DNA of 56,209 nt from Candidatus Omnitrophota bacterium (lineage in GTDB: Bacteria > Omnitrophota > Gorgyraeia > Duberdicusellales > 4484-171), in the NCBI GenBank assembly GCA_043815445.1, contig JBDRIY010000090.1, forward strand, positions 1 to 56,209, in the 5' to 3' direction. Positions 1 to 56,209 of this stretch are shown one piece after another; the stretch's first letter is position 1; every line of letters starts with the position of its first letter. The notes beneath the pieces are model-generated. The model had not been told where the DNA came from and made no database searches. It saw only the letters and a program-made list of their open reading frames with translations. Position numbers and translations under genes: made by a program.

Positions 1-106
1 TATGCATCGATTACCTCCTGATTTGTTGAGCTTTGGTAACCCAACTATATCAGGTTTCTGTATGGTAATCGATGTTTTTTTATTTACCCCTCTCTAACAG
101 GTACTT

Positions 107-436
107 ATGTATTTTCTATCAACTCGGATAAGAAAGAACCCAATATTTCACGGCCATCCAGAATTTAAAAGAGTATATAATCCCAACAAGAAAGAATACG
201 TATCTGAAGTAATAAAACTTCGCCGTTTTTTAAAGAGTGACAGCGGGCATGCGGTAGGAGAATCATTAAAGTATGAATTCACCCCGTTTAAAAGTTTCCC
301 AAGAGGCCGGAAAAGCACAAGATGCTTATTTATTCTTTGTCAAGATTGTAAGGGTGAAAAATTAAAAAAAGTTTGTAGTTTTTGTGATTCTTCAACGCAC
401 ACAATGAATGACGCAGTATTATTTTTTTATAGGTGA
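107..436 (+). CDS. hypothetical protein; weak RelE/ParE-toxin-like pattern with an inserted CxxC-X8-CxxC
   Basis: 109-aa ORF. GESLKYEF..FKSF..RCLFIL and C-terminal NDAVLFFYR resemble the RelE/ParE core. CQDC-X8-CSFC insert. No partner antitoxin ORF visible. Confidence 0.3.
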   Translation: MYFLSTRIRKNPIFHGHPEFKRVYNPNKKEYVSEVIKLRRFLKSDSGHAVGESLKYEFTPFKSFPRGRKSTRCLFILCQDCKGEKLKKVCSFCDSSTHTMNDAVLFFYR

Positions 437-715
437 TCACAAAAAAGCATATAAAAAAGAAGGCAAGAGAGTAATAGATAAATATAGAAATGAAGAATAA
501 ACTCTGCTTATTCCGAAAGTGCGCGGATTGAAACAAAAAAGTGTTTTCTAAATTTATATTGTTTGGTATAATTGCTTTGCCTTAGAGCTAACGTAAGGGC
601 GGCGGTAACTACCGTCGCGAAGCAGCTTTTCTTTATTGGTTGTTCCCGCATAGTTAAAGATAAGCCTGAAATTTATAGAGACGGTAAAAGATAAGTAAAA
701 AGAGATAAATTTATT

Positions 716-799
716 GCGAGGGTGGCGGAATTGGCAGACGCACTAGCTTGAGGGGCTAACGGCAGCAATGCCGTAGGGGTTCAAGTCCCCTCCCTCGCA
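716..799 (+). tRNA. tRNA-Leu (anticodon GAG), class II with long variable arm, no encoded CCA
   Basis: Acceptor GCGAGGG (716-722) pairs with CCCTCGC (792-798). T arm AGGGG-TTCAAGT-CCCCT (775-791). Anticodon loop TTGAGGG (748-754) with GAG at 750-752. Variable arm CGGCAGCAATGCCG. Overall close to the E. coli tRNA-Leu(GAG) layout. Confidence 0.9.
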
Positions 800-903
800 T
801 TTTTAGCCTAATATATAATTCAGCGGTTAGCTTAAAATTTGTGCCGAAAACAAACAATTCCTGGATGCAATGAAGAAAACTTCGCTAACGCGAAGATTGC
901 ATA

Positions 904-926
904 CAAGTCCCCTCCCTCGCATTTTT
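904..926 (+). repeat. 23-nt direct repeat of the tRNA-Leu 3' end (copy of 782-804)
   Basis: caagtcccctccctcgcattttt occurs at 782-804 and again at 904-926. Confidence 0.85.
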
Positions 927-954
927 TTAATATCCAGCATCCAGGATCCAGAAT

Positions 955-1884
955 CTAGAGTTTTCTTTTGTTTATCAGATATTTACTTTCAGGGAATTTT
1001 TTGGCCAGGTTTTTTACTTCCGCGCCTAAGGAACTTATTTGAGCGGTGTGGGTAAAATTTTGTTCCAGATTTGTTACCATTCCAATAGAGATGGTTATAA
1101 AACCGAATTTACGAATTTGTCCTTCGCGGCTTTTAGCTTCAATATAACCCTTTATTCGGTCTTTTTCTTCAAAGAATTCAGCGGAAATATTGTCAAAATC
1201 AGTGATAATTCTTTTAGCGATTTTTTCCGCGTTTTGAGGAGTGCTCATTATTACAAAGTCATCGCCTCCAATATGGCCTATAAAATCATTAACTGATCCT
1301 TGCTTTTGAATAGCGTTGATAACAATTCGGGCAGTTTTTTTAATTATTTGGTCTCCTTTTTCAAACCCGTAAAAGTCATTTAAGACTTTAAAGTTATCAA
1401 TATCAATATAAAGCATAGCGAATTTATCTTTACTTTTAATCTTTTCTTCTAACTCTTTGTTGATCGAAACATTGCCCGGCAGGCGGGTTAAGGGGTTGGC
1501 GTCTAAATTCGCGTGAGAACGCCGGATTAACATTCTTATGCGGGCAATTAGTTCTTGAGGAGAAAAAGGTTTTAGCATATAGTCATCAGCCCCGGATTCA
1601 AGGCCGTGGACTTTATCTTCTATTTCTCCTTTTCCAGTAAGCATAAGAACAGGAGTGTTTAAGAACAAAGGGTCTTTTCTTATTCTTTTGCAGATTTCAG
1701 GGCCTTTTAAATCAGGGAGGACATAGTCCAGGACTAAGAGATTAGGATTTTCACTTTTTAATTTTTCTAAAGCTTCACTTCCTCGGGAAGCTGTAATTAA
1801 ACTGAATTCTCCTTCTAAAGTAGATTCCAGGAGTTCAAGAATATCAGGGTCATCGTCAACCAGTAATATTTTTAATTTGTCCAT
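955..1884 (-). CDS. response regulator: receiver domain + GGDEF-family domain (GGDDF variant)
   Basis: Start trimmed to MDKLKILLVDDD. Receiver motifs LLVLDYVLPD and MLKPF. GGDEF domain with HIGGDDFVIM. The ATG overlaps the kinase stop (gcgcaATGGACAAATTAA). Confidence 0.85.
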   Translation of the reverse strand: MDKLKILLVDDDPDILELLESTLEGEFSLITASRGSEALEKLKSENPNLLVLDYVLPDLKGPEICKRIRKDPLFLNTPVLMLTGKGEIEDKVHGLESGADDYMLKPFSPQELIARIRMLIRRSHANLDANPLTRLPGNVSINKELEEKIKSKDKFAMLYIDIDNFKVLNDFYGFEKGDQIIKKTARIVINAIQKQGSVNDFIGHIGGDDFVIMSTPQNAEKIAKRIITDFDNISAEFFEEKDRIKGYIEAKSREGQIRKFGFITISIGMVTNLEQNFTHTAQISSLGAEVKNLAKKFPESKYLINKRKL

Positions 1885-3338
1885 TGCGCTATTTTCAAAG
1901 TGAAATAAAAAGTTGTACCTTTTTGTTCCTCTGATTCTACCCATATATTTCCTTTATGGGTATCAATAATTTTTTTGACTAAGGAAAGTCCCAATCCGCT
2001 GCCTTTTATTTTTTCAGCTGTTTCTGTTCTATAGAATTCTTGAAATATTTTTCCAAGGTCTTCTTTCTTTATACCGCAGCCGGTGTCAGCTATTGAAACT
2101 ATAACATTATTATCTTTTTGCCGGCAGGCGATTTCTATCTTTCCTTTCTCAGATGTAAATTTTATAGCATTATTTATGAGATTAATCAAGGCTCTTTCAA
2201 TAAGATTCTTATCCATATAGACATTTAAAGCTTTAGGAATATCAAAATTTAAGAGCAGAGATTTAGTTTCTATTTGAGGTTTTAAAAAATCAGCTACGTC
2301 TTTAATTAGTTTCATAAGTTCAAAAGGAGCTATTTTTATATCCATTTTTCCCGACTCGATACGGGAAATATCTAAAAGGGTGTTTACAGTATCCATAAGT
2401 TTGTCTACATTCTCATCTATTTTCGCCAAACGGCTTTTCGCGTCCTGAGGAAGTTTACCAAATTTTTCATCTACAAGCAAAGATGAAAATCCTTTTACTG
2501 AGGTGAGAGGTGTGCGCAGTTCATGAGATACGCTGGATATGAAGTCGGACTTTGCCTTGCTTATCGCTTCAATTTCTCTTAAGCTTTTAACTAGTTCGTT
2601 AGTTCTTTCTTTTATTTTTTTCTCTAAATTATCCTTGATGTGGTAAAGATCTTCAAACAGCTCTATATTATTAAAGCATTGACTAAGATACATACAGGTA
2701 ATTAAGAAAGTTTCTTCTTCAGGTTTTTGAATCTCAGCATGTAAGAGTGAGCCTGAAACAATAAATATAGCGTAGATATGCTCTCTTACTTTTAAAGGGC
2801 TGATAAGGATCTCGTTTACATTTAGCCCGGGCAAAAGCTGTTGGCAGCTTTCTGAATCAGGCTTAAGCAGGAGAATTTCCTGAAGCCTTTCTTTTTTATA
2901 CCTAAGCATATTTTTTATTATTTCTAATTCGTTAGGGTTAAAATCAATATTAACTTTTATTTCCAAGTCATTAAAATTTAGTATCAGCCCTTTTTTAAAG
3001 CCTAAATCGTTTATCATTTTTTCGTTTACCAGAAGAAAAATATTTTCTTCGCTAAGGGTATATATAGAAGAGGTGATCAAGTTTCTTATTAAAGTTAGCT
3101 TATTGAGTTTGTCTTCTGTCTCTTGCTGGGACAGCTTTAATTCCATGTCGCTTTGGATAATTAATTTTGCCTGTTCGTCAAGTTCGTCAATAGTTTGGTT
3201 GAGATTATCTAACCTCTTTTTTAAGATACTTATGCTTTGCAGTTTATTCATTATATAGGCAATGAAGATCACTATTGTAACGAAAAATACAAGGATTAAA
3301 TTTACAAGGGGGTCAGCGAATAATAAAAAATTACTCAT
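1872..3338 (-). CDS. sensor histidine kinase (N-terminal TM helix, coiled coil, HisKA, HATPase_c)
   Basis: H-box SHELRTPLTSV, N-box LINLINNAIKFT, DTGCGI, GSGLGLS. Hydrophobic N-terminus. Confidence 0.85.
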   Translation of the reverse strand: MSNFLLFADPLVNLILVFFVTIVIFIAYIMNKLQSISILKKRLDNLNQTIDELDEQAKLIIQSDMELKLSQQETEDKLNKLTLIRNLITSSIYTLSEENIFLLVNEKMINDLGFKKGLILNFNDLEIKVNIDFNPNELEIIKNMLRYKKERLQEILLLKPDSESCQQLLPGLNVNEILISPLKVREHIYAIFIVSGSLLHAEIQKPEEETFLITCMYLSQCFNNIELFEDLYHIKDNLEKKIKERTNELVKSLREIEAISKAKSDFISSVSHELRTPLTSVKGFSSLLVDEKFGKLPQDAKSRLAKIDENVDKLMDTVNTLLDISRIESGKMDIKIAPFELMKLIKDVADFLKPQIETKSLLLNFDIPKALNVYMDKNLIERALINLINNAIKFTSEKGKIEIACRQKDNNVIVSIADTGCGIKKEDLGKIFQEFYRTETAEKIKGSGLGLSLVKKIIDTHKGNIWVESEEQKGTTFYFTLKIAQWTN

Positions 3339-3394
3339 AAATCTGTGTTCTCTGTTTTTTAATCTGTGTAATCAAGACATCCGGCAGGATGTCT

Positions 3395-4519
3395 CTATTG
3401 CCACGAGTTTAGTAATAAGTTCCCCGATTCCAGGCTCAGCCCGCCTTTTTCTTTATCAGAAAACACAACATAATCGGAGTATAGCCCGATTATCTTCGCT
3501 TGGTTTCCTAAAATATGTTTTATGGTTTGTATTTCTTCGGTGTAAACTTCTTTTAGGGCTTTTTTTCTGGTTAAAGAGTTTACTATGAAAATTAAACTTT
3601 CGTTTTTACTTTTAAAGGGAGCTAATCTTTGGCTGAGGCTTTTTAGGATTAGGCTGGAATCAAGGAACATAATATGCCCTGACTCGCCTTCTTTTACCTC
3701 GCCTATACAGGCTAAGGATCCGTCCTCTAAACAGTCAATAATATTAATAAGCTGTATTTCCTTGGCAGGCCCTATTCCTAGGGGATAAAAAGAAAAAAGC
3801 CGGTTTTTCATAAAAGTTTCGAATTTGTCTTCCAGGTAATGCTTAAAAATGTGGACTGCCGGTTGAGAATTAATCTCTATAATGACATCTTTTGAAGCAG
3901 AAGCTTTGGTGATAATAAATGGTTTTCCTAAGGGGATCCAGCCTCCTAATTTGATTGAATGGCTGTCTAGGCCTTTAACCGCTAGGTTTAAAAGGCCCTC
4001 ATTAGCCTTATCGTTTATGATTTGTGAGCTATAAGAAGAGTATTTTTTTATATAGCCTGCCCCGGTAAGATTAAAAAATTTTCCTAAAGACGATCTTGTT
4101 CCGTTTAGATAAGAATAAGGATTGATTTGAACGGACATAAAAGACAAAAGACAAAAATCTTTTCTATTTAGTTTCCCAAAATAAGTATTTAAGAAGGATT
4201 CGATTTCTTGGGCCCGGCCGTTTTTTAAAAATCCTTCTTTTAGCTCTACTTCTTTTTTGTTTATACAGCAGGCGACAATGCCTTTAGAGATTATTTTGTC
4301 TTCAAAGATTAGAAAAGGAGCTTGCGCTCCATGAATCGTTTTAGGCTTTAAAGTGAAGTTTATAGTTTTTAGGATATTTGAAGGATCATAATGAGGAGTA
4401 AAAAAAACAAGAAGGTGGTTTATTTGCCTGGGAAAGCTTAGTTTTATTTTTAATGAAACCTCTTTAGCGGCTTTTTCCCGATCTTTTTCACTGAAGGCTA
4501 TAGCAAATTTTTCTTCCAT
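3395..4519 (-). CDS. FIST-domain-like sensory protein (tentative)
   Basis: 374 aa, immediately upstream of and co-directional with the HK-RR pair. The overall pattern recalls FIST_N/FIST_C. No catalytic motif. Confidence 0.45.
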   Translation of the reverse strand: MEEKFAIAFSEKDREKAAKEVSLKIKLSFPRQINHLLVFFTPHYDPSNILKTINFTLKPKTIHGAQAPFLIFEDKIISKGIVACCINKKEVELKEGFLKNGRAQEIESFLNTYFGKLNRKDFCLLSFMSVQINPYSYLNGTRSSLGKFFNLTGAGYIKKYSSYSSQIINDKANEGLLNLAVKGLDSHSIKLGGWIPLGKPFIITKASASKDVIIEINSQPAVHIFKHYLEDKFETFMKNRLFSFYPLGIGPAKEIQLINIIDCLEDGSLACIGEVKEGESGHIMFLDSSLILKSLSQRLAPFKSKNESLIFIVNSLTRKKALKEVYTEEIQTIKHILGNQAKIIGLYSDYVVFSDKEKGGLSLESGNLLLNSWQ

Positions 4520-4607
4520 ACAAACTTTAACTTATCACAAAGATCATTAAAAATCAATATACATTCTAACTTTTTATAGGTATAATAAAACAAATAGGGA
4601 GCGCGTC

Positions 4608-4636
4608 TTGACATTTCTTACCCTATATGTTATATA
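4608..4636 (+). promoter_or_regulatory. sigma70-like promoter candidate upstream of the cvpA-like gene
   Basis: TTGACA (4608-4613), 17-nt spacer, TATATA (4631-4636). Confidence 0.4.
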
Positions 4637-4691
4637 CGTAATTTACGTTAGGGGAGCTTTGCCTTGGAGATTTTATAGTTTCTTGAAATAA

Positions 4692-5252
4692 ATGGAAATA
4701 TTTGGAAGACAAGTTGTTATAGATTTAATTTTTCTAATCTTTTGCTTAGGGACTGTTTATTCTGCTGTCTCAAAAGGGGTGATACCCGAGTTATTCAAAA
4801 CAATAGGGCTTCTTGCCGGAACTTTCTTGGCCTTTCAATACTATCCTTTTTTGTCTACTGTTTTGTGTGAAAAGATTCTTATCTTAAATCAAAGGCTTCT
4901 TAATTTTATTTCTTTTTTTATAATTTTCTTTGGTATAAAATTGATTTTTTCTTTTCTAAGATTAATATTGGCTGCTCTTATCAAAAGAGAACATATACCC
5001 CTTGGAGAGAGATGGGCCTTGTGTTTTACCGGGCTTGCCCGCGGGGTTTTATTTTTAAGCGTAATGTTTTTTTTAGCTAGTTTGTCTTCTTTGCCCCAGC
5101 AGCGCCTTTACCGTTCTTTATTTTACAAAGTATCTAAAAACGCTGCTCCTAAATTTTATATAATATCTTTTGAGCTTTATAAAAAATTCAATCCCTATAT
5201 TTCGTTCAATAAGGAGGTACGAGAATATGAGGCTAAAAAAACTTTATACTGA
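4692..5252 (+). CDS. cvpA: CvpA-family membrane protein
   Basis: About 4 TM segments. The N-terminal IDLIFLIF..AVSKGVIPELFKTIGLLAGTFLAFQYYPFL pattern is typical of the CvpA family. Confidence 0.55.
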   Translation: MEIFGRQVVIDLIFLIFCLGTVYSAVSKGVIPELFKTIGLLAGTFLAFQYYPFLSTVLCEKILILNQRLLNFISFFIIFFGIKLIFSFLRLILAALIKREHIPLGERWALCFTGLARGVLFLSVMFFLASLSSLPQQRLYRSLFYKVSKNAAPKFYIISFELYKKFNPYISFNKEVREYEAKKTLY

Positions 5253-6183
5253 AGTAATAAAAAAAGGTATTGATGCTGACCCGCGCAGCCGCGAAGATAT
5301 TGAGGCAATACTTAAGAGCAATAAAGCAAAAATGGAGAATCTAAACAAAATAAGAAAAGAATATTTTGATTTGGATTTATTATCAAATCCTTACGCCGAT
5401 ACCCGTATTCTTTATGGAAGCCCTGAGGCTGAAATAAAGTCAATGATTATAGGCATAGATATCGGAGGAGCGGAGCTTCTTCTTGCCGATAAATTGAATA
5501 AGGAAGGTAAAAAAATAGATTTAGTTGTTTCTCACCACCCTCAAGGCAGGGCTTATGCTAAGTTTTATGAAGTGATGGATTTACAGGTAGATATTTTTGT
5601 TCAAGAGGGGGTATCTTTAAGTGTTGCTGAAAATCTTCTTGGCGAAAGAAAATCGCAAGTTGCCCGAAGAGTAAGCGCGGCTAACCATTCTCAAAGCGTA
5701 GACGCTGCCCGCCTGCTTAATACAAATTTTTTATGTATGCATACTCCTTGTGATAATCTTGCTTATCAAGATTTAAGAAAAACTTTAGATAAGTTTAAGC
5801 CGTCAACATTAGGCCGGATTATAGATATTCTTTACGATATTCCTGAGTATATTGATGCTGCCAAGAATAATAATCCGCCCAATATAGTAGTTGGCAGTAA
5901 AGCTTCACGCTGCAAAAACATTTTTCTTGAATTCACCGGAGGAACTGAAGGGCCGAAAAAGATATATGAAGAGCTTTCTTCCCGGGGAATTGATACTATA
6001 ATAGCTATGCACCAGTCTGAAGAGCATTATAGAAAATGCAAAGAATGTAATATAAACGTAATTTTCGCCTCGCACATTGCCTCGGACAATTTAGGTATTA
6101 ATCTTATGGTTGACCATTTAGAGAAAAAAGAAAAACTCAAAGTGTACGAATTTTCGGGATTTAGAAGATTCAAACGTAAATGA
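5227..6183 (+). CDS. NIF3-like dinuclear metal centre protein
   Basis: Start trimmed to MRLKKLY, which sits behind AGGAGG. Motifs DLVVSHHP, MHTPCDN, HQSEEH, ASHIASDNLG match the NIF3 metal-ligand pattern. Confidence 0.55.
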   Translation: MRLKKLYTEVIKKGIDADPRSREDIEAILKSNKAKMENLNKIRKEYFDLDLLSNPYADTRILYGSPEAEIKSMIIGIDIGGAELLLADKLNKEGKKIDLVVSHHPQGRAYAKFYEVMDLQVDIFVQEGVSLSVAENLLGERKSQVARRVSAANHSQSVDAARLLNTNFLCMHTPCDNLAYQDLRKTLDKFKPSTLGRIIDILYDIPEYIDAAKNNNPPNIVVGSKASRCKNIFLEFTGGTEGPKKIYEELSSRGIDTIIAMHQSEEHYRKCKECNINVIFASHIASDNLGINLMVDHLEKKEKLKVYEFSGFRRFKRK

Positions 6184-6199
6184 AATCCCAATGCTCAAT

Positions 6200-6329
6200 A
6201 TCAAAAATTAAAAATCAAAATGCAAAATGACATATTAAAATTAAAAATTAAGATGCAAAATACAAGGTAACAAAAGAAGGAGAAATAATTTTGCATTTTA
6301 ATTTGTCATTTTGATTTTTAATTTTTGAT
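6200..6329. repeat. long intergenic hairpin (AAAAT/CAAAAT words); perfect 23-bp inverted repeat
   Basis: atcaaaaattaaaaatcaaaatg (6200-6222) is the exact reverse complement of 6307-6329. The inner part is partly complementary. Confidence 0.9.
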
Positions 6330-6367
6330 TTTTAATATTTTCATTTGAAATTTTTTAGAAATAAAAT

Positions 6368-8107
6368 ATGATTCCCCAACAATTCATAGAAGAGGTTCAA
6401 ACAAGAACCGACATTGTAGAATTAGTTTCAAGCTATGTTCCCTTAAAAAGAGCAGGGAGGAATTTTAGGGCTGTTTGCCCTTTTCACGGCGAAAAAACTC
6501 CTTCGTTTATGGTTAGCCCCCAAAAGCAAATTTTTCACTGTTTTGGCTGTGGAGAGGGAGGGGGAATTTTTCAGTTTTTGACTCTGATTGAAAAAGTAAC
6601 TTTTCCTGAAGCTGTGGAGATATTGGCAAAAAAACTGGGTATGGAAGTGCCTGAGCAAAGGGGACAGCTGAATAAAGAAAAAACTATTCTTTACGAAGCT
6701 ATGGATAAAGCAGCTTTGTTTTTTCATAACAGCCTAAAGAATAATAAAGAAATTTTAGCTTATTTGAATAAAAGGGGCATTGCTGAAGTAACAATTGGTA
6801 AATTTCTTATAGGCTACGCTCCTGGAGGGGTTTCTCTTCTTAACCATATGCGTAAGCTGGGGTTTACCTTGGATATTTTAGAAAAAGTATCTTTAGCTGT
6901 TTCTATAAAAGGAGATTTTCGCGATGTATTTTACGGCCGGATTGTTTTTCCTATTTTTGATCTTCGCGGCCGGATTGTAGGTTTTGGCGCCAGAACTTAT
7001 AAAGATAAGCCTAATTCGCCTAAATATATAAATTCTTTAGAGAACACTCTTTACAGCAAGAGAAACCATCTTTTCGGCCTTAATTTTTCTAAGGAGGATA
7101 TCACAAAACAAGCGGCAATAATCATAACCGAAGGATATTTAGATATGATTACTCCTTTTATGAGAGGGGTAAAGAATATAGCTGCTTCCTTAGGAACAGC
7201 TTTGACTGTTGAGCAGATTAAGCTAATTAAAAGATACGCGGCTTGTGTCATTTTAATGTATGATTCTGATAAAGCAGGGCAAGCCGCCGCTCTAAGGTCT
7301 ATAGATTTACTTTTAGAAAATGGGCTTAAGGTTGAAGTTGTTGGCCTGCCTGCCGGCAGTGATCCTGATTCTTTAGCCAGAGAAAATGGTAAGGATCATT
7401 TTATTAAGTTTGTTCAAGCCAGAGAGAATTTTTTTGAATATAAATTAAGAATTTTGAAGCAGGCCTATGATTCAGCAAGTATAGAAGGCAAGACAAAAAT
7501 TGCTAAAGAGATGCTGGGGACAATAAACAAATTAAACAGTGAGGTTGAAAAATATGAGTATATAAAAAAACTTTCAAGCAGTTTGGGAGTTAGGGAAGAA
7601 ATTATGATTGCTGAGTTTCGCGGCACTTTTTTCAAAAGCAAGGCTTTTCCGGGAAAACGAAGTATTTCAGGCAAAGCAGGGTTAGCTGTTTCAAAAGGTT
7701 CTTTAACGATTACCGAGAAAGTTATTTTTAAATTTATGTTTACCAGCCCTAAAGCTTTTGCTTTAATAAAAAAGAATTTAAAAGAAGATTATTTTGATTC
7801 TACCCTTGCTCGAAGAACAGTTTCTTTTTTCTTTGATACTTATACTAATGTAAATTGTTTTAATCCAAAATTGCTGGGGATAATCGGAGATAAAGAGATC
7901 AGCGGTTTTGTTTCTATGATTTTAATGGATGACAGTATTCCTTTTGACAAAGATACCTTTAAACAGAGCTTGCTTAAACTGCGCAAGAAAGGCGCGGCTC
8001 AAAAAAAGAACAAACTTAAAGAACAAATACAGGAAGCAGAAACAAAGGGAGATAGAAGCAGATTAAAAGAGTTAATTGGCGAATATGGGAAGGTTAATCT
8101 ATTCTAA
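6368..8107 (+). CDS. dnaG: DNA primase
   Basis: Zn-finger CPFHGEKTPSF..HCFGCGEGG. TOPRIM motifs ITEGYLDMI and MYDSDKAGQAAA. Confidence 0.92.
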   Translation: MIPQQFIEEVQTRTDIVELVSSYVPLKRAGRNFRAVCPFHGEKTPSFMVSPQKQIFHCFGCGEGGGIFQFLTLIEKVTFPEAVEILAKKLGMEVPEQRGQLNKEKTILYEAMDKAALFFHNSLKNNKEILAYLNKRGIAEVTIGKFLIGYAPGGVSLLNHMRKLGFTLDILEKVSLAVSIKGDFRDVFYGRIVFPIFDLRGRIVGFGARTYKDKPNSPKYINSLENTLYSKRNHLFGLNFSKEDITKQAAIIITEGYLDMITPFMRGVKNIAASLGTALTVEQIKLIKRYAACVILMYDSDKAGQAAALRSIDLLLENGLKVEVVGLPAGSDPDSLARENGKDHFIKFVQARENFFEYKLRILKQAYDSASIEGKTKIAKEMLGTINKLNSEVEKYEYIKKLSSSLGVREEIMIAEFRGTFFKSKAFPGKRSISGKAGLAVSKGSLTITEKVIFKFMFTSPKAFALIKKNLKEDYFDSTLARRTVSFFFDTYTNVNCFNPKLLGIIGDKEISGFVSMILMDDSIPFDKDTFKQSLLKLRKKGAAQKKNKLKEQIQEAETKGDRSRLKELIGEYGKVNLF

Positions 8108-8119
8108 TTTAAAATTAAA

Positions 8120-8263
8120 TTCTAAATTCCAAATTATAAATTCCAAATGACAAATAAATTCCAATGTCCAATATTCAAATTCCAAACAAAGAAATTCTTT
8201 ATTGGAATTTGGATTTTGAAATTTGTGATTTATTTGGAATTTGATGCTTGAGATTTGGAATTT
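8120..8263. repeat. long intergenic hairpin, AAATTCCAAAT / ATTTGGAATTT word family
   Basis: The left arm is tandem degenerate aaattccaaat words. Loop aaagaaattcttt. The right arm is attggaatttgg...atttggaattt. Confidence 0.85.
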
Positions 8264-8283
8264 TTAACTGAACGAGGTAATGA

Positions 8284-9828
8284 ATGATTAAGAAAAAACT
8301 TTTAGAAAGAAGTGTCGAGCAATTAGTTGATTTGGGCAAGAAAAAGGGTTATCTCACCTACGATGAAATAAACCATTTTATTTCCGAAGAGATAACCGAT
8401 GTTCAGGACTTAGACTCTATTTTTGAGAGTTTAGGCAGTAAAGATGTTGTGGTTTTAGAAACAAAAGAAGTTGTTGATTGGGAAAAGGAAAAGAAGAAAC
8501 AGGCAGCTCCGGTTTCTCAGCCCAGTGATGACCCGGTAAAAATGTACCTTAAGCAAATGGGCCAAATTTCTTTGCTTACCAGGGAAGAGGAAATAAGCCT
8601 GGCTAAAAAAATAGAAGATGCTGAAAGCTCATTAAGAGAAGAAGTATTTTCTACTGATGTGTCGCGCGATACTTTTCTTGAAATCAGCAGGCAGCTGATT
8701 AAAGAGGCCTTGAATCCTGATGATTTTGTCAAAGGCGAGATAAAAAATAAGGAAAAAGAGGTAGCCAGGATAAGAAAACTTTATGGAAAGTTATCCCGAA
8801 TAAAAAAAGTAGAAAGCCAGAAACAAGTACTTAAAGAGTTTAATTTTACTATAGTTATAATCGAAGAGATAATTTCGAAAATTAGGGATATTGTTCGCGA
8901 GATTGAAAAGAAAAGAAGGCTTATCGATAAAATTAAGGAAAGAAATAAGCAGGCTCAAACCGAAAAACGGAGCTTGATAAAGGAAAGAAATAAACTAATA
9001 AAACAGCTGGGATTTGCCGAGAATGAAATTAGAAGCAGGATAAAGGCAATATTAGATAAATCTCGGTATTATAATCAGGCAAAAAGGGCCCTGGTGGAGG
9101 CTAACTTAAGGCTTGTGGTGAGTATAGCAAAAAAGTATGTAAATAGGGGGCTTTCTTTTTTAGACTTAATCCAGGAAGGGAACATGGGGCTTATTAAAGC
9201 GGTTGAGAAGTTTGAATATAAGCGGGGTTATAAATTTTCCACTTACGCTACCTGGTGGATACGCCAGGCCATAACCCGGGCTATAGCTGACCAGGCCCGG
9301 ACAATTAGAATTCCTGTGCATATGACCGAAACTATTAATAAAATAATTAGAATTTCCCGCCTTTTTATTCAAGAAAAGGGGAAGGAGCCTACACCTGAAG
9401 AAATAGCAAAAGAACTTAGGCTTCCAGTTATAAAAATAAAAGATATTTTGAAAGTGTCGCAGCAGCCAATATCAATCCATACTCCTATCGGCGATGAAGG
9501 AGATACTTCTTTCGGAGATTTTATAGAAGATAAAAAAGCGGTTTCACCGGCCAACGCTACTGTATTCTCTATGCTCAAAGAGGAACTTACCCAGGCTATG
9601 GAAAGCCTTACTGATAGAGAAAAAAATATTCTCACTTTAAGGTTTGGGCTTGAAGATGGAAGTTCAAAAACCTTAGAAGAGGTAGGAAGTATTTTTAAGG
9701 TTACCCGTGAGCGGATAAGGCAAATTGAAGCTAAAGCCTTGAAAAAGCTAAGACACCCCAGCCGTTCCCGGCGTCTCCAAACATTCTTGGAATTAACCCT
9801 ATTCAAAGGAAAATTCCACCCCTCGTAA
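8284..9828 (+). CDS. rpoD: RNA polymerase sigma factor RpoD (sigma70)
   Basis: Region 2 [24 protein letters not shown]. Region 4.2 [23 protein letters not shown]. Confidence 0.95.
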
Positions 9829-9845
9829 TTTTCTTAATAAGACAA

Positions 9846-9965
9846 CAGACTGTGCCGTAATATTCGTTTCGTCATTGCCCGGTTTATCCGGGCAATCCAG
9901 AAGGCTTGATTTCATTGATTTCCTGGATTCTCCGCCTTCGCGGAAAATGACAAAAAAGCAGTCTG
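9846..9965. repeat. multi-hairpin spacer between rpoD and gatC
   Basis: Outer CAGACTG (9846-9852) / CAGTCTG (9959-9965). Inner hairpins attgcccgg/ccgggcaat, aatccag/ctggatt, ccgc-cttc-gcgg. Confidence 0.6.
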
Positions 9966-10012
9966 CAAATAAGTTTATAGATTTTTATAGGAGGAGTGGT
10001 ATACTTAAAGCT

Positions 10013-10297
10013 ATGGCAAATAATGAAAATGTAGAGTATACGGCTAATTTGGCGCGGATAGATGTTTCTGAGCGGGAAAAAGCGTCTTTAGGGGAACAGT
10101 TGTCTAAAATCATCGGCTATATTGATAAATTAAAGAAGCTAAATACCGACAACATAGAGCCGATGAGAGGCTTACATACTGAGAGAGATGTTAGGCGTGA
10201 AGACAAGGCCAAGATTTCAGGGGTGAAAGAAGATATCTTGAATAATTCGCCCTTACGTGAAGGAGATTATTTTAAAATCCCTAAGGTTATTGAATAA
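10013..10297 (+). CDS. gatC: Asp/Glu-tRNA amidotransferase subunit C
   Basis: Start trimmed to MANNENVEYTANLARI..., giving the GatC-typical length of 94 aa. Followed by gatA and gatB. Confidence 0.85.
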   Translation: MANNENVEYTANLARIDVSEREKASLGEQLSKIIGYIDKLKKLNTDNIEPMRGLHTERDVRREDKAKISGVKEDILNNSPLREGDYFKIPKVIE

Positions 10298-10331
10298 ACG
10301 CGGATTTTGGAGAACGCGGATGGACGCGGAT
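10298..10331. repeat. ACGCGGAT word x3 at the gatC/gatA junction
   Basis: acgcggat at 10298-10305, 10314-10321 and 10324-10331. The last copy contains the first ATG of the gatA ORF. Confidence 0.85.
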
Positions 10332-11766
10332 GAAAGATATAAATTATATGAATAATTTAATAAATCTTACAGGATTGGAAATTGCTGAAAAGATAAGCTC
10401 CGGAGAATTGGACAAGGGAGATGTTTACTCTTTTTTTAAGCAAAGGATAGAAAAGATAGATTCTTCTCTAAAAAGTTTTGTGGAGGTTTACGAACAGCCG
10501 GTTGAAACTAAAGGCAGTTCTTCTTTAGCCGGAGTGCCTATTGCTATAAAAGATAATATTTGCATAAAGGGAAAAAAGATTACTTGCGCTTCTAAGATTT
10601 TATCTTCGCATACCGCTGTTTATGACGCCGCGGTAATAGAAAGATTAAAAAAAGCCGGTTTAAATATTATTGGCACTGCCAATATGGATGAGTTTGCTTT
10701 TGGTTCATCTACTGAAAATTCCTGCTATGGGCCTTCGAAAAATCCTTGGGATATAACTCGGGTTGTAGGCGGTTCAAGCGGAGGTTCTGCTGCCGCGGTT
10801 GCTGCCAGGCTTGTTCCTTTTGCTTTAGGTTCAGATACCGGAGGCTCAATAAGACAGCCGGCTTGTTTATGCGGAGTTGTGGGTTTTAAACCTACTTACG
10901 GAAGAGTTTCCCGCTATGGCCTGATTGCTTTTGGTTCCAGCTTAGACCAAATTGGGCCGCTTACTACTAATTTCACAGATTGCGCGCATCTTTTAAACAT
11001 ACTTTGCGGCTGTGATGAAAAAGATTCTACTTCTGCTCCGGACAAAGTTCCTGACTTTGCTGAAAGTTTAAAGGATATCGAGCCGGGCTTAAAAATAGGC
11101 CTGCCTAAAGAATATTTTAGCCAGGGTTTAAATCCGGAAGTAAAAGAAGCTATGGCAGAGGTAATAAATATTTTTAAGAAGAAAAAGGCGGAATTTATAG
11201 AAATAAGCCTTCCTCGGACAGAGTATGCTGTTGCTGTTTATTATATTATTGCTTCTTCTGAAGCTAGCGCTAACCTACAAAGGTTTGACGGCGTAAAATA
11301 CGGCTTACGGGCGAAAAGCAGCAGCTTAAAAGAACTTTATTTCAAAACTAGGCAGCAGGGTTTTGGCGATGAGGCTAAGAGGAGAATTTTTTTAGGAACA
11401 TATAGCTTATCCAGCGGTTATTATGATGCTTATTATTTAAAAGCTCTTAAAGCCCGAAGGCTTATAAAAAATGATTTTGACCGGGCTTTTGAAGAAGTAG
11501 ATGTTATTCTTACCCCGACTTCGCCTACTCCAGCTTTTAAAATTGGAGAAAAATCCAGCGATCCTTTAAGTATGTATTTATCGGATATTTATACTATTTC
11601 GGTAAATTTGGCTGGAATTCCGGCAGTATCTTTTCCCTGCGGGTTTACTAAAAGCGGTTTGCCTATAGGCGGGCAATTAATAGCTAAAGAATTTGACGAA
11701 GCCTCACTGATAAGTTTAGGCTTTACTTATCAAAATTGTACTGATTTCCACAAAAAAATACCGTAG
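10330..11766 (+). CDS. gatA: Asp/Glu-tRNA amidotransferase subunit A
   Basis: Amidase signature GGSSGGSAAAVA, DTGGSIRQPA. The start could instead be the ATG at 10348. Confidence 0.93.
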   Translation: MKDINYMNNLINLTGLEIAEKISSGELDKGDVYSFFKQRIEKIDSSLKSFVEVYEQPVETKGSSSLAGVPIAIKDNICIKGKKITCASKILSSHTAVYDAAVIERLKKAGLNIIGTANMDEFAFGSSTENSCYGPSKNPWDITRVVGGSSGGSAAAVAARLVPFALGSDTGGSIRQPACLCGVVGFKPTYGRVSRYGLIAFGSSLDQIGPLTTNFTDCAHLLNILCGCDEKDSTSAPDKVPDFAESLKDIEPGLKIGLPKEYFSQGLNPEVKEAMAEVINIFKKKKAEFIEISLPRTEYAVAVYYIIASSEASANLQRFDGVKYGLRAKSSSLKELYFKTRQQGFGDEAKRRIFLGTYSLSSGYYDAYYLKALKARRLIKNDFDRAFEEVDVILTPTSPTPAFKIGEKSSDPLSMYLSDIYTISVNLAGIPAVSFPCGFTKSGLPIGGQLIAKEFDEASLISLGFTYQNCTDFHKKIP

Positions 11767-11796
11767 GCGGCGGATTTCCCGCCCGATTAATAAAAT

Positions 11797-13215
11797 ATGA
11801 ATAATTTTGAGACAGTAATAGGATTAGAAGTTCATACTCAGTTAGATACGGAATCTAAAATTTTTTGCTCTTGTTCTACTAAGTTTGACAGTCCGCCCAA
11901 TAGCAATATTTGTCCGGTTTGCTGCGGTTACCCGGGAGTTTTGCCGGTTTTTAATAAAAGAACTTTGGAATTAGCAGTAAGAGTTTGTACTGCTTTAGGC
12001 TGTAGAATTAATAAGAGTATATATTTTGAGCGTAAAAATTATTTTTATCCTGATTTACCCAAGGGTTATCAAATTTCACAGTATAAAATGCCTTTAGGGG
12101 AAGACGGTTTTTTGGAAATTCCTTCAGGAAAAAAAATAAAAATAAACAGAGTGCATTTGGAAGAGGACGCCGGAAAATTAATTCATAAGAATGATTATTC
12201 TTTGGTAGATTTTAACCGCGCCGGAACTCCGCTGTTAGAGATTGTTTCTTATCCTGATATCAATAGCCCCCAGGAAGCTTTTGAGTATTTAAGCTATTTA
12301 AAATTAATCCTTAAATATATTAAGGTTTCTGATTGTGATATGGAAAAAGGATCTTTACGCTGTGACGCTAATATATCTTTGCGCTTAAAAGGCGAAACTA
12401 AGTTAGGGGTAAAAGTAGAGTTAAAAAATATGAATACTTTTAGGGGAGTTAGAGCAGGTTTAGAATTTGAAATCAAAAGACAGGCTCAGGCCTTAAATGA
12501 GGGAGAAAAGATAAATATAGAAACTCGGCTTTGGGATGCTCAAGAATTAAAAACTATTGTTATGCGCGGTAAGGAAGAAGCTCATGATTATCGTTATTTT
12601 CCTGAGCCTGATCTTCTTAACTTTTCTGTGTCTGATGAAATTATTGCTAAAGAAAGTATTTTTGTGGGAGAACTGCCTTTAGCTAAAAGAAAAAGGTTTT
12701 TAAAGGATTACAGCCTTGGCGAAAAAGAGGCAGATGTATTTATTGATAATATTTGGCTGGCGGATTTTTTTGAAAAAGCTTGTAAGGTTTATCCTAAGGC
12801 TAAAGAAGTTTCTAATTGGCTTTTGGGGCCGTTTTTAGAGCAGGTAAATAATTTAGAAAAAGGGTTTGATTCGGTAAAAATATCTGTAGAGAACTTCTCT
12901 AAGGTGGCCCAATATTTTTCCCAGGGTAAAATGAATAATTTAGCCGCGAAAAAAGCTCTTTCTTTAAGTATAACCACTAATGAAGACATTGATAAAATTA
13001 TAGAAAGAGAAAAGCTAATTCAAATTTCAGGCGAAGATGAGTTAGATATTTTTATTGAAGAAGCAATCAAAGGCAATTCTAAAGCGGTTAAAGAATACTT
13101 AGAAGGAAAACAACAGGCAATAATGTTTTTAGTAGGCCAGGTTATGAAGAAGACTAAAGGGAAAGCAAATCCTAAAGTAATAAAAGAGATGTTGGAGAGG
13201 AGGTTGAAGAGATGA
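11797..13215 (+). CDS. gatB: Asp/Glu-tRNA amidotransferase subunit B
   Basis: MNNFETVIGLEVHTQL, CPVCCGYPGVLP, RVHLEEDAGK. Confidence 0.95.
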   Translation: MNNFETVIGLEVHTQLDTESKIFCSCSTKFDSPPNSNICPVCCGYPGVLPVFNKRTLELAVRVCTALGCRINKSIYFERKNYFYPDLPKGYQISQYKMPLGEDGFLEIPSGKKIKINRVHLEEDAGKLIHKNDYSLVDFNRAGTPLLEIVSYPDINSPQEAFEYLSYLKLILKYIKVSDCDMEKGSLRCDANISLRLKGETKLGVKVELKNMNTFRGVRAGLEFEIKRQAQALNEGEKINIETRLWDAQELKTIVMRGKEEAHDYRYFPEPDLLNFSVSDEIIAKESIFVGELPLAKRKRFLKDYSLGEKEADVFIDNIWLADFFEKACKVYPKAKEVSNWLLGPFLEQVNNLEKGFDSVKISVENFSKVAQYFSQGKMNNLAAKKALSLSITTNEDIDKIIEREKLIQISGEDELDIFIEEAIKGNSKAVKEYLEGKQQAIMFLVGQVMKKTKGKANPKVIKEMLERRLKR

Positions 13216-14450
13216 AAATGTATAAAAAGATACTCGATACTCGATACACGATACTCGTTTTAGGAATTTTAATTATGGCTTTGTTCTTCTACCATGCGGG
13301 AATTTCTTTTGCCCAGGAGAAGGATAAATTGTTTAGAGAACTTGATGTATTTGCTGAGAGCCTGGCAGTTATTGAGAAAAAATATGTAGAAGATGAACCG
13401 CCCCAAGATTTAATCTACGGAGCGATGAAAGGCTTACTTTCAACTCTGGATTCTTACAGCCAGTTTTTAACTCCTGATGATTTTAAAAATCTTATTGTAG
13501 AAACTGAAGGAAAGTTCGGCGGCTTGGGTATTGAAATTACCATAAGAGATTCAATGCTTACTATTATTTCGCCGATAGAAGACACGCCGGCATGGAAAGC
13601 AGGTATTGAGCCCGGCGATATTATAGTTAAAATAGACGGAGAATTAACTAAAGATATTACTTTGAATGAGGCTGTCAAGAAATTAAGAGGCCAGCCGCAG
13701 ACAGAGGTTACCTTAACCGTTTTTAGAGAAAAAGACCGGATAGTCAAGGATATCAAGATTATGAGGGGTATAATTAAAATACAGGATATAAAAAGAGCCC
13801 TTTTTTTAGAAGAGAATATCGGCTATGTGAAGATAGGCGAGTTTAGGGAAACTACCTCTAAAGATTTAGGTAAAGCTTTGGAGGGCTTAGAAAAACAAGG
13901 GCTGAAAGCCTTAATTGTTGATGTTCGCAATAATCCCGGAGGTTTGCTTATCTCGTCAATAGATATATCAAGCCGGTTTTTAAAAGACGGAGATGTAGTA
14001 GTATCTACTAAATCAAGGAGCGAGCCTGAAAGAATATATAAGTCTGTTTCTCTGGGCCAAAAATATATAGATATTCCTATAGTAGTATTGGTTAATAAAG
14101 GCAGCGCTTCAGCAAGTGAAATCCTTGCCGCGGCTTTAAGAGACAATAAACGGGCTATTCTTTTGGGAGAAACAACCTTTGGCAAAGGTTCAGTTCAAAC
14201 AATTATTCCTTTGTCTGACGGGTCTGCCTTGCGCCTCACCACTTCTAAATATTATACCCCCGCGGGCGTTAGCATTCACGATAAAGGCATTATACCGGAT
14301 ATTATAGTAAACAAAGAAGTTGTCGAAGAAGGCCAAAGAGATGTTTTTGAAGAGATTATAGAAGAAAAAAAAGATTTTGATTATAAAAAAGATTATCAAA
14401 TAGTGAGGGCTTTGGATTTGATAAAAGGACTATTAGTTTTGGAAAAATAA
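13212..14450 (+). CDS. C-terminal processing peptidase (S41) with PDZ domain
   Basis: PDZ GGLGIEI..GDIIVKIDG. Catalytic region NKGSASASEILAAAL and TFGKGSVQ. N-terminal signal anchor. ATGA overlap with gatB. Confidence 0.9.
   Translation: MKMYKKILDTRYTILVLGILIMALFFYHAGISFAQEKDKLFRELDVFAESLAVIEKKYVEDEPPQDLIYGAMKGLLSTLDSYSQFLTPDDFKNLIVETEGKFGGLGIEITIRDSMLTIISPIEDTPAWKAGIEPGDIIVKIDGELTKDITLNEAVKKLRGQPQTEVTLTVFREKDRIVKDIKIMRGIIKIQDIKRALFLEENIGYVKIGEFRETTSKDLGKALEGLEKQGLKALIVDVRNNPGGLLISSIDISSRFLKDGDVVVSTKSRSEPERIYKSVSLGQKYIDIPIVVLVNKGSASASEILAAALRDNKRAILLGETTFGKGSVQTIIPLSDGSALRLTTSKYYTPAGVSIHDKGIIPDIIVNKEVVEEGQRDVFEEIIEEKKDFDYKKDYQIVRALDLIKGLLVLEK
13229..13256 (+). repeat. GATACTC 7-mer x4 embedded in frame in the ctp N-terminus
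   Basis: gatactc gatactc gatacac gatactc, translated as LDTRYTIL. 13236-13255 is identical to 17884-17903. Confidence 0.85.
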
Positions 14451-14457
14451 AGTTTTA

Positions 14458-14606
14458 AATAAATCCGAAAAAATGAATAAACACGAAATCCGAAACAAAT
14501 CCGAAATTCGAATGTTCAAATTTTCAAAACGAAGAATATTGTTTTGGTTATTTGAATTTTGATTATTCGAATTTGTTTCGGATTTCGGATTTCGATATTC
14601 GGATTT
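14458..14606. repeat. long intergenic hairpin, AAATCCGAAA / TTTCGGATTT word family (copy 1)
   Basis: Left arm aaatccgaaa..cgaaatccgaaacaaatccgaaattcgaa. Right arm ttcgaatttgtttcggatttcggatttcgatattcggattt. Confidence 0.9.
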
Positions 14607-14617
14607 AAATTAAATAT

Positions 14618-15610
14618 ATGTATACATTAGGCATTGAAACTTCTTGCGATGAAACTTCCTGCGCTGTTCTTAAAAACCGTAAAGTTCTTTCGAATGTCAC
14701 TATCTCTTCTTTAAAAGAACATAAAAAATATGGAGGAGTTGTCCCGGAGATAGCTACAAGGGCTCACCTTGAGAATATAGATAAGGTTTTAGCCGCGGCT
14801 TTAAATTCAGCAGGCCTATCTTTAAAAAAAATAGGATTAATTTCTGTAACTTATAAGCCGGGCTTGATAGGGGCTTTGGTTGTAGGATTTAATTTTGCTA
14901 AGGCCTTAGCTTTATCTTTAGATAAGCCTTTTATAGCAGTTAACCATCTCCATGCTCATTTATTTTCTTATTTTTTAAATCGAACCGAAAAGTTTCATTT
15001 TCCTTTTTTAGGCTTAGTCGTATCCGGAGGCCACACTGAAATTTACCGTATTAATGATTTTGACCAAATAAAAATTTTAGGCCAAACTAGTGATGATGCT
15101 TGCGGAGAAGCTTTTGATAAAGTAGCTAAAGCCTACAATTTAGGTTATCCCGGCGGGCCGATTATTGATAAATTATTTAATTATAAATACAAGGATGATT
15201 TTAGTTTTAAATGCGGCAGAGCCGGTTTTGATTTAAGCTATAGTGGAATAAAAACCGCTCTTATTTATAAAAAAATAGAAATGGAGAAAAAAAAAGTTTT
15301 TGACGCGAAAATGAAAATAAGGCTTATTTCTTGTTTCCAATATTCAGCTATAGAAGCGGTTATCATGGCGATAGAGGAAGCTGTAGAAAAGTTTAAAATT
15401 AATAAGGTTGCCTGCGGAGGAGGGGTTATTGCTAATAAATATTTAAGGCAGCGCTTAAAACAACAGGGAAAAAGAAAAAAAATACATTTTTATACTCCGA
15501 ATTTAGAGTACGCGGGAGATAACGCGGCAATGGTTGCAGGATTAGGGTTTTACTTGTATAATAGCAGAGGTATGAAAAGCAGTATAAGCTTACAAGCGGA
15601 GGCAAACTAA
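14618..15610 (+). CDS. tsaD: tRNA N6-adenosine threonylcarbamoyltransferase
   Basis: GIETSCDETS, VNHLHAHL, SGGHTE, GGGVIANKYLR, DNAAMV. Confidence 0.9.
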   Translation: MYTLGIETSCDETSCAVLKNRKVLSNVTISSLKEHKKYGGVVPEIATRAHLENIDKVLAAALNSAGLSLKKIGLISVTYKPGLIGALVVGFNFAKALALSLDKPFIAVNHLHAHLFSYFLNRTEKFHFPFLGLVVSGGHTEIYRINDFDQIKILGQTSDDACGEAFDKVAKAYNLGYPGGPIIDKLFNYKYKDDFSFKCGRAGFDLSYSGIKTALIYKKIEMEKKKVFDAKMKIRLISCFQYSAIEAVIMAIEEAVEKFKINKVACGGGVIANKYLRQRLKQQGKRKKIHFYTPNLEYAGDNAAMVAGLGFYLYNSRGMKSSISLQAEAN

Positions 15611-15611
15611 A

Positions 15612-16040
15612 ATGTTAGGTTTTTCGGTAACAGCTGGACGGCTGATTATAGCTTTTGTTTTAGGCAGTATGATTGGTTTTGAAAGAGAGAGAAAAAAAAG
15701 AATGGCAGGCTTGCGGACTCATATATTAGTTTGTATGGGTTCAGCTTTGATAATGTTGACTTCTCTTCATGTTTGGGAGATTTATCAAGGAAAAGCTATG
15801 ATTGACCCGGGGAGAATTGCCGCCGGAGTAGTGACTGGTATAGGATTTTTAGGAGCTGGAACTATTATAAGAAGCGCTGAGGGAGTAAAAGGCCTTACTA
15901 CCGCGGCAAGCATTTGGATAAGTTCGGCGATTGGCTTAGCTGTAGGCTGCGGCTATTTTAGCGCCGCGATAACAACAACAGCAATTGTATATTTAGTTCT
16001 TTCGTTTCTAAAAAAGATTGAAAAAGACGCGGGTTTTTAA
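15612..16040 (+). CDS. MgtC/SapB-family membrane protein
   Basis: GFERERKKRMAGLRTHILVCMGSAL and GAGTII motifs. About 4 TM segments. Confidence 0.75.
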   Translation: MLGFSVTAGRLIIAFVLGSMIGFERERKKRMAGLRTHILVCMGSALIMLTSLHVWEIYQGKAMIDPGRIAAGVVTGIGFLGAGTIIRSAEGVKGLTTAASIWISSAIGLAVGCGYFSAAITTTAIVYLVLSFLKKIEKDAGF

Positions 16041-16096
16041 TAATTATAGAGGCTGGCCAATGCGCCGGCTCGAACAAAAATTTAAAAGGGGGTAAA

Positions 16097-16588
16097 ATGG
16101 CAAGACGGAAAGAAGAGGACAAAATTCTTGATGTAAGCGCTGCAATGCAGGGCAGCCTAGTTTTTTCCGACCCCGTAAATTTACGCATAAATGGGAAGTT
16201 CGAAGGAAACCTAACTACAAAAGGCAACCTTATTATTGGCACGGCAGCAAATGTACATGCTGATATTTCAGGAGAAAGTATTGTTATCGCAGGTATAGTA
16301 AAAGGGAAGATTAAGGCTACAGTCTCAATTAAGCTTGCCTCAACCGCTCAAGTTAGCGCTGATATCGCGGCCGTGAAACTTTCTATTGAAGAGGGAGCGG
16401 TTTTTAACGGAAGCTGCAGTACTTATGAATCAAGAATTTCTTTAGAGGACCTTTCTGATTATCTTTCTATTGAGGAAGATAAAATTATGGAATGGGTTAA
16501 CAGCGGAACAATTCCCGTGGAAAAAGAGAACGAAAAGTTAGTGTTTGACCGCGGGAAAGTTGAAGATTGGATTGCCCGTAAATCATAA
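16097..16588 (+). CDS. bactofilin-domain protein fused to a C-terminal excisionase-type HTH
   Basis: The beta-helical repeat pattern INGKFEGNLTTKGNLIIGTAANVHADISGESIVIAGIVKGKIKA..VFNGSC is typical of bactofilin. The C-terminal LSIEEDKIMEWVNSGTIPVEK..FDRGKVEDWI resembles HTH_17. Confidence 0.6.
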   Translation: MARRKEEDKILDVSAAMQGSLVFSDPVNLRINGKFEGNLTTKGNLIIGTAANVHADISGESIVIAGIVKGKIKATVSIKLASTAQVSADIAAVKLSIEEGAVFNGSCSTYESRISLEDLSDYLSIEEDKIMEWVNSGTIPVEKENEKLVFDRGKVEDWIARKS

Positions 16589-16679
16589 ACGCATCGATTA
16601 CGCAGATTAAAAAAATGTTGTATCAACTTTAAAATACTGTAGAATGTTTTTATTTTCAGTTTTTAATCATTTTTAAATT

Positions 16680-16994
16680 ATGAAAGAAAAACTTCTTAAT
16701 ACAAGGGAAGCTTCTTCAGCTTTAGGTATTTCGGAAAAAGAAATAATTAATTTAGCCAACACTAATCTTATTCCTCATTTTAAAGTTGCCGGAGAGTTTC
16801 TACGGTTCAAAAGAGAAGATGTAACAAAGATAAAGCCGGTAATTAAAAAAAAGTATAGGCTTTCCGAAAAAAAATACCGCCGCGCCGATAAGGTGAAGGA
16901 GTTTCTTTATTTTAATGATTTCTATATTATTTCTACAATAATAATTATAATATTACTGTGGGTAATAATTAAGGATATTGTCTTTAACGGTTAA
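16680..16994 (+). CDS. excisionase-type HTH protein with a C-terminal TM helix
   Basis: LLNTREASSALGISEKEIINLANTNLIPHFKVAGEFLRFKREDV, followed by hydrophobic FYIISTIIIIILLWVII. Confidence 0.45.
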   Translation: MKEKLLNTREASSALGISEKEIINLANTNLIPHFKVAGEFLRFKREDVTKIKPVIKKKYRLSEKKYRRADKVKEFLYFNDFYIISTIIIIILLWVIIKDIVFNG

Positions 16995-16997
16995 TTT

Positions 16998-17041
16998 AAA
17001 TAGGGACACATTCCGTTTATAAATGGAAGGTGTCCCTATTT
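16998..17041 (+). terminator. stem-loop terminator candidate
   Basis: aaatagggacacattcc (16998-17014) pairs with ggaaggtgtccctattt (17025-17041), with 1 mismatch. The T tract is weak. Confidence 0.45.
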
Positions 17042-17060
17042 AATATCTGAAAGGAGTGAG

Positions 17061-17381
17061 ATGGCAAGTTTTGATGATTTTTCTAAGTTGGATTTTAGGA
17101 TAGGTAAAATTTTAGAAGTTAGTTCACACCCTGATGCTGAAAAGCTTTATGTTTTAAAGGTAGATATAGGAGAAAAAATTGTTCAGCTGATAGCGGGTAT
17201 TAAGCCTTTTTATACGCCGGAGGAACTTTTAAATAAGCTTGTCACTATACTAGTTAATTTAGAGCCGAAAAACATTAGAGGAATATTGTCTGAAGGAATG
17301 CTTTTAGCGGCTCAGGGCAAAGATGATGTTAGCTTGATGATTTCTGATAAAGAAATAGCCCCAGGAAGCGCGATCAGGTAG
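17061..17381 (+). CDS. tRNA-binding domain protein (CsaA/EMAP-like)
   Basis: LDFRIGKILEVSSHPDAEKLYVLKVDIGE..QLIAGIK..LEPKNIRGILSEGMLLAA. Confidence 0.75.
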   Translation: MASFDDFSKLDFRIGKILEVSSHPDAEKLYVLKVDIGEKIVQLIAGIKPFYTPEELLNKLVTILVNLEPKNIRGILSEGMLLAAQGKDDVSLMISDKEIAPGSAIR

Positions 17382-17384
17382 ATT

Positions 17385-17447
17385 GATACTCGATGCTCGA
17401 TGCTCGATATTCGATGCTGGATACTCGATGCTTGATACTTGATGCTG
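17385..17447 (+). repeat. tandem 7-mer array GATRYTN x9
   Basis: gatactc gatgctc gatgctc gatattc gatgctg gatactc gatgctt gatactt gatgctg. Confidence 0.9.
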
Positions 17448-17472
17448 GCGGGGGATTTTATAAGAGGCGGCT

Positions 17473-17883
17473 ATGAAAACAGTTTATATAGAGATAAAAA
17501 CAAAGGGCAATAGCGATATTGTTGATCTTACTTCCGAATTAAGGAAGATAGTAGATAAAGAAGAACTTAAAGATGCTATCATTTTTTTAACTGTTTTAGG
17601 TTCGACAGCAGCTCTTACCACTATGGAATATGAACCTGGTTTAGTTAAAGACCTAAAAGCCGCGTTAGAAAGAGTTCTCCCTTACAAAAAAGATTATGTT
17701 CATAATTCTACATGGGCTGATGATAACGGGCACTCGCACCTGAGAAGTTCTTTTATAAAAACTGAGATGTTTGTATCAGTAACCCAGAGTAAGCTTGATT
17801 TAGGAATTTGGCAGCAGGTAGTTTTAATAGACTTTGATACTCGCCCCCGAGATAGAAAAATTGTAGTGAAGATAGTAGAGTAG
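17473..17883 (+). CDS. YjbQ/UPF0047 family protein (secondary thiamine-phosphate synthase family)
   Basis: Family-typical LTVLGSTAALTTMEYEPGLVKDL and DDNGHSHLRSSF motifs. Confidence 0.8.
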   Translation: MKTVYIEIKTKGNSDIVDLTSELRKIVDKEELKDAIIFLTVLGSTAALTTMEYEPGLVKDLKAALERVLPYKKDYVHNSTWADDNGHSHLRSSFIKTEMFVSVTQSKLDLGIWQQVVLIDFDTRPRDRKIVVKIVE

Positions 17884-17958
17884 ATACTCGATACACGATA
17901 CTTGATAGTTCGTAGAAACAAATATCGAAAATCGAGTATATAGTATTGAGTATCGAGA
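17884..17958. repeat. hairpin of GATACTC words and their complement GAGTATC
   Basis: gatactcgatacacgatacttgatagtt ... atcgagtatatagtattgagtatcgag. Confidence 0.85.
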
Positions 17959-17960
17959 AT

Positions 17961-18770
17961 ATGGATTTAAACAAAAACATAAAAGATTGTCCTTTCGTTT
18001 TTTTAGATTTAGAAACAACCGGGCTTGACGCAGTTACCGGAGATTCTATCTGTGAAATCGGTATATTAAAAGTCCAGGGCGGAGAAGTTGTGGATACATT
18101 CCATAGCTTGATAAATCCTAAAAAAAGTATGCCTTTTCAAGCTTATCAAGTTCATAAAATATCTGATGAAGCGTTAAAAACGGCGCCTTACTTTGAAGAT
18201 GTAGCTGAGAATCTTATTGCTTTTTTGAAAGATTATATAGTTTGCGCTTATAATGTTAGTTTTGATATGGGTTTTATTAAGCATCATTTAGAAAGAATGA
18301 ATTTTCCAATTCCGAAATTAACAGCTTTAGATGTGCTTTCTATGGCTAGAGATGTACTTAAACTGTCTAGATATAATTTAGAAGCGGCAGCGCAATTCTT
18401 CAATATTGGTTTTGATAGCCTGCACAGGGCTTTTGATGACGCTGAGGCCGCCTATAAAGTTTTTTTTAAGCTCATAGATATTTTTAAGGGTAAAGGGATA
18501 GAGAGGTTAGAAGAATTTATCAAGCTTTACGGCTTAGAAGATGAAAGTTCTATATTAGAAGAGAATAAGAAAATTATTTTGCTTAAACAAGCAGTTGAGA
18601 GTAACTCTTGGCTGAAAATGAAGTATTTTTATTCAGCTAATATTGAAGAGGGGAAAATAATGCCTCTGCGTGTTTCTGAGGAAAAGAAATGTTTTTATCT
18701 TTGGTTTCAAACTTTAAACAGCACTAGCCGGCGTATAAAATTAAATCGTATTCTTGATATGGAGGCATAA
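17961..18770 (+). CDS. DEDDh 3'-5' exonuclease (DnaQ/epsilon-like) with an extra C-terminal domain
   Basis: ExoI FLDLETTGLD, ExoII AYNVSFDMGFI, ExoIII HRAFDDAEAA. Start taken at the ATG because the ORF-track start is TTG. Confidence 0.75.
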   Translation: MDLNKNIKDCPFVFLDLETTGLDAVTGDSICEIGILKVQGGEVVDTFHSLINPKKSMPFQAYQVHKISDEALKTAPYFEDVAENLIAFLKDYIVCAYNVSFDMGFIKHHLERMNFPIPKLTALDVLSMARDVLKLSRYNLEAAAQFFNIGFDSLHRAFDDAEAAYKVFFKLIDIFKGKGIERLEEFIKLYGLEDESSILEENKKIILLKQAVESNSWLKMKYFYSANIEEGKIMPLRVSEEKKCFYLWFQTLNSTSRRIKLNRILDMEA

Positions 18771-18795
18771 TTAATATATAATATAATTATTAAAT

Positions 18796-18930
18796 GAAAT
18801 TCCAAATAACAAATTCCAAATCACAAACAAATTCCAATTACCAAAATTCCAATGACCGAAACAAGAAATTTTTCATTTGGAATTTGATTATTGGAATTTA
18901 TTTGTAATTTGATGCTTGGAATTTGAAATT
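18796..18930. repeat. long intergenic hairpin, AAATTCCAAAT word family (copy 2)
   Basis: Left arm gaaattccaaataacaaattccaaatcacaaacaaattccaattaccaaaattccaatg. Right arm catttggaatttgattattggaatttatttgtaatttgatgcttggaatttg. Shares aatttgatgcttg with 8240-8252. Confidence 0.9.
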
Positions 18931-18948
18931 TAAAAATAGGGGGTAGAG

Positions 18949-19431
18949 ATGAAAGACATATTAGAAATTTTAGAAAATAATTCCAGAGTTTCTTTAGAAG
19001 ACTTAGAGAAGCTAACCGGTAAAAGCAAAAAAGAGCTTGAGCAGGCAATAAAGAATTATGAAAAAAAGGGAGTAATTGTTAAGTATAAAACCGTGATTAA
19101 CCGTCAGAAAATTAAAGATGAAAAAAGAGTAGTTGCTTTAATTGAAGTTAGAGTAGCGCCTCAAAAAGATGTTGGTTTTGATCTTATTGCTCAGCGGATT
19201 TACCGCTTTCCTGAGGTCCGGAGCTGTTATCTTCTTTCGGGAACCTATGATTTACTTTTAATCGTGGAAGGCAAAGATATTAATACTGTCGCTAGTTTTG
19301 TTTCTGAGAAATTAGCTCTTTTGAATTCAGTTAAAGGTACAGCTACTCATTTTATGCTTAAGAAATATAAGGAAGACGGAGTTATCCTTTTAGAAAAAGA
19401 GCAGAACAAGCGTTTGCCGATAACCTATTAA
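18949..19431 (+). CDS. Lrp/AsnC-family transcriptional regulator
   Basis: N-terminal HTH ILENNSRVSLEDLEKLTGKSKKELEQAIKNYEKKGVI. C-terminal RAM-like domain VRSCYLLSGTYDLLLIV. Confidence 0.85.
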   Translation: MKDILEILENNSRVSLEDLEKLTGKSKKELEQAIKNYEKKGVIVKYKTVINRQKIKDEKRVVALIEVRVAPQKDVGFDLIAQRIYRFPEVRSCYLLSGTYDLLLIVEGKDINTVASFVSEKLALLNSVKGTATHFMLKKYKEDGVILLEKEQNKRLPITY

Positions 19432-19432
19432 T

Positions 19433-19592
19433 AAATCCGAAACAAAATTAATAAAAATCCGAAATTCGAAATCCGAAGCACGAAACAAATTCGAAATTCA
19501 AAATGAAAAAAATCCAAAATAAAAAACTGAGTTTATTAACATTTCGAATTTTCTTCATTTGTTTCGGATTTCGATATTCGGATTTCGGATTT
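19433..19592. repeat. long intergenic hairpin, AAATCCGAAA word family (copy 2)
   Basis: Shares atttgtttcggatttcg and gatttcgatattcggattt with 14458-14606, and ttcgaattttc..ttcatttgtttcg and aaatccgaagcacgaaa with 29516-29642. Confidence 0.9.
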
Positions 19593-19611
19593 AAAAGATT
19601 CGTATAATGAT

Positions 19612-20784
19612 ATGATTGCAAAAAGAATTAAAAATTTGCCTCCTTCAGGAATAAGGGAATTTTTTGACCTGGTTTTAGGAATGCCTGAGGTTATTTCTTT
19701 AGGCGTAGGCGAACCAGACTTTATTACTCCTTGGAGGATTAGGGAAAGAGCAATTAGCGCTTTAGAAGAGGGCTTAACTTCCTATACCTCTAACAGCGGA
19801 CTTTTTGTTTTACGCCAGGGAATTTCTCAGCATTTGAATAAAAAATACTCTTTAAATTACGGCCCTCTTGAAGAAGTGCTGATTACTGTGGGAGTAAGCG
19901 AAGGTTTAGACCTATCTTTAAGAACAGTTTTGGAAGCTAAAGATAAAGTTATTGTGCCTAGTCCTTACTATGTCGCTTATCCTGCCTTGGTTGAAGCTAA
20001 TTTTGGAAAAGTTATACCCTTACTTACCAAGGAAGAAGAAGGGTTTAAGATTACGCCGAAAGCCTTAAGCGGGCTGCTTAAAGAAAACCCTAAAGCAATA
20101 ATATTAAATTATCCCTCTAATCCTACAGGTGTTACTTATACTCGCGAGGAGCTTAAAGAAATATGGAAAATTTTATCCTCTAAAGAAATATTTATTATTA
20201 GTGATGAGACTTATGATGAGTTGACTTACGATGGGGAGCACACTTGTTTTGCTTCACTGGATAAAAAAGCGAAAAAAAAAGTTATTCTGCTTAATGGATT
20301 TTCTAAAGGTTATGCTATGACCGGATTTCGGGTAGGCTATGCATGCGCTGACGCTGAAATTATTTCAGCTATGACTAAAATTCACTCTTATTCTATGCTT
20401 TGCGGCCCAATAATATCTCAGATTGCCGCGGTTGAAGGCTTAAAGGCTCAGAAGGAAGTTAGTTCTATGCGCCGAGAATATAAAAGAAGAAGAGATTTTA
20501 TTTCAGGAGAGCTTAATAGGCTGGGCCTTCACACAGTTCAGCCTCAAGGAGCGTTTTACTGCTTCTCATCTTTAAAAAAGTATAAGATGAATTCTTTAGA
20601 TTTTGCTAAACAGCTTTTATTCAAAGAAAAAGTAGCAGTAGTTCCGGGAACAGCTTTTGGCAAAGAATTTAGTTCTTATATAAGAATTTCCTACGCTAAC
20701 TCATTAGAGAATTTAAAAGAAGCTATAACAAGAATAGAACGATTTCTAAGAGACAAACCGATTCACCAAATAGGCCCCGCGTAG
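19612..20784 (+). CDS. class I/II PLP-dependent aminotransferase (AlaT/AspC-like)
   Basis: NYPSNPTG and NGFSKGYAMTGFRVGY (PLP-Lys). Adjacent to an Lrp-type regulator, as in the alaR-alaT arrangement. Confidence 0.85.
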   Translation: MIAKRIKNLPPSGIREFFDLVLGMPEVISLGVGEPDFITPWRIRERAISALEEGLTSYTSNSGLFVLRQGISQHLNKKYSLNYGPLEEVLITVGVSEGLDLSLRTVLEAKDKVIVPSPYYVAYPALVEANFGKVIPLLTKEEEGFKITPKALSGLLKENPKAIILNYPSNPTGVTYTREELKEIWKILSSKEIFIISDETYDELTYDGEHTCFASLDKKAKKKVILLNGFSKGYAMTGFRVGYACADAEIISAMTKIHSYSMLCGPIISQIAAVEGLKAQKEVSSMRREYKRRRDFISGELNRLGLHTVQPQGAFYCFSSLKKYKMNSLDFAKQLLFKEKVAVVPGTAFGKEFSSYIRISYANSLENLKEAITRIERFLRDKPIHQIGPA

Positions 20785-20820
20785 GCCTGTTTGAGGTTGT
20801 AAGGATAGCTTACGAAAGAT

Positions 20821-23160
20821 ATGCTCTTAAAATCATCGCGTAAAATACTTTTTTTAGTTTTTGTTTTAAGCCTGGCAGGTTATTTTTATGGCCGTCAAAG
20901 TTCTTTGGAAGATTTTTCCCAACGTTATGAAAAAATATCCAGCCGTCAGCAGCAACTTTTAAAAGATAAGCCCGGCGATTTAAAACTTAAGGCGCGGTTA
21001 GCGGGCTTTTATTATAATTTTAGAGATTATGAAAAAGTTGTAGAGCTTCTTGAAGGTATAGATAGCTTAGAAGTTCAAGTAATTAAAGCAAAAGCTTTAG
21101 CTAAATCAAAAGAATACAGTAAGGCTATTACGATTTTTGAGCAGTTAAAATTTAAACCCAAAGATTGTGAATACCTTTATCTTTACGGCCAAACCTTAGA
21201 GCAGAAAAACTTATTTCCTAAAGCCGTAGAAGTATATAAAAAAGTTTGCGGCCGGTTTAAACTTTTAGCCCAGCAAAGGTTAAAAGCTATTAAAGCTAAA
21301 ACTGAATACGGTGTTCCTCTTGAAGTAATAAAACTTTCTCAAGAAGCTGAAAGTTTTATTGAAGAAGTTCAGGATGAAGGGGCGATTTACCTTTTAGTTA
21401 ACGAAGACATTGAAATTACTTCTCAAAATACCTCGATATCAACAGTTCATGTTATAGAAAAAGTATTACAAGAAAGAGGCAAAGAGCTTGCTGAGATTGT
21501 TATCGGCTATGATTCTACTTACGAGAGAGTTGAACTTGAATTTGCCCGGGTTATAACTAAAGATAAAAGAATAATTTATGCCGCTAAGGAAAATATTCGC
21601 GATGTAAGCCGTTATTTAAATTTTCCTTTGTATAGCAACTCCAGGGCTTTTATTATTTCTATGCCGGCAGTAGATTTAGGCTCATTTATTGAGTATAAGA
21701 TAAAAATACATTCTTCTAAGCTGATTGCCGAGGATAATTTTAACTTTACTTACCGCTTAAAGGAAAAATACCCTATATTTAAGTCTAAATTCAATCTTAT
21801 TGTTCCTGAGAAAAAGCAGGTTAATTTTAGTTTTTTTAACCAACAGTACGCCAAAGGGGTTAATTTAGAGCCCTTATTAGCTAAAAAAGGCGATAAAAAA
21901 ATATACTCTTTAAATTTTAGAAAAATAAAGCCTATTATTCCTGAATACAGTATGCCCGCGGATTCTTTAGTTAACCCGGCGGTATTAATTTCAAGTTTTT
22001 CTTCTTGGAAAAATATTTATACTTGGTGGCATTCTCTTTATGAAGATAAGATTACGGTAAATGAGGAAATAAGAGAGTTTATAAAGGGCCTTATAGAAGG
22101 GGCTTCAAACAGCCGCGAGCAAGCTAAGAAAATTTATGAGTATGTGGCAAAAAACATTCGTTATGTAGCTGTAGAATACGGCGATAGCGGCCATGAGCCT
22201 CATTGCGCCAAAGAAGTTTTTGTTAATCGTTATGGCGACTGTAAAGACCAGGCGATTTTGCTGACAGCTATGTTAAGGAGCGTGGGATTAAAAGCTTACC
22301 CGGTATTAATTCCTACCCGTTCAGCTTACCCTATAAATGAGGATTTTCCTTCTATAAATTTTAATCATGCTATTTGCGTTTTAAATATTGATCAAGAGTT
22401 TATTTTTATGGATCCAACCTCTGAAACAACTTCTTTCGGCAGGGTTCCTCTCGCTGATCAAGGTAGGCTGGTTATGGTATTTTTAGAAGATAATTTTAAG
22501 CTTATTACAACTCCGGATATTAAGGAAAATGAGATAAAGTATGATATGAATATTGTTCTTGATGCTGAAGAAAACGCGTTGATTACAAGAAAAATTGAAT
22601 CTTCAGGTTTTTTTGCTTCGGGATACAGGGGGTATTTAAAATATACTCATCCAGAGGTAATTAAAGAAAGTATTCAGGAAAAAATGACTGAAATCTCATC
22701 TTCATCACAGCTTTTAAGCTATAAGATTGAAAACGCCGAAGATTTCGATAAAGATCCTATACTTATTTATGAATTTAATGCCCAGAATTTTCTTAATCCT
22801 GCCGGGAAACTAAGAATTATGCCGGCTTTTGACCAGCTTTATTTAGATTATAGCTTAATTAGCAAAGATGATAGGGAGTTTTCTATTGATTTTGAAGGGC
22901 TCTACACGAAATTAGCTAAGATAAAAGTAACTTTGCCTAAGAATTTAAAAATTCAATATCTACCCTCGTCAAAAGTTTTTGATAATGCTTGGTTTAAATT
23001 AGAAGTTGATTATGAAAATAATAACGGTTGTATTGATTTTAACCAGAAATTTACTCCTAAGAAAAGGTTTGTTCCAAAAGAAGAGTATCAGGAATTTAAA
23101 AAGTATCTTGGCCGCGCGCTTTATTTTTTAAAGGAAGAGGTTATCCTTCAAGTTAAATGA
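20821..23160 (+). CDS. secreted/membrane-anchored transglutaminase-like protein (TPR-like N-terminus, DUF3857-like region, transglutaminase core)
   Basis: Signal-like N-terminus. Cys-His-Asp core RYGDCKDQAILLTAMLR .. FNHAICVL .. FMDPT. Confidence 0.7.
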   Translation: MLLKSSRKILFLVFVLSLAGYFYGRQSSLEDFSQRYEKISSRQQQLLKDKPGDLKLKARLAGFYYNFRDYEKVVELLEGIDSLEVQVIKAKALAKSKEYSKAITIFEQLKFKPKDCEYLYLYGQTLEQKNLFPKAVEVYKKVCGRFKLLAQQRLKAIKAKTEYGVPLEVIKLSQEAESFIEEVQDEGAIYLLVNEDIEITSQNTSISTVHVIEKVLQERGKELAEIVIGYDSTYERVELEFARVITKDKRIIYAAKENIRDVSRYLNFPLYSNSRAFIISMPAVDLGSFIEYKIKIHSSKLIAEDNFNFTYRLKEKYPIFKSKFNLIVPEKKQVNFSFFNQQYAKGVNLEPLLAKKGDKKIYSLNFRKIKPIIPEYSMPADSLVNPAVLISSFSSWKNIYTWWHSLYEDKITVNEEIREFIKGLIEGASNSREQAKKIYEYVAKNIRYVAVEYGDSGHEPHCAKEVFVNRYGDCKDQAILLTAMLRSVGLKAYPVLIPTRSAYPINEDFPSINFNHAICVLNIDQEFIFMDPTSETTSFGRVPLADQGRLVMVFLEDNFKLITTPDIKENEIKYDMNIVLDAEENALITRKIESSGFFASGYRGYLKYTHPEVIKESIQEKMTEISSSSQLLSYKIENAEDFDKDPILIYEFNAQNFLNPAGKLRIMPAFDQLYLDYSLISKDDREFSIDFEGLYTKLAKIKVTLPKNLKIQYLPSSKVFDNAWFKLEVDYENNNGCIDFNQKFTPKKRFVPKEEYQEFKKYLGRALYFLKEEVILQVK

Positions 23161-23186
23161 GACTTGGACTTTTCAAAAAAAGTCCC

Positions 23187-23222
23187 TAGTCGAATTGAAC
23201 CCTGAGTACCCGAAGGGCCTTA
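23187..23222 (+). repeat. dispersed repeat family B, copy 1
   Basis: tagtcgaattgaaccctgagtacccgaagggcctta compared with 27733-27768 is about 31/36 identical. Preceded by a hairpin whose 3' strand ends in tagtc. Confidence 0.8.
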
Positions 23223-23249
23223 TTCAGGCTGTTTTCAATAGGCGAAGTT

Positions 23250-25340
23250 ATGGTAAATAGAAGAAAATTTTTAAGAATATCTACAGTTTTACCGGTTGAG
23301 TTTTATATTCTAGATGAGCAAGGCCGCAGGATTACTCCTTGGCTTCAGGGTTTTACCCGCGATATTGGTAAAGGCGGAATGGACCTTTTAGTTAATGACC
23401 TTTGGTGGGGTTTTTGGGATAAACTTAAGAGTAATCTGGATTCTCGGTTTTTCTTGCAAATAGAGCTTCCTTTTAAAAATAAACCTATTTTAATAGAAGC
23501 AAAATCAGCCTGGCTTAAGCAGGAAAATTCCGGCGCTATGAAACGTTGTTTTATAGGGCTTGAATTTTTAGAAAGTAACAGCTCAAAAGCTGCTTTTATC
23601 TTTAGATACGCTGTAATTAACAAAATTATTCCTTTTGCTGTTGCCACGGTGGTAACTATTCTTTTAACTTTATCTTTTTCTTTATATTGGCGGGCAGCTT
23701 CTTTGACAGCTAAAAATAAAAAAGTTGTCAAAGATTATGTGAGTATTGTAGAAAAAAAATCTTCTTTGGAAGAAGTCTTAGCCAGCGAAAAAAAGAACAG
23801 CCGGTCTTTAGAAAAAAAACAAGAGGAATTGCAAAAAGATATAACCTTGCTGGCTAAAGAAATTCTTCAGTGGCAGGAAAAGCAGGAAAATCTTGTTAAA
23901 CAAAACGCGGAGCAGCCGTCTCAACTTGAGCCGATAGTTTTCCAAGCAGCTGCAAAGCCTGAACCTTTAGAATCGGCAGGATTTAAAAAACAAGTTCTTC
24001 TTGAGTTTGAACTATCAGCTTTAAAGCGGAAGAATGAATTTTTAAAAATTAAAGTTAAAGAAAGTAAAGCCGCGGTGTCTAAGATTCAAGAACAAGTTAA
24101 TGGCCTTAGGGTAGAAAAACTTGAATATTCTCCTAAAATTATACAAGGAATGTATCAGTGGGTAAAAGACCGTCAAAACCCTAAAAATGGGCTAGTATTA
24201 AGTTACGAAGGCGATAGCAATTTAGACCGGGCTTGTTTTACTTATGATCAGGCTTTAGCAGCAATGATTTTTCTTGTTTATAATGACCGGGAATCCGCGG
24301 GAAAAGTTTTAGATTTTTATTTGAAAAGAGTTAAAAAAGGCCAGAGTATTTATAATGCTTATTTTATGAAAGGTGATGTTTTTGAATATACTAATCATTG
24401 CGGGCCCAATGCCTGGATAGGGTTGGCAGCCTTAGATTATGTTAAAAAAACTGGAGATAAAAAATATTTAGTAATTGCCCGCGAAGTAGGAAGCTTTCTT
24501 TTTTCAATGATGGATAAAGAAGGGGGGATAAAAGGAGGGCCTAAAGATTCATGGTATTCTACTGAACACAATTTAGATGCTTTTGCTTTTTTTAATTTAT
24601 ATTATCAGCTAAGCGCTGAGGAAAAGTATCTAGCAGCCGCGGAAAAAATAAAAAAATGGATTTGCAGCCATACTTATACTAAACAGGGCCCGCCGATAAA
24701 AAGAGGAAAAGGTGATTCCACTATTGCCACAGATACTTATGCTTGGTCAGTAACAGCTTTTGGGCCTGAAGAACTTTATTCTTTGAAGATGAATCCTGAG
24801 ATGATTTTAGAGTTTGCTGTAGAAAATTGCGAAGTAACAAGTAAGTTTAATAGTAGCGGCACAGCGATTGTGCTGCGAGGGTTTGATTTTGCTAAAGCCA
24901 GAAATCTTGCTCGGGGAGGAGTTATCTCAGGAGAGTGGACATCTCAGATGGTTTTAGCTTTTGAAATTATGGCTGATTATTTTGAGGATAAAGACCTTAA
25001 AAAGTCTCAAGAATATATGCAAAAAGCTATGTTTTATTTTAATGAATTGCAGAAAATGCTGGTTATTTCTCTTTCTAGAGTTGGAAAACAAGGGCCTTGT
25101 CTTCCTTATGCTTCAGTTTCTTCAGTAGATACCGGTCATGGCTGGAGAACTCCCAAAGGAGATAGAACCGGATCTCTTGCCTCAACCGCTTACTTTCTGC
25201 TTGCTTATCACGGCTATAACCCCTTGAAAGCTCAATCTTTGAGTTTATCTTTAAAGAATGTTTGTGAACAAGAGCTTGAAGAACGCGTTTTACCTGGAAG
25301 GGAAAGGGTGGAATGGACGGATGTAGCCGCGTTACCTTAA
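23250..25340 (+). CDS. PilZ-domain membrane protein with coiled coil and a large C-terminal helical-repeat (alpha/alpha-toroid-like) domain
   Basis: PilZ motifs RRKFLR and DIGKGG. TM helix IIPFAVATVVTILLTLSF. Long charged coiled coil. The C-terminus is rich in W/Y/F helical repeats. Confidence 0.6.
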   Translation: MVNRRKFLRISTVLPVEFYILDEQGRRITPWLQGFTRDIGKGGMDLLVNDLWWGFWDKLKSNLDSRFFLQIELPFKNKPILIEAKSAWLKQENSGAMKRCFIGLEFLESNSSKAAFIFRYAVINKIIPFAVATVVTILLTLSFSLYWRAASLTAKNKKVVKDYVSIVEKKSSLEEVLASEKKNSRSLEKKQEELQKDITLLAKEILQWQEKQENLVKQNAEQPSQLEPIVFQAAAKPEPLESAGFKKQVLLEFELSALKRKNEFLKIKVKESKAAVSKIQEQVNGLRVEKLEYSPKIIQGMYQWVKDRQNPKNGLVLSYEGDSNLDRACFTYDQALAAMIFLVYNDRESAGKVLDFYLKRVKKGQSIYNAYFMKGDVFEYTNHCGPNAWIGLAALDYVKKTGDKKYLVIAREVGSFLFSMMDKEGGIKGGPKDSWYSTEHNLDAFAFFNLYYQLSAEEKYLAAAEKIKKWICSHTYTKQGPPIKRGKGDSTIATDTYAWSVTAFGPEELYSLKMNPEMILEFAVENCEVTSKFNSSGTAIVLRGFDFAKARNLARGGVISGEWTSQMVLAFEIMADYFEDKDLKKSQEYMQKAMFYFNELQKMLVISLSRVGKQGPCLPYASVSSVDTGHGWRTPKGDRTGSLASTAYFLLAYHGYNPLKAQSLSLSLKNVCEQELEERVLPGRERVEWTDVAALP

Positions 25341-25378
25341 AGTATTAGGTTGTGTCCTATCCCGTGTGCCGCTTATTC

Positions 25379-25419
25379 AAAAGCCAAAAAGTTTCGCTCT
25401 CTAGACGCAATTTTTGCCT
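25379..25419 (+). repeat. dispersed repeat family A, copy 1
   Basis: aaaagccaaaaagtttcgctctctagacgcaatttttgcct. The 19-mer ctagacgcaatttttgcct (25401-25419) is identical to 43337-43355. Followed by hairpin 25435-25469. Confidence 0.85.
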
Positions 25420-25601
25420 TAATATTTAAAATATGTAGAGATAACGGAGCGCCGTTCCATTATCTCTACGATTATTGTTGTGTGGGAACGCGTGGTGTTT
25501 GAGACAAGAGCAGAGTTGAGAATATGGCCACCCGCGGGTGTCTTGAGCGCAAACTTTGTTTAATGGCAATATTGGCCGCTTATGCTACAATAAAAGTTAT
25601 T

Positions 25602-26498
25602 ATGACTAAAAAGGTATTTAAGTCAGGATTTGTGACGGTTTTGGGTAGGCCTAATGTTGGCAAGTCTACTTTGATTAATGCTTTAATCAAAGAAAAGGTT
25701 AGCATTATATCGCCTATTCCTCAAACAACCCGGCATCAAATAAAAGGGATTTTGAATTTAGAGAACGCTCAGATTGTTTTTGTGGATACTCCGGGAGTGC
25801 ATTCTTTTGAAGATAAGTTAAGTTCGTATTTAAATACAGTTGCTAAAACCGCTGTTGAAGGCTGCGATTTAGTCATTTATATGGTTGATGTAACCCGCGG
25901 GCCGGGCCGGGAAGAGGAACAACTGGTAAGAATAGTAGCTTCTTCGGGTGTAAAAACTATTATGGTTTTGAATAAAGTAGATTTGGGAGATAAATATATT
26001 AATGATTATATTGATTTATGGAATAAAAGAACTAAAGGCAAAGAGTTATTATACTATATACCTCTTTCAGCTAAGACTGGAAAAAATATTGATAAGTTAA
26101 GAGATGTTTTAATAGATAATTTACCTCAAGGCCAGGCTTATTACGACAACGAATCTTCTACGGATTTTCCGGTTAAGTTTCGTATTGCTGATATTGTTCG
26201 GGAAAAATTATTTTTACAGCTTAAAAAGGAGCTTCCTCATTCTTTGGCAGTTGAAGTTGATAGTATAGAGAATAAAAAAAAGCTTGTTTCTATAAAAATT
26301 AATATATATGTGCAAAGAACTTCTCAAAAAAGGATAGTTATAGGCAAAAACGGCGAAATGCTCAAGGAAGTAGGCAGCCTGGCCCGGCCGGAAATAGAAA
26401 AGATTTATAATAAAAAAGTTTTTTTAGATCTTTGGGTAAAAGTTTTAGGGGATTGGCAGAACCGGCCGAGGATATTAAAGGAATTAGGGTATTTTTAG
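25602..26498 (+). CDS. era: GTPase Era
   Basis: Start trimmed to MTKKVFKSGFVTVLGRPNVGKSTL (G1). DTPG (G3), NKVD (G4), C-terminal KH domain. Confidence 0.9.
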   Translation: MTKKVFKSGFVTVLGRPNVGKSTLINALIKEKVSIISPIPQTTRHQIKGILNLENAQIVFVDTPGVHSFEDKLSSYLNTVAKTAVEGCDLVIYMVDVTRGPGREEEQLVRIVASSGVKTIMVLNKVDLGDKYINDYIDLWNKRTKGKELLYYIPLSAKTGKNIDKLRDVLIDNLPQGQAYYDNESSTDFPVKFRIADIVREKLFLQLKKELPHSLAVEVDSIENKKKLVSIKINIYVQRTSQKRIVIGKNGEMLKEVGSLARPEIEKIYNKKVFLDLWVKVLGDWQNRPRILKELGYF

Positions 26499-26511
26499 AT
26501 TATTTGATCCC

Positions 26512-26530
26512 GGGCGGGGCGGCCCCGCCC
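26512..26530 (+). terminator. GC-rich palindrome after era
   Basis: gggcggggc g gccccgccc. Conspicuously GC-rich in AT-rich DNA. No T tract. Confidence 0.3.
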
Positions 26531-26544
26531 CTACAATATAAAAA

Positions 26545-27699
26545 ATGTGGGTTAAAAGGTGTAAACATTTTGGGGAGTGCGGGGGGTGTTCTTTTCAGGA
26601 TATTCCTTATAAAAAACAGCTTTGGCAAAAACAGGAAAAGATAAAAGAGTTAATGGCTTCTTATGGAATAGCCGCGCCCTTAAAACCTATTAATCACAGC
26701 CGGCGCTATTATTATCGTAATAAAATGGAGTTTACTTTTGCTGATCAAGGAAAAATTGCCTGCGGTTTTTACGGCCGAAAAGAAAAAAGAGAATTAGTAG
26801 ATTTAGAAGAATGTATAATTTTTTCTTCTGATGCCGGCAAAATACTTAAGATGGTTAAAAATTTTGCCCGGAAAAAAAATTATTCCGTATATAATAAATA
26901 TTCTCATAAAGGCTTTTTAAGAAATCTTATTATTCGCGAGGCAAAATTCACAAAAGAGATTATGGTGGGAATAGCTGTTACCAGTGAAGATGAATTGGCC
27001 GGGGATGAGTTTGTGAAAGAGCTAACTTCTTTAAAGTTAAAAGCCGCAGTTAAATCTATTTATCAAATTATTAATAATTCTCTTTCTGACGCGGTGGTGT
27101 TTGAAAAAAAGAAATTACTTTGGGGGACTGCTTTTATCAAAGAGAAGATAGGCAGATTAATTTTTAAAATTGGGATTGATACTTTTTCTCAGGTTAATCC
27201 TTTTATGATTAAGGGATTTTATGAAAAAATTAGAAGCTATGCTAAATTATCATCCGATAAGAGCGTAGTCGATCTTTTTTGCGGGGCAGGTTCTATCGGC
27301 CTTTTTCTCGCTCGGTATGTAAAGTTTGTTTGGGGGGTTGAATTCAGCAAAGAAACTGTGGAGGCAGCATGGGAGAATGCCAAGATTAACAAGGTAGGAA
27401 ATATATCGTTTCTTGCTTCTGATACCAGAAAATTTCTCAATACCCATAGCGTTTTTCATAGAAATATAAGTCTTTTAATAGTAAACCCGCCCCGATGCGG
27501 CCTTTCTAACAAGGTGATAAGGGGAATTTTAAGGTTAAATCCTGAAAAAATCATTTTTTCTTCCTGTAATCCTGATGCCTTTTGCCGAGACATATCAGCT
27601 TTAAAAGAGACATATAAGCCCAACTTTATCGAACCCTTTGACTTTTTCCCTCACACCCCACACCTAGAATGCCTAAGCCTACTAAGCAAAATTCAATAA
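26545..27699 (+). CDS. TrmA/RumA-family RNA (uracil-C5)-methyltransferase
   Basis: N-terminal Cys cluster CKHFGECGGCSFQ. SAM motif VVDLFCGAGSIGLFLA. Catalytic SCNPDAF. Confidence 0.8.
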   Translation: MWVKRCKHFGECGGCSFQDIPYKKQLWQKQEKIKELMASYGIAAPLKPINHSRRYYYRNKMEFTFADQGKIACGFYGRKEKRELVDLEECIIFSSDAGKILKMVKNFARKKNYSVYNKYSHKGFLRNLIIREAKFTKEIMVGIAVTSEDELAGDEFVKELTSLKLKAAVKSIYQIINNSLSDAVVFEKKKLLWGTAFIKEKIGRLIFKIGIDTFSQVNPFMIKGFYEKIRSYAKLSSDKSVVDLFCGAGSIGLFLARYVKFVWGVEFSKETVEAAWENAKINKVGNISFLASDTRKFLNTHSVFHRNISLLIVNPPRCGLSNKVIRGILRLNPEKIIFSSCNPDAFCRDISALKETYKPNFIEPFDFFPHTPHLECLSLLSKIQ

Positions 27700-27732
27700 G
27701 GCTACAGCCCTAAATAGAATGATATAAAGCTG

Positions 27733-27768
27733 TAGTCGAATTTAACCCTGAGTACTCAAAAGGTCTTT
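27733..27768 (+). repeat. dispersed repeat family B, copy 2
   Basis: tagtcgaatttaaccctgagtactcaaaaggtcttt. Preceded by the hairpin ggctacagc...gctgtagtc. Confidence 0.8.
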
Positions 27769-27777
27769 ACACAAATT

Positions 27778-27830
27778 AAAGTTCACTAAATAAGCAATGC
27801 TTATTTAGTGAACTTTAGCTGTTTTTTTTT
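27778..27830 (+). terminator. intrinsic terminator
   Basis: 18-bp stem aaagttcactaaataagc / gcttatttagtgaacttt, followed by a T9 run. Confidence 0.75.
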
Positions 27831-27841
27831 GGGGAAAGGGC

Positions 27842-27869
27842 TTGACTAATATGGGCAATATAGTAAAAT
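27842..27869 (+). promoter_or_regulatory. sigma70-like promoter candidate for the PKS cluster
   Basis: TTGACT (27842-27847), 16-nt spacer, TAAAAT (27864-27869). Confidence 0.45.
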
Positions 27870-27886
27870 TTTACTAATTAAATTTT

Positions 27887-28009
27887 ACCCCGTTAGAGAT
27901 GATAAGGTCTAATCATGTTTTTATAGTATTTCAATAAAGGATAAAGAGGCTTTTTAGAAAAACAAAGCTAATTTACGGCTATCTAAAGATAGTCTATCTC
28001 TAACGGGGT
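27887..28009 (+). promoter_or_regulatory. structured 5' leader, or MITE-like insert, bounded by a perfect 14-bp inverted repeat
   Basis: accccgttagagat (27887-27900) and atctctaacggggt (27996-28009). The 3' arm covers the only purine-rich SD-like GGGG, 6 nt before the ATG at 28015. Confidence 0.4.
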
Positions 28010-28014
28010 TTACT

Positions 28015-29481
28015 ATGGATATAAGAAATTTACTTATTCAGCATTTCCAAAATTGCCCGCGAAAACCAGCTATTATCTTTGGAGATAGGGTAATTGATTT
28101 TTTGGAGATAAAAGATTCTTCTTTTAGGCTTGCTAATTATCTGTTAAAAGCCGGCTTCAGTGAATCAGATAAGGCAGCTTTATATCTTTCTAATACTCCT
28201 GACGCGGTAACAAGCTTTTTAGGAGTTTTTAGCGCTGGCTTAACAGTTGTGCCTTTAGACTTTATGCTTACCCAGGAAGAGATAATTCATTTTATAAATC
28301 ATAGCGAAGCCAAAGTTTTAATTACCCAGCCTAAAAAAGGAGTGGATTTAGAAAAGATTAAAAATAGCTGTCTTGGTTTAAAAGAGATAATAGTCTGCAA
28401 AGAAGAAGTTAGCCCGTTTTCTTATTGGGGCAAAGTTTTGGAGAGCTCTTGTATTGATAATCCTAATTCAGAAATAAACAGCGGCAGCCTTTCATCTATT
28501 TTTTATACTTCCGGCACAACCGGCCATCCTAAAGGGGTTATGCTTGATTATAAACATTTAAGTAATCCCGTTAAAACAATAGGCCATTTTTTGGGGGTAA
28601 ACGAGAACGACGTGTTTTTATGCGGAGGGGTTCCTTTTTCACATTTCGGCGGGTTAGACTATATTTTGCTAATGATTTATTTCGCGTCAACTATGATTTT
28701 GATGGAAAGGTTTCATCCTTTAGAGTTTTTAAAAAGTATAGAACGCGGCAAGGTTACTATATTCTGCATTGTTCCGGCCATGTATATAGCAATTTTATCG
28801 TTAAAAGAGTATGACAAGCTTGACCTCTCGTCTTTGCGTTACGCGGTTGTATTTGGCGCGCCTTCTTCGCCGATTTTGTTAAAAAGGTTTAATAAGGCTT
28901 GCCCTAACGCTAAACTTTCAAACGGCTGGGGTTTAACTGAGACAGCGGCTCCAAACTGCATGCTGCCGCCTGAGCTTGATAAAATAGAAAGTATTGGAAA
29001 GTTTGCTCCGGGAATGGAAGCTAAAATAGTTGAAGGTGAGCTTTGGGTTAAGGGTGAAGCGGTTATGCGCGGTTATTATAAGGAAGAAGATTTAACAAAA
29101 GAAGTTATAACCGAAGACGGCTGGTTTAAGACCGGAGATATTGCGCGGCGCGATGAACAAGGGCTTTTTTATATTATAGGAAGAAAAAAAGATATGATTA
29201 AAGTTGCCGGTGAGATAGTTTTTCCGGCTGAAGTTGAAGAAAAAATTCAACGCCATCCTCAAATTGAAGAAGCCGCGGTTATAGGAGTAGCAGACCCGTT
29301 AAGAGGAGAGGTTCCTAAAGTTTTTATCGTAACCAATGATAAAGGGCGCCTTGAAATTCAGGCGTTAAAAGAGTTTTTAAAAGAGCATATAGCTCATTTT
29401 AAAATTCCTCATCATTTTGAATTTGTGGAAAGCTTGCCTAAAAACAGGACTGGGAAAGTAGATAAGAGTAAGTTAAAGTAA
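28015..29481 (+). CDS. AMP-dependent synthetase/ligase (acyl- or aryl-CoA/ACP ligase)
   Basis: YTSGTTGHPKGV, GWGLTET, GDIARRDEQGLFYIIGRKKDMIKVAGE, PKNRTGKVDK. Confidence 0.85.
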   Translation: MDIRNLLIQHFQNCPRKPAIIFGDRVIDFLEIKDSSFRLANYLLKAGFSESDKAALYLSNTPDAVTSFLGVFSAGLTVVPLDFMLTQEEIIHFINHSEAKVLITQPKKGVDLEKIKNSCLGLKEIIVCKEEVSPFSYWGKVLESSCIDNPNSEINSGSLSSIFYTSGTTGHPKGVMLDYKHLSNPVKTIGHFLGVNENDVFLCGGVPFSHFGGLDYILLMIYFASTMILMERFHPLEFLKSIERGKVTIFCIVPAMYIAILSLKEYDKLDLSSLRYAVVFGAPSSPILLKRFNKACPNAKLSNGWGLTETAAPNCMLPPELDKIESIGKFAPGMEAKIVEGELWVKGEAVMRGYYKEEDLTKEVITEDGWFKTGDIARRDEQGLFYIIGRKKDMIKVAGEIVFPAEVEEKIQRHPQIEEAAVIGVADPLRGEVPKVFIVTNDKGRLEIQALKEFLKEHIAHFKIPHHFEFVESLPKNRTGKVDKSKLK

Positions 29482-29515
29482 GCGGCGGGATAAATAAAGT
29501 TTAAATTACTAAAGA

Positions 29516-29642
29516 TTTTAAATTCGAAATCCGAAACAAATTTGAAATACGAAATTCTAAACGGATATTAAATTCATTAAAATTTCGAATTTTCCCCATT
29601 TTCTTCATTTGTTTCGAATTTCGGATTTCGTGCTTCGGATTT
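29516..29642. repeat. long intergenic hairpin, AAATCCGAAA word family (copy 3)
   Basis: Left arm aaattcgaaatccgaaacaaatttgaaatacgaaatt. Right arm tttcgaatttcggatttcgtgcttcggattt. Confidence 0.9.
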
Positions 29643-29707
29643 ACTGTTCTTTAGGCCAATTAGAATAATTAAACAGTGATAAGTATATTAAATAAGGAGC
29701 GTTAACT

Positions 29708-30472
29708 ATGATGCAGAAAGATATTCATTTACATCCCCAGGGACTTTTGGAATCTTTACAGTTTAGGCAAGGGGATTTTGGAGAAGTTGCTTTAATCAGC
29801 GGACAGCAGCATAGGGCAAAAATGTGCCTTCCTAAATTAGAAAATTGTGTGAAAAACTTTACGTTTTTAGGTTATACTTTTTGGACTGGTTTCTACAAAG
29901 GGAAAAAAGTTACTGTTGGCAACGGCGGGTTTTTCGCTCCGGATTCAGCTTTTGTTACTGAGATGCTTTGTGTTGGAGGGATTAATACTTTTATCAGGCT
30001 TGGCTCTTGCGGAGCTTTAAAGGAAGAGATAAATGTGGGCGATTATATTTTGGCTACTGATGTTATAAGGGGCGATGGCGCTACTCGTTATTATGTGGAG
30101 GATGATTATATATCTAAGGTAAGTGAAGATTTAACAGTTTCTTTAGGAAAGGCTTTTAGCAACGCGGGTAAAGTTTATAAAGGGGGTGTTTGGACAACGG
30201 ATGCTTTGTTTAAGGAGACTAAAGATATAGTAAATTCTTTTATTCAAAGAGGCGCGATAGGGGTTGATATGGTAACTTCGCCATTTGTAACAATAGCTAA
30301 CCTTTATAACAAAAAAGTAGCGGCGATATTAGCGGTTTCAGATAATCTTATTACTGGAGCCTTAGGTTTTTCAGATTACCGTTTTTTTGAAGCTGAAATG
30401 AAAATGACTGACATAGCTTTTAGTGTTGTTGAAAAATTACAGCCGCGGAAAATAACAGAAAACGTGGAGTAG
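29708..30472 (+). CDS. PNP_UDP_1-family nucleoside phosphorylase/hydrolase
   Basis: GNGGFFAPDSA, IRLGSCGAL, GVDMVTS and VSDNL are typical of the uridine/purine phosphorylase fold. Confidence 0.6.
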   Translation: MMQKDIHLHPQGLLESLQFRQGDFGEVALISGQQHRAKMCLPKLENCVKNFTFLGYTFWTGFYKGKKVTVGNGGFFAPDSAFVTEMLCVGGINTFIRLGSCGALKEEINVGDYILATDVIRGDGATRYYVEDDYISKVSEDLTVSLGKAFSNAGKVYKGGVWTTDALFKETKDIVNSFIQRGAIGVDMVTSPFVTIANLYNKKVAAILAVSDNLITGALGFSDYRFFEAEMKMTDIAFSVVEKLQPRKITENVE

Positions 30473-30476
30473 AAAA

Positions 30477-30746
30477 ATGAATATTGAATGGAATCAGGAC
30501 GCGAAAAGTAGTTTTGATAAGGTGATTAGTAATCTTCCTCAGTTTCATAGAAGTATTGCTGAAAGGTTAGTCAAAGAAAAGGCCCGGGAACTTGCTAATC
30601 AGAGGAATTCTCAAATTGTAGAGAATCAAGATGTAGTTCGCGCTTTTTTCCAGGAAGTTCCTCCGGCTTTTAAAGATATGATGAAGAGGCTATTTAGCCA
30701 GTTAAATATAGATTGTTGTAGTTATGCCGATGAATCGGGAAATTAA
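30477..30746 (+). CDS. small protein, PCP_red-like (tentative)
   Basis: 89 aa. WNQDAKSSFDKVISNLPQFHRSIAERLVKEKARELA resembles the PF08369 pattern. Confidence 0.3.
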   Translation: MNIEWNQDAKSSFDKVISNLPQFHRSIAERLVKEKARELANQRNSQIVENQDVVRAFFQEVPPAFKDMMKRLFSQLNIDCCSYADESGN

Positions 30747-31170
30747 GCAAAGTATTGCTATAAATGCTGATTACCTAAAGATTTTTGAAGAATTGCTTTT
30801 CTGGGGCCAAAGCCAATGGTGGCCGAAGAATTCTTTGATGCGGTTTGAGAACCTTACTAAGGATATAAGAGAAAAAACTTTATATTTACAAAAAATTAAG
30901 CTCCCTTTCGGGCCTAAATGGCATAGCGTAAACGAAACAATAGACAGAAATAAATTATATATAAAAAGAGTTTTTCTTGACGGGCTGTTTGAGGGCTGTG
31001 AAGAGCTATCGGTTTTAAAAGGCAAAGGTACCCCAGAAGTTGTTTATTGCTTTAATTATAAAGTAAAGGGCTTTTTTAACAAATTAATCTGGAAAATATT
31101 GTTTAAGAAACTGCACATAAAAAATATAAATTTGGTTTTACAATCCTTAAAAAACTATTTAGAAAATTAA
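30730..31170 (+). CDS. SRPBCC-superfamily protein (tentative)
   Basis: IAINADYLKIFEELLFWGQSQWWP resembles the SRPBCC N-terminal signature. About 146 aa. Confidence 0.45.
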   Translation: MNREIKQSIAINADYLKIFEELLFWGQSQWWPKNSLMRFENLTKDIREKTLYLQKIKLPFGPKWHSVNETIDRNKLYIKRVFLDGLFEGCEELSVLKGKGTPEVVYCFNYKVKGFFNKLIWKILFKKLHIKNINLVLQSLKNYLEN

Positions 31171-31229
31171 ACGTTGATTATTTTCGCGTTAATCCGCGTT
31201 GATATCCGCGTTTATCCGTGTATCCGAAC
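31171..31229. repeat. ATCCGCGT words (reverse complement of ACGCGGAT), tandem and degenerate
   Basis: atccgcgt at 31192-31199 and 31204-31211. Degenerate atccgtgt and atccgaac follow. Confidence 0.8.
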
Positions 31230-31243
31230 AAGGTGAGGATAAA

Positions 31244-32236
31244 ATGAAAACAGCAGTAATAGGGTGCGGAGCAATTGGCGGGTTATTTCTAGGTAAGCTT
31301 TCAGAATGTCCCTGTGATCTTATTGGCGTAGTTAGGGGTTACCAAAAAAAGTCTCTGGAAGAAGAAGGGCTTATTATTGAAACCGCGGGCAAGAGTGTTA
31401 ACTATCAAATAAAAATTGATACCAAGCTTAACGAAAATCCGGACGTGGCAATTTTTACGGTAAAGATAAATGACTTAGAGCAGGCGGTAAGGGATAATAT
31501 TGAAAATTTAAAAGATACGATTATAGTAAGTACCCAGAATGGGATAAAAGCTGAACGTATTCTTAGCAAGTATTTTGGTAAGGATAAAATTATTACTGGA
31601 ATAGTAATGTTTGGAGCGACTTTTTACGCGCCGAATAAAGTTGTGCATAATTTTGGCAAGGATTTAATCTTAGGTAATATTTTCGGAGCAGTTTCTGATA
31701 GCCTTGAACAGGTTCAAAATCTTCTTAGTGGTTCTTTTGAAATTAAGATTTCAAACAATATAAAGGGCGCGAAGTATCTTAAACTATTTATTAACCTTAA
31801 TAATTGTATTCCTGCTGTTTTAGGCTTATCTATGCAGGAAACTTTTGCCGACTTGGATTGCGCCCGGCTGGCTATACGGTTAAACAGAGAAGCCTATGCT
31901 ATAGCTAAAAATAGCGGCATTGAATTAGAAAGTTTGCCTTCTTATCCTAAACAAAAAATAGAAGGGTTGGCTTCAATAGGCTTAGAATATGCCGCGGAAT
32001 TATTTTCTAAGTTAATGATATCTTTAAGCAAAGAACCGCTGGACGGTTCAATACTACAAAGCATAAAACGTTCAAGGAAATCAGAAATTGATTATATAAA
32101 TGGTGAGATTGTTGAGTTAGCTAAGGAAAGCGGGTTTGACGCTTCTTTGAATGAAAAAATCGTTGAGCTTGTCCATAGGGTAGAAGATTCAGGGAAGTTT
32201 TTAGAAAAAAAAGATTTATTGGAACAGTTTAGGTGA
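31244..32236 (+). CDS. ApbA/PanE-family (2-dehydropantoate reductase-like) NAD(P)H oxidoreductase
   Basis: Start trimmed to MKTAVIGCGAIGG, which sits behind AGGTGAGG. The length and C-terminal helical domain fit the family. Confidence 0.7.
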   Translation: MKTAVIGCGAIGGLFLGKLSECPCDLIGVVRGYQKKSLEEEGLIIETAGKSVNYQIKIDTKLNENPDVAIFTVKINDLEQAVRDNIENLKDTIIVSTQNGIKAERILSKYFGKDKIITGIVMFGATFYAPNKVVHNFGKDLILGNIFGAVSDSLEQVQNLLSGSFEIKISNNIKGAKYLKLFINLNNCIPAVLGLSMQETFADLDCARLAIRLNREAYAIAKNSGIELESLPSYPKQKIEGLASIGLEYAAELFSKLMISLSKEPLDGSILQSIKRSRKSEIDYINGEIVELAKESGFDASLNEKIVELVHRVEDSGKFLEKKDLLEQFR

Positions 32237-32304
32237 TAGACAATATAATAAATATCGTATATCAAAAACCAGAATCGAGAAACGAGAATCAAGGAGTGAG
32301 AAAT

Positions 32305-32892
32305 ATGCCAAGAGTGAAATTTCCTAAGTTAAAGATGACGGTTATTGAGCAGAAAGGGTATTGTTATCATAATTATAAGGTAGGAGATGAGTTTATATTG
32401 GATGATTTTACTCATCCGCCTAAACATTTCTGCAGTGGGCTTATTAAGTCCGCGTTCCCTTGTCTTTATGCTTTAACTTTTGGGGCCGAGTTTAAGTTTA
32501 TGGATAATACCAAATCAATTAAGACAACTTGTCCTGATGACGGCAAATTAGCTTTTAAAATTGAAGTTCTTGATGATCAAGGCAAAGTTATAAATAAGCC
32601 TCAAACTGAAAAACCTAAACCTAAACCTAAAACTCTTGAAATAGAGGTTGATCAGGTGTGCGGGCATTGTTTTTTTGGTTATAAAAAAGGGGATAAATTT
32701 GTAGTTGAAGGTTTAAAAACACCAGCTGGGTTTTGCGGAGCGGCATATAGTATTTTATTTCCGGTTTTATTTGCTTTAAATTTCGGAGCTGAGTTTTCTT
32801 TTGAGGATAATCCAATTTGTAAAACCAATACAACCTGTCCTGATGGAGGAAATATAAAGTTTAAAGTTAGGAGAATTAAATGCGAAGAGTAG
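32305..32892 (+). CDS. tandem-duplicated TIGR04076-like Cys-rich protein
   Basis: Start trimmed to MPRVKF behind AAGGAG. Two homologous halves (..GDEF..FCSG..ALTFGAEFKF..TTCPDDGKLAFKIEV / ..GDKF..FCGA..ALNFGAEFSF..TTCPDGGNIKFKVRR) are joined by the linker PKPKPK. Confidence 0.5.
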   Translation: MPRVKFPKLKMTVIEQKGYCYHNYKVGDEFILDDFTHPPKHFCSGLIKSAFPCLYALTFGAEFKFMDNTKSIKTTCPDDGKLAFKIEVLDDQGKVINKPQTEKPKPKPKTLEIEVDQVCGHCFFGYKKGDKFVVEGLKTPAGFCGAAYSILFPVLFALNFGAEFSFEDNPICKTNTTCPDGGNIKFKVRRIKCEE

Positions 32893-34133
32893 TAATCACA
32901 GGCATTGGAGTTATCTGCGCCGCCGGAGAAGACAAAGAAACTTTTTATACGAATTTGATTGAAGGAAAACCTTGTGTTGAGAGAGTTGAGAATTTTGACG
33001 TGAGCTTATTTGTTTCTAAAATAGCTTCGCAGGATTTGAATTTTGACCCTTTAAATTTCGGCATAAAAGAACATAAGCGTATGGACCGTTATGTTCAATT
33101 TGGAGTTGCCGCTGCCAATCGAGCGGTTAAAGACGCTAAGCTTGATTTTACGAAGTTGGATTCAAGAAGATGCGGAGTTGTTCTTGCTAACGCGATTTGC
33201 GGAACACGGTTTATGGAAGAAGAATTTTTAATGGTTACTGATTGGGGTAAAAAACCTATAGATCCCCGAAAAGCCCGGCCTTATCTTTATGACGCGGCTA
33301 TGTTTAATTCTCCCAGCGCTGAAATAGGAGGAATTCATAAGACAAAAGGTATTAATTGCACGATTTCAACCGGATGCACTGCCGGAACCGACTCTCTAGG
33401 TTTTTCTTTTGAACTTATTCGCGAGGGACGACAGGATGTAGTTATTGCCGGAGCAAGCGAGGCTCCGATTACGCCGATTACTTTTGGGGCTTTTGACGTG
33501 GTTAATGTTTTAGCCAAGAATAATGATGAACCGCATAAAGCTAGCCGGCCTTTTGATAATAAACGCAATGGGTTTGTAATCTCAGAGGCTGCCGGGGTTG
33601 TTATCCTGGAAGAGTTTGAACATGCTAAAAAAAGAGGCGCTCATATTTATGCTGAGATATTGGGTTATGGAACAAGTTGTAACGCTTACCATATGACTGA
33701 TTTACCCGCGGATGGAGAGCCTATGGCAATTTGTATGGAAGAAGCAATAAAAGAAGCCGGTATAAAAAAGGAAGAGATAGACTACATTAACGCCCATGGT
33801 TCATCTACTCGTCAGAATGATGCTTTTGAAACTGATGCTTATAAAAAGGTGTTTGGCGATTTAGCTTATAAGGTTCCTATAAGTTCAATTAAATCTATGA
33901 TTGGCCACCCTCTGGCGGCAGCCAATGCTGTTGAAAGCGTTTTATGCTGTATGATATTTGAAAAAGGGTATCTTCCACCGACTATAAATCAGGAGGAGCC
34001 GGATCCCAAATGTGATTTAGATTATATCCCTAATAAAAAAAGGGAAATAATGCCTGAATATATATTAAAAACCAGCAGTGGATTTTCAGGAATTCACTCT
34101 TCTATTGTGTTTAAGCGTTATGGACGCGGATAA
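32880..34133 (+). CDS. type II PKS ketosynthase alpha (KS-alpha)
   Basis: ISTGCTAGTDSLG (active-site Cys), YINAHGSSTRQND, SIKSMIGHPLAAA. Confidence 0.88.
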   Translation: MRRVVITGIGVICAAGEDKETFYTNLIEGKPCVERVENFDVSLFVSKIASQDLNFDPLNFGIKEHKRMDRYVQFGVAAANRAVKDAKLDFTKLDSRRCGVVLANAICGTRFMEEEFLMVTDWGKKPIDPRKARPYLYDAAMFNSPSAEIGGIHKTKGINCTISTGCTAGTDSLGFSFELIREGRQDVVIAGASEAPITPITFGAFDVVNVLAKNNDEPHKASRPFDNKRNGFVISEAAGVVILEEFEHAKKRGAHIYAEILGYGTSCNAYHMTDLPADGEPMAICMEEAIKEAGIKKEEIDYINAHGSSTRQNDAFETDAYKKVFGDLAYKVPISSIKSMIGHPLAAANAVESVLCCMIFEKGYLPPTINQEEPDPKCDLDYIPNKKREIMPEYILKTSSGFSGIHSSIVFKRYGRG

Positions 34134-34141
34134 ACGCGGAT
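34124..34141. repeat. ACGCGGAT word x2 spanning the KS-alpha stop codon
   Basis: acgcggat at 34124-34131 and 34134-34141. The TAA stop lies at 34131-34133. Confidence 0.8.
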
Positions 34142-34163
34142 ATTTTAAGAAAAGGAGTTTATA

Positions 34164-35393
34164 GTGGAAAGGGTAGCAATAACTGGTGTAGGAGTAGTTT
34201 CGCCTTGCGGGCTTAAAAAAGAAACTTTTTGGGCAAATCTTAAAAGAGGCGAATCTTTTATCGATGAGATTAAGAGGTTTGACGCTTCGCTTTACTCCTG
34301 TCGTATTGCCGGACAGGTTCATGAGCTGGATCATTATACTCATCTTTCAGGAAGATTGATAAAAAAAATAGATGTATTTTCTCATATGGCTTTAGTTGCC
34401 AGCGAACAAGCGCTTAGGGATGCGAATGTTGATTTAGAAAATATTGATAAAAAAAGAGTAGGCGTTTTTATGGGTAATGCTTTAGGAGGTTGGCTTTTTG
34501 CCGAGACTGAATTAAGAGATATGTATATAGAAGGCAGGGACGGTGTTTCTCCCTATATGGCTTCAGCCTGGTTTCCGGCAGCTCCTCAAGGCCAGGTTAC
34601 TATATATTATGGTTTTAAAGGTTATAGTAAAACAGTAGTGGCTGATAAAGCTTCTTCAGCTTTATCTTTGTGGTATGGAGCAAAAACAGTTGCTCAGGAT
34701 AAGAATGATTTTGTAGTGGCTGGAGGAATGGAAGCACCGATTACTCCTTATGCTATGCTTTGCGTGAATACCAGAGGCGGAGCTTCAAAAAATAATCTTA
34801 ATTTTAAAAAGGCTTACCGGCCTTATGACTTGTACCGTGATGGATTTGTTCCGGCAGAGGGCGCGGGAATGGTGATTTTAGAGAAAGAGTCTCAAGCCCG
34901 GAAAAGAGGAGTAAATATTTATGGGTTTATAAAAGGAATTGGTTTTTCTTCGGACGGTTACGATTATGCCCGCTACAGCCCGTCAACAGAAAGTTTTGAA
35001 TATGCCATAGAAGAATGTTTGAAAGATGCCGGATGGAACAAGGAGGATATTGATTATATTTGTTTAGACGCTGAAGCCAGCACGATGGGGGATTATTTGG
35101 AAACTCAAACTTTAAAAAATGTTTTTGGCGATAATTTAAAAAATATAGCTTTAAGCGCTCCTAAAAGTATGTTTGGAAATTTACTTGGGGCTCAAACCGC
35201 GTTGGATTTGATTGTTACAATTTTTTCTATGAAGAATAACTTAATTCTTCCGACGATTAATCATGAAATGAACGATCCTTATTGTGATTTGGATTATACT
35301 TTTAATAGCCCAAAAGAAAAAGAGGTTAATAAAGCTCTTATTTTAGCCAGGGGCAGAGGCGGAATAAACGTTATTTTGGCAATAGAAAAGTAA
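34164..35393 (+). CDS. type II PKS ketosynthase beta / chain-length factor-like (no active-site Cys)
   Basis: GTG start. KS fold (AITGVGVVSPCG, GGMEAPITP). The Cys position reads VVADKASSA (K162, codon 34647-34649). Both catalytic His positions are also lost. Confidence 0.8.
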   Translation: MERVAITGVGVVSPCGLKKETFWANLKRGESFIDEIKRFDASLYSCRIAGQVHELDHYTHLSGRLIKKIDVFSHMALVASEQALRDANVDLENIDKKRVGVFMGNALGGWLFAETELRDMYIEGRDGVSPYMASAWFPAAPQGQVTIYYGFKGYSKTVVADKASSALSLWYGAKTVAQDKNDFVVAGGMEAPITPYAMLCVNTRGGASKNNLNFKKAYRPYDLYRDGFVPAEGAGMVILEKESQARKRGVNIYGFIKGIGFSSDGYDYARYSPSTESFEYAIEECLKDAGWNKEDIDYICLDAEASTMGDYLETQTLKNVFGDNLKNIALSAPKSMFGNLLGAQTALDLIVTIFSMKNNLILPTINHEMNDPYCDLDYTFNSPKEKEVNKALILARGRGGINVILAIEK

Positions 35394-35431
35394 AAGTATC
35401 ACGTAGCACGTTTTTAGACAAGGAGGGAGAT

Positions 35432-35668
35432 GTGGACCTAAAAGCTGAAGTTTTAGACGTTATCTGTAAAACATTGGATATTAGCGAGGATGAATTAAAA
35501 GACGGGCAAAAACTATATGATTCAATCGGCGTTGATTCAACTGAAATGGTGGAGGTAGTTGTTACTTTGAATAAGCATTTCGGGATTAAAATTGAAACTA
35601 GTGAAATTACTAAGTTTTCTACACCCGAAGAAGTCATCAGCGTCATTGAAAAAAAGAAACAACAATAA
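35432..35668 (+). CDS. acyl carrier protein
   Basis: 78 aa, GTG start behind AAGGAGGG. Phosphopantetheine site GVDSTEMVE. Confidence 0.8.
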   Translation: MDLKAEVLDVICKTLDISEDELKDGQKLYDSIGVDSTEMVEVVVTLNKHFGIKIETSEITKFSTPEEVISVIEKKKQQ

Positions 35669-35670
35669 AA

Positions 35671-35693
35671 AATCGGACGTCTGACGTCCGATT
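35671..35693 (+). terminator. hairpin after the ACP gene (attenuator or terminator candidate)
   Basis: aatcggacgt ctg acgtccgatt: 10-bp stem, short T run. Confidence 0.4.
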
Positions 35694-35706
35694 TGGAAGG
35701 CAGGGT

Positions 35707-36504
35707 ATGGAGATAATTGATTTAAGTTTAGCGATTGATGATACCGCTTTTGAAGTTCATAATTTGGAAATTGAGCGCGTATCGCATAAAGAGGGCGTAG
35801 AAAAGCTTAATAAAGTTTTAATGAGCAAAACTTCTGAAGGTAAGAAAGAGTATCTTGCTGGAAAAAGGATAATAAAAAAAGAAGATTTACCTGATGAGGA
35901 ATTTTTATCTTTAGAAATTGTTCATTCTCCAGTCCATATTGGAACCCACCTAGATTATTCTTTTCACTATGGTAGTAAATCCCAGGGAAGGCCTTCAAAA
36001 ACAGCTGATCAAATACCTTTGGAACGGTGCTATCGGGAGGGAGTTAAAATAAATTTAACTCATAAGAGCCCTGAGGAAGTTATTACAGCTGAAGATATAA
36101 AACAAGGCTTAAATAAAATAAATTATAATCTTAAGCCCGAAGACATAGTTCTTTTATGGACTGGGTCAGATAAGCTTTTTGGCCGGCCTGAGTATTTTTC
36201 AGATTATCCAGGGGTTGATATTTCAGCCATAGATTATTTGCTGGATAAAGAAATTAAGATTTTTGGAGTAGATACTATGGGTATAGACCGGCCTTATAAG
36301 TTTATGATGGCTGAGTTTTTAAAAACAAAAAATACCAAAGTGCTTTGGCCCGCTCATTTTTACGGAAGAAAAAGGGAATTCATACATATAGAAAGGTTGG
36401 CCAATTTAGAAAGTTTGCCCGATTATGGTTTTAAAATAGCCTGTTTTCCGGTGAAGATAAGGAAAACTGGGGCGGCTTGGGCTAGAGTTGTGGGGATGGT
36501 GTAA
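35707..36504 (+). CDS. cyclase-family protein (PF04199-like; kynurenine formamidase / polyketide cyclase fold)
   Basis: HSPVHIGTHLDYSFH matches the HxGTHxD metal motif. About 265 aa. Confidence 0.7.
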   Translation: MEIIDLSLAIDDTAFEVHNLEIERVSHKEGVEKLNKVLMSKTSEGKKEYLAGKRIIKKEDLPDEEFLSLEIVHSPVHIGTHLDYSFHYGSKSQGRPSKTADQIPLERCYREGVKINLTHKSPEEVITAEDIKQGLNKINYNLKPEDIVLLWTGSDKLFGRPEYFSDYPGVDISAIDYLLDKEIKIFGVDTMGIDRPYKFMMAEFLKTKNTKVLWPAHFYGRKREFIHIERLANLESLPDYGFKIACFPVKIRKTGAAWARVVGMV

Positions 36505-36512
36505 AGGAAAAT

Positions 36513-36591
36513 CAATTAGCAATTTTCAATTAGCATTTAGCAGTTTAAAATGAAAGAGAAGAAATATAAAGAAATTGATAACTGCTAATTG
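36513..36591. repeat. intergenic hairpin, CAATTAGCA / TGCTAATTG words
   Basis: caattagca x2 plus tttagcag on the left, ctgctaattg on the right. Confidence 0.8.
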
Positions 36592-36627
36592 TATATTTTG
36601 CATTGCGAGCAAAGCGGGGAGGAGGAT

Positions 36628-37053
36628 ATGGCGCACACTGTAAATTCAATAGTTATCAATGCTTCTTACGGCAAGGTATTTGATATGAGCAATGATATTT
36701 CTTTGTGGAAGGAGTTTTTTGAGGAATATACAGGGTCGGATGTTTTAGAAAAAATTGATAATAAAATTATTTTTAAACTTACTCATCAAAACGGAAATAG
36801 CTGGAAGTCTTACCGTTTACTTTTTAAAGAAGATAAGTTTGCTTATGCTTCAAGGATAGAACCGATGTTCCCTTTTGAATATATGAAAATTATCTGGCTT
36901 TATAGAGAAGTTGAAGCCGGAATTGAAATGACCTGGATTCAGGACTTTAAAATGGACAAAAACGCTAAATTTAACGATACTCAAGTAGAAGAGATGATAA
37001 ATAAACACTCTAAAGATAACCTAATAAGATTCAAAGAAATAATCGAAAAATAG
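36628..37053 (+). CDS. TcmN/WhiE-ORFVI-type polyketide aromatase/cyclase (SRPBCC)
   Basis: Start trimmed to MAHTVNS behind GGAGGAGG. HTVNSIVINASYGKVFDMSNDISLWKEFF.., FPFEYMKIIWLYREVEAGIEMTWIQDFKMD, INKHSKDNLIRFKEIIE parallel mono-domain ARO/CYC sequences as I recall them. Confidence 0.75.
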   Translation: MAHTVNSIVINASYGKVFDMSNDISLWKEFFEEYTGSDVLEKIDNKIIFKLTHQNGNSWKSYRLLFKEDKFAYASRIEPMFPFEYMKIIWLYREVEAGIEMTWIQDFKMDKNAKFNDTQVEEMINKHSKDNLIRFKEIIEK

Positions 37054-37068
37054 CAGCGCAACACCTGC

Positions 37069-37134
37069 CTGATTACAACCCCGGAGGTTGTAATCTGGCG
37101 CAATTACAATTACAACCTCCGGGGTTGTAATCAG
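37069..37134. repeat. perfect 26-bp inverted repeat with nested palindromes
   Basis: ctgattacaaccccggaggttgtaat (37069-37094) is the exact reverse complement of 37109-37134. Each arm is itself attacaacc/ggttgtaat. Confidence 0.9.
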
Positions 37135-37139
37135 GGATT

Positions 37140-38276
37140 ATGGTTAGGAAGAATTTTTTTGTTTTTTGCTTGATGTTTTTTGCTCTTTCTTTTGGGGTGG
37201 CGGCTATGGCTGCTTTGGTGCCTTCTCTGGCAGTTTCTTTTAAAGTGCCGCTTCATTCCGCTCAAAGGCTTACTTGGCTTTATATGCTTCCTTATGGATT
37301 GTTTGCCCTTGTCTGGGCGCCTTTAACCAGAGTGGTTAAAGTTAAAAAACTGCTTTTTTTTGCTGCTTTGGGGTATTGTTTTTCCACGCTTTTATTTAGT
37401 CTTTCTTCTAATATAAATCAGGCTTATCTTTTTAGGTTTCTTATGGGAATTTTTGGCTGTGGTTTTGTCCCCGTAGTTTTGATTACTATAGGTAAATCTG
37501 TTTCTTCGGAGAAAAAAGCAAAATATATAGGTATATTTTTCGCAGTTTCTTATATTTCTACCTTGATAAGTGTTTTTTTAAGCGGTTTTGTTAATTGGCG
37601 GATAATTTATTTTATACCAGCCTTGCTAAGCGCGGTTGTAATTATTTTTATTTCAAGCCATCTTCATGATTTCGATTTTAGAATGGAAAAATTTAAGTTA
37701 AGCTATTTTGATACTTTTAAAGATAAGCAGGCAGCTAGATTTTTTCTAGTAATTATGTTAGCTAGTTTTCTTTATCACAGTCTTCAACAGCGCTTAGGCG
37801 TATATCTGAGCTCTGAATACAGCCTTTCTCAAATGGTTATAAGCTCTATTCTTACAGTAGGCGCTTTTTACGCTATAAGTTTTGAGTTTATGGGAGGCTT
37901 TTTAAGCAAACGTTTCGGTAATATTGGAATTAGCCGTAGTGGTTTTATTATGATGAGTATATTTATTTTATTTTTATTATTTATTAAAAATTATCCTATG
38001 ATATTTTGGGTTGTTGGTTTATGGGGAGCGGGCTGGGCTTTAACTCATATTGGGCTTTCTTCTCACTTGGCTGATTTTCCCGATAAAATTTTGTGCGATG
38101 CCTCGGGCTTAAACAGCTCTTTACGATTTAGCTTTGGCGGCTTAGGGTCTTTATGCGGAGGGTTTATTGTTTCATTAGTAGGGTTTAAAGCACATTTTTT
38201 AATTGTAGGTATATCTATATTCTTGTTGGGATTTTATTTGAATAGGATAATTACTGTTAAGGATCCTGGATACTAG
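37140..38276 (+). CDS. MFS-type transporter
   Basis: 378 aa, about 12 hydrophobic segments arranged 6+6 with a central loop. Confidence 0.7.
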   Translation: MVRKNFFVFCLMFFALSFGVAAMAALVPSLAVSFKVPLHSAQRLTWLYMLPYGLFALVWAPLTRVVKVKKLLFFAALGYCFSTLLFSLSSNINQAYLFRFLMGIFGCGFVPVVLITIGKSVSSEKKAKYIGIFFAVSYISTLISVFLSGFVNWRIIYFIPALLSAVVIIFISSHLHDFDFRMEKFKLSYFDTFKDKQAARFFLVIMLASFLYHSLQQRLGVYLSSEYSLSQMVISSILTVGAFYAISFEFMGGFLSKRFGNIGISRSGFIMMSIFILFLLFIKNYPMIFWVVGLWGAGWALTHIGLSSHLADFPDKILCDASGLNSSLRFSFGGLGSLCGGFIVSLVGFKAHFLIVGISIFLLGFYLNRIITVKDPGY

Positions 38277-38328
38277 ACCCTGGATTCTTGTGAAAAAACT
38301 AATATTGAAAATCAAGGAGAGGAGAGGT

Positions 38329-39096
38329 ATGAGTAATTTAGAAGGAAAAGTTTGTGTTGTCACCGGCGCCAGCGGAGGGATTGGAAAAGTTATCGTTGAA
38401 AAGCTTGCTAAAGAAGGGATGAATTTAGTTCTTGCCGCGCGCAGGCAGGAGGTTTTAGAAGAGATAAAAAACAGCTTGTCGGAAAAGGATAAGGTTTTAT
38501 GTGTTAAATGTGATGTCACTAAACAGGCGGATTTGGAAAATTTAGTTAATAAAACTTTAGAGAAGTTTAAGAAAATAGATATTTTGATAAATGGAGCCGG
38601 AGTTTCCAGCCAGCATCCGTTTTGGAGCCAGCCTTTGGAAGACATTGAAAAAATTATGTATACTAATTATTACAGTTATGTGATGCTTAGCCGTTTGGTT
38701 GTTAACCCTATGAAAGAACAGGGAGGCGGCCATATTATTAATATTACCAGCGGTTCAGTTATGGTTGACCCGCCCCCACGCAATTTCATAGTTTATACCT
38801 CGTTAAAGGTAGCTTTACGGGCATTTGCCAAAGGGCTTTTCTGGGAAATGAGAGATTTCGGAATAAAGGTAACTTCAATTTTCCCCGGTGTGACAAGAAC
38901 TCCTTTAACCGGAAAGTTAAAAGAAGTATCTGAAAAAGGCGACAGGCTTATGGAACCCGAACCAATAGCAGACACAGTCCTGTTTGCCCTAAATCAGCCA
39001 AAAAACACAAATCCCTTAGAGTTAGCAGTAATAAATCAACAAACCCCCTGGACTAAGCCGGTTATTCCCTTTAAGCAGAATCATCCGGAGGAGTGA
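38329..39096 (+). CDS. short-chain dehydrogenase/reductase (candidate PKS ketoreductase)
   Basis: Start trimmed to MSNLEGKVCVVTGASGGIGK. NGAG. YTSLK (YxxxK). Confidence 0.85.
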   Translation: MSNLEGKVCVVTGASGGIGKVIVEKLAKEGMNLVLAARRQEVLEEIKNSLSEKDKVLCVKCDVTKQADLENLVNKTLEKFKKIDILINGAGVSSQHPFWSQPLEDIEKIMYTNYYSYVMLSRLVVNPMKEQGGGHIINITSGSVMVDPPPRNFIVYTSLKVALRAFAKGLFWEMRDFGIKVTSIFPGVTRTPLTGKLKEVSEKGDRLMEPEPIADTVLFALNQPKNTNPLELAVINQQTPWTKPVIPFKQNHPEE

Positions 39097-39104
39097 GCAA
39101 AAAT

Positions 39105-39230
39105 TATACCTGATAAGGAGCAAATATAGAATTTTTACACCTCATAGGGTGTAGTCACATTTAATTTACACCTTAAAGGGTATAAAATTTATAAAAACTT
39201 ATTGAAATTATACCCGATATGTGTTATATT
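39105..39230 (+). promoter_or_regulatory. hipBST promoter with four TAYACC-N6-GGTRTA operator-like palindromes
   Basis: Strong sites 39136-39153 (TACACC tcatag GGTGTA) and 39167-39184 (TACACC ttaaag GGTATA). Degenerate sites 39105-39122 and 39209-39226. TTGAAA (39202-39207), 17 nt, TATATT (39225-39230). Confidence 0.55.
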
Positions 39231-39239
39231 TGAATTGTT

Positions 39240-39509
39240 ATGAAACAAGAAAGTTTACGTCAATATATGTTAGGTATTTCTTCTCAAGTGAAGAGTTTGC
39301 GAAGAAAGAACGGCTTGACTCAGGTTGAATTTGCTAAGCGAGCAGGAGTTGGTTTGCGTTTTTTAAGGGAGTTTGAGCAAGGAAAGACAACTGTCCGAAT
39401 GGATAAACTTATGCAGGTTTTAGATTTCTTGGGATATTGTTTAGAGCTAAAGAGAAGGGGCGAACTGCAGTATATGCAGTATACTGCAATAAATACCGAA
39501 CGTCAGTGA
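39240..39509 (+). CDS. hipB: XRE-family HTH protein, HipB-like
   Basis: LRRKNGLTQVEFAKRAGVGLRFLREFEQGK. First gene of a three-gene hip module. Confidence 0.75.
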   Translation: MKQESLRQYMLGISSQVKSLRRKNGLTQVEFAKRAGVGLRFLREFEQGKTTVRMDKLMQVLDFLGYCLELKRRGELQYMQYTAINTERQ

Positions 39510-39529
39510 AGATTTTTTTATAGATTTTT

Positions 39530-39853
39530 ATGGAGATTTCAAGAAAGGCAAAAGTTTTTTATAAAGATGAGTTAGCGGGGCGTATAATTGAAACTCCGGA
39601 TGGATATACTTTTCAATATGATCCGGAATTTTTAAAGAAGAATATTTTTATTTCAATATCTTTACCTCCTAGAGAAGAGCTGTATCATTCAAAGGAATTA
39701 TTTACTTTTTTTAAAGGGCTTCTTCCCGAAGGCTGGTATTTAGATATTGTATGCGCGGTACAGAAGGTTGATAGTAAAGATTCTTTTGGTGTATTATTAG
39801 CCTGCGCCAGCGGTGATACCATTGGCGCGGTTACTGTAGTGAGAGAGGAATAA
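39530..39853 (+). CDS. hipS: HipA N-terminal-subdomain-only protein, HipS-like
   Basis: 107 aa. VFYKDELAGRI..GYTFQYD..ISLPP..FFKGLLPEGW..GDTIGAVTV is the HipA N-terminal (couple_hipA) pattern. Confidence 0.75.
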   Translation: MEISRKAKVFYKDELAGRIIETPDGYTFQYDPEFLKKNIFISISLPPREELYHSKELFTFFKGLLPEGWYLDIVCAVQKVDSKDSFGVLLACASGDTIGAVTVVREE

Positions 39854-39858
39854 TAAAA

Positions 39859-40719
39859 ATGGACGAGAAATTTCTTAAAGAGATGTTTAATTCTTCTAAG
39901 CTTCCCAGCGTAGATTTTAATTTAGGAGATGTATCTCAAGAAGCACAAAAGCTTACCGGAAAACTTTCCATTTCCGGAGTTCAGCCCAAGTTGTCTGTTA
40001 AACTAGACAAGAAGCAAAATATTTTGATTCCTGTGACTAAAGGCGGAGAGTATATTTTAAAACCGCAAATTTTTACTTTTCCTAATATTCCCGAAAATGA
40101 GCAATGTTGTATGGATATTGCCGAAGAATTAGGCGTAGATATCCCGCCACATTGTTTAATTGCCTTAAAAGACGGTAGTTTTGCTTATTTGGTTAAGAGG
40201 TTTGACCGAGAGAAGAATATAAAATTCCATCAGGAAAGTTTCGCCCAAATTCTTCAACAACCAGATAAATATAAAGGTTCAGTAGAACAAATAGGCAGAA
40301 AGCTTGAAACAATGCCTTCAGTTCCGGGCTATGATATTCAATTATTTTTTGAAAGAGTTGTTTTTAACTTTATTATTGGTAACGGCGACGCTCATTTAAA
40401 AAATTATTCAGTTTCTTATAAAGATAAGGATATTCGTTTATCGCCTGCTTACGATATTGTATGCTCAAAATTAGTTATTCCTGATGAGGAAGATTCAGCT
40501 ATAAATATTAACGGAAAAAAGAACAAACTACAAAGAGAAGATTTTGACAGCTTAGCCGAATACCTAAACATTCCCGCGGAAGTTCGCTATGAAAAATTTG
40601 AGAATAAATTTGATACTATGAAAAAAATAATAGAGGCTTCTAAGATTAATAAAGAAAAACAACAGCGGTTTATTGAAATAGTAAAAGAAAGATTAAGCCG
40701 TTTAAGATTGGCAGAATAG
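39859..40719 (+). CDS. hipT: HipA-like Ser/Thr kinase lacking the N-terminal subdomain, HipT-like toxin
   Basis: Gly-rich loop LSISGVQPKLSV. Catalytic GNGDAHLKNYS. SPAYDIV. Confidence 0.8.
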   Translation: MDEKFLKEMFNSSKLPSVDFNLGDVSQEAQKLTGKLSISGVQPKLSVKLDKKQNILIPVTKGGEYILKPQIFTFPNIPENEQCCMDIAEELGVDIPPHCLIALKDGSFAYLVKRFDREKNIKFHQESFAQILQQPDKYKGSVEQIGRKLETMPSVPGYDIQLFFERVVFNFIIGNGDAHLKNYSVSYKDKDIRLSPAYDIVCSKLVIPDEEDSAININGKKNKLQREDFDSLAEYLNIPAEVRYEKFENKFDTMKKIIEASKINKEKQQRFIEIVKERLSRLRLAE

Positions 40720-40737
40720 GAATAACAAAATTATTTT

Positions 40738-40763
40738 CTCCCCCTTTGGAAAAGGGGGATTTA
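40738..40763 (+). terminator. stem-loop terminator candidate after hipT
   Basis: ctccccc ttt ggaaaa ggggga ttt. Confidence 0.4.
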
Positions 40764-40806
40764 GGGGGATTTTATATTTAGAGTTTGAGAATAGGAGGGT
40801 AAATGT

Positions 40807-42267
40807 ATGAAGATTTTGTTTGTATCACCGAATTTGGGGGCTTGGGCTACTCATGGGGAGCATCGGGCTCCTAATCAGCTTTATGCTCAGTGGGCGGCTT
40901 ATATTAGGGAAAAAGGGTTTAATGATTTAGAGGTTTTAGATTGCAAGGCTTGGGCTATTCCTATGGACCAAATGGTTGAGCAGATTCAAAAGAAAAATCC
41001 CGATGTTGTTGTTTTAGGAGATATGCTTCATTCCTACGGCGGGTTTGCCATACTTTGGTATTTTAATGAAGCAGCTTCGCGTATTAAACAGGCCTCGCCC
41101 AATACAAAGATTATTGTTGGAGGGCTTTGGTACTCTGCAATGCCGGTACATACATTAAAGAAAAATCCGGCTATTGATTACGCGGTTATGGGTGAAGAAG
41201 AAGCTTTTTTTGATTTAATTCGCGCTATTGATAGAGGAAAAAAAATTGAAGGTATTCCCGGAGTAACTTCTCGTGTAAACGGTGAGCCTAAAATGGGCCC
41301 CCACAGGCCTCTTTTAATGGATTTAGATAGTTTGCCTTTACCGGCTTATGATTTATTTCCTATGGATAAATATGTTGGCCATACTCATTGGAAGCCGTTT
41401 GTTGAAATGGTAACTTCAAGAGGCTGTCCCTCAGCCTGCACATTCTGTTATGAATGGGATCAGTATGATCCTCGCCATCCGGAAGATTTTCTTAAATGGA
41501 GGGCCAAGTCTCCGGAAAGAGTAATTGAAGAGTTAGAACTTTTGCACACTAAGTTTGGGACTAAGGTTGTGGTTATTCAAGATGATAACTTTAATGTTGA
41601 CCCGGTTCGAGTTGAAAAGTTCTGTAACTTAAAAAAGGAAAAAAATATTCCCATTAAGTGGGTTTCTTTGGGAAGAGCGGTTGACTGGATTAACTGTGAG
41701 CATATTCTTCCTTTAATGAAAGAAACGGGTTTATTCACGGGAGTGTTTGGAATTGAAGTTACTACAGCTGAAGAACTTAAGAAAATAGCCAAAGGAATAA
41801 CCATTGAGCAGATAAAAAAGACTATTGAGATTTTAAGAAAGAACGATATTGCAGTAGTTGCCGATATCATGATGGGGTTCGACTATGACAATGAAAAAAT
41901 AGTTAAAGAAAGATTTGAGTTTACTGATGAAGTTGACCCGGACATTTTATGGGTAGGTTATGTTACTCCCGCGCCAAACTCTCCAATGTGGAGGATAGGA
42001 ATGAAAAAGGGCTGGATTAATCCGGATAAAATCGATTTTCTTAAGTGGGACTTTTTGCACCCGGTTATGCCTACGGATAATCTTACGATTGAAGATTTGG
42101 GAAGGCTTGGCGCTTGGTGTATGAGAGAGTTTTTCTCAAAGCCCGGAAGAGTGCAGAGAATTTTAACCAGTAACTTTGACCCCTTGGCTAAGTTGTGTTT
42201 TCAGGATGTTATGAAAGGAGTTACGAAGTGGGAAGAAGGGGCTGTTAAGGGGGAGAAACATATATAA
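40807..42267 (+). CDS. B12-binding-domain radical SAM enzyme
   Basis: The N-terminal Rossmann-like B12 domain resembles class B rSAM enzymes. CxxxCxxC in TSRGCPSACTFCYE. Confidence 0.85.
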   Translation: MKILFVSPNLGAWATHGEHRAPNQLYAQWAAYIREKGFNDLEVLDCKAWAIPMDQMVEQIQKKNPDVVVLGDMLHSYGGFAILWYFNEAASRIKQASPNTKIIVGGLWYSAMPVHTLKKNPAIDYAVMGEEEAFFDLIRAIDRGKKIEGIPGVTSRVNGEPKMGPHRPLLMDLDSLPLPAYDLFPMDKYVGHTHWKPFVEMVTSRGCPSACTFCYEWDQYDPRHPEDFLKWRAKSPERVIEELELLHTKFGTKVVVIQDDNFNVDPVRVEKFCNLKKEKNIPIKWVSLGRAVDWINCEHILPLMKETGLFTGVFGIEVTTAEELKKIAKGITIEQIKKTIEILRKNDIAVVADIMMGFDYDNEKIVKERFEFTDEVDPDILWVGYVTPAPNSPMWRIGMKKGWINPDKIDFLKWDFLHPVMPTDNLTIEDLGRLGAWCMREFFSKPGRVQRILTSNFDPLAKLCFQDVMKGVTKWEEGAVKGEKHI

Positions 42268-42287
42268 AGATACGTGATACGTTGAAG

Positions 42288-42376
42288 GGTTGCGTAGCTG
42301 GAAACGGGTGTCGTCAATCGTTGAACGTATTTTCAAACGCAACCGTAAGACGGTTTACGTTTCGAGCTACGCAACC
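42288..42376. repeat. intergenic hairpin with a 19-bp stem (1 mismatch)
   Basis: ggttgcgtagctggaaacg (42288-42306) pairs with cgtttcgagctacgcaacc (42358-42376). Confidence 0.85.
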
Positions 42377-42392
42377 GAATAACGAATTATTT

Positions 42393-43283
42393 ATGTTATG
42401 TGACGCGCATATTCATTATATTCCTCAGGAATTGTCGGTTTATACTGCTTTTTATAAAGGAGTGTGGGCGGATAAGAATAAGCTTTATGAGTTTTTGGAT
42501 GAACATAAGATAGCCAAAGCTTTGTTAGTTTATCCTTCTACAGGCGCGCAAAGCAAACTGGGAAGTTTTGCCGCAGTCTGCCGGATGTATAATATTGCTT
42601 TAGAAAAAGTCTTAAAAGAAAATTCTAAAATAGTTGCTGCGGCTCTGGTGGATATAGATAATTTATACGGTGTTGCTGCGCAGGTTAAAGAGTTTAAGGA
42701 AAAAGGGTTCAAAGCAGTAAGCATTGCTTCCAGTTATCATGGCAAATTTATTGTTAATAAGCTAATTCCTTTGTTTGAGGCTGCTCAGGATAATAATTTT
42801 CCTATTTTTGTTCATCCTCAGGTTATTAACCCTATTGGTTTTGGCCGGGTGGATGATCCTTTGCTTATGCCGGTTTTAGAATACAGCTTTGATATTTCAA
42901 TGTTTTTGGGGTTGTTAATGATGGAAGGCATTTTAGAAAAGTTTAAGGTAAAGTTTATTTTTTCCTCTTTAGGCGGGGTAGCGCCCTTTTTAAAGGATAG
43001 GTTTGACCGGGTTTATATGATGCTTAGGAGGAGAGAACTGGTAAAGGATTTAGGTAAGCCGCCTTCTCAGATTCTAAAAAATGTATATGTAGATACTTCG
43101 GGGTCGCCTTTGAAGAATATTGAGCTGGCTTTGGATTTGTTTGGGGAGGATAAGATTCTCTGGGGGTCGGATTATCCGGTTAATGGGCTGGTTGGGGAGA
43201 ATTTAAAGATGCTGGATGGTTTGGGCAAAGATATAAAAGAAAAGATTATTGGTAAGAATTTTTTGAATCTATTTTTGGATTAA
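42393..43283 (+). CDS. amidohydrolase_2-family metal-dependent hydrolase/decarboxylase
   Basis: Start trimmed to MLCDAHIHYIP (HxH). FVHPQ. WGSDYP. Confidence 0.7.
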   Translation: MLCDAHIHYIPQELSVYTAFYKGVWADKNKLYEFLDEHKIAKALLVYPSTGAQSKLGSFAAVCRMYNIALEKVLKENSKIVAAALVDIDNLYGVAAQVKEFKEKGFKAVSIASSYHGKFIVNKLIPLFEAAQDNNFPIFVHPQVINPIGFGRVDDPLLMPVLEYSFDISMFLGLLMMEGILEKFKVKFIFSSLGGVAPFLKDRFDRVYMMLRRRELVKDLGKPPSQILKNVYVDTSGSPLKNIELALDLFGEDKILWGSDYPVNGLVGENLKMLDGLGKDIKEKIIGKNFLNLFLD

Positions 43284-43313
43284 TTATTATCGGTGCCGGC
43301 TGGAATGGTTTTA

Positions 43314-43355
43314 AAAAGCCAGAAAAAGTTCTTTCACTAGACGCAATTTTTGCCT
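43314..43355 (+). repeat. dispersed repeat family A, copy 2
   Basis: aaaagccagaaaaagttctttcactagacgcaatttttgcct. See 25379-25419. Confidence 0.85.
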
Positions 43356-43364
43356 GTGGCACAT

Positions 43365-43444
43365 AAAAAAATACCTAAAAGCACATAACTCGTCTCGGCT
43401 TGGCCGAGACTCAAACAAATGTGCTTTTTTAACGGTATTTTTTT
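43365..43444. repeat. 80-nt three-tier hairpin
   Basis: aaaaaaatacc/ggtattttttt (11 bp), aaaagcacat/atgtgctttt (10 bp), gtctcggc/gccgagac (8 bp). Confidence 0.85.
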
Positions 43445-43527
43445 ATTAAAAATTGCTATATCGTTCAAGAACCTTTTCCGTCTTTTTAAAACGTTTGAGG
43501 CAGGAATGTAGAGATGTTTTAAACAAT

Positions 43528-44301
43528 ATGAAAATATATTTGAATGATAAACTTGTGGAGAAAGAAGGGGTGGAGGAGATTTTTGAACCTGGGTTTTTGT
43601 TTGGCTGGGGAGTGTTTGAGACTTTGCGGGCTTATAAGGGGAGGGTTCTTTTTTTAGGGGAGCATCTTGGCAGGCTTAGGCAGGGTTTAGGGTTTTTAGA
43701 GCTGGACTATCCTGAGATTGATTTTAAGAAAATAATAGATAATCTTTTGGTTGAGAATAATTTAAGCAATGCTTACGTGAGAATTACTGTTTATAAAAAG
43801 AGAAAATCTATCGGTGTAAGTATTTATGCTGATGAGTTTAATTACTACAAGGAAGATACTTATCAAAAAGGTTTTACGGTTGTATTTTCGCCGTTTATCC
43901 GTTACTCCCAAGATCCTTTTTTAAAGATAAAGTCCATAAGTTACGTTAAAAGCCGGTTGGCCTGGCATTTTGCCCAAAAACAAGGTAAAGACGAGGCTAT
44001 TTTTTTAAATGAGCAAGGATTCATTCAGGAAGGATCAAGAAGCAGCGTATTTTTTGTAAAAGATAACGTTGTTTTCACCCCTTGTTTAGAATGCGGCCTA
44101 CTTGAGGGTGTAACCAGAAACAAGATTATTGATATATGTAAAAAAGAGAATATTAAAATAGTAGAAGGGGAATTTAAAAAAGAAGATTTTCTTTCAGCAG
44201 ACGAATCCTTTATTACCAGTTCGTTAATGGAAGTTATGCCGATAGGATCTACAGGCGCGCTGACCAAAAAAATTCACTCCCATTATAAAAATCTTATATG
44301 A
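43528..44301 (+). CDS. class IV (fold type IV) PLP aminotransferase / ADC-lyase family
   Basis: Start trimmed to MKIYLNDKLV. EGSRSSVFFV. GLLEGVTR. Confidence 0.8.
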   Translation: MKIYLNDKLVEKEGVEEIFEPGFLFGWGVFETLRAYKGRVLFLGEHLGRLRQGLGFLELDYPEIDFKKIIDNLLVENNLSNAYVRITVYKKRKSIGVSIYADEFNYYKEDTYQKGFTVVFSPFIRYSQDPFLKIKSISYVKSRLAWHFAQKQGKDEAIFLNEQGFIQEGSRSSVFFVKDNVVFTPCLECGLLEGVTRNKIIDICKKENIKIVEGEFKKEDFLSADESFITSSLMEVMPIGSTGALTKKIHSHYKNLI

Positions 44302-45197
44302 ATAGCCCGTTATTATTTCCGGTTAGGTTAGAGAAGGAGAGGATTTTGGTTTTGGATGAGACTTTGCCGCCTTTTGAGGAGGAGTATATTGAGGTTGGCG
44401 ATTTAGATAAAGCGCTTTGGGTTTTGAGGGAGATGAAAACTCGGTCTTTGGGGCAGGTGCTTTTGTTTTTTTATTCTTGTGTTTTGTTTTCAGGTGAATT
44501 TTCTATTGAAACAATAGCTCAGAAGTTTAAAGATAACCGGCCTACTTTTGATTTTTTTATGCTGGCACATATTTTGAAATCTCAAATTGAAAAAGGATTA
44601 GGGGCTAAAGAAGCGGCAGAAAAATTTATCTTTGGTTTTGATATGCTGAGAAAAAAAAGAGCTAAAGAATTAGCTCAAATTTTGCCTAATCCGGCTGATA
44701 TCTTAACAATTTGTAATGTTAATGGCGAGCTTATTTATTTATATGAAGAGCTAAAGAAATTAGGCAAAGAAACTTGTTTTTATATTTGTGAAACCAGGCC
44801 TTATCTTCAGGGAACCCGTCTTACTTTTTGGGAGCTGAGAAAAAACAATGTTCCCTGTAAAGTGATTTGTGATAATCAGGCCGCGGTTCTTATGCAGGAG
44901 AAAAAAGTAAACTGTATTGTAACCGGTGCGGACAGGGCAACAAAAAAAGGCGATATTGTTAACAAAACCGGAACATATTCTTTGGCGCGCTTGGCAAAAC
45001 ATTTCAATATTCCCTTTTACCCCTTAACTCAGTATCCTCGGGATATTGAAGTTGATACTATTGAAATTGAACAAAGGCCCGCAGGGGAAACTTTTATGCA
45101 TTTAAAAGGTGATTATACTGGCATAGAAACGTTTTATCCGGCTTTTGACATAACCAGAGCCGAATTCGTAACCAAACCCATAGAGTTAAATCCTTAA
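44298..45197 (+). CDS. eIF-2B/MtnA-family sugar-1-phosphate isomerase (methylthioribose-1-P isomerase-like)
   Basis: ETRPYLQGTRLTFWEL. GADRATKKGDIVNKTGTY. ATGA overlap with the upstream gene. Confidence 0.7.
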   Translation: MNSPLLFPVRLEKERILVLDETLPPFEEEYIEVGDLDKALWVLREMKTRSLGQVLLFFYSCVLFSGEFSIETIAQKFKDNRPTFDFFMLAHILKSQIEKGLGAKEAAEKFIFGFDMLRKKRAKELAQILPNPADILTICNVNGELIYLYEELKKLGKETCFYICETRPYLQGTRLTFWELRKNNVPCKVICDNQAAVLMQEKKVNCIVTGADRATKKGDIVNKTGTYSLARLAKHFNIPFYPLTQYPRDIEVDTIEIEQRPAGETFMHLKGDYTGIETFYPAFDITRAEFVTKPIELNP

Positions 45198-45236
45198 AGT
45201 TACAAAACAGTTGTCAACTGTTTTGTAACTTTAAGG
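45192..45236. repeat. 45-nt near-perfect palindrome over the MtnA-like stop codon
   Basis: ccttaaagttacaaaacagttg (45192-45213), t, caactgttttgtaactttaagg (45215-45236). The arms are exact reverse complements. Confidence 0.9.
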
Positions 45237-45261
45237 GGGGTGAGAAAGTGAGAAGAGAGTA

Positions 45262-45738
45262 ATGAAGTTAGAGAAAATATACAGTACAGTATTGGTTTGG
45301 GGGGTGATTTCTCGGGAAGGGGTTGATTGTTTGAGGCAGGAGAATAAGCTGGCGGTTATTGCTGAGGGCAGGCCGTATTTAACCGGAATAAATTATAATA
45401 TCCCTTTATTGAAAAAAGAAAAAATTGATTTTATTTATTGTACGGATAATACTTTAGGACTTTTGTTTTATAAGAAAAAAATAGCTAAAACTTTTTTCTT
45501 TTATAAAGAAAAAACAGATAACGGATTAACAGGAGCTTGCGGAAGTTTATACGCGGCATTATTAAGCAAACTGCATAAGGTTGATATTGAGGTTTTTCCT
45601 CAAGGTACTGCTAATTATGAAGTTTTAGATAAAAATTCAGCTACTTTAGCAGGTAAACCTTTTATTTTGGAGGAAGATAAGAATAGTTATATAATAGATG
45701 TTAATGATGAGTTTGTTTCGTTGGAGGTGTTAGGATGA
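45262..45738 (+). CDS. short degenerate eIF-2B/MtnA-like C-terminal-domain paralog (tentative)
   Basis: AEGRPYLTGINYNIPLL..IDFIYCTDNTLG parallels ETRPYLQG...VICDNQAA of the preceding gene. Catalytic-region motifs are not conserved. Confidence 0.3.
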   Translation: MKLEKIYSTVLVWGVISREGVDCLRQENKLAVIAEGRPYLTGINYNIPLLKKEKIDFIYCTDNTLGLLFYKKKIAKTFFFYKEKTDNGLTGACGSLYAALLSKLHKVDIEVFPQGTANYEVLDKNSATLAGKPFILEEDKNSYIIDVNDEFVSLEVLG

Positions 45739-46760
45739 GTTTTCAAAAAGAAAAAAGCGAAATAATTGACTGGGCTCGGCGATTAAACCAAAAGGGTTTA
45801 GTCACCGCCAAAAGCGGGAATATTTCATATAAGCTGGATGATAAAAAAATCCTTATAACCGCTCACGACTCTTATTTGGGATATTTGGAAGATGAAGATA
45901 TTCTTTTAGCGGATTTAAAAGGAGATAATTCTCAAAATTCAGGCAAGGGGACAAGCGAACAGTTAATGCATTTAAGTATTTATAATAAGTTTGAAGATAA
46001 TAAAGTAATTTTGCACGCTCATTCGCCTTTTACTACGGCCTTTTTTCATTATTTTAAAGAGCTGGAAACATTTTCTTATGAAACTAAATTTTATTTAGGC
46101 AAAATAACCGCTCTTGAACAAAATACTCCAACCGTAACCGAGATAGAGCCATTATTGAGTGCTTTAGAAAAAAGCAATATTGTAGTTTTAAAGCATCACG
46201 GAGTAGTTGCTATGGGAAAGGATTTTAAAGAAGCTTTTAGTTTAATTGAGCTGTTGGAGGAGCAGGCAAAGGTTAACCTTTTGGTGAAAGGTAAATTTCA
46301 AATTACAAATTCCAAATTACAAACAAATGACAATTACCAAAATCCCAATATCCAAAATGAAAGCGTAAAAAAGCAAGATGTTAAAAAATACAAGATGCTT
46401 TCGGCTGAACATGCTCAGAGGCTTACGGATTTGGTTAATAGCGATTCTCAGGCTCAGGAGCTTGGGCAAAAATATGGTTTAACTTGCGATTTGGCGGTTA
46501 AGAATCAGGAAAATGGCGAGGTTATGCGTTTTTGTTATGAAAAGGGAAAAATTATAAAAACTGATACCAGTGAAGAAGCGGATTTTGTAATTATAGGCAA
46601 AGAAGATATCTTAAAAAAGGTTTTTAATAAAGAAATAGACCCTTTTGTCGCTTCTACTCAAGGTAAAGTAAAAACAAAGGGCGATTTTGCTAAAATGAGC
46701 CGTTGGTATCCGGTTATGGTGAGGACTTTTAAACTTTGGGAACAAGCGCCGGTGGAATAA
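45735..46760 (+). CDS. class II aldolase/adducin-domain protein (MtnB/Ald2/FucA-like) fused to a C-terminal SCP2 domain
   Basis: SGNISYK, SEQLMHLSIY, LHAHSP, LKHHGVVAMG. The C-terminal DFVIIGKEDILKKVFNKEIDPFVASTQGKVKTKGDFAKM is SCP2-like. Confidence 0.7.
   Translation: MSFQKEKSEIIDWARRLNQKGLVTAKSGNISYKLDDKKILITAHDSYLGYLEDEDILLADLKGDNSQNSGKGTSEQLMHLSIYNKFEDNKVILHAHSPFTTAFFHYFKELETFSYETKFYLGKITALEQNTPTVTEIEPLLSALEKSNIVVLKHHGVVAMGKDFKEAFSLIELLEEQAKVNLLVKGKFQITNSKLQTNDNYQNPNIQNESVKKQDVKKYKMLSAEHAQRLTDLVNSDSQAQELGQKYGLTCDLAVKNQENGEVMRFCYEKGKIIKTDTSEEADFVIIGKEDILKKVFNKEIDPFVASTQGKVKTKGDFAKMSRWYPVMVRTFKLWEQAPVE
46305..46353 (+). repeat. half-copy (left arm only) of the AAATTCCAAAT hairpin family, read in frame as an interdomain linker
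   Basis: acaaattccaaattacaaacaaatgacaattaccaaaatcccaatatcc compared with 18809-18857 is about 44/49 identical. Encodes ..TNSKLQTNDNYQNPNIQ.. Confidence 0.85.
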
Positions 46761-46767
46761 AAATACG

Positions 46768-46849
46768 CATAGGGCATAGTGCATGGAGCATAGGGCAAGA
46801 ATGTGAATTTTTTTATTTTTCGCTATGCCCTTTGCGCTTTGCTTGCTTG
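46768..46849. repeat. intergenic hairpin, CATRGNG 7-mer x4 plus complement
   Basis: cataggg catagtg catggag cataggg ... cgctatgccctttgcgctttgc. Confidence 0.8.
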
Positions 46850-46867
46850 TTTAAGAAAAGGAGATAA

Positions 46868-48304
46868 ATGCAAGAATACAAATATTATGTGCACGGAGAG
46901 TTTAGGGAGAGCAAAGAGAAGATTGAGGTTGTTAATCCCGCGACAGAAGAGATTTTCGCCTTGATTACTGAAACTTCAAAAGAGGATTTAGATTTTGCTT
47001 TGAGCAAGGCGAAGATTGCCGCTAAACAATGGAAACAAACTTCTTTTAAAGAAAGAGCTAAAACTTTGCGTGAAATATCTAGAGCGATAATTGATAATTT
47101 ACAGCATTTAGCTGAATTAGAAACAACTGAGATTGGAAAACCTTTGAAAGAGTCTTTATTTGTGGATGTTCCTTTGGCGGCGGATTGTTTTAACTATTAT
47201 GCTTCATTTCTTGAATCTTTGGAGGAAGAATCTTTAGAAAACGAGCTGGGGATTGACTTAATAAAATATGATTCTTTTGGCGTTGCCGGAGCCTATCTTC
47301 CTTACAACGTTCCTTTAATGATATTTGGATTTACTTGCGCGGCCGCAATCGCGGCGGGAAATGCTTTGATTATTAAGCCTTCTGAGTATGGGTCGCTTTC
47401 TATTTTGGAGCTGGCTAAATATCTTGATAAATTGGATTTGCCTAAAGGTTTAATAAATATTGTTACCGGCAGGGGCCAAACTTTAGGAAAGTATTTAGCC
47501 CAAAGCGATACCGATTTAATTTCTTTTACCGGCTCAAGGAGTACTTTAAAAAAAGTTATTGAGGCTTCAAGCGATAATCCTAAAAAAATAATCTGTGAAT
47601 TAGGCGGGTGTAATCTAGCAATAGTTTTTTCCGACTCTGACAAAGAAGAAGCTTTGCAAAATGTTTTAGGCTCAAGTTTTATGAAACAAGGGCAAATGTG
47701 TATTGGAACAAGCCTTGTCTTGGTTCAGGAAGATTCGTATAAAGATTTTGCGGATAAACTTGTTAAAGCGGCAGAATCAATAAAATTGGGCGGGCCGTTT
47801 GATTCAACCGCGGGAATGGGGCCGCTGGTAACAAAAGAGCATTTAGCAGATGTGGACAAGAAAGTAAAAGATGTTTTAGCAAAAGGCGGTAAATTATTAA
47901 CCGGCGGCAAAGCTCTTAAAACCAAAGGCTATTTTTATACGCCTACGATTATTGAAATAAAAGACGTTTTATATGAGGAGTTTTTCGCCCCGGTTATCCT
48001 TGTTAAAAGTTTTAAAGATAGAAAAGAAGCGGAAAAAATCATAGAAGATAACCCTACGGGATTAGTTACTCAAATTTGGACTAAAGATTTGGATAAAGCC
48101 AATGATTTAGCTAAAATAGCGAATTGCGGCACGGTTTGGATTAATACTTTTGTTCAGATGAATTCCCAAACTCCTTTTGGAGGCGCGGGGAAAAGCGGCT
48201 GGGGAAGAAATTTAGGAAAATTTGGTTTTTTTGAGTATATCCAGCCTAAACATATAGGGATAGGGTTTAAAAGCAGCCCGGTAAAGGGTTGGTTTGGAAT
48301 ATGA
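46868..48304 (+). CDS. NAD(P)-dependent aldehyde dehydrogenase
   Basis: ELGGCN (Glu), QGQMCIGTS (Cys), FTGSRSTLKKV, PFGGAGKSGWGR. Confidence 0.9.
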   Translation: MQEYKYYVHGEFRESKEKIEVVNPATEEIFALITETSKEDLDFALSKAKIAAKQWKQTSFKERAKTLREISRAIIDNLQHLAELETTEIGKPLKESLFVDVPLAADCFNYYASFLESLEEESLENELGIDLIKYDSFGVAGAYLPYNVPLMIFGFTCAAAIAAGNALIIKPSEYGSLSILELAKYLDKLDLPKGLINIVTGRGQTLGKYLAQSDTDLISFTGSRSTLKKVIEASSDNPKKIICELGGCNLAIVFSDSDKEEALQNVLGSSFMKQGQMCIGTSLVLVQEDSYKDFADKLVKAAESIKLGGPFDSTAGMGPLVTKEHLADVDKKVKDVLAKGGKLLTGGKALKTKGYFYTPTIIEIKDVLYEEFFAPVILVKSFKDRKEAEKIIEDNPTGLVTQIWTKDLDKANDLAKIANCGTVWINTFVQMNSQTPFGGAGKSGWGRNLGKFGFFEYIQPKHIGIGFKSSPVKGWFGI

Positions 48305-49350
48305 TTGATTTAAAGAGCTGCGGCTTAAAAGAATTAGAAATATTTTTTGAACAAAGAAAATATCCTGTTTATACCGCCGCTCAAATTTTCAGGTGGGTTT
48401 ATAAAAAAAGAATAGAAAATTTTGATTTGATGGCCAATGTATCTAAAGAAGCAAAAAGTTTTTTAAGAGATAATTTTTATTTTTCTAAGCTTTTGGTTAT
48501 AAAAAAAGAAATTTCCAGTGATAAGACGGAAAAGTTTTTATTTAAATTAAAGGACGAAGCCGCGATCGAGACGGTTTTTATTCCTGAAGAAAAAAGAAAC
48601 ACCTTATGTGTCTCTACCCAAGTTGGATGTAAATTTCAATGCCTATTTTGCGCTAGCGCCGCGCTCGGCTTTAAAAGAAATTTAGAAGTATCTGAAATTA
48701 TAGATCAATTTTTGTATGCCTGCAGTTTAGTTGAACCGGCTAAAATTACTAATATTGTTTTTATGGGTATTGGCGAGCCTTTAGATAATTTTGACAATCT
48801 AACTACGGCAATAAAGATATTAATCGATAAACAAGGAATTAATTTTAGTAGAAGCAAGATTTGCGTATCTACCTGCGGCCTGCCTTCAAAGATAAAAAAA
48901 TTGGCTGAATTAAATTTAGGCCTTAAACTCTCAGTTTCATTGCACGCGGGGGATGACAGCACTCGTCAGCGTATTATGCCGGTTAACAAGAGATACCCTT
49001 TAAAGGAATTAATCAAGGCGGTTAGGGAATTTGTAAAGCTTAGCGGCAATAAGCCGGTTACTTTTGAATATGTTTTAATCCAGGGTTTAAATACAGCTAA
49101 AGAAGACGCTTTAAAACTGGCTAAGCTGTTAAAAGGGATTAACGCTAAAATAAATTTGATTCCTTATAATAGTTTTTGTCCTGAGTTTCAAGCTCCTTTG
49201 TCCTGTGAAGTGGATAACTTTAGAAGTGAACTTAAGAAAAGAGGTATATTTTCTATTATTAGAAAGCCCCGCGGCCAAGACATCCATGCTGCTTGCGGCC
49301 AGCTCAGAGCCTCTTTAAAATCAAACACAAACCGCGCAGGCTTACTTTGA
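48301..49350 (+). CDS. rlmN: 23S rRNA/tRNA (adenine-C2)-methyltransferase RlmN (radical SAM)
   Basis: Start trimmed to MIDLKS (ATGA overlap with the ALDH stop). CKFQCLFCAS, GIGEPLDN, AACGQL. Confidence 0.9.
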   Translation: MIDLKSCGLKELEIFFEQRKYPVYTAAQIFRWVYKKRIENFDLMANVSKEAKSFLRDNFYFSKLLVIKKEISSDKTEKFLFKLKDEAAIETVFIPEEKRNTLCVSTQVGCKFQCLFCASAALGFKRNLEVSEIIDQFLYACSLVEPAKITNIVFMGIGEPLDNFDNLTTAIKILIDKQGINFSRSKICVSTCGLPSKIKKLAELNLGLKLSVSLHAGDDSTRQRIMPVNKRYPLKELIKAVREFVKLSGNKPVTFEYVLIQGLNTAKEDALKLAKLLKGINAKINLIPYNSFCPEFQAPLSCEVDNFRSELKKRGIFSIIRKPRGQDIHAACGQLRASLKSNTNRAGLL

Positions 49351-49382
49351 ATAGGCCTAAACGGTTGTGAAAAAGGAGTGAG

Positions 49383-50393
49383 ATGAAAAAAGAAGTTTAT
49401 AAGTTACCTGTTGAGTTTTTAAGCAAGTTAAAGAAGATTTATCCTTTAGATTATAGCAGTATAGTTAATACTTTTTTAGTTAAGAAGAATAGCGCTTTTA
49501 GGATAAATTATTTAAAAACTGATTTATCCAGTTTACGAAATGATTTAAGAAATCAAAGGGTAAAATTTAAAGAATTCACCTTTCCTAAAGGGAGTTTCTT
49601 GCTGAACACTCCTTTACGGGAATTTCAAAAAACTGAGGTTTACCGTAAAGGGCTAGTTTATGTTCAGAATTTATCAAGTATGTTAGTGCCTTTGGTTCTT
49701 GCTCCTCAGGATGGAGATTTGATTCTTGATTTATGCGCTGCTCCCGGAGCAAAGACAACTCAAATTGTTTCTTTAGCTCCCCAAGTCAGAATTACTGCCA
49801 TAGAAAAGAACCGCGGCCGTTACTATAAGCTTTTAGCTAATTTGAAAATTCAAGGAGTTAAGCTGATTGATACTATTGAAAGTGAACTGTCAGAGACGGA
49901 TGTGCCTGCGGCGCGGGCCTCTAACGGGGTTGAGGTTTTTATTTTAGACAGTATTTGGGTCAGAAAGAAATTTCCTGAGTGTTTTGACAAAATTTTGGCT
50001 GATGTTCCTTGTTCGGCTGAGGGGCGTTTTTTGATTAATGATCCTAAAACTTTTAAGTATTGGAAGCAGAGAAAAGTTAAAGAAATGGTTCATAAACAAA
50101 AGAAGCTTTTACATTCCGCCTTTTTTGCTTTAAAGCAAGGAGGAATTTTGGTATATTCTACTTGCACTTTTTCACCTGAAGAAAATGAAGGAGTGATTGA
50201 TTGGTTTATTGACAAGTTTAAAAATAAAGTAGAAATTCTGCCTATAAAAATTCCTTTAAGTAATGTTAGGCAAGGCCTGGCACATTGGGAAGGAAAAAAG
50301 TATTCGAGCTTCTTACAAATGGCTAAAAGGATTATTCCTACTGATGCTATGGAAGGTTTCTTTATGGTTAAATTGAGAAAAACCGCGTTTTAA
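49383..50393 (+). CDS. NOL1/NOP2/Sun (RsmB/RsmF-like) RNA m5C methyltransferase
   Basis: LDLCAAPGAKTTQI, DVPCSAEGRF, YSTCTFSPEENE. Confidence 0.8.
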   Translation: MKKEVYKLPVEFLSKLKKIYPLDYSSIVNTFLVKKNSAFRINYLKTDLSSLRNDLRNQRVKFKEFTFPKGSFLLNTPLREFQKTEVYRKGLVYVQNLSSMLVPLVLAPQDGDLILDLCAAPGAKTTQIVSLAPQVRITAIEKNRGRYYKLLANLKIQGVKLIDTIESELSETDVPAARASNGVEVFILDSIWVRKKFPECFDKILADVPCSAEGRFLINDPKTFKYWKQRKVKEMVHKQKKLLHSAFFALKQGGILVYSTCTFSPEENEGVIDWFIDKFKNKVEILPIKIPLSNVRQGLAHWEGKKYSSFLQMAKRIIPTDAMEGFFMVKLRKTAF

Positions 50394-50406
50394 ACAAAGC
50401 CTTAAA

Positions 50407-50445
50407 TAAAAAAAGCGCGTTGTTAATAACAACGCGCTTTTTTTA
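50407..50445. terminator. bidirectional intrinsic terminator between convergent genes
   Basis: A7, agcgcgttgtt aat aacaacgcgct, T7. Confidence 0.85.
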
Positions 50446-50462
50446 TCAGACAGAATTTTTAA

Positions 50463-50729
50463 TTAAAGAATAGCCTTTAAATCTTTAGAAGCTCTGAAAG
50501 CTATTTTTTTCTTTGCCGGAATTTGAATTGTTTCCCCAGTTTTTGGGTTTCTTCCAGCTCTTGCCTTTGTTTGTTTTACTCTAAAAGTGCCAAAACCTGA
50601 AATAGTAACATCTTCTTCCTTCTTAAGGCTATTTTTGATTGAATCCCAAATAGTTTCTACTGCTGTTTGAGCTTCTTTCTTTGTAGCTGTGTTTGCTGCT
50701 ACCGCATCGATCAATTGAGCCTTATTCAT
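50463..50729 (-). CDS. hup: DNA-binding protein HU
   Basis: Start trimmed to MNKAQLIDAVA behind GGAGG. GFGTFRV..RAGRNPKTGETIQIPA. Confidence 0.9.
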   Translation of the reverse strand: MNKAQLIDAVAANTATKKEAQTAVETIWDSIKNSLKKEEDVTISGFGTFRVKQTKARAGRNPKTGETIQIPAKKKIAFRASKDLKAIL

Positions 50730-50958
50730 CCGAACACCTCCTGTTAAAAAAGTTAATATTTTCAACTACTTTTACTATTTTATAACTTAGGCGAATGTTG
50801 TCAAGCTCTTTAAATAAGATTTCTAAAAAGCCTAAAAACAAGGTTTTAGCGCTTCATCTAAAATTCGATGGCTTTTTAGTAGGTTGAGTGGTATAATTAT
50901 TTTTTAAAATGAGCTAATTAGCCCTATAGTTGAGGGCTTTCATAGTAAAAGAGTTTAT

Positions 50959-51543
50959 ATGAAGATGGTTGTTCAGAGAGAAAAAAGAGAATTAAGGCAT
51001 AAATTACTGCAGCGCCTTTTATCCTTGACTCAAAAAGAGTTAAAAAGGAGGAGTGCAAATGTTGAAGAACGATTACTTAGCTTACCTATATATAAACAGG
51101 CAAAAACAGTTACGGGGTATTATCCTTTAAAAGGAGAAGTAGATATTTTAGGAGTGATTAGGAAGGCAATAGGCAATAATAAGCGGGTTTGTTTTCCGGT
51201 AATGGATTTAAAAACAAAGGAACTCAGGGCTTTTGAAGTTTCTAACCTGGATAAAGATTTTGTTTTAGGGCCCTGGGGAGTTAAAGAACCGGATACAAAT
51301 AGAGTTAGAGAGGTAGATATTAAAAAGATAGATATGGTAATTGTTCCCGGCCTTGCTTTTGATCGGAAAAAGAATCGGTTAGGCAGGGGCGCTGGTTTTT
51401 ATGACCGCTTTTTAAAAAAGCTATCTCCCTCTGTTAAAAAAGCAGGGGTTGGATTTGAATTCCAAATCTTAGAAAGCCTTCCTATTCACCTACCATCTGA
51501 TCAAAAAGTCGACATCGTTGTGAGCGAAAATTCAGTTATTTAA
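50959..51543 (+). CDS. 5-formyltetrahydrofolate cyclo-ligase
   Basis: VPGLAFDRKKNRLGRGAGFYDRFL. Family-typical length. Confidence 0.85.
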   Translation: MKMVVQREKRELRHKLLQRLLSLTQKELKRRSANVEERLLSLPIYKQAKTVTGYYPLKGEVDILGVIRKAIGNNKRVCFPVMDLKTKELRAFEVSNLDKDFVLGPWGVKEPDTNRVREVDIKKIDMVIVPGLAFDRKKNRLGRGAGFYDRFLKKLSPSVKKAGVGFEFQILESLPIHLPSDQKVDIVVSENSVI

Positions 51544-51552
51544 ACTAAAGGC

Positions 51553-51622
51553 GATCACAGACAAAAATCAAAGATAGTTATAAATAAAAATATTTGTGAT
51601 TATCTGTTTTTAATCTGTGATC
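51553..51622. repeat. intergenic hairpin, GATCACAG / CTGTGATC words
   Basis: gatcacaga (51553-51561) is the exact complement of tctgtgatc (51614-51622). The inner arms are partly complementary. Confidence 0.8.
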
Positions 51623-51646
51623 ATCTGCGCGTAAAAGGGGGATATT

Positions 51647-53197
51647 ATGGTTATTCTTTATATGATAGCTGGTATCATTGCCGGTATAATTTTAGGATGG
51701 TGGCTGGGCAAAATTTTTGAAAAGAATAAATTAAAAAAGATTAAAGAAGATGCTCAAAAGTTAGTCCAAGAAGCTAAGTCTAAAGCTGAAGAAATTGTCC
51801 GAAAAGCGGATTTAGACGCTAAAGAAATGCTTTATAAGCTTAGAGTTGATTTTGAAAAGCAAAATTCTTATAAAAAGGAAGAGTTTATCCAGTTAGAAAA
51901 AAGACTTTTGCAAAGGGAAGGGAATTTAGAAAAAAGGCTTGATTTTATTCAGAGCCGAGAATCTGAATTGCGCCGGCGGGAAGACCGCTTGAAAATCTTG
52001 ATTGATGACGCCGACAAAAAGAATCAAGATTTAGCTAAGCTGATAGAAGAAGAAAAGGAAAAGTTGAAAAGTATTTCTTCTTTAACTTCTCAAGAAGCAA
52101 AAGAGCTTTTGCTTAAAAGGTACGAGGAAGAATTACGCTCGGATAAAGCAAGAATGATTAAAGAGATGGAAGATACTGTTAGGGAAGAAGCTGACGGAAA
52201 AGCAAGGGAGATAGTTTCTCAGGCTATTCAAAGATGCGCGGTAGAACATACTACTGAAACTACTGTAAGCGTTGTGCCTCTTCCTAATGATGAAATAAAG
52301 GGTAGGATTATAGGCAGGGAAGGCCGTAACATTAGGGCTTTTGAAATGGCGACCGGGGTAGATTTGATAATTGATGATACTCCGGAAGCAGTTAGTGTTT
52401 CAGGGTTTGACCCCATACGAAGAGAGATTGCCCGTATTGCTTTGGGGAAATTAGTGCAGGATGGAAGGATTCATCCGGCAAGAATAGAAGAAGTTGTAGA
52501 AAAAACTAAGCAAGAGTTTGATAAAAAACTTACAGAAGAAGGAAAGTCCGCTTCTTTTGACGTAGGAATTCACAACCTTCATCCGGAATTAATAAAGCTA
52601 TTAGGTAAATTAAAATATCGCACAAGTTTTGGCCAGAACGCCCTTCAGCATTCAAAAGAAGTTTCTATTATTATGGGTATTTTGGCTTCAGAACTTGAAA
52701 TGGATGCTCGGATTGCTAAAAGAGCAGGGCTTTTGCATGACATAGGAAAAGCTATTGATCATCAGGTGGAAGGAACCCATGCCCAGATAGGATCAGATTT
52801 ATTGAAAAAATATGGAGAAAATGAGATAGTTATAAACGCGGCTCAGTCACACCATGAAGAAGTAGAATTCAGCTCTCTTTATTCTCTTCTCGCGCTAGTT
52901 GCTGACGCTGTTTCCGCTGCCCGGCCCGGCGCGCGCCGGGAAACTTTAGAAACTTATGTAAAAAGATTAAGGCAGCTTGAGACTATTGCCAACTCTTTGG
53001 AAGGGGTGGACAAAAGCTTTGCTATTCAGGCCGGAAGGGAGATAAGAGTAATTGTTCAGCCGAACAAGGTTAAAGACAATGAAATTCATCTTCTTGCTCA
53101 TGAATTAAAGAAAAAGTTGGAACAGGAAATGGATTATCCGGGAAATATTAAAATTACCATAATAAGAGAAACCCGGGCTGTTGATTACGCGAAGTAA
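51647..53197 (+). CDS. rny: ribonuclease Y
   Basis: N-terminal TM helix, coiled coil, KH motif [17 protein letters not shown] motif LLHDIGKA. Confidence 0.95.
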
Positions 53198-53293
53198 ACG
53201 TAACACGTAACACGTAACACGTAACACGTAACACGTCAACCCTTACTTACTGTTTTCAAAGACGTGTTACTTGATACGTGCTGCGTGATACGC
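53198..53293. repeat. intergenic hairpin, ACGTAAC 7-mer x5 plus complement
   Basis: acgtaac x5 (53198-53232) then acgtcaac. Right arm gacgtgttacttgatacgtgctgcgtgatacgc (53261-53293). Confidence 0.85.
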
Positions 53294-53332
53294 ATTTTTG
53301 ATGTTGTTTATTTTTTCGATGAGAGGTAAAAT

Positions 53333-54118
53333 ATGGGAATGATGAAGGTGTTGTTTATAGGAGATGTTGTTGGCCGGCCGGCAAGAGACTATCTTAAAAA
53401 GTTGCTGCCTGGTTTAAAGAAAGAATTAAAGCTGGATCTTATTATTGTTAACGGCGAGAATTCTGCCGGCGGTTCAAGCATAACTCTTGATACTGCTAAG
53501 GATATTTTTGATAGCGCTGTAGATATAGTTACCAGCGGCGACCATATTTTTAAAAAAAAGGAATCAAAAGACGCTTTAGCTAAATGGGATATTTTAAGGC
53601 CTTTAAATTTTGGAGAAGAAGCTTTAGGCCGAGGGTATTTAATAAAAGAAGCAGCAGGGGTAAAAGTCGCGGTAATAAACCTTTTAGGAAGAGTTTTTAT
53701 GCAGCCGGTTGACTGTCCTTTCAAAGCTGTCCGAGCGGTTTTGGAAGATATAAAGAGGCAAGCAAAAATAATTATCGTAGATATGCATGCTGAAGCAACT
53801 AGTGAAAAACTTGCTATGGGGTATTTTCTTTCGGGAAAAGTAAGCGCGGTTCTTGGTACTCATACTCATATTCCCACTGCTGATGAGAGAATAATAGATG
53901 ACTATACCGCTTATATTACTGACGTGGGGATGAGCGGTAGTTGTGATTCTGTTTTAGGCCGGGAAAAGCATCAAATTATTGAACGTTTTGTTACTAATAT
54001 GCCGATGAGGTTTGATTTAGCTCAAGGGGATGTCCGGGCGCAGGGAGTTATAATAGAGATCGATAAAGCATCAGGCAGGGCTTTATCCATAAAAAGGGTA
54101 GAATATAGAGAGGGATAA
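53333..54118 (+). CDS. ymdB: YmdB-family metallophosphoesterase (2',3'-cyclic-nucleotide phosphodiesterase)
   Basis: KVLFIGDVVGRPAR, NGENSAGG, DMHAEATSEK, GTHTHIPTAD. rny-ymdB synteny. Confidence 0.85.
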   Translation: MGMMKVLFIGDVVGRPARDYLKKLLPGLKKELKLDLIIVNGENSAGGSSITLDTAKDIFDSAVDIVTSGDHIFKKKESKDALAKWDILRPLNFGEEALGRGYLIKEAAGVKVAVINLLGRVFMQPVDCPFKAVRAVLEDIKRQAKIIIVDMHAEATSEKLAMGYFLSGKVSAVLGTHTHIPTADERIIDDYTAYITDVGMSGSCDSVLGREKHQIIERFVTNMPMRFDLAQGDVRAQGVIIEIDKASGRALSIKRVEYREG

Positions 54119-54143
54119 CCGGAGGTTATACCTAAGGAGTAAT

Positions 54144-54473
54144 ATGGATTGGGATAAGGCAGAAAAAAGGCGTTTTGTTCGGGCTAATTTTGATTGTAAA
54201 ATTATCATTCATACCCCTAAAGAGCATATTATTATTTCACATACTGAAAATATCGGAGTGGGAGGGGTTAGAGTTTTTGTTGATGAGAAATTAAACATTT
54301 CATCTGAGGTAGGTTTAGAAATTTATTTAGGCCAAAGCCCGATTAGTTGTAAAGGAAAAATAGCCTGGGTAGTTGAAAGGGCCGATAGATTTGACACTGG
54401 CATAGAGTTTCTTGAAATTAGCGAAAAAGATGAGAGAGTAATCAGTAATATTGTCGAAAATATTGTTTCTTAA
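54144..54473 (+). CDS. stand-alone PilZ-domain protein
   Basis: EKRRFVR (RxxxR) and NIGVGG (D/NxSxxG-like). Confidence 0.7.
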   Translation: MDWDKAEKRRFVRANFDCKIIIHTPKEHIIISHTENIGVGGVRVFVDEKLNISSEVGLEIYLGQSPISCKGKIAWVVERADRFDTGIEFLEISEKDERVISNIVENIVS

Positions 54474-54474
54474 G

Positions 54475-56209
54475 ATGTTTTTAGAAAACATAAACTCGCC
54501 TCAAGATTTAAAAAACTTAAAATATAAAGAATTAAAGGCTTTGAGCCGCCAAATACGGGATTTAATTATAGATGTGGTTTCTAAAAATGGCGGCCATCTT
54601 GCCTCTTCTTTAGGGGCGGTTGAACTTTGCGTGGCTTTGCATTATTGTCTTGATGCCCCGATTGATTCTCTTATTTTTGATGTAGGCCATCAGGCTTATG
54701 CCCATAAGATTATCACCGGAAGAAAAGATACTTTTCACACTTTAAGAGAATATCAAGGCATTAGCGGTTTTCCTAATTTCTTAGAGTCACCTTACGATAT
54801 TTATACCTGCGGCCATGCTTCTACCGCTATTTCTTGGGCTCAAGGAATAGCTGAAGCAAAAAAATTGAACAAAGATTGCTCTAAAACAGTAGCGATTATA
54901 GGTGATGGATCCTTAACCGGAGGTATGAGCTTTGAAGCTTTAAACGCTTGCGGCCATATTATGAGCGATGTGTTGGTTGTTGTCAATCATAATGAAATGA
55001 GTATTTCTCCTTCTGTGGGAGCATTAAGCAATTATCTGACTAAAATATTATCAGCGCCTATTTATAACCGGATAAGAGGAGAGTTGGAGAAGTTTCTTAA
55101 AAATGTTTCAGAAAGGCTTGCCCAAAGAGCAAAGAAGTTTGAAGAAACAATGAAGGGCTTGATTGTTCCGGGGATATTTTTTGAAGAGCTTGGTTTCCGC
55201 TATTTCGGGCCTATTGACGGCCATAATTTGGAAGTATTAATTCCGGCGATTAAAAATGTTATTTCCTTAAAGGGCCCGCGAATTTTACATATAATTACTA
55301 AAAAAGGTAAAAGGGTACAAATTCTCCGAAGATAATCCTGAGGGTTTTCACGGCGCCTCAGTATTTAACATTGATAAGGGAGAATCTTTAGGAGTATTAA
55401 AAGATGCTTTCAGCGAGGTTTTTGCTAAAAAACTTATTGTTTTAGCTAAAAATAATGAAAAAATCGCGGCAGTAACCGCGGCTATGCCCAGCGGCACAGG
55501 GCTTTATTTATTTCAGAAAGAATTTCCTCAGAGGTTTTTTGACGTGGGTATTGCTGAAGCGCACGCGGTTGGCTTTGCCAGCGGTTTAGCAAAAAAAGGT
55601 TTTCAGCCGGTTGTGGCAATTTATTCTACTTTTTTGCAAAGGTCTTTTGATCAGATAATACATGATATTTGCCTGCAGGGTTTAGGAGTTATTTTCGCGG
55701 TTGATAGGGCCGGAGTAGTTGGAGAAGATGGGCCTACTCATCATGGTGTTTTTGATATAGGTTATTTAAGAATGATTCCTAATATGGTTTGTATGGCGCC
55801 TAAGGATAAGGAAGAACTGGAGGATATGCTTGAGTTTGCCTGCGCTATGAATTCTCCGGTAAGCATTCGTTACTCCAAGGGCGAAGCCTATTCTTTGGGA
55901 GATAGAGAGAATATTGAATTGGGTAAATCGCAGGTTATTAAACAAGGCAAGGACGTATGTTTAATTGCTGTTGGGCCAATGGTTAAAACCGGCAAAGAAT
56001 GTATTTTAAAGCTTTCCGCTGAAGGAATAGATGCTTGTTTAGTGAACGCTCGTTTTATAAAGCCTTTAGACAAAGATTTACTTAGAAAAATAGCAGATGA
56101 GTTTAATTTAATTATTACTCTTGAGGAAGCTAATTTAAATTGCGGCTTTGGAAGCGCGGTTTTAGAGTTTTATGAGCAAGAAAGGATGCTAAATAAAACA
56201 AATTTAGTT
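54475..56209 (+). pseudogene. dxs: 1-deoxy-D-xylulose-5-phosphate synthase, interrupted by a +1 frameshift in an A4 run (55309-55312); 3' end runs off the window
   Basis: N-terminal frame: GGHLASSLG, GHQAYAHKI, GDGSLTGGM, ending ..ITKKGK. The Dxs sequence resumes in the next frame from 55313 (GYKFSEDNPEGFHG..DVGIAEAHAV..GEDGPTHHG..) to 56209 with no stop. Confidence 0.85.

Follow-up and report, generated by a model that had tools for sequence, protein, structure and literature searches.

Between many genes of the window, a 56,209-nt contig of a Candidatus Omnitrophota bacterium, lie long hairpins whose arms consist of tandem short words, the words differing from spacer to spacer while the plan is retained. 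The question raised by this locus is whether these hairpins are RNA structures kept by selection, products of local sequence growth or repeats dispersed among genomes.

Fold strength and period of the hairpins

The long intergenic hairpins in this Omnitrophota genome are real. An inverted-repeat scan yielded 11 repeats scoring at least 50, all 11 within intergenic spacers, vs. 0.13 on average in 15 shuffles keeping dinucleotides segment by segment, and 15 vs. 1.6 at a score of at least 40; upon folding, 17 of 19 hairpins had a z of -3.2 or below, with only 0-3 of 200 shuffles folding equally well in each case (Table 1). The preliminary description had assigned at least 16 junctions to a plan of word, loop and inverted word; in fact 18 junctions in the window have hairpins folding much more strongly than shuffled sequence, but the arms are made of tandem words at only about 11-12 of them. 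The hairpins at 16996, 27777, 37068, 45192, 50406 and 43363 are plain near-perfect palindromes, 2-3 of which look like ordinary bidirectional terminators, while 9846-9965 has strong structure (z -5.0) but no word construction, and 36513-36597 is a weak member at best. Likewise, the perfect 23-bp arms described for 6200-6329 turned out to be 54-nt arms, 78-85% complementary in several pairing registers.

The recurring 7-nt period noticed earlier proved to be specific, as TRF detected 25 period-7 arrays (mean of 3.1 in shuffles) and 10 period-14 arrays (mean of 0.8), with periods 8-12 at shuffle level. Many different words coexist within one genome, in the window as well as in L120, and the idea of a recurring architecture with differing words was upheld. 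The word hairpins are not canonical terminators, most having no T tract and none being flagged in a terminator scan of the window. In agreement with the earlier view excluding REP/BIME, ERIC and CRISPR, an Rfam scan of the window at gathering thresholds found one tRNA and nothing else, a permissive scan returned solely sub-threshold eukaryotic miRNA-precursor models, and blastn of the hairpins vs. 5,426 E. coli genomes, plasmids and phages gave 0 matches. We also noticed the pairing of a 5' arm purely of A and C with a 3' arm purely of G and U, a composition that leaves no misfolding inside an arm.

Table 1. Hairpins, related arrays and excluded terminators (window coordinates; z, folding relative to shuffles)
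Feature	Coordinates	Strand	Context and evidence
Word hairpin	6197..6339	.	NIF3-like gene/dnaG spacer; score 106; z -7.40; TRF period-7 arrays; AAAAATY/AAAATSA words; singleton in window
AAATTCC-family foldback element	8124..8263	.	Between dnaG and rpoD; z -7.04
GATACTC x4	13229..13257	+	In N-terminal coding region of ctpA-like gene; TRF, sequence
AAATCCG-family foldback element	14458..14606	.	ctpA-like gene/tsaD spacer; z -7.32; arm HMM 14479-14531 (+) E 1.4e-7, 14607-14542 (-) E 2e-9
Tandem-only GATRCTC x9 array	17385..17446	+	No inverted partner; TRF period 7, 8.9 copies; spacer folds at shuffle level, z +0.4
GATACTC-word hairpin	17883..17954	.	UPF0047 gene/RNase T-like gene; z -6.47; both arms period 7
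AAATTCC-family foldback element	18797..18931	.	RNase T-like gene/Lrp/AsnC gene; z -5.11; promoter-like TTGATA-17-TATAAT at 18754-18782, immediately upstream
AAATCCG-family foldback element	19455..19592	.	Lrp/AsnC gene/aminotransferase gene; z -6.19; arm HMM 19455-19519 (+) E 1.4e-9, 19593-19551 (-)
Terminator-like, outside the class	27777..27817	+	Perfect 19-bp hairpin then T9; z -9.89; spacer after it 197 nt
AAATCCG-family foldback element	29520..29643	.	3' of AMP-binding gene; z -3.24; arm HMM 29520-29561 (+), 29643-29598 (-) E 2e-10
Weak CAATTAGCA-word hairpin	36513..36597	.	Score 43; z -1.72, 13/200 shuffles equal; marginal
Hairpin opening with GATACGT x2	42270..42390	.	Inverted repeat; z -6.43; overlaps mechanically called TTG start of amidohydrolase gene
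Single in-frame AAATTCC-type arm	46290..46360	+	Inside gene; TRF arrays 46293-46358; sequence, translation
CATAGGG-word hairpin	46766..46849	.	5' of aldehyde dehydrogenase gene; z -3.33; TRF period-7 arrays 46767-46797 and 46817-46842
Ordinary bidirectional intrinsic terminator, outside the class	50406..50446	.	A7, GC stem, U7; z -6.89; spacer after it 512 nt
GATCACAG hairpin	51553..51622	.	5' of RNase Y gene; z -6.94
ACGTAAC-word hairpin	53206..53292	.	rny/ymdB spacer; z -7.52; left arm near-perfect (TRF period 7, 6.3 copies, 97% matches), right arm degenerate (TRF 82% matches at period 14)

The AAATTCC and AAATCCG families

Five of the window's hairpins (8124, 14458, 18797, 19455 and 29520) fall into a pair of related, dispersed families, AAATTCC and AAATCCG. 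Within the first, 8124-8263 and 18797-18931 align at 82% identity over their full length despite lying at unrelated junctions, and homologues of 8124-8263 were found on viral contigs (L318 and L325); within the second, 14458, 19455 and 29520 are alignable with one another, and the arm is a conserved sequence of ~65 nt. A metagenome scan with AAATYCGAAATYCGAAA matched at least 120 contigs, ranging in GC from 0.29 to 0.69 and sharing a higher-order arm consensus; a three-substitution variant unit, AAGCACG, recurs in register in 12 contigs, and GAAGCACGAAA, the variant unit of 19455..19592, in 17 contigs (16 of them other than the window). With an arm HMM we recovered 23 complete elements of arm plus inverted arm, the window's three included, and 12 further complete elements came from IMG/VR viral contigs, some of which may be misclassified cellular DNA. 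The elements measure 100-290 nt, comprising two inverted ~65-nt arms with a variable core between them and no coding content. Their ends are sharp (AAAT...ATTT), with complementarity of 96% at the last base and 17-39% beyond, and no direct target-site duplication was seen by eye at the element ends. As judged by exact-protein look-ups, the host MAGs are labeled Planctomycetes (L161), Aminicenantes (L158) and Cloacimonadota (L122), in addition to the Omnitrophota of the window, these phylum labels being dependent on MAG binning. The preliminary view of a single RNA-structure class accordingly had to be modified, as at least five hairpins are copies of dispersed repeat families found in other phyla.

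Copies also occur in frame within an NRPS adenylation domain (L158 and its orthologue L106), a DnaE2-like gene (L084) and a membrane/TPR protein (L114), and the lone arm at 46290..46360 encodes a linker, KFQITNSKLQTNDNYQNPNIQ, joining the Aldolase_II and SCP2 domains of its protein (Pfam residues 9-181 and 236-322). The metagenome elements lie at 17 co-directional, 4 convergent and 3 divergent junctions, matching the background (236/62/73), and have no junction preference.

Two alternatives can be weighed against these data. The first is that the hairpins arose by assembly or amplification error, e.g. chimeric inverted joins; low-complexity palindromes do assemble poorly and the contig is a singleton in databases, but the genes on both sides are intact, run in the same direction and keep their synteny with relatives, and the same families are present in independent JGI, ENA, NCBI and IMG/VR assemblies, disposing of any confinement to this contig and leaving this explanation with almost no credence. 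The second holds that they act as DNA, either as heptads to which a ribbon-helix-helix protein or the like binds cooperatively or through cruciform extrusion or nucleoid organization. The omega repressor binds 7-bp heptads, and the present arrays resemble omega/ParG-type operators in their 7-bp unit and in combining direct with inverted copies; in addition, the AAATCCG arm is conserved across hosts of widely differing GC. Nevertheless, each of the many words would require its own binding protein in one genome, no recurring candidate partner gene lies beside the elements, and copies are present inside ORFs, all of which renders DNA-level sites highly improbable.

Related junctions and a possible role in RNA

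The closest relatives, with RpoD at 73-82% identity, have no hairpin scoring at least 50 in their syntenic DNA, and the corresponding junctions overlap or span just 8-41 nt. As dnaG and rpoD overlap by 8 nt in L001-L003, 8124-8263 has inserted into what was ancestrally the 3' end of dnaG. In L002, the spacer orthologous to 6197..6339 is 41 nt without a hairpin, and those orthologous to 17883..17954 and 17385..17446 are 8 nt and 11 nt, respectively. These comparisons suggest that hairpin gain is lineage-specific; in databases, the species is represented by this contig only. At the ctpA-tsaD junction, the L002 spacer is 25 nt while L003 has a hairpin of another word, AGACGAN; at the AsnC-aminotransferase junction, L002 has a hairpin of NNGCGTA words, and at the HTH-tRNA-binding junction the relatives too have a hairpin, of unrelated sequence. 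The other-word hairpins at ctpA-tsaD and AsnC-aminotransferase could equally mean that a hairpin is selected for there.

Such selection is central to the proposal that these are stem-loops maintained in polycistronic mRNAs as RNase III/RNase Y sites, protective 5'/3' hairpins (SRPS) or leaky attenuators, with tandem words simply being how such hairpins evolve, a proposal we consider possible but rather doubtful. The hairpins lie 3-40 nt 5' of the next start codon with no room for a promoter, so they must be transcribed within the neighboring mRNAs; and because essential genes (rpoD, tsaD) are directly downstream, they cannot be efficient terminators. Besides this obligatory transcription and the unrelated hairpins at the three junctions above, a role in RNA would fit with the RNase Y gene in the window, which is flanked by two hairpins, with the A/C-only and G/U-only arms that preclude misfolding, with the setting of operon stoichiometry by intergenic stem-loops elsewhere (PMC8219983) and with the heptamer repeats of Xanthomonas, mostly transcribed and near stop codons (PMC4692102). 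Several findings argue otherwise: 1) G-U pairs number 34 on the plus vs. 26 on the minus strand with about equal summed folding energies, so that nothing marks the sense-strand RNA as selected, and G-U does not exceed A-C in it; 2) the antisense strand of 18797-18931 folds better by 16 kcal/mol; 3) family members show few compensatory changes, which are inseparable from register shifts; 4) the wider set follows no arm-order rule (10 A/C-first vs. 11 G/T-first) and does not avoid divergent spacers; 5) the same elements are found inside ORFs and in unrelated contexts; and 6) most of these junctions are hairpin-free in L002. A role as RNase processing sites is possible, but gained no support in this analysis.

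Probable foldback repeats and their nearest known systems

We believe, with moderate confidence, that the word hairpins represent short palindromic (foldback) repeats without coding capacity, whose arms are degenerate arrays of ~7-nt words. The AAATCCG and AAATTCC families, if no others, are dispersed and are likely to be mobile. By analogy, they would best be read as selfish foldback repeats akin to MITEs or Rickettsia palindromic elements. We surmise that new sites are reached by copying with trans-acting machinery that does not duplicate the target, perhaps via a hairpin or single-stranded DNA intermediate; Pfam revealed no transposase within the window, nor was there a recurrent protein family across 626 ORFs neighboring the elements. 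Following insertion, the arms may gain, lose and homogenize units via replication slippage, for which 7 nt may be a favored step in many bacteria, and slippage at this step would explain why the words differ while the plan is constant. The specific enrichment of periods 7 and 14 and the unequal repeat purity of the two arms of 53206-53292 are consistent with slippage. If they influence how RNA is processed or how stable it is, that influence would be incidental or acquired by later co-option. The one-copy hairpins (6197, 17883, 42270, 46766, 51553 and 53206) may belong to other such families or be local growth, the mobility of the word hairpins with a single copy in the window, seven in all, being assumed.

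A purely local origin for the whole set, in which a short palindrome or a terminator gives rise to a hairpin, both arms lengthen by heptamer slippage and quasi-palindrome template switching carries changes between them, seems unlikely to us. It accords with the specificity of the 7-nt period, the many words per genome (window and L120), tandem-only arrays such as 17385-17446, the unequal arms of 53206, bidirectional-terminator-like cores flanked by word arrays (e.g. L191) and the polymerase slippage proposed for heptanucleotide repeats (PMC4679880; PMC4692102), but explains neither the recurrence, in at least four phyla and viral contigs, of 65-nt arms sharing one non-repetitive consensus and sharp AAAT...ATTT ends nor the 82%-identical pair at unrelated window junctions. 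Local growth is viable solely for the singleton hairpins.

As to the earlier remark that no known class fits, there is a precedent in the inverted heptamer pairs of Xanthomonas (PMC4692102), whose arrays are, by analogy, the nearest published counterpart of foldback repeats of this kind. Xanthomonas GGGAATC and Nostoc GGGGAYT are intergenic heptameric repeats (Rehm et al. 2015, PMC4692102); in Xanthomonas, 70-75 of ~185 arrays per genome form convergent pairs capable of a stem-loop, the arrays being mostly between co-directional ORFs near stop/start codons, transcribed, of unknown function and differing in length between relatives, while Nostoc has few inverted pairs (PMC4692102). Both systems comprise intergenic tandem 7-nt units, in part inverted. 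However, each Xanthomonas genome has a single, G-rich word, investigated for its formation of G-quadruplexes, whereas here there are many words, mostly A/T-rich and without G-tracts, with arms of up to 50-75 nt that include a conserved non-repetitive part, and a family that spans phyla and enters ORFs. Heptanucleotide repeats are an over-represented class of bacterial simple repeats for which 7-nt slippage has been proposed (PMC4679880), and cyanobacterial STRR heptanucleotide and other long simple repeats are cited there and in PMC4692102 (from Mazel 1990 and Mrazek 2007). STRRs resemble the present arrays as tandem heptanucleotides over-represented in intergenic DNA, but they are mainly direct arrays unrelated in sequence to the window hairpins. 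An STRR array reportedly lies inside an RNase P RNA gene, going by the title of a 1997 paper by Vioque.

The Rickettsia palindromic elements (RPE) of Ogata et al., from 2000, are reportedly ~100-150 nt without coding capacity; they are not known outside Rickettsia or with a tandem-heptamer build, and no mechanism is known for their mobilization. By description only, they share with the present elements a non-coding palindrome found intergenically and in frame within protein-coding genes, but the elements here are heptamer-built and occur in several phyla. Drosophila foldback (FB) transposons are eukaryotic and kilobase-scale, with target-site duplications. The likeness is in architecture only, i.e. 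long inverted terminal arms of degenerate short tandem units around a variable middle, and the elements here are 100-290 nt with no duplication seen. REP sequences are 20-40 nt, G+C-rich, tagged by GTAG or CGTC and dependent on a RAYT gene, REPINs are inverted doublets forming ~100-nt hairpins, and classical MITEs are marked by target-site duplications and by a parent insertion sequence (PMC3116915, PMC3333891, PMC3184786). All are short, dispersed, intergenic, non-autonomous palindromes, but unlike them the present elements have 65-nt A/T-rich heptamer-array arms, no duplication and no linked gene. Terminators and SRPS stem-loops (PMC8219983) likewise lie right after stop codons in same-strand gene runs; in contrast, the word hairpins have no G+C-rich stem with a U tract, are 3-10 times longer, have essential genes 3-20 nt on and are separate from the window's canonical terminators (27777 and 50406). 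The best-characterized word hairpins are not unique to this contig, the same elements recurring on viral contigs and in several further phyla of uncultured bacteria.

Long hairpins built from heptamer words

The window is a stretch of bacterial chromosome with 36% G+C and a GC skew that is positive throughout, in which the + strand holds nearly all genes from about 4.7 kb onward; the genes are of the housekeeping kind (dnaG, rpoD, gatCAB, a ctpA-like S41 protease, tsaD, era, an RNase T-like exonuclease, a Lrp/AsnC regulator, fatty-acid synthases, hipA, rny-ymdB and dxs). By its RpoD, the window belongs to Candidatus Omnitrophota, the nearest GTDB genomes (L001-L004) having RpoD identities of 82, 78, 73 and 71%. 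An einverted-style scan for inverted repeats (match +3, mismatch -4, gap -7, loop <=40) yielded 11 hairpins scoring >=50, all of them intergenic, vs. a mean of 0.13 in 15 shuffles that preserved dinucleotides and treated each gene and spacer separately; at a score >=40, there were 15 vs. 1.6. On folding, 17 of 19 candidate hairpins had z values of -3.2 to -12.6, with only 0-3 of 200 shuffles folding as well, and folding of whole spacers agreed with that of the individual hairpins. Local folding in 200-nt windows (Lfold) was rejected as a detector, as any 200 nt gave about -40 kcal/mol without discrimination. Tandem Repeats Finder (TRF) reported 25 arrays of period 7 and 10 of period 14 (shuffle means 3.1 and 0.8), spanning 1005 bases vs. 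about 77 in shuffles, while periods 8-12 were at shuffle level.

These data bear out the preliminary description in that the long intergenic hairpins are real and beat nearly all shuffled controls, that the 7-nt period is specifically enriched, and that all word hairpins lie between co-directional genes. The recurring plan of a word array facing its inverted copy also stood, but about 11-12 junctions follow it, not the 16 or more claimed. The hairpin at 6200-6329, described as having perfect 23-bp arms, in fact has arms of 54 nt that are 78-85% complementary in several pairing registers; the 9846-9965 spacer is structured as proposed but not word-built, and the hairpin at 36513 is a weak member of the class. 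At least 8 different words occur in 56 kb, including AAATCCG, AAATTCC, GATACTC and ACGTAAC, with a G3 tract in CATAGGG only, and an all-against-all comparison of spacers revealed two multi-copy groups (table). Since the two arms of the 53206-53292 hairpin differ in purity (97% vs. 82%), the heptamer arms appear to slip independently.

The word hairpins begin 1-26 nt past a stop codon and end 3-40 nt ahead of the next start codon (20 nt for rpoD, 3-11 nt for tsaD). Because no promoter fits into so short a gap, expression of the downstream genes, which include essential ones, must come from transcripts crossing the hairpin, which argues against efficient termination; we infer that word hairpins are co-transcribed with the neighboring genes. 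A canonical intrinsic terminator has a short G+C-rich stem, a loop of 3-8 nt and a U tract immediately after. In agreement with the earlier claim that the elements are not of this type, a terminator scan of 6000-20000 flagged no spacer hairpin (13 sites vs. 11.1 expected), and among word hairpins T5 follows only those ending at 8263 and 53292. Six or seven plain near-perfect palindromes are also present (16996, 27777, 37068, 45192, 50406 and 43363), two of which look like ordinary terminators (table). The best promoter-like match of its region lies directly upstream of the hairpin at 18797-18931, which would make this hairpin part of the Lrp/AsnC 5' leader.

As to curated families, tRNA-Leu was the sole match in the window to Rfam 15 at gathering thresholds, and at E <= 1 only eukaryotic miRNA-precursor models appeared (24-32 bits vs. 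thresholds of 68-195). Searches by blastn of plasmids, phages and 5,426 E. coli genomes gave no match, and the stated lack of likeness to REP, BIME and ERIC, which those E. coli genomes carry, holds to the extent that the low-complexity filter did not hide matches. In CRISPR arrays, direct repeats of 23-50 nt alternate at regular intervals with unique spacers about as long; with contiguous 7-nt units and inverted halves, the elements are no such array, as had been noted. CsrA-type decoys were rejected since GGA is present in several words and absent from many, as were integron attC sites, the neighbors being syntenic housekeeping genes and not cassettes.

Features of the window and of related contigs
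Feature	Location	Remarks
AAATTCC-family hairpins	8124-8263; 18797-18931	82% identity over full length
AAATCCG-family hairpins	14458-14606; 19455-19592; 29520-29643	common AAATCCG arm
Singleton word hairpins	6197; 17883; 42270; 46766	
Singleton word hairpins at both rny junctions	51553-51622; 53206-53292	
rny (RNase Y), then ymdB	51647-54118	
GATRCTC x9	17385-17446	tandem-only array; TRF
GATACTC x4		inside coding sequence, ctpA-like N-terminus; TRF and sequence
AAATTCC-type arm, in frame	46290-46360	in coding sequence; encodes aldolase-SCP2 linker
Class II aldolase-SCP2 ORF	45735-46760	domains joined by 24-aa linker of repeat-element sequence
Weak hairpin	36513-36597	z -1.7
Post-rpoD spacer	9846-9965	complex multi-branch structure, z -5.0, G+C-rich sub-hairpins
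TTG start mechanically called for gatC	9875	inside post-rpoD structure
Terminator-like palindrome	50406-50446	A7, GC stem, U7; 512-nt spacer after
Terminator-like palindrome	27777-27817	T9 after hairpin; 197-nt spacer follows
Promoter-like match	18754-18782	TTGATA-17-TATAAT, 11/12
Perfect 27-bp inverted repeat (CCTGATTACAACCCCGGAGGTTGTAAT)	37068-37135	14-nt loop, z -12.6; most stable hairpin of window, not word-built; 4 nt upstream of MFS transporter gene
Inverted repeat ...CCCCGTTAGAGAT / ATCTCTAACGGGG...	27862-27900 / 27996-28034	arms 95 nt apart, in 315-nt leader of AMP-binding gene; spacer z -7.7
Similar CCCCGTTAGAAA palindrome	L045 21324-21366	another Omnitrophota contig
Near-perfect hairpins, core AATAGGGACA...TGTCCCTATT	16996-17043; L037 11691-11760; L046 3106-3211	three Omnitrophota genomes
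Split hipA	39530-39853; 39859-40719	Couple_hipA; HipA_C
AAGGATT-word hairpin	L003 3410-3471	related genome
G/T-rich tandem array (TTGGGATTT/TTGGAAATT units)	L005 about 8760-8960	more distant Omnitrophota genome; no inverted partner; directly upstream of rpoD
Orthologous copies in NRPS genes	L106 5032-5149; L158 11220-11372	
1532-aa ORF	L084 812-5410	ImuB-like Y-family polymerase domain and DnaE2-like polymerase
Perfect G+C-rich palindrome, about 200 nt	L182 13543-13834	nested in centre of AAATCCG element
Related 112-nt perfect palindrome	L182 5346-5457	elsewhere on same contig

Several other features of the window deserve mention. The palindrome core shared by three Omnitrophota genomes could be a phylum-conserved protein-binding or terminator palindrome, and the repeat in the AMP-binding leader may represent an operator or regulatory RNA that is conserved but lacks an Rfam match. 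GatC comprises 94 aa in the related genome L002 vs. 140 aa as called in the window, and the true gatC start probably lies about 130 nt downstream of the called TTG. The split hipA is preceded by a 433-nt spacer, which may harbor a small hipB. The rny-ymdB order is also that of Bacillus.

Junctions in relatives and spread beyond the contig

The lineage of the window has gained these elements at tight junctions. L002 keeps the gene order with only 25 nt between ctpA and tsaD and 8 nt between the UPF0047 and RNase T genes, the dnaG and rpoD genes of L001-L003 share 8 nt, and the syntenic DNA of these three relatives (10-21 kb) has no hairpin scoring >=50. The element at dnaG-rpoD sits within sequence that corresponds to the dnaG 3' end of the relatives, with DnaG ending in ...EYGKVNLF* in the window vs. 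...EYGKIDKEVRNG* in L002, and the ancestral ribosome-binding region is still recognizable downstream of the hairpin. A search for strain variants found the AsnC protein on no other recorded contig, with the nearest relatives at most 83% identical; the species is known in the protein collection from this contig alone.

The main rival explanation holds that these are RNA hairpins selected for processing, stability or attenuation. Their transcription is unavoidable, and they recur at the same junctions in relatives: hairpins of AGACGAN words (ctpA-tsaD) and of AAGGATT words occur in L003, and one of NNGCGTA words at the AsnC-aminotransferase junction of L002, so these junctions share the architecture across genomes although their words are unrelated. 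However, L002 lacks hairpins at most of these junctions, some copies lie inside ORFs, and no sense-strand bias was found in G-U pairs (34 vs. 26) or in folding energy. In addition, the junction types of word hairpins are those of the background among the listed metagenome loci, a neutral distribution in the wider set. Compensatory changes between family members amounted to 1-5 pairs, a count confounded by register shifts in the repetitive arms.

The elements are not confined to this contig; such confinement is what the preliminary description had named as counting against it. AAATYCGAAATYCGAAA matches at least 120 metagenome contigs, with G+C of 0.29-0.69 among the matches listed, many of which lie within long hairpins of the form (GAAATCC)n ... 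(GGATTTC)n; several listed contigs bear additional hairpins of other heptamers, as exemplified by L120, where five of these, spaced over 7.8 kb, separate housekeeping genes of the same direction. At least 31 word hairpins scoring >=50 were counted among the listed metagenome loci, with a period of 7 or 14 in 24 and of 8 in 6. An A/C-first, G/T-first arm order, considered as a terminator-like A-tract/U-tract mark, is true of the window but fails among the listed loci, where the order is balanced (10 A/C-first vs. 11 G/T-first).

AAATCCG arms share a higher-order consensus of ~65 nt (AAATCCGAAGCACGAAATCCGAAATYCGAAACAAATTCAAAAT.CAAATG..CAAAATTCAAAAC), in which the three-substitution variant unit AAGCACG recurs in register in at least 12 contigs and GAAGCACGAAA in at least 17. 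A hidden Markov model (HMM) of the arm gave at least 103 matches among the listed contigs and at least 23 complete elements of arm plus inverted arm (100-290 nt, the three of the window included), and IMG/VR contigs (56-68% G+C) contributed another 12; full-length relatives of the AAATTCC family are found on the viral contigs L318 and L325. The ends are sharp, complementarity dropping from 96% at the final AAAT/ATTT base to 17-39% outside it. The AAATCCG arrays constitute a discrete element, more than a common word. A purely local origin by slippage and quasi-palindrome template switching may hold for the singleton hairpins, but it cannot account for conserved 65-nt arms. Exact-protein look-ups assigned host MAG labels of Planctomycetes RBG_16_55_9 (L161), Aminicenantes (L158) and Cloacimonadota (L122), and of Paceibacterota for L120. 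The palindromes of contig L182 seem to form a second palindromic repeat family that targets hairpin centres.

Copies also occur in frame within genes: 51 codons within an NRPS adenylation domain (L158, the same site being conserved in the related L106), 34 codons within a DnaE2-like gene (L084), a membrane/TPR protein gene (L114), a site near the N-terminus of an OEP, and the arm at 46290-46360 of the window. By their sequence alone, tandem AAATCCG and AAATTCC are free of stops in all six frames, a property that probably lets in-ORF copies survive. In the L106 copy, a small G+C-rich hairpin (GTCCCCGACGGGGAC) replaces part of the left arm, and the arms are thus not kept complementary in the NRPS setting. 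The L084 insertion lies between the polymerase core and finger domains. At 45735-46760, the repeat may have fused two once-separate genes, aldolase and SCP2.

Likeness to known repeats

The families are discrete, with defined ends, a specific 7-nt periodicity, copies in ORFs, and an occurrence in several phyla and on viral contigs; we consider the word elements to be, most likely, small non-autonomous foldback repeats whose arms are heptamer arrays and which resemble MITEs, REPINs and Rickettsia palindromic elements. We infer that they are copied by machinery acting in trans without target duplication, perhaps via a hairpin or single-stranded intermediate, and that the arms turn over by slippage. 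The closest published description concerns the GGGAATC heptamers of Xanthomonas. Each genome has about 185 arrays, and 70-75 of these are paired in inverted orientation so that a stem-loop could form; most lie close to stop codons where the flanking ORFs are aligned, and they are transcribed, without an assigned function (PMC4692102). In many bacteria heptanucleotides outnumber other long simple repeats, and an explanation by polymerase slippage has been proposed (PMC4679880). Like the Xanthomonas repeats, the window hairpins comprise tandem 7-nt units with the same word on opposite strands, between aligned ORFs and near stop or start codons; unlike them, they have neither a G-rich G-quadruplex unit nor a single dominant word per genome. 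Those publications describe neither many A/T-rich words in one genome nor long arms of which a conserved portion is non-repetitive, nor a distribution over several phyla and viral contigs, nor copies in frame within genes. The claim of no match to any known class was thus right for curated families, CRISPR and REP but not in implying no precedent, given the inverted heptamers of Xanthomonas (PMC4692102). In the literature, element strings matched only primers and shRNAs, with nothing relevant on hairpins or repeats of Omnitrophota.

In classical MITEs, a related autonomous element encodes a transposase with the same ends. The at least 23 and 12 further elements resemble MITEs in having terminal inverted repeats, with ~65-nt arms matched by one HMM in both orientations, but differ in that no target-site duplication was seen by eye in the flanks of 23 elements; a possible TTAAY duplication at dnaG-rpoD comes from a single comparison with distant relatives. 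No transposase was found in the window (Pfam), and all-against-all blastp of 626 neighboring ORFs on at least 120 contigs detected no recurrent partner gene, transposases included. REP, BIME and REPIN sequences are imperfect palindromes rich in G+C, 20-40 nt long and headed by GTAG or CGTC, in genomes that also have a RAYT gene; the window arms, by contrast, are A/T-rich, measure 50-75 nt and start with AAAT, and the window has no Y1/RAYT domain. Rickettsia palindromic elements are palindromic non-coding repeats also found in frame in protein-coding genes, as are the insertions in L158/L106, L084, L114 and the window, but sequence homology to these families is unlikely from host range and composition.

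We tentatively speculate, holding it to be possible more than probable, that the AAATCCG and AAATTCC families represent an undescribed class of mobile DNA, namely foldback elements with ~65-nt heptamer arms that pass between phyla without target duplication by means of an enzyme specific for hairpins or single strands. The elements would move among Omnitrophota, Planctomycetota, Acidobacteriota/Aminicenantes and Cloacimonadota, possibly on viruses, and would colonize tight gene junctions and even ORFs.

Implications for compact genomes

The inverted-pair form of heptamer repeats has been reported before without explanation, and in the window and related contigs one hairpin type of this form, if not more, is a discrete element with defined ends and a conserved arm, present in several uncultured phyla and on viral contigs and able to lie in frame within genes. 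If the mobile-class reading is true, heptamer arms might explain the common inverted heptamer arrays elsewhere, e.g. in Xanthomonas. A concrete sequence model permits a census of MAGs and phylogenetic profiling for the moving enzyme, and flags gene-calling errors such as false fusions, wrong start codons and inserted peptide loops. Omnitrophota are ultra-small bacteria with compact, operon-dense genomes; if the elements also shape mRNA processing, they would offer a cheap way of uncoupling genes that were once translationally coupled, such as dnaG and rpoD.

Follow-up and report, generated by a model that had tools for sequence, protein, structure and literature searches.

The 56,209-nt stretch of DNA from an uncultivated anaerobic Omnitrophota bacterium analysed here (the window) carries a real aromatic (type II) polyketide synthase (PKS) gene cluster at positions 28015-48304. 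We read this unit as a vertically inherited, operator-controlled operon of anaerobic Omnitrophota that makes an aromatic polyketide without molecular oxygen, and assign this reading a probability of about 0.78. A preliminary description had placed 13 co-directional ORFs at 28015-39096, and all were recovered with their coordinates, motifs and families (every gene given with coordinates below, like the promoter and terminator, lies on the + strand). Its proposal of a genuine aromatic type II PKS pathway is supported by each of the tests it had named, namely the placement of the KS pair relative to FabF, the match to aromatase/cyclase models and the comparison with known lipid pathways. It erred in calling that stretch complete-looking: the conserved unit ends at 48304 rather than 39096, almost doubling its originally given length, and gains a BchE-like B12-radical-SAM enzyme, an ACMSD/LigW-type decarboxylase and the genes of a nucleoside-processing branch. 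Omnitrophota KS-CLF pairs have already been catalogued, yet are uncharacterised; what is new here is the spread over at least 55 genomes, the extension to 48304 and the occurrence of at least four gene orders behind one operator.

The core consists of a KS-alpha/KS-beta heterodimer-type pair, an ACP, an OxyN-type metal cyclase and a TcmN-type aromatase/cyclase (ARO/CYC). Its order in the window (KS-CLF-ACP-OxyN-like cyclase-TcmN) matches the layout published as "ancestral" for type II PKSs (KS, CLF, ACP, TcmN, OxyN; PMC7693217). KS-alpha (32880-34133) was assigned from motifs, PDB matches, an alignment and a neighbour-joining tree; it has an intact Cys-His-His triad and contains ISTGCTAGTDSLG, YINAHGSSTRQND and SIKSMIGHPL. 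Its top PDB matches are AntD (369 bits) and the actinorhodin KS (353 bits), then FabF (347 bits). In the tree its sister is AntD, from the Photorhabdus anthraquinone type II PKS (supported by 97% of 200 bootstraps); actinorhodin KS-alpha joins the same group, and the FabF sequences form a separate one outside which it falls. This relationship, together with a shared KS-alpha-specific five-residue insertion and the shared motifs GC..G.D, CNAYHMTDLPADG and SSGFSGIHS, bears out the earlier judgement that the protein fits a type II PKS better than FabF. Counting against our main reading, KS-alpha also scores above the cutoff of PRK07314, the NCBIfam model of a FabF subfamily (438 > 387). The named homologues at 75-89% identity are all labelled Omnitrophota.

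The adjacent paralogue (34164-35393), already described as lacking the active-site Cys, has lost both His residues as well (Gly-Cys to Asp-Lys, that is Cys to Lys; His to Asp; His to Asn), and the catalytic triad is absent from every relative examined. By its sequence this KS-beta is a chain-length factor (CLF) of the 'Asp-Arg/Lys' type. In unrelated genomes its family adjoins KS-alpha, TcmN-type and OxyN-type genes, and its relatives are found in aromatic PKS contexts, but it scores 258 bits against FabF and only 206 bits against the actinorhodin CLF and is missing the canonical Gln, which are points against the main reading. The ACP at 35432-35668 is confirmed by GVDSTEMVE, whose DS is the phosphopantetheine attachment site, and the HxGTHxD cyclase proposed at 35707-36504 is a PF04199 (OxyN-type) metal-dependent enzyme with the motif HIGTHLD, present in all 55 related loci. 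As first suggested, the 36628-37053 product parallels mono-domain TcmN/WhiE-type ARO/CYCs: it aligns over its entire length with TcmN, WhiE and ZhuI (E = 2e-24, solved structures among the matches) and keeps the catalytic TcmN residues W28, E34, Y35, W65, S67, R69, W95, Q110 and N136, whose roles were reportedly described by Ames and co-workers in 2008.

The KS pair might instead be a fatty-acid-type ketosynthase/CLF heterodimer that makes an unusual lipid and no aromatic product, much as in the synthesis of anammox ladderane lipids. There is precedent in the PVC superphylum, where the anammox pathway has KS/CLF-like heterodimers and B12-radical-SAM genes too (bioRxiv 10.64898/2026.05.19.726425), and antiSMASH 'ladderane' calls have been reported from Omnitrophota MAGs (PMC9902471); the top score of KS-beta to FabF, and an MMPL exporter and a LolA-like gene at one related locus (L060), point the same way. 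KS-alpha, however, scores only 269 and 220 bits against the anammox pair, far below its 369 bits to AntD, and branches with AntD and the actinorhodin KS. Neither of the lipid-pathway genes looked for, dehydratase and enoyl reductase, is present in the cluster, and a TcmN-type aromatase whose active site is intact, like an OxyN-type cyclase, occurs in 53-55 of the 55 loci. We consider a lipid product very improbable.

In the aromatic pathway that we favour, KS-alpha and KS-beta would lengthen a chain with malonyl-ACP, and the TcmN-type and OxyN-type cyclases would close and aromatise the rings. Domain scans found neither a malonyl transacylase nor a PPTase in any of the window ORFs that they covered, in agreement with the preliminary description, and both activities may be borrowed from elsewhere in the genome. 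Related genomes conserve the accessory genes listed earlier together with the PKS core. An ApbA/PanE-family NAD(P)H-dependent reductase (31199-32236, family match) always lies directly upstream of the TIGR04076 and KS-alpha genes and is fused to TIGR04076 in L003; the Cys/His-rich TIGR04076 protein (32305-32892) has two repeats, probably starts at 32305 rather than at 32233, where the longest ORF begins, and gives an AlphaFold2 model (pLDDT 93) for which a comparison with the PDB returned no fold neighbour. The proposed adenylating ligase and exporter are an AMP-binding family protein (28015-29481) and an MFS transporter (37140-38276, family match; in 18 of 23 long loci). The supposed SDR ketoreductase (38290-39096) is a classical SDR oxidoreductase, but its family match is generic and not demonstrably that of a polyketide ketoreductase. 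Similarly, the gene for a second SRPBCC protein (30724-31170, 148 aa) stands, although its family assignment is weak: its product in the window matches nothing in Pfam and is possibly SRPBCC by way of its homologues, which occur in a minority of relatives (L005, L030, L054, L058, L063, L066 and L121) and include a weak PF10604 match in L066 and an unmarked one in L063. We suggest that the ApbA and SDR enzymes reduce carbonyl groups and that the MFS protein exports the product.

The tailoring set had been called oxygenase-free, and its accessory genes are confirmed; the probable substitute for an oxygenase, a B12-binding radical SAM enzyme (BchE/HpnJ-like, 40807-42267), lay outside the range first considered. 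It is 69-82% identical in nearly all relatives and, in the gene order that we call arrangement B, lies between KS-beta and ACP. It probably stands in for the missing oxygenases, and may carry out C-H oxidation or C-methylation as oxygenases or SAM methyltransferases do in aerobes. The 89-aa DUF2621/PCP_red-like protein (30477-30746; DUF2621 32.6 bits, above cutoff, PCP_red match weak) is likely its partner; arrangement B has this gene in first place behind the operator, and in L065 it accompanies the B12-radical-SAM and tandem TIGR04076 genes without a PKS. An Amidohydro_2 enzyme (42282-43283), placed by sequence in the ACMSD/LigW/IDCase decarboxylase branch, also accompanies distant Asp-Arg CLF systems and could remove a terminal carboxylate. 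A class IV aminotransferase/ADC-lyase-like gene (43453-44301) is found in arrangement A only. The PKS core is co-inherited and co-regulated with the BchE-like B12-radical-SAM enzyme, two small partner proteins (tandem TIGR04076 and PCP_red-like), the ApbA-type reductase, the SDR, the decarboxylase and the MFS transporter.

Also co-inherited with the core is a five-enzyme branch. The DeoD-type nucleoside phosphorylase (29708-30472) belongs, as first reported, to the PNP_UDP_1 family, but is part of this branch rather than a stand-alone tailoring enzyme: in arrangement B and L060 its gene forms a contiguous run with those for the isomerase, aldolase and dehydrogenase, and the gene orders seen include phosphorylase, IF-2B, aldolase, Aldedh and ligase as a single block. 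The other members are an MtnA-like (IF-2B family) sugar-1-phosphate isomerase (44298-45197) that keeps the catalytic Cys (TICN) and Asp (GADR), a class II aldolase with a fused SCP2 lipid-binding domain (45735-46760; catalytic residues kept, fusion kept in L001 and L060), an NAD(P)-dependent aldehyde dehydrogenase (46868-48304), the last gene before the housekeeping RlmN, and the AMP-forming ligase. A small IF-2B-like protein (45262-45738, 158 aa) has a counterpart annotated IF-2B in L060, a locus in which no Aldedh was seen and two AFOR tungsten aldehyde oxidoreductase genes are found instead. The branch might convert a 5'-modified nucleoside (5'-deoxyadenosine or methylthioadenosine) by way of sugar-1-phosphate and ketose-1-phosphate to DHAP and an aldehyde, and the aldehyde to an acid, which the ligase would activate. 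This ligase is of the 4CL/FadD/MenE type, is closer to aryl- and medium-chain-acid ligases than to acetyl-CoA synthetase, follows the Aldedh gene in arrangement B and, judged from its sequence, is the probable starter-acid activating enzyme. A dedicated starter would be needed because KS-beta has Asp-Lys/Arg where canonical CLFs carry a decarboxylating Gln. The oxygen-independent pathway is probably primed by a ligase-activated acid; that this acid comes from the branch is a tentative proposal.

Both 5'-deoxyadenosine and methylthioadenosine are by-products of SAM. A phosphorylase, an MtnA-like isomerase and a class II aldolase reportedly constitute a 'DHAP shunt', said to have been described by North and colleagues in 2017 and 2020 and by Beaudoin and colleagues in 2018. 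In enzyme order and retained catalytic residues the branch also looks exactly as such salvage beside a radical SAM enzyme would, a point against our main reading that makes its link to priming tentative. It is possible, if doubtful, that the PKS is as we propose while the branch clears the inhibitory by-product of the B12-radical-SAM enzyme, leaving the ligase to load an unrelated (e.g. aromatic) starter or recycle acetate. Wherever contigs are long enough, the branch is found together with the radical SAM enzyme, and it evolves faster than the PKS core; its genes are only about 36-45% identical between arrangements, far below the core, which also counts against our main reading. Salvage genes are, however, normally unlocked from any single radical SAM enzyme, the conserved SCP2 domain is odd for a C2-aldehyde product, and the ligase, which is not acetyl-CoA-synthetase-like, has its gene after that of the dehydrogenase and shares the operator even where that gene lies apart from the PKS. 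Alternatively, the radical SAM enzyme could add a 5'-deoxyadenosyl unit to a polyketide intermediate, a hydrophobic substrate, in the way that aminofutalosine and adenosylhopane are formed, with the branch enzymes and ligase trimming the ribose to leave a re-activated two-carbon extension. The SCP2 fusion suggests a hydrophobic substrate, the ligase is of an aryl- or long-chain type, the phosphorylase is weakly similar to HpnG and the radical SAM enzyme to HpnJ, but the Hpn similarities are far below cutoff and the adenosylating radical SAM enzymes MqnE and HpnH are not known to be of the B12-binding class B, making this route improbable. The cluster proteins miss all of the BchE, MtnA, FucA and DeoD equivalog cutoffs, a further point against our main reading, and specific activities are therefore unassigned.

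A terminator hairpin with a 20-bp stem (27776-27818), belonging to the upstream tRNA/rRNA methyltransferase gene, marks the 5' boundary. Directly 3' of it is the top-scoring sigma-70-type promoter (TTGACT-16-TAAAAT, 27842-27869), matching the single promoter-like site reported before the ORFs; related loci keep its -35/-10 layout ahead of their first cluster gene. A putative palindromic operator, ATAGTAAAATTTTACTA, overlaps the -10 hexamer and has a second copy (27860-27888 in all); within the window the exact core GTAAAATTTTAC is found at 27863-27874 alone, and the degenerate second copy lies 14 bp downstream (27877-27888). Across 838,589 nt of related loci the exact core occurs 27 times, 26 of them no more than 350 nt ahead of the first cluster gene, and a metagenome scan placed the operator 18-mer upstream of a cluster gene in 67 of the 120 contigs bearing it. 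Every arrangement has the operator ahead of its first gene, the operator also stands before unlinked ligase-PNP-IF2B and aldolase-ligase operons, and this single conserved palindrome is predicted to control those sub-operons too. A dimeric regulator binding over the -10 hexamer might switch the whole regulon; no regulator acting there was found. The window genes lie nearly all on one strand and are tightly packed, so adjacency is weak evidence, and the genes beyond the minimal PKS could in principle be mere neighbours in compact co-directional genomes. This is extremely unlikely: the set is maintained through at least four gene orders and shares the operator with unlinked sub-operons, which argues for functional linkage of the accessory genes with the PKS core, and L060 has AFOR genes where no Aldedh is seen.

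At least 55 species-level Omnitrophota genomes, which are small, carry the cluster, and the housekeeping genes on its flanks are less well conserved than its core: identities in L026 are 81% for KS-alpha, 74% for the cyclase and 75% for the radical SAM enzyme against 52% for Era and 51% for RlmN, and in L053 84% for KS-alpha against 57% for TrmA. Divergent Omnitrophota have the cluster at one and the same TrmA/Era...RlmN locus, and its G+C is that of its own genome, better grounds for the earlier conclusion that transfer was not recent than the genomic word repeats then invoked, which are clear at 29.5, 36.5 and 37.1 kb but amount to only a short CGCGGAT word in common at 31.2 and 34.13 kb. 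Trimmed cluster versions at this locus in two complete genomes (L007 and L036) count against the main reading. A HipBST-like toxin-antitoxin module (39202-40719) is an insertion seen in this genome only and lies outside the pathway: it is absent from all 55 related loci, in which the SDR gene abuts the radical SAM gene. It has its own promoter-like site and encodes an HTH protein (39240-39509), a HipA_N-like protein (39530-39853) and a HipA_C kinase (39859-40719).

The 13 ORFs first described at 28015-39096 are real, all lie on the plus strand and are tightly packed. Searches with Pfam and NCBIfam bore out the families claimed for them: an AMP-ligase, a PNP_UDP_1 phosphorylase, an 89-aa DUF2621/PCP_red-like protein, an ApbA/PanE reductase, one protein with two TIGR04076 repeats (TIGR04076x2, whose gene probably starts at 32305), two ketosynthase paralogs, an ACP, a PF04199 cyclase, a small SRPBCC protein, an MFS transporter and an SDR. 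Every peptide motif quoted in the preliminary description was found in the window proteins, the promoter-like site (TTGACT-16-TAAAAT, 27842-27869) follows a strong terminator hairpin at 27776-27818, and no acyltransferase or PPTase domain occurs in any window ORF scanned. The assignment of the 148-aa ORF at 30724-31170 as a second SRPBCC protein is uncertain: PF10604 is weak or unmarked in its homologues, the ORF has no Pfam match of its own, and a profile comparison with the ARO/CYC protein of the cluster matched only a 23-residue N-terminal stretch (probability 55%). The idea that the SDR is an actinorhodin-type C-9 ketoreductase is unsupported; its PDB matches are generic dehydrogenases.

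The KS-alpha (32880-34133) had been proposed to belong to a type II PKS rather than to be a FabF, and both the tree and the motifs agree. Among solved structures, it matches AntD of the Photorhabdus ant PKS (369 bits, 46.9% identity) and the actinorhodin KS-alpha (353 bits) best, with Bacillus FabF just behind (347 bits). It shares with AntD and the actinorhodin enzyme, and not with FabF, a five-residue insertion, the GC..G.D active-site motif and CNAYHMTDLPADG, and its C-terminal SSGFSGIHS is identical residue for residue in AntD and absent from FabF. A tree built by neighbour joining from 43 sequences (410 columns, 200 bootstraps; three named references only) places the Omnitrophota KS-alpha sequences as sister to AntD at 97%; the actinorhodin KS-alpha comes next and the FabF sequences form a group of their own at 88%. 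The Cys-His-His triad is intact. The FabF equivalog TIGR03150 is missed (452 against a cutoff of 493.75), and the sole FabF model passed is the broad subfamily model PRK07314 (438 against 387). The enzyme is also set apart from a housekeeping FAS II FabF by its triad-less KS-beta partner and two cyclases.

This partner (KS-beta/CLF, 34164-35393) has Asp-Lys in place of Gly-Cys, with the first His replaced by Asp and the second by Asn. The KS-beta proteins of five relatives are likewise triad-less (Cys to Lys or Arg, His to Asp, His to Asn), with Asp-Arg in most. The one canonical feature not found is the CLF Gln at the Cys position, a residue of the decarboxylative 'chain initiation factor' that defines canonical actinobacterial CLFs only. 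Its absence predicts non-decarboxylative priming. When we searched representative sequences with KS-beta, giant type I PKSs dominated the results, their scores summing over many domains, and only about 25 single-domain matches were usable. The protein belongs to a large metagenomic family with an 'Asp-Arg' signature. In unrelated genomes, members of this family adjoin a KS-alpha together with TcmN-type cyclases, OxyN-type cyclases or both. One such cluster carries an FAD monooxygenase, a cupin, an O-methyltransferase and a PPTase; another, in a 6-Mb genome, has a KSIII gene alongside.

The ACP (PF00550, 35432-35668) has its phosphopantetheine-attachment Ser in GVDSTEMVE, and the 36628-37053 product aligns end to end with the ARO/CYC proteins TcmN, WhiE and ZhuI (E = 2e-24, residues 2-140). 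It keeps W28, E34, Y35, W65, S67, R69, W95, Q110 and N136, the catalytic residues of TcmN. The 35707-36504 cyclase scores 98.9 bits against PF04199, carries an HIGTHLD motif and shares its family with OxyN (PMC7693217). Hillenmeyer et al. and Ishida et al. regard the order KS-CLF-ACP-OxyN-type-TcmN-type as the 'ancestral' type II PKS architecture (PMC7693217), and the core in the window has this order. The window cluster encodes neither a dehydratase nor an enoyl reductase, and it lacks the make-up of a ladderane-type KS/CLF lipid cluster. The anammox pair amxFabF2/amxFabFmut (9S5H) is similar in its PVC superphylum origin, in combining an active ketosynthase with a triad-less paralog and in having ACP and B12-radical-SAM genes nearby. 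However, that heterodimer serves a fatty-acid pathway with no aromatase or cyclase, and it is a much weaker match than AntD or the actinorhodin ketosynthase: KS-alpha scores 269 and 220 bits against the two 9S5H chains, compared with 369 against AntD. None of the outcomes named at the outset as arguing against an aromatic PKS was observed, namely a KS-alpha nested within FabF in the tree of three named references, a 36628-37053 product outside the ARO/CYC models, or a gene set known from a lipid pathway.

The cluster extends further than first described. In relatives, seven more genes lie directly 3' of the SDR gene, encoding a B12-binding radical SAM enzyme (rSAM), an Amidohydro_2 enzyme, a class IV aminotransferase (in some loci only), an IF-2B-family isomerase, a small IF-2B-like protein, a class II aldolase-SCP2 fusion and an aldehyde dehydrogenase (Aldedh). 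Their window counterpart is 40807-48304, and RlmN at 48289 marks the downstream edge of the unit. In the window, the SDR and rSAM genes are split by a plus-strand module at 39202-40719 with its own promoter-like site, whose genes (39240-40719) encode an HTH_3 protein of 89 aa, a Couple_hipA (HipA_N-like) protein of 107 aa and a HipA_C kinase of 286 aa. The module is found in none of the 55 related loci. It has the gene order HTH (HipB), short HipA-N-like (HipS) and HipA_C kinase (HipT) that defines the tripartite HipBST toxin-antitoxin, and on gene order and domains it is a putative HipBST-type insertion.

Those 55 loci were retrieved by a motif scan with the cyclase over one genome per GTDB species. 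The majority are labelled Omnitrophota, the others carry automatic labels including Planctomycetia, Planctomycetales and Victivallales, and complete chromosomes of 1.28, 1.52 and 1.82 Mb are among them. Every close KS-alpha homologue that carries a name (75-89% identity, among the best 120 of 8000 scored candidates) belongs to a Candidatus Omnitrophota/Omnitrophica MAG. Of the loci, 23 span at least 19 kb; all of them have KS-alpha, KS-beta, ACP, cyclase and ARO/CYC (23/23), and 22 each have the rSAM enzyme, the Amidohydro_2 decarboxylase, the SDR and ApbA. The core is better conserved than the flanking housekeeping genes: at the related locus L026, KS-alpha is 81%, the cyclase 74% and the rSAM enzyme 75% identical, against 52% for Era and 51% for RlmN, and at L053 KS-alpha is 84% identical against 57% for TrmA. 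The TrmA/Era...RlmN neighbourhood recurs in several loci and the G+C content of the cluster equals that of the rest of the window, a pattern of vertical inheritance. Overlapping Omnitrophota families (e.g. QZM4-1-127) were predicted by Seymour et al. to be anaerobic acetogens or syntrophs, in a paper that makes no mention of polyketides (PMC10066038).

The gene set persists through several different orders. That of the window runs ligase-PNP-PCP_red-like-(148-aa ORF)-ApbA-TIGR04076-KSa-KSb-ACP-Cyc-ARO and continues MFS-SDR-rSAM-decarboxylase-aminotransferase-IF2B-small IF2B-aldolase-Aldedh. A second order (locus L017) reads PCP_red-like-ApbA-TIGR04076-KSa-KSb-rSAM-ACP-Cyc-ARO-SDR-decarboxylase-PNP-IF2B-aldolase-Aldedh-ligase, and in a third (L035, L037, L040 and L041) the PKS genes are preceded by the isomerase/aldolase/dehydrogenase block. 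L060 has a KS-beta only 53% identical, an extra MMPL exporter and two AFOR tungsten aldehyde oxidoreductase genes, with no Aldedh gene seen at that locus. The same core with an rSAM gene also occurs in L066, a MAG labelled Deltaproteobacteria. Two complete Omnitrophota chromosomes have a trimmed cluster at the same locus. In one (L007:1-7300), the upstream ligase, PNP, PCP_red-like and ApbA genes are missing; in the other (L036:5855-13948), only the C-terminal half of ApbA is left and a glycosyltransferase gene occupies the usual place of the SDR and rSAM genes. The pathway is thus not everywhere intact or contiguous.

The rSAM enzyme (40807-42267) combines B12-binding and radical SAM domains and is BchE/HpnJ-like, well under both cutoffs; its best family is BchE (TIGR02026), whose cutoff of 481 compares with 185.5 bits across some 430 residues. 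BchE is the anaerobic Mg-protoporphyrin monomethyl ester oxidative cyclase, an O2-independent stand-in for an oxygenase. No chlorophyll or tetrapyrrole genes surround the window enzyme, which differs from BchE in being paired with TIGR04076x2 and the PCP_red-like protein. The same trio recurs on a 3.36-Mb contig (L065:7787-12643), where a 639-aa B12-radical-SAM gene and a methyltransferase gene lie between those for TIGR04076x2 and a DUF2621-like protein. A PKS is absent from that locus, and the two small proteins are therefore suggested to serve the radical SAM enzyme, the three together forming what seems to be a reusable unit. The AlphaFold2 model of TIGR04076x2 (32305-32892; pLDDT 93, pTM 0.89) has no fold neighbour in the PDB (best E = 0.19, TM < 0.3), so that the fold search yielded no pointer to function. 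Cys20, His22, His37, Cys43 and Cys76 are invariant in the first repeat, as are Cys122 and Cys144 in the second, where Cys178 persists in 90% or more of the sequences, a pattern suggestive of a metal site. A single 538-aa protein in another related locus (L003:8308-9924) fuses ApbA to TIGR04076x2, which points to physical or functional partnership between the two.

The other accessory enzymes include a nucleoside branch made up of the phosphorylase, the MtnA-like isomerase, the aldolase-SCP2 fusion, Aldedh and the AMP-ligase. The phosphorylase retains the DeoD phosphate-binding and Asp motifs, the isomerase retains the Cys and Asp that are catalytic in MtnA, and the aldolase retains its Zn-His ligands and Glu. 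Judged by these motifs the branch appears enzymatically coherent, with families and catalytic motifs present and all equivalog cutoffs missed. The Aldedh step seems to be needed, because AFOR appears in place of Aldedh in L060. The ligase is of the 4CL/FadD/MenE type and not acetyl-CoA-synthetase-like, and the Amidohydro_2 enzyme groups with the ACMSD/LigW/IDCase branch of decarboxylases. The nearest metabolic parallel is the DHAP shunt or 5-deoxyribose salvage (MtnP or Pfs+MtnK, MtnA and Ald2; DrdK/DrdI/DrdA), which likewise has a phosphorylase, an IF-2B-family isomerase (Cys/Asp) and a class II aldolase (Zn-His) in the same logical order. In contrast to that route, the window phosphorylase is DeoD-type rather than MtnP-type, the aldolase is fused to SCP2, there is an extra small IF-2B-like protein, and the branch is coupled to Aldedh or AFOR and an AMP-ligase within a PKS regulon.

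The data establish the enzyme families, their retained catalytic motifs, and the co-inheritance and co-regulation of the genes. In the pathway that we propose on this footing, a poly-beta-ketone would form, cyclise and become aromatic by the steps usual in type II systems, and would then undergo decarboxylation and reduction, with radical chemistry in place of oxygenases. The ligase would provide the starter acid, because the window CLF cannot be a decarboxylating initiation factor. This acid may come from the nucleoside branch, or the branch may only recycle 5'-deoxyadenosine; the two readings are almost equally likely, the first slightly more so, and each is less likely than not. The branch might instead trim an adenosylated intermediate; the conserved aldolase-SCP2 fusion hints at such a role, which is the least likely of the three.

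A palindromic operator, ATAGTAAAATTTTACTA (window 27860-27888), overlaps or follows the -10 hexamer, often with a second copy 14 bp from the first. It is found in the window and in loci L001, L003, L005-L059 and L070-L189, and precedes the first cluster gene in every arrangement. The window contains a single exact copy of the 12-nt core. Related loci contain 27 in 838,589 nt, of which 26 are no more than 350 nt upstream of the gene that comes first in the arrangement concerned. Scanning metagenome contigs for an exact operator 18-mer recovered at least 120 contigs; among the matches listed, it lies upstream of a PCP_red-like/ApbA, ligase or aldolase gene in 67 of 120. Branch genes located away from the PKS genes still have the operator, for instance in sub-operons of the form operator-ligase-PNP-IF2B (contigs of 54-60% G+C) and operator-aldolase-ligase. 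It also stands ahead of a xanthine-dehydrogenase-family molybdoenzyme operon (L088:1639-2512, L135:2054-5767 and L168:8241-9132) that encodes FAD, 2Fe-2S and MoCo subunits and has MobA-like and XdhC genes in its vicinity. For the large subunit, the nearest family is the 4-hydroxybenzoyl-CoA reductase alpha subunit, whose cutoff is missed (737 against 994 bits). The enzyme may belong to the regulon, with an aryl-CoA or a purine as its substrate.

No conserved HTH gene adjoins the operator in the related loci, and the two small divergent ORFs beside it in L088 and L135 are mutually unrelated and have no Pfam match. The HTH gene of the window was rejected as the regulator because it belongs to the HipBST insert. 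The 5' leader (27887-28009) is predicted to adopt a stable multi-branch fold (z = -3.8), its 15-bp closing stem ending about 6 nt before the ligase start codon. We dropped the idea of a riboswitch because this leader has no Rfam match and is conserved in no related locus; across loci, conservation is confined to the promoter with its palindrome, just upstream. One arm of the closing stem is found again in L037, and the stem could be a mobile hairpin element.

Among characterised systems, the closest is the anthraquinone AQ-256 PKS of Photorhabdus laumondii (antA-I; AntD/AntE, 6SMO), AntD being the closest solved relative of KS-alpha. It is likewise non-actinobacterial, and its cluster also holds a CoA-ligase-type gene, a reductase and two cyclases. 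The ant cluster lacks the B12-radical-SAM, TIGR04076, ApbA and nucleoside-branch genes, all of which are in the window cluster, and it has its own PPTase, a chain-shortening lyase and a TcmN-type aromatase of the di-domain kind (PMC7693217). In lifestyle, the nearest counterparts are the clostrubin (Clostridium) and dendrubin (Dendrosporobacter) PKSs, with the 'ancestor 1' architecture of Hillenmeyer et al., strictly anaerobic hosts, low G+C and a KS-CLF-ACP core with TcmN-type and OxyN-type cyclases; a mono-domain TcmN is also known from the clostrubin/resistomycin branch (PMC7693217). However, those clusters represent strain-specific secondary metabolism of cultured Firmicutes and make known red pigments, whereas the window cluster is kept lineage-wide in genomes of 1.3-1.8 Mb, is more conserved than housekeeping genes and has a different accessory set. 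McBride et al. (2023) place Candidatus Omnitrophica KS-CLF pairs in a 'previously unexplored, primarily non-actinobacterial clade' (PMC10132072), so the bare existence of such a pair was already known; in its passages on these pairs, the work is a catalogue without cluster anatomy, conservation, regulation or accessory chemistry. Beyond such catalogue-level mention we found no paper on the window cluster, and no description of the full cluster, its lineage-wide conservation, the B12-rSAM/TIGR04076/PCP_red-like trio, the nucleoside-to-acid branch or the operator regulon.

Taken jointly, these observations would describe a near-core, O2-independent aromatic polyketide route in which a starter acid is cut from a SAM-derived 5'-deoxynucleoside by DHAP-shunt-like steps and loaded by the ligase, the rSAM enzyme and TIGR04076x2 stand in for oxygenases, and a single-operator regulon includes, in some lineages, a molybdenum hydroxylase or dehydroxylase. 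Candidate products would include a quinone-like redox factor and a molecule for interaction with a host. To this combined reading we assign a probability of only about 0.15.

To our knowledge, almost all known type II PKSs come from aerobic actinobacteria and use oxygenases to make dispensable antibiotics or pigments. Here, an 'ancestral' core is fixed in an uncultivated, anaerobic lineage with small genomes, exceeds ribosome-biogenesis genes in conservation, is wired to radical-SAM and nucleoside-salvage chemistry, and is driven throughout by one recognisable operator. The pattern points to a physiological rather than optional role. These four differences make the cluster useful as a defined gene set for O2-free priming and tailoring of aromatic polyketides, as a concrete data point for early type II PKS evolution and, through its operator, as a source of a simple sequence tag for the whole regulon in metagenomes.

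Two further features of the window concern its repeats. Intergenic elements at 8124-8263, 14462-14607, 18787-18931, 19445-19593, 29503-29643, 36505-36627, 37054-37139, 45198-45261 and 46761-46867 consist of tandemly repeated short words (AAATTCCAAAT, AAATCCGAAA and similar) with inverted copies behind them. Each would fold into a long, imperfect hairpin, and as a group they look like a REP-like family specific to this genome. One further copy (46293-46371) sits within the interdomain linker of the aldolase-SCP2 fusion. Finally, the 3' end of tRNA-Leu(GAG) (715-800), CAAGTCCCCTCCCTCGCATTTTT, is repeated exactly 122 nt downstream (904-926), which looks like a remnant of integration or excision.
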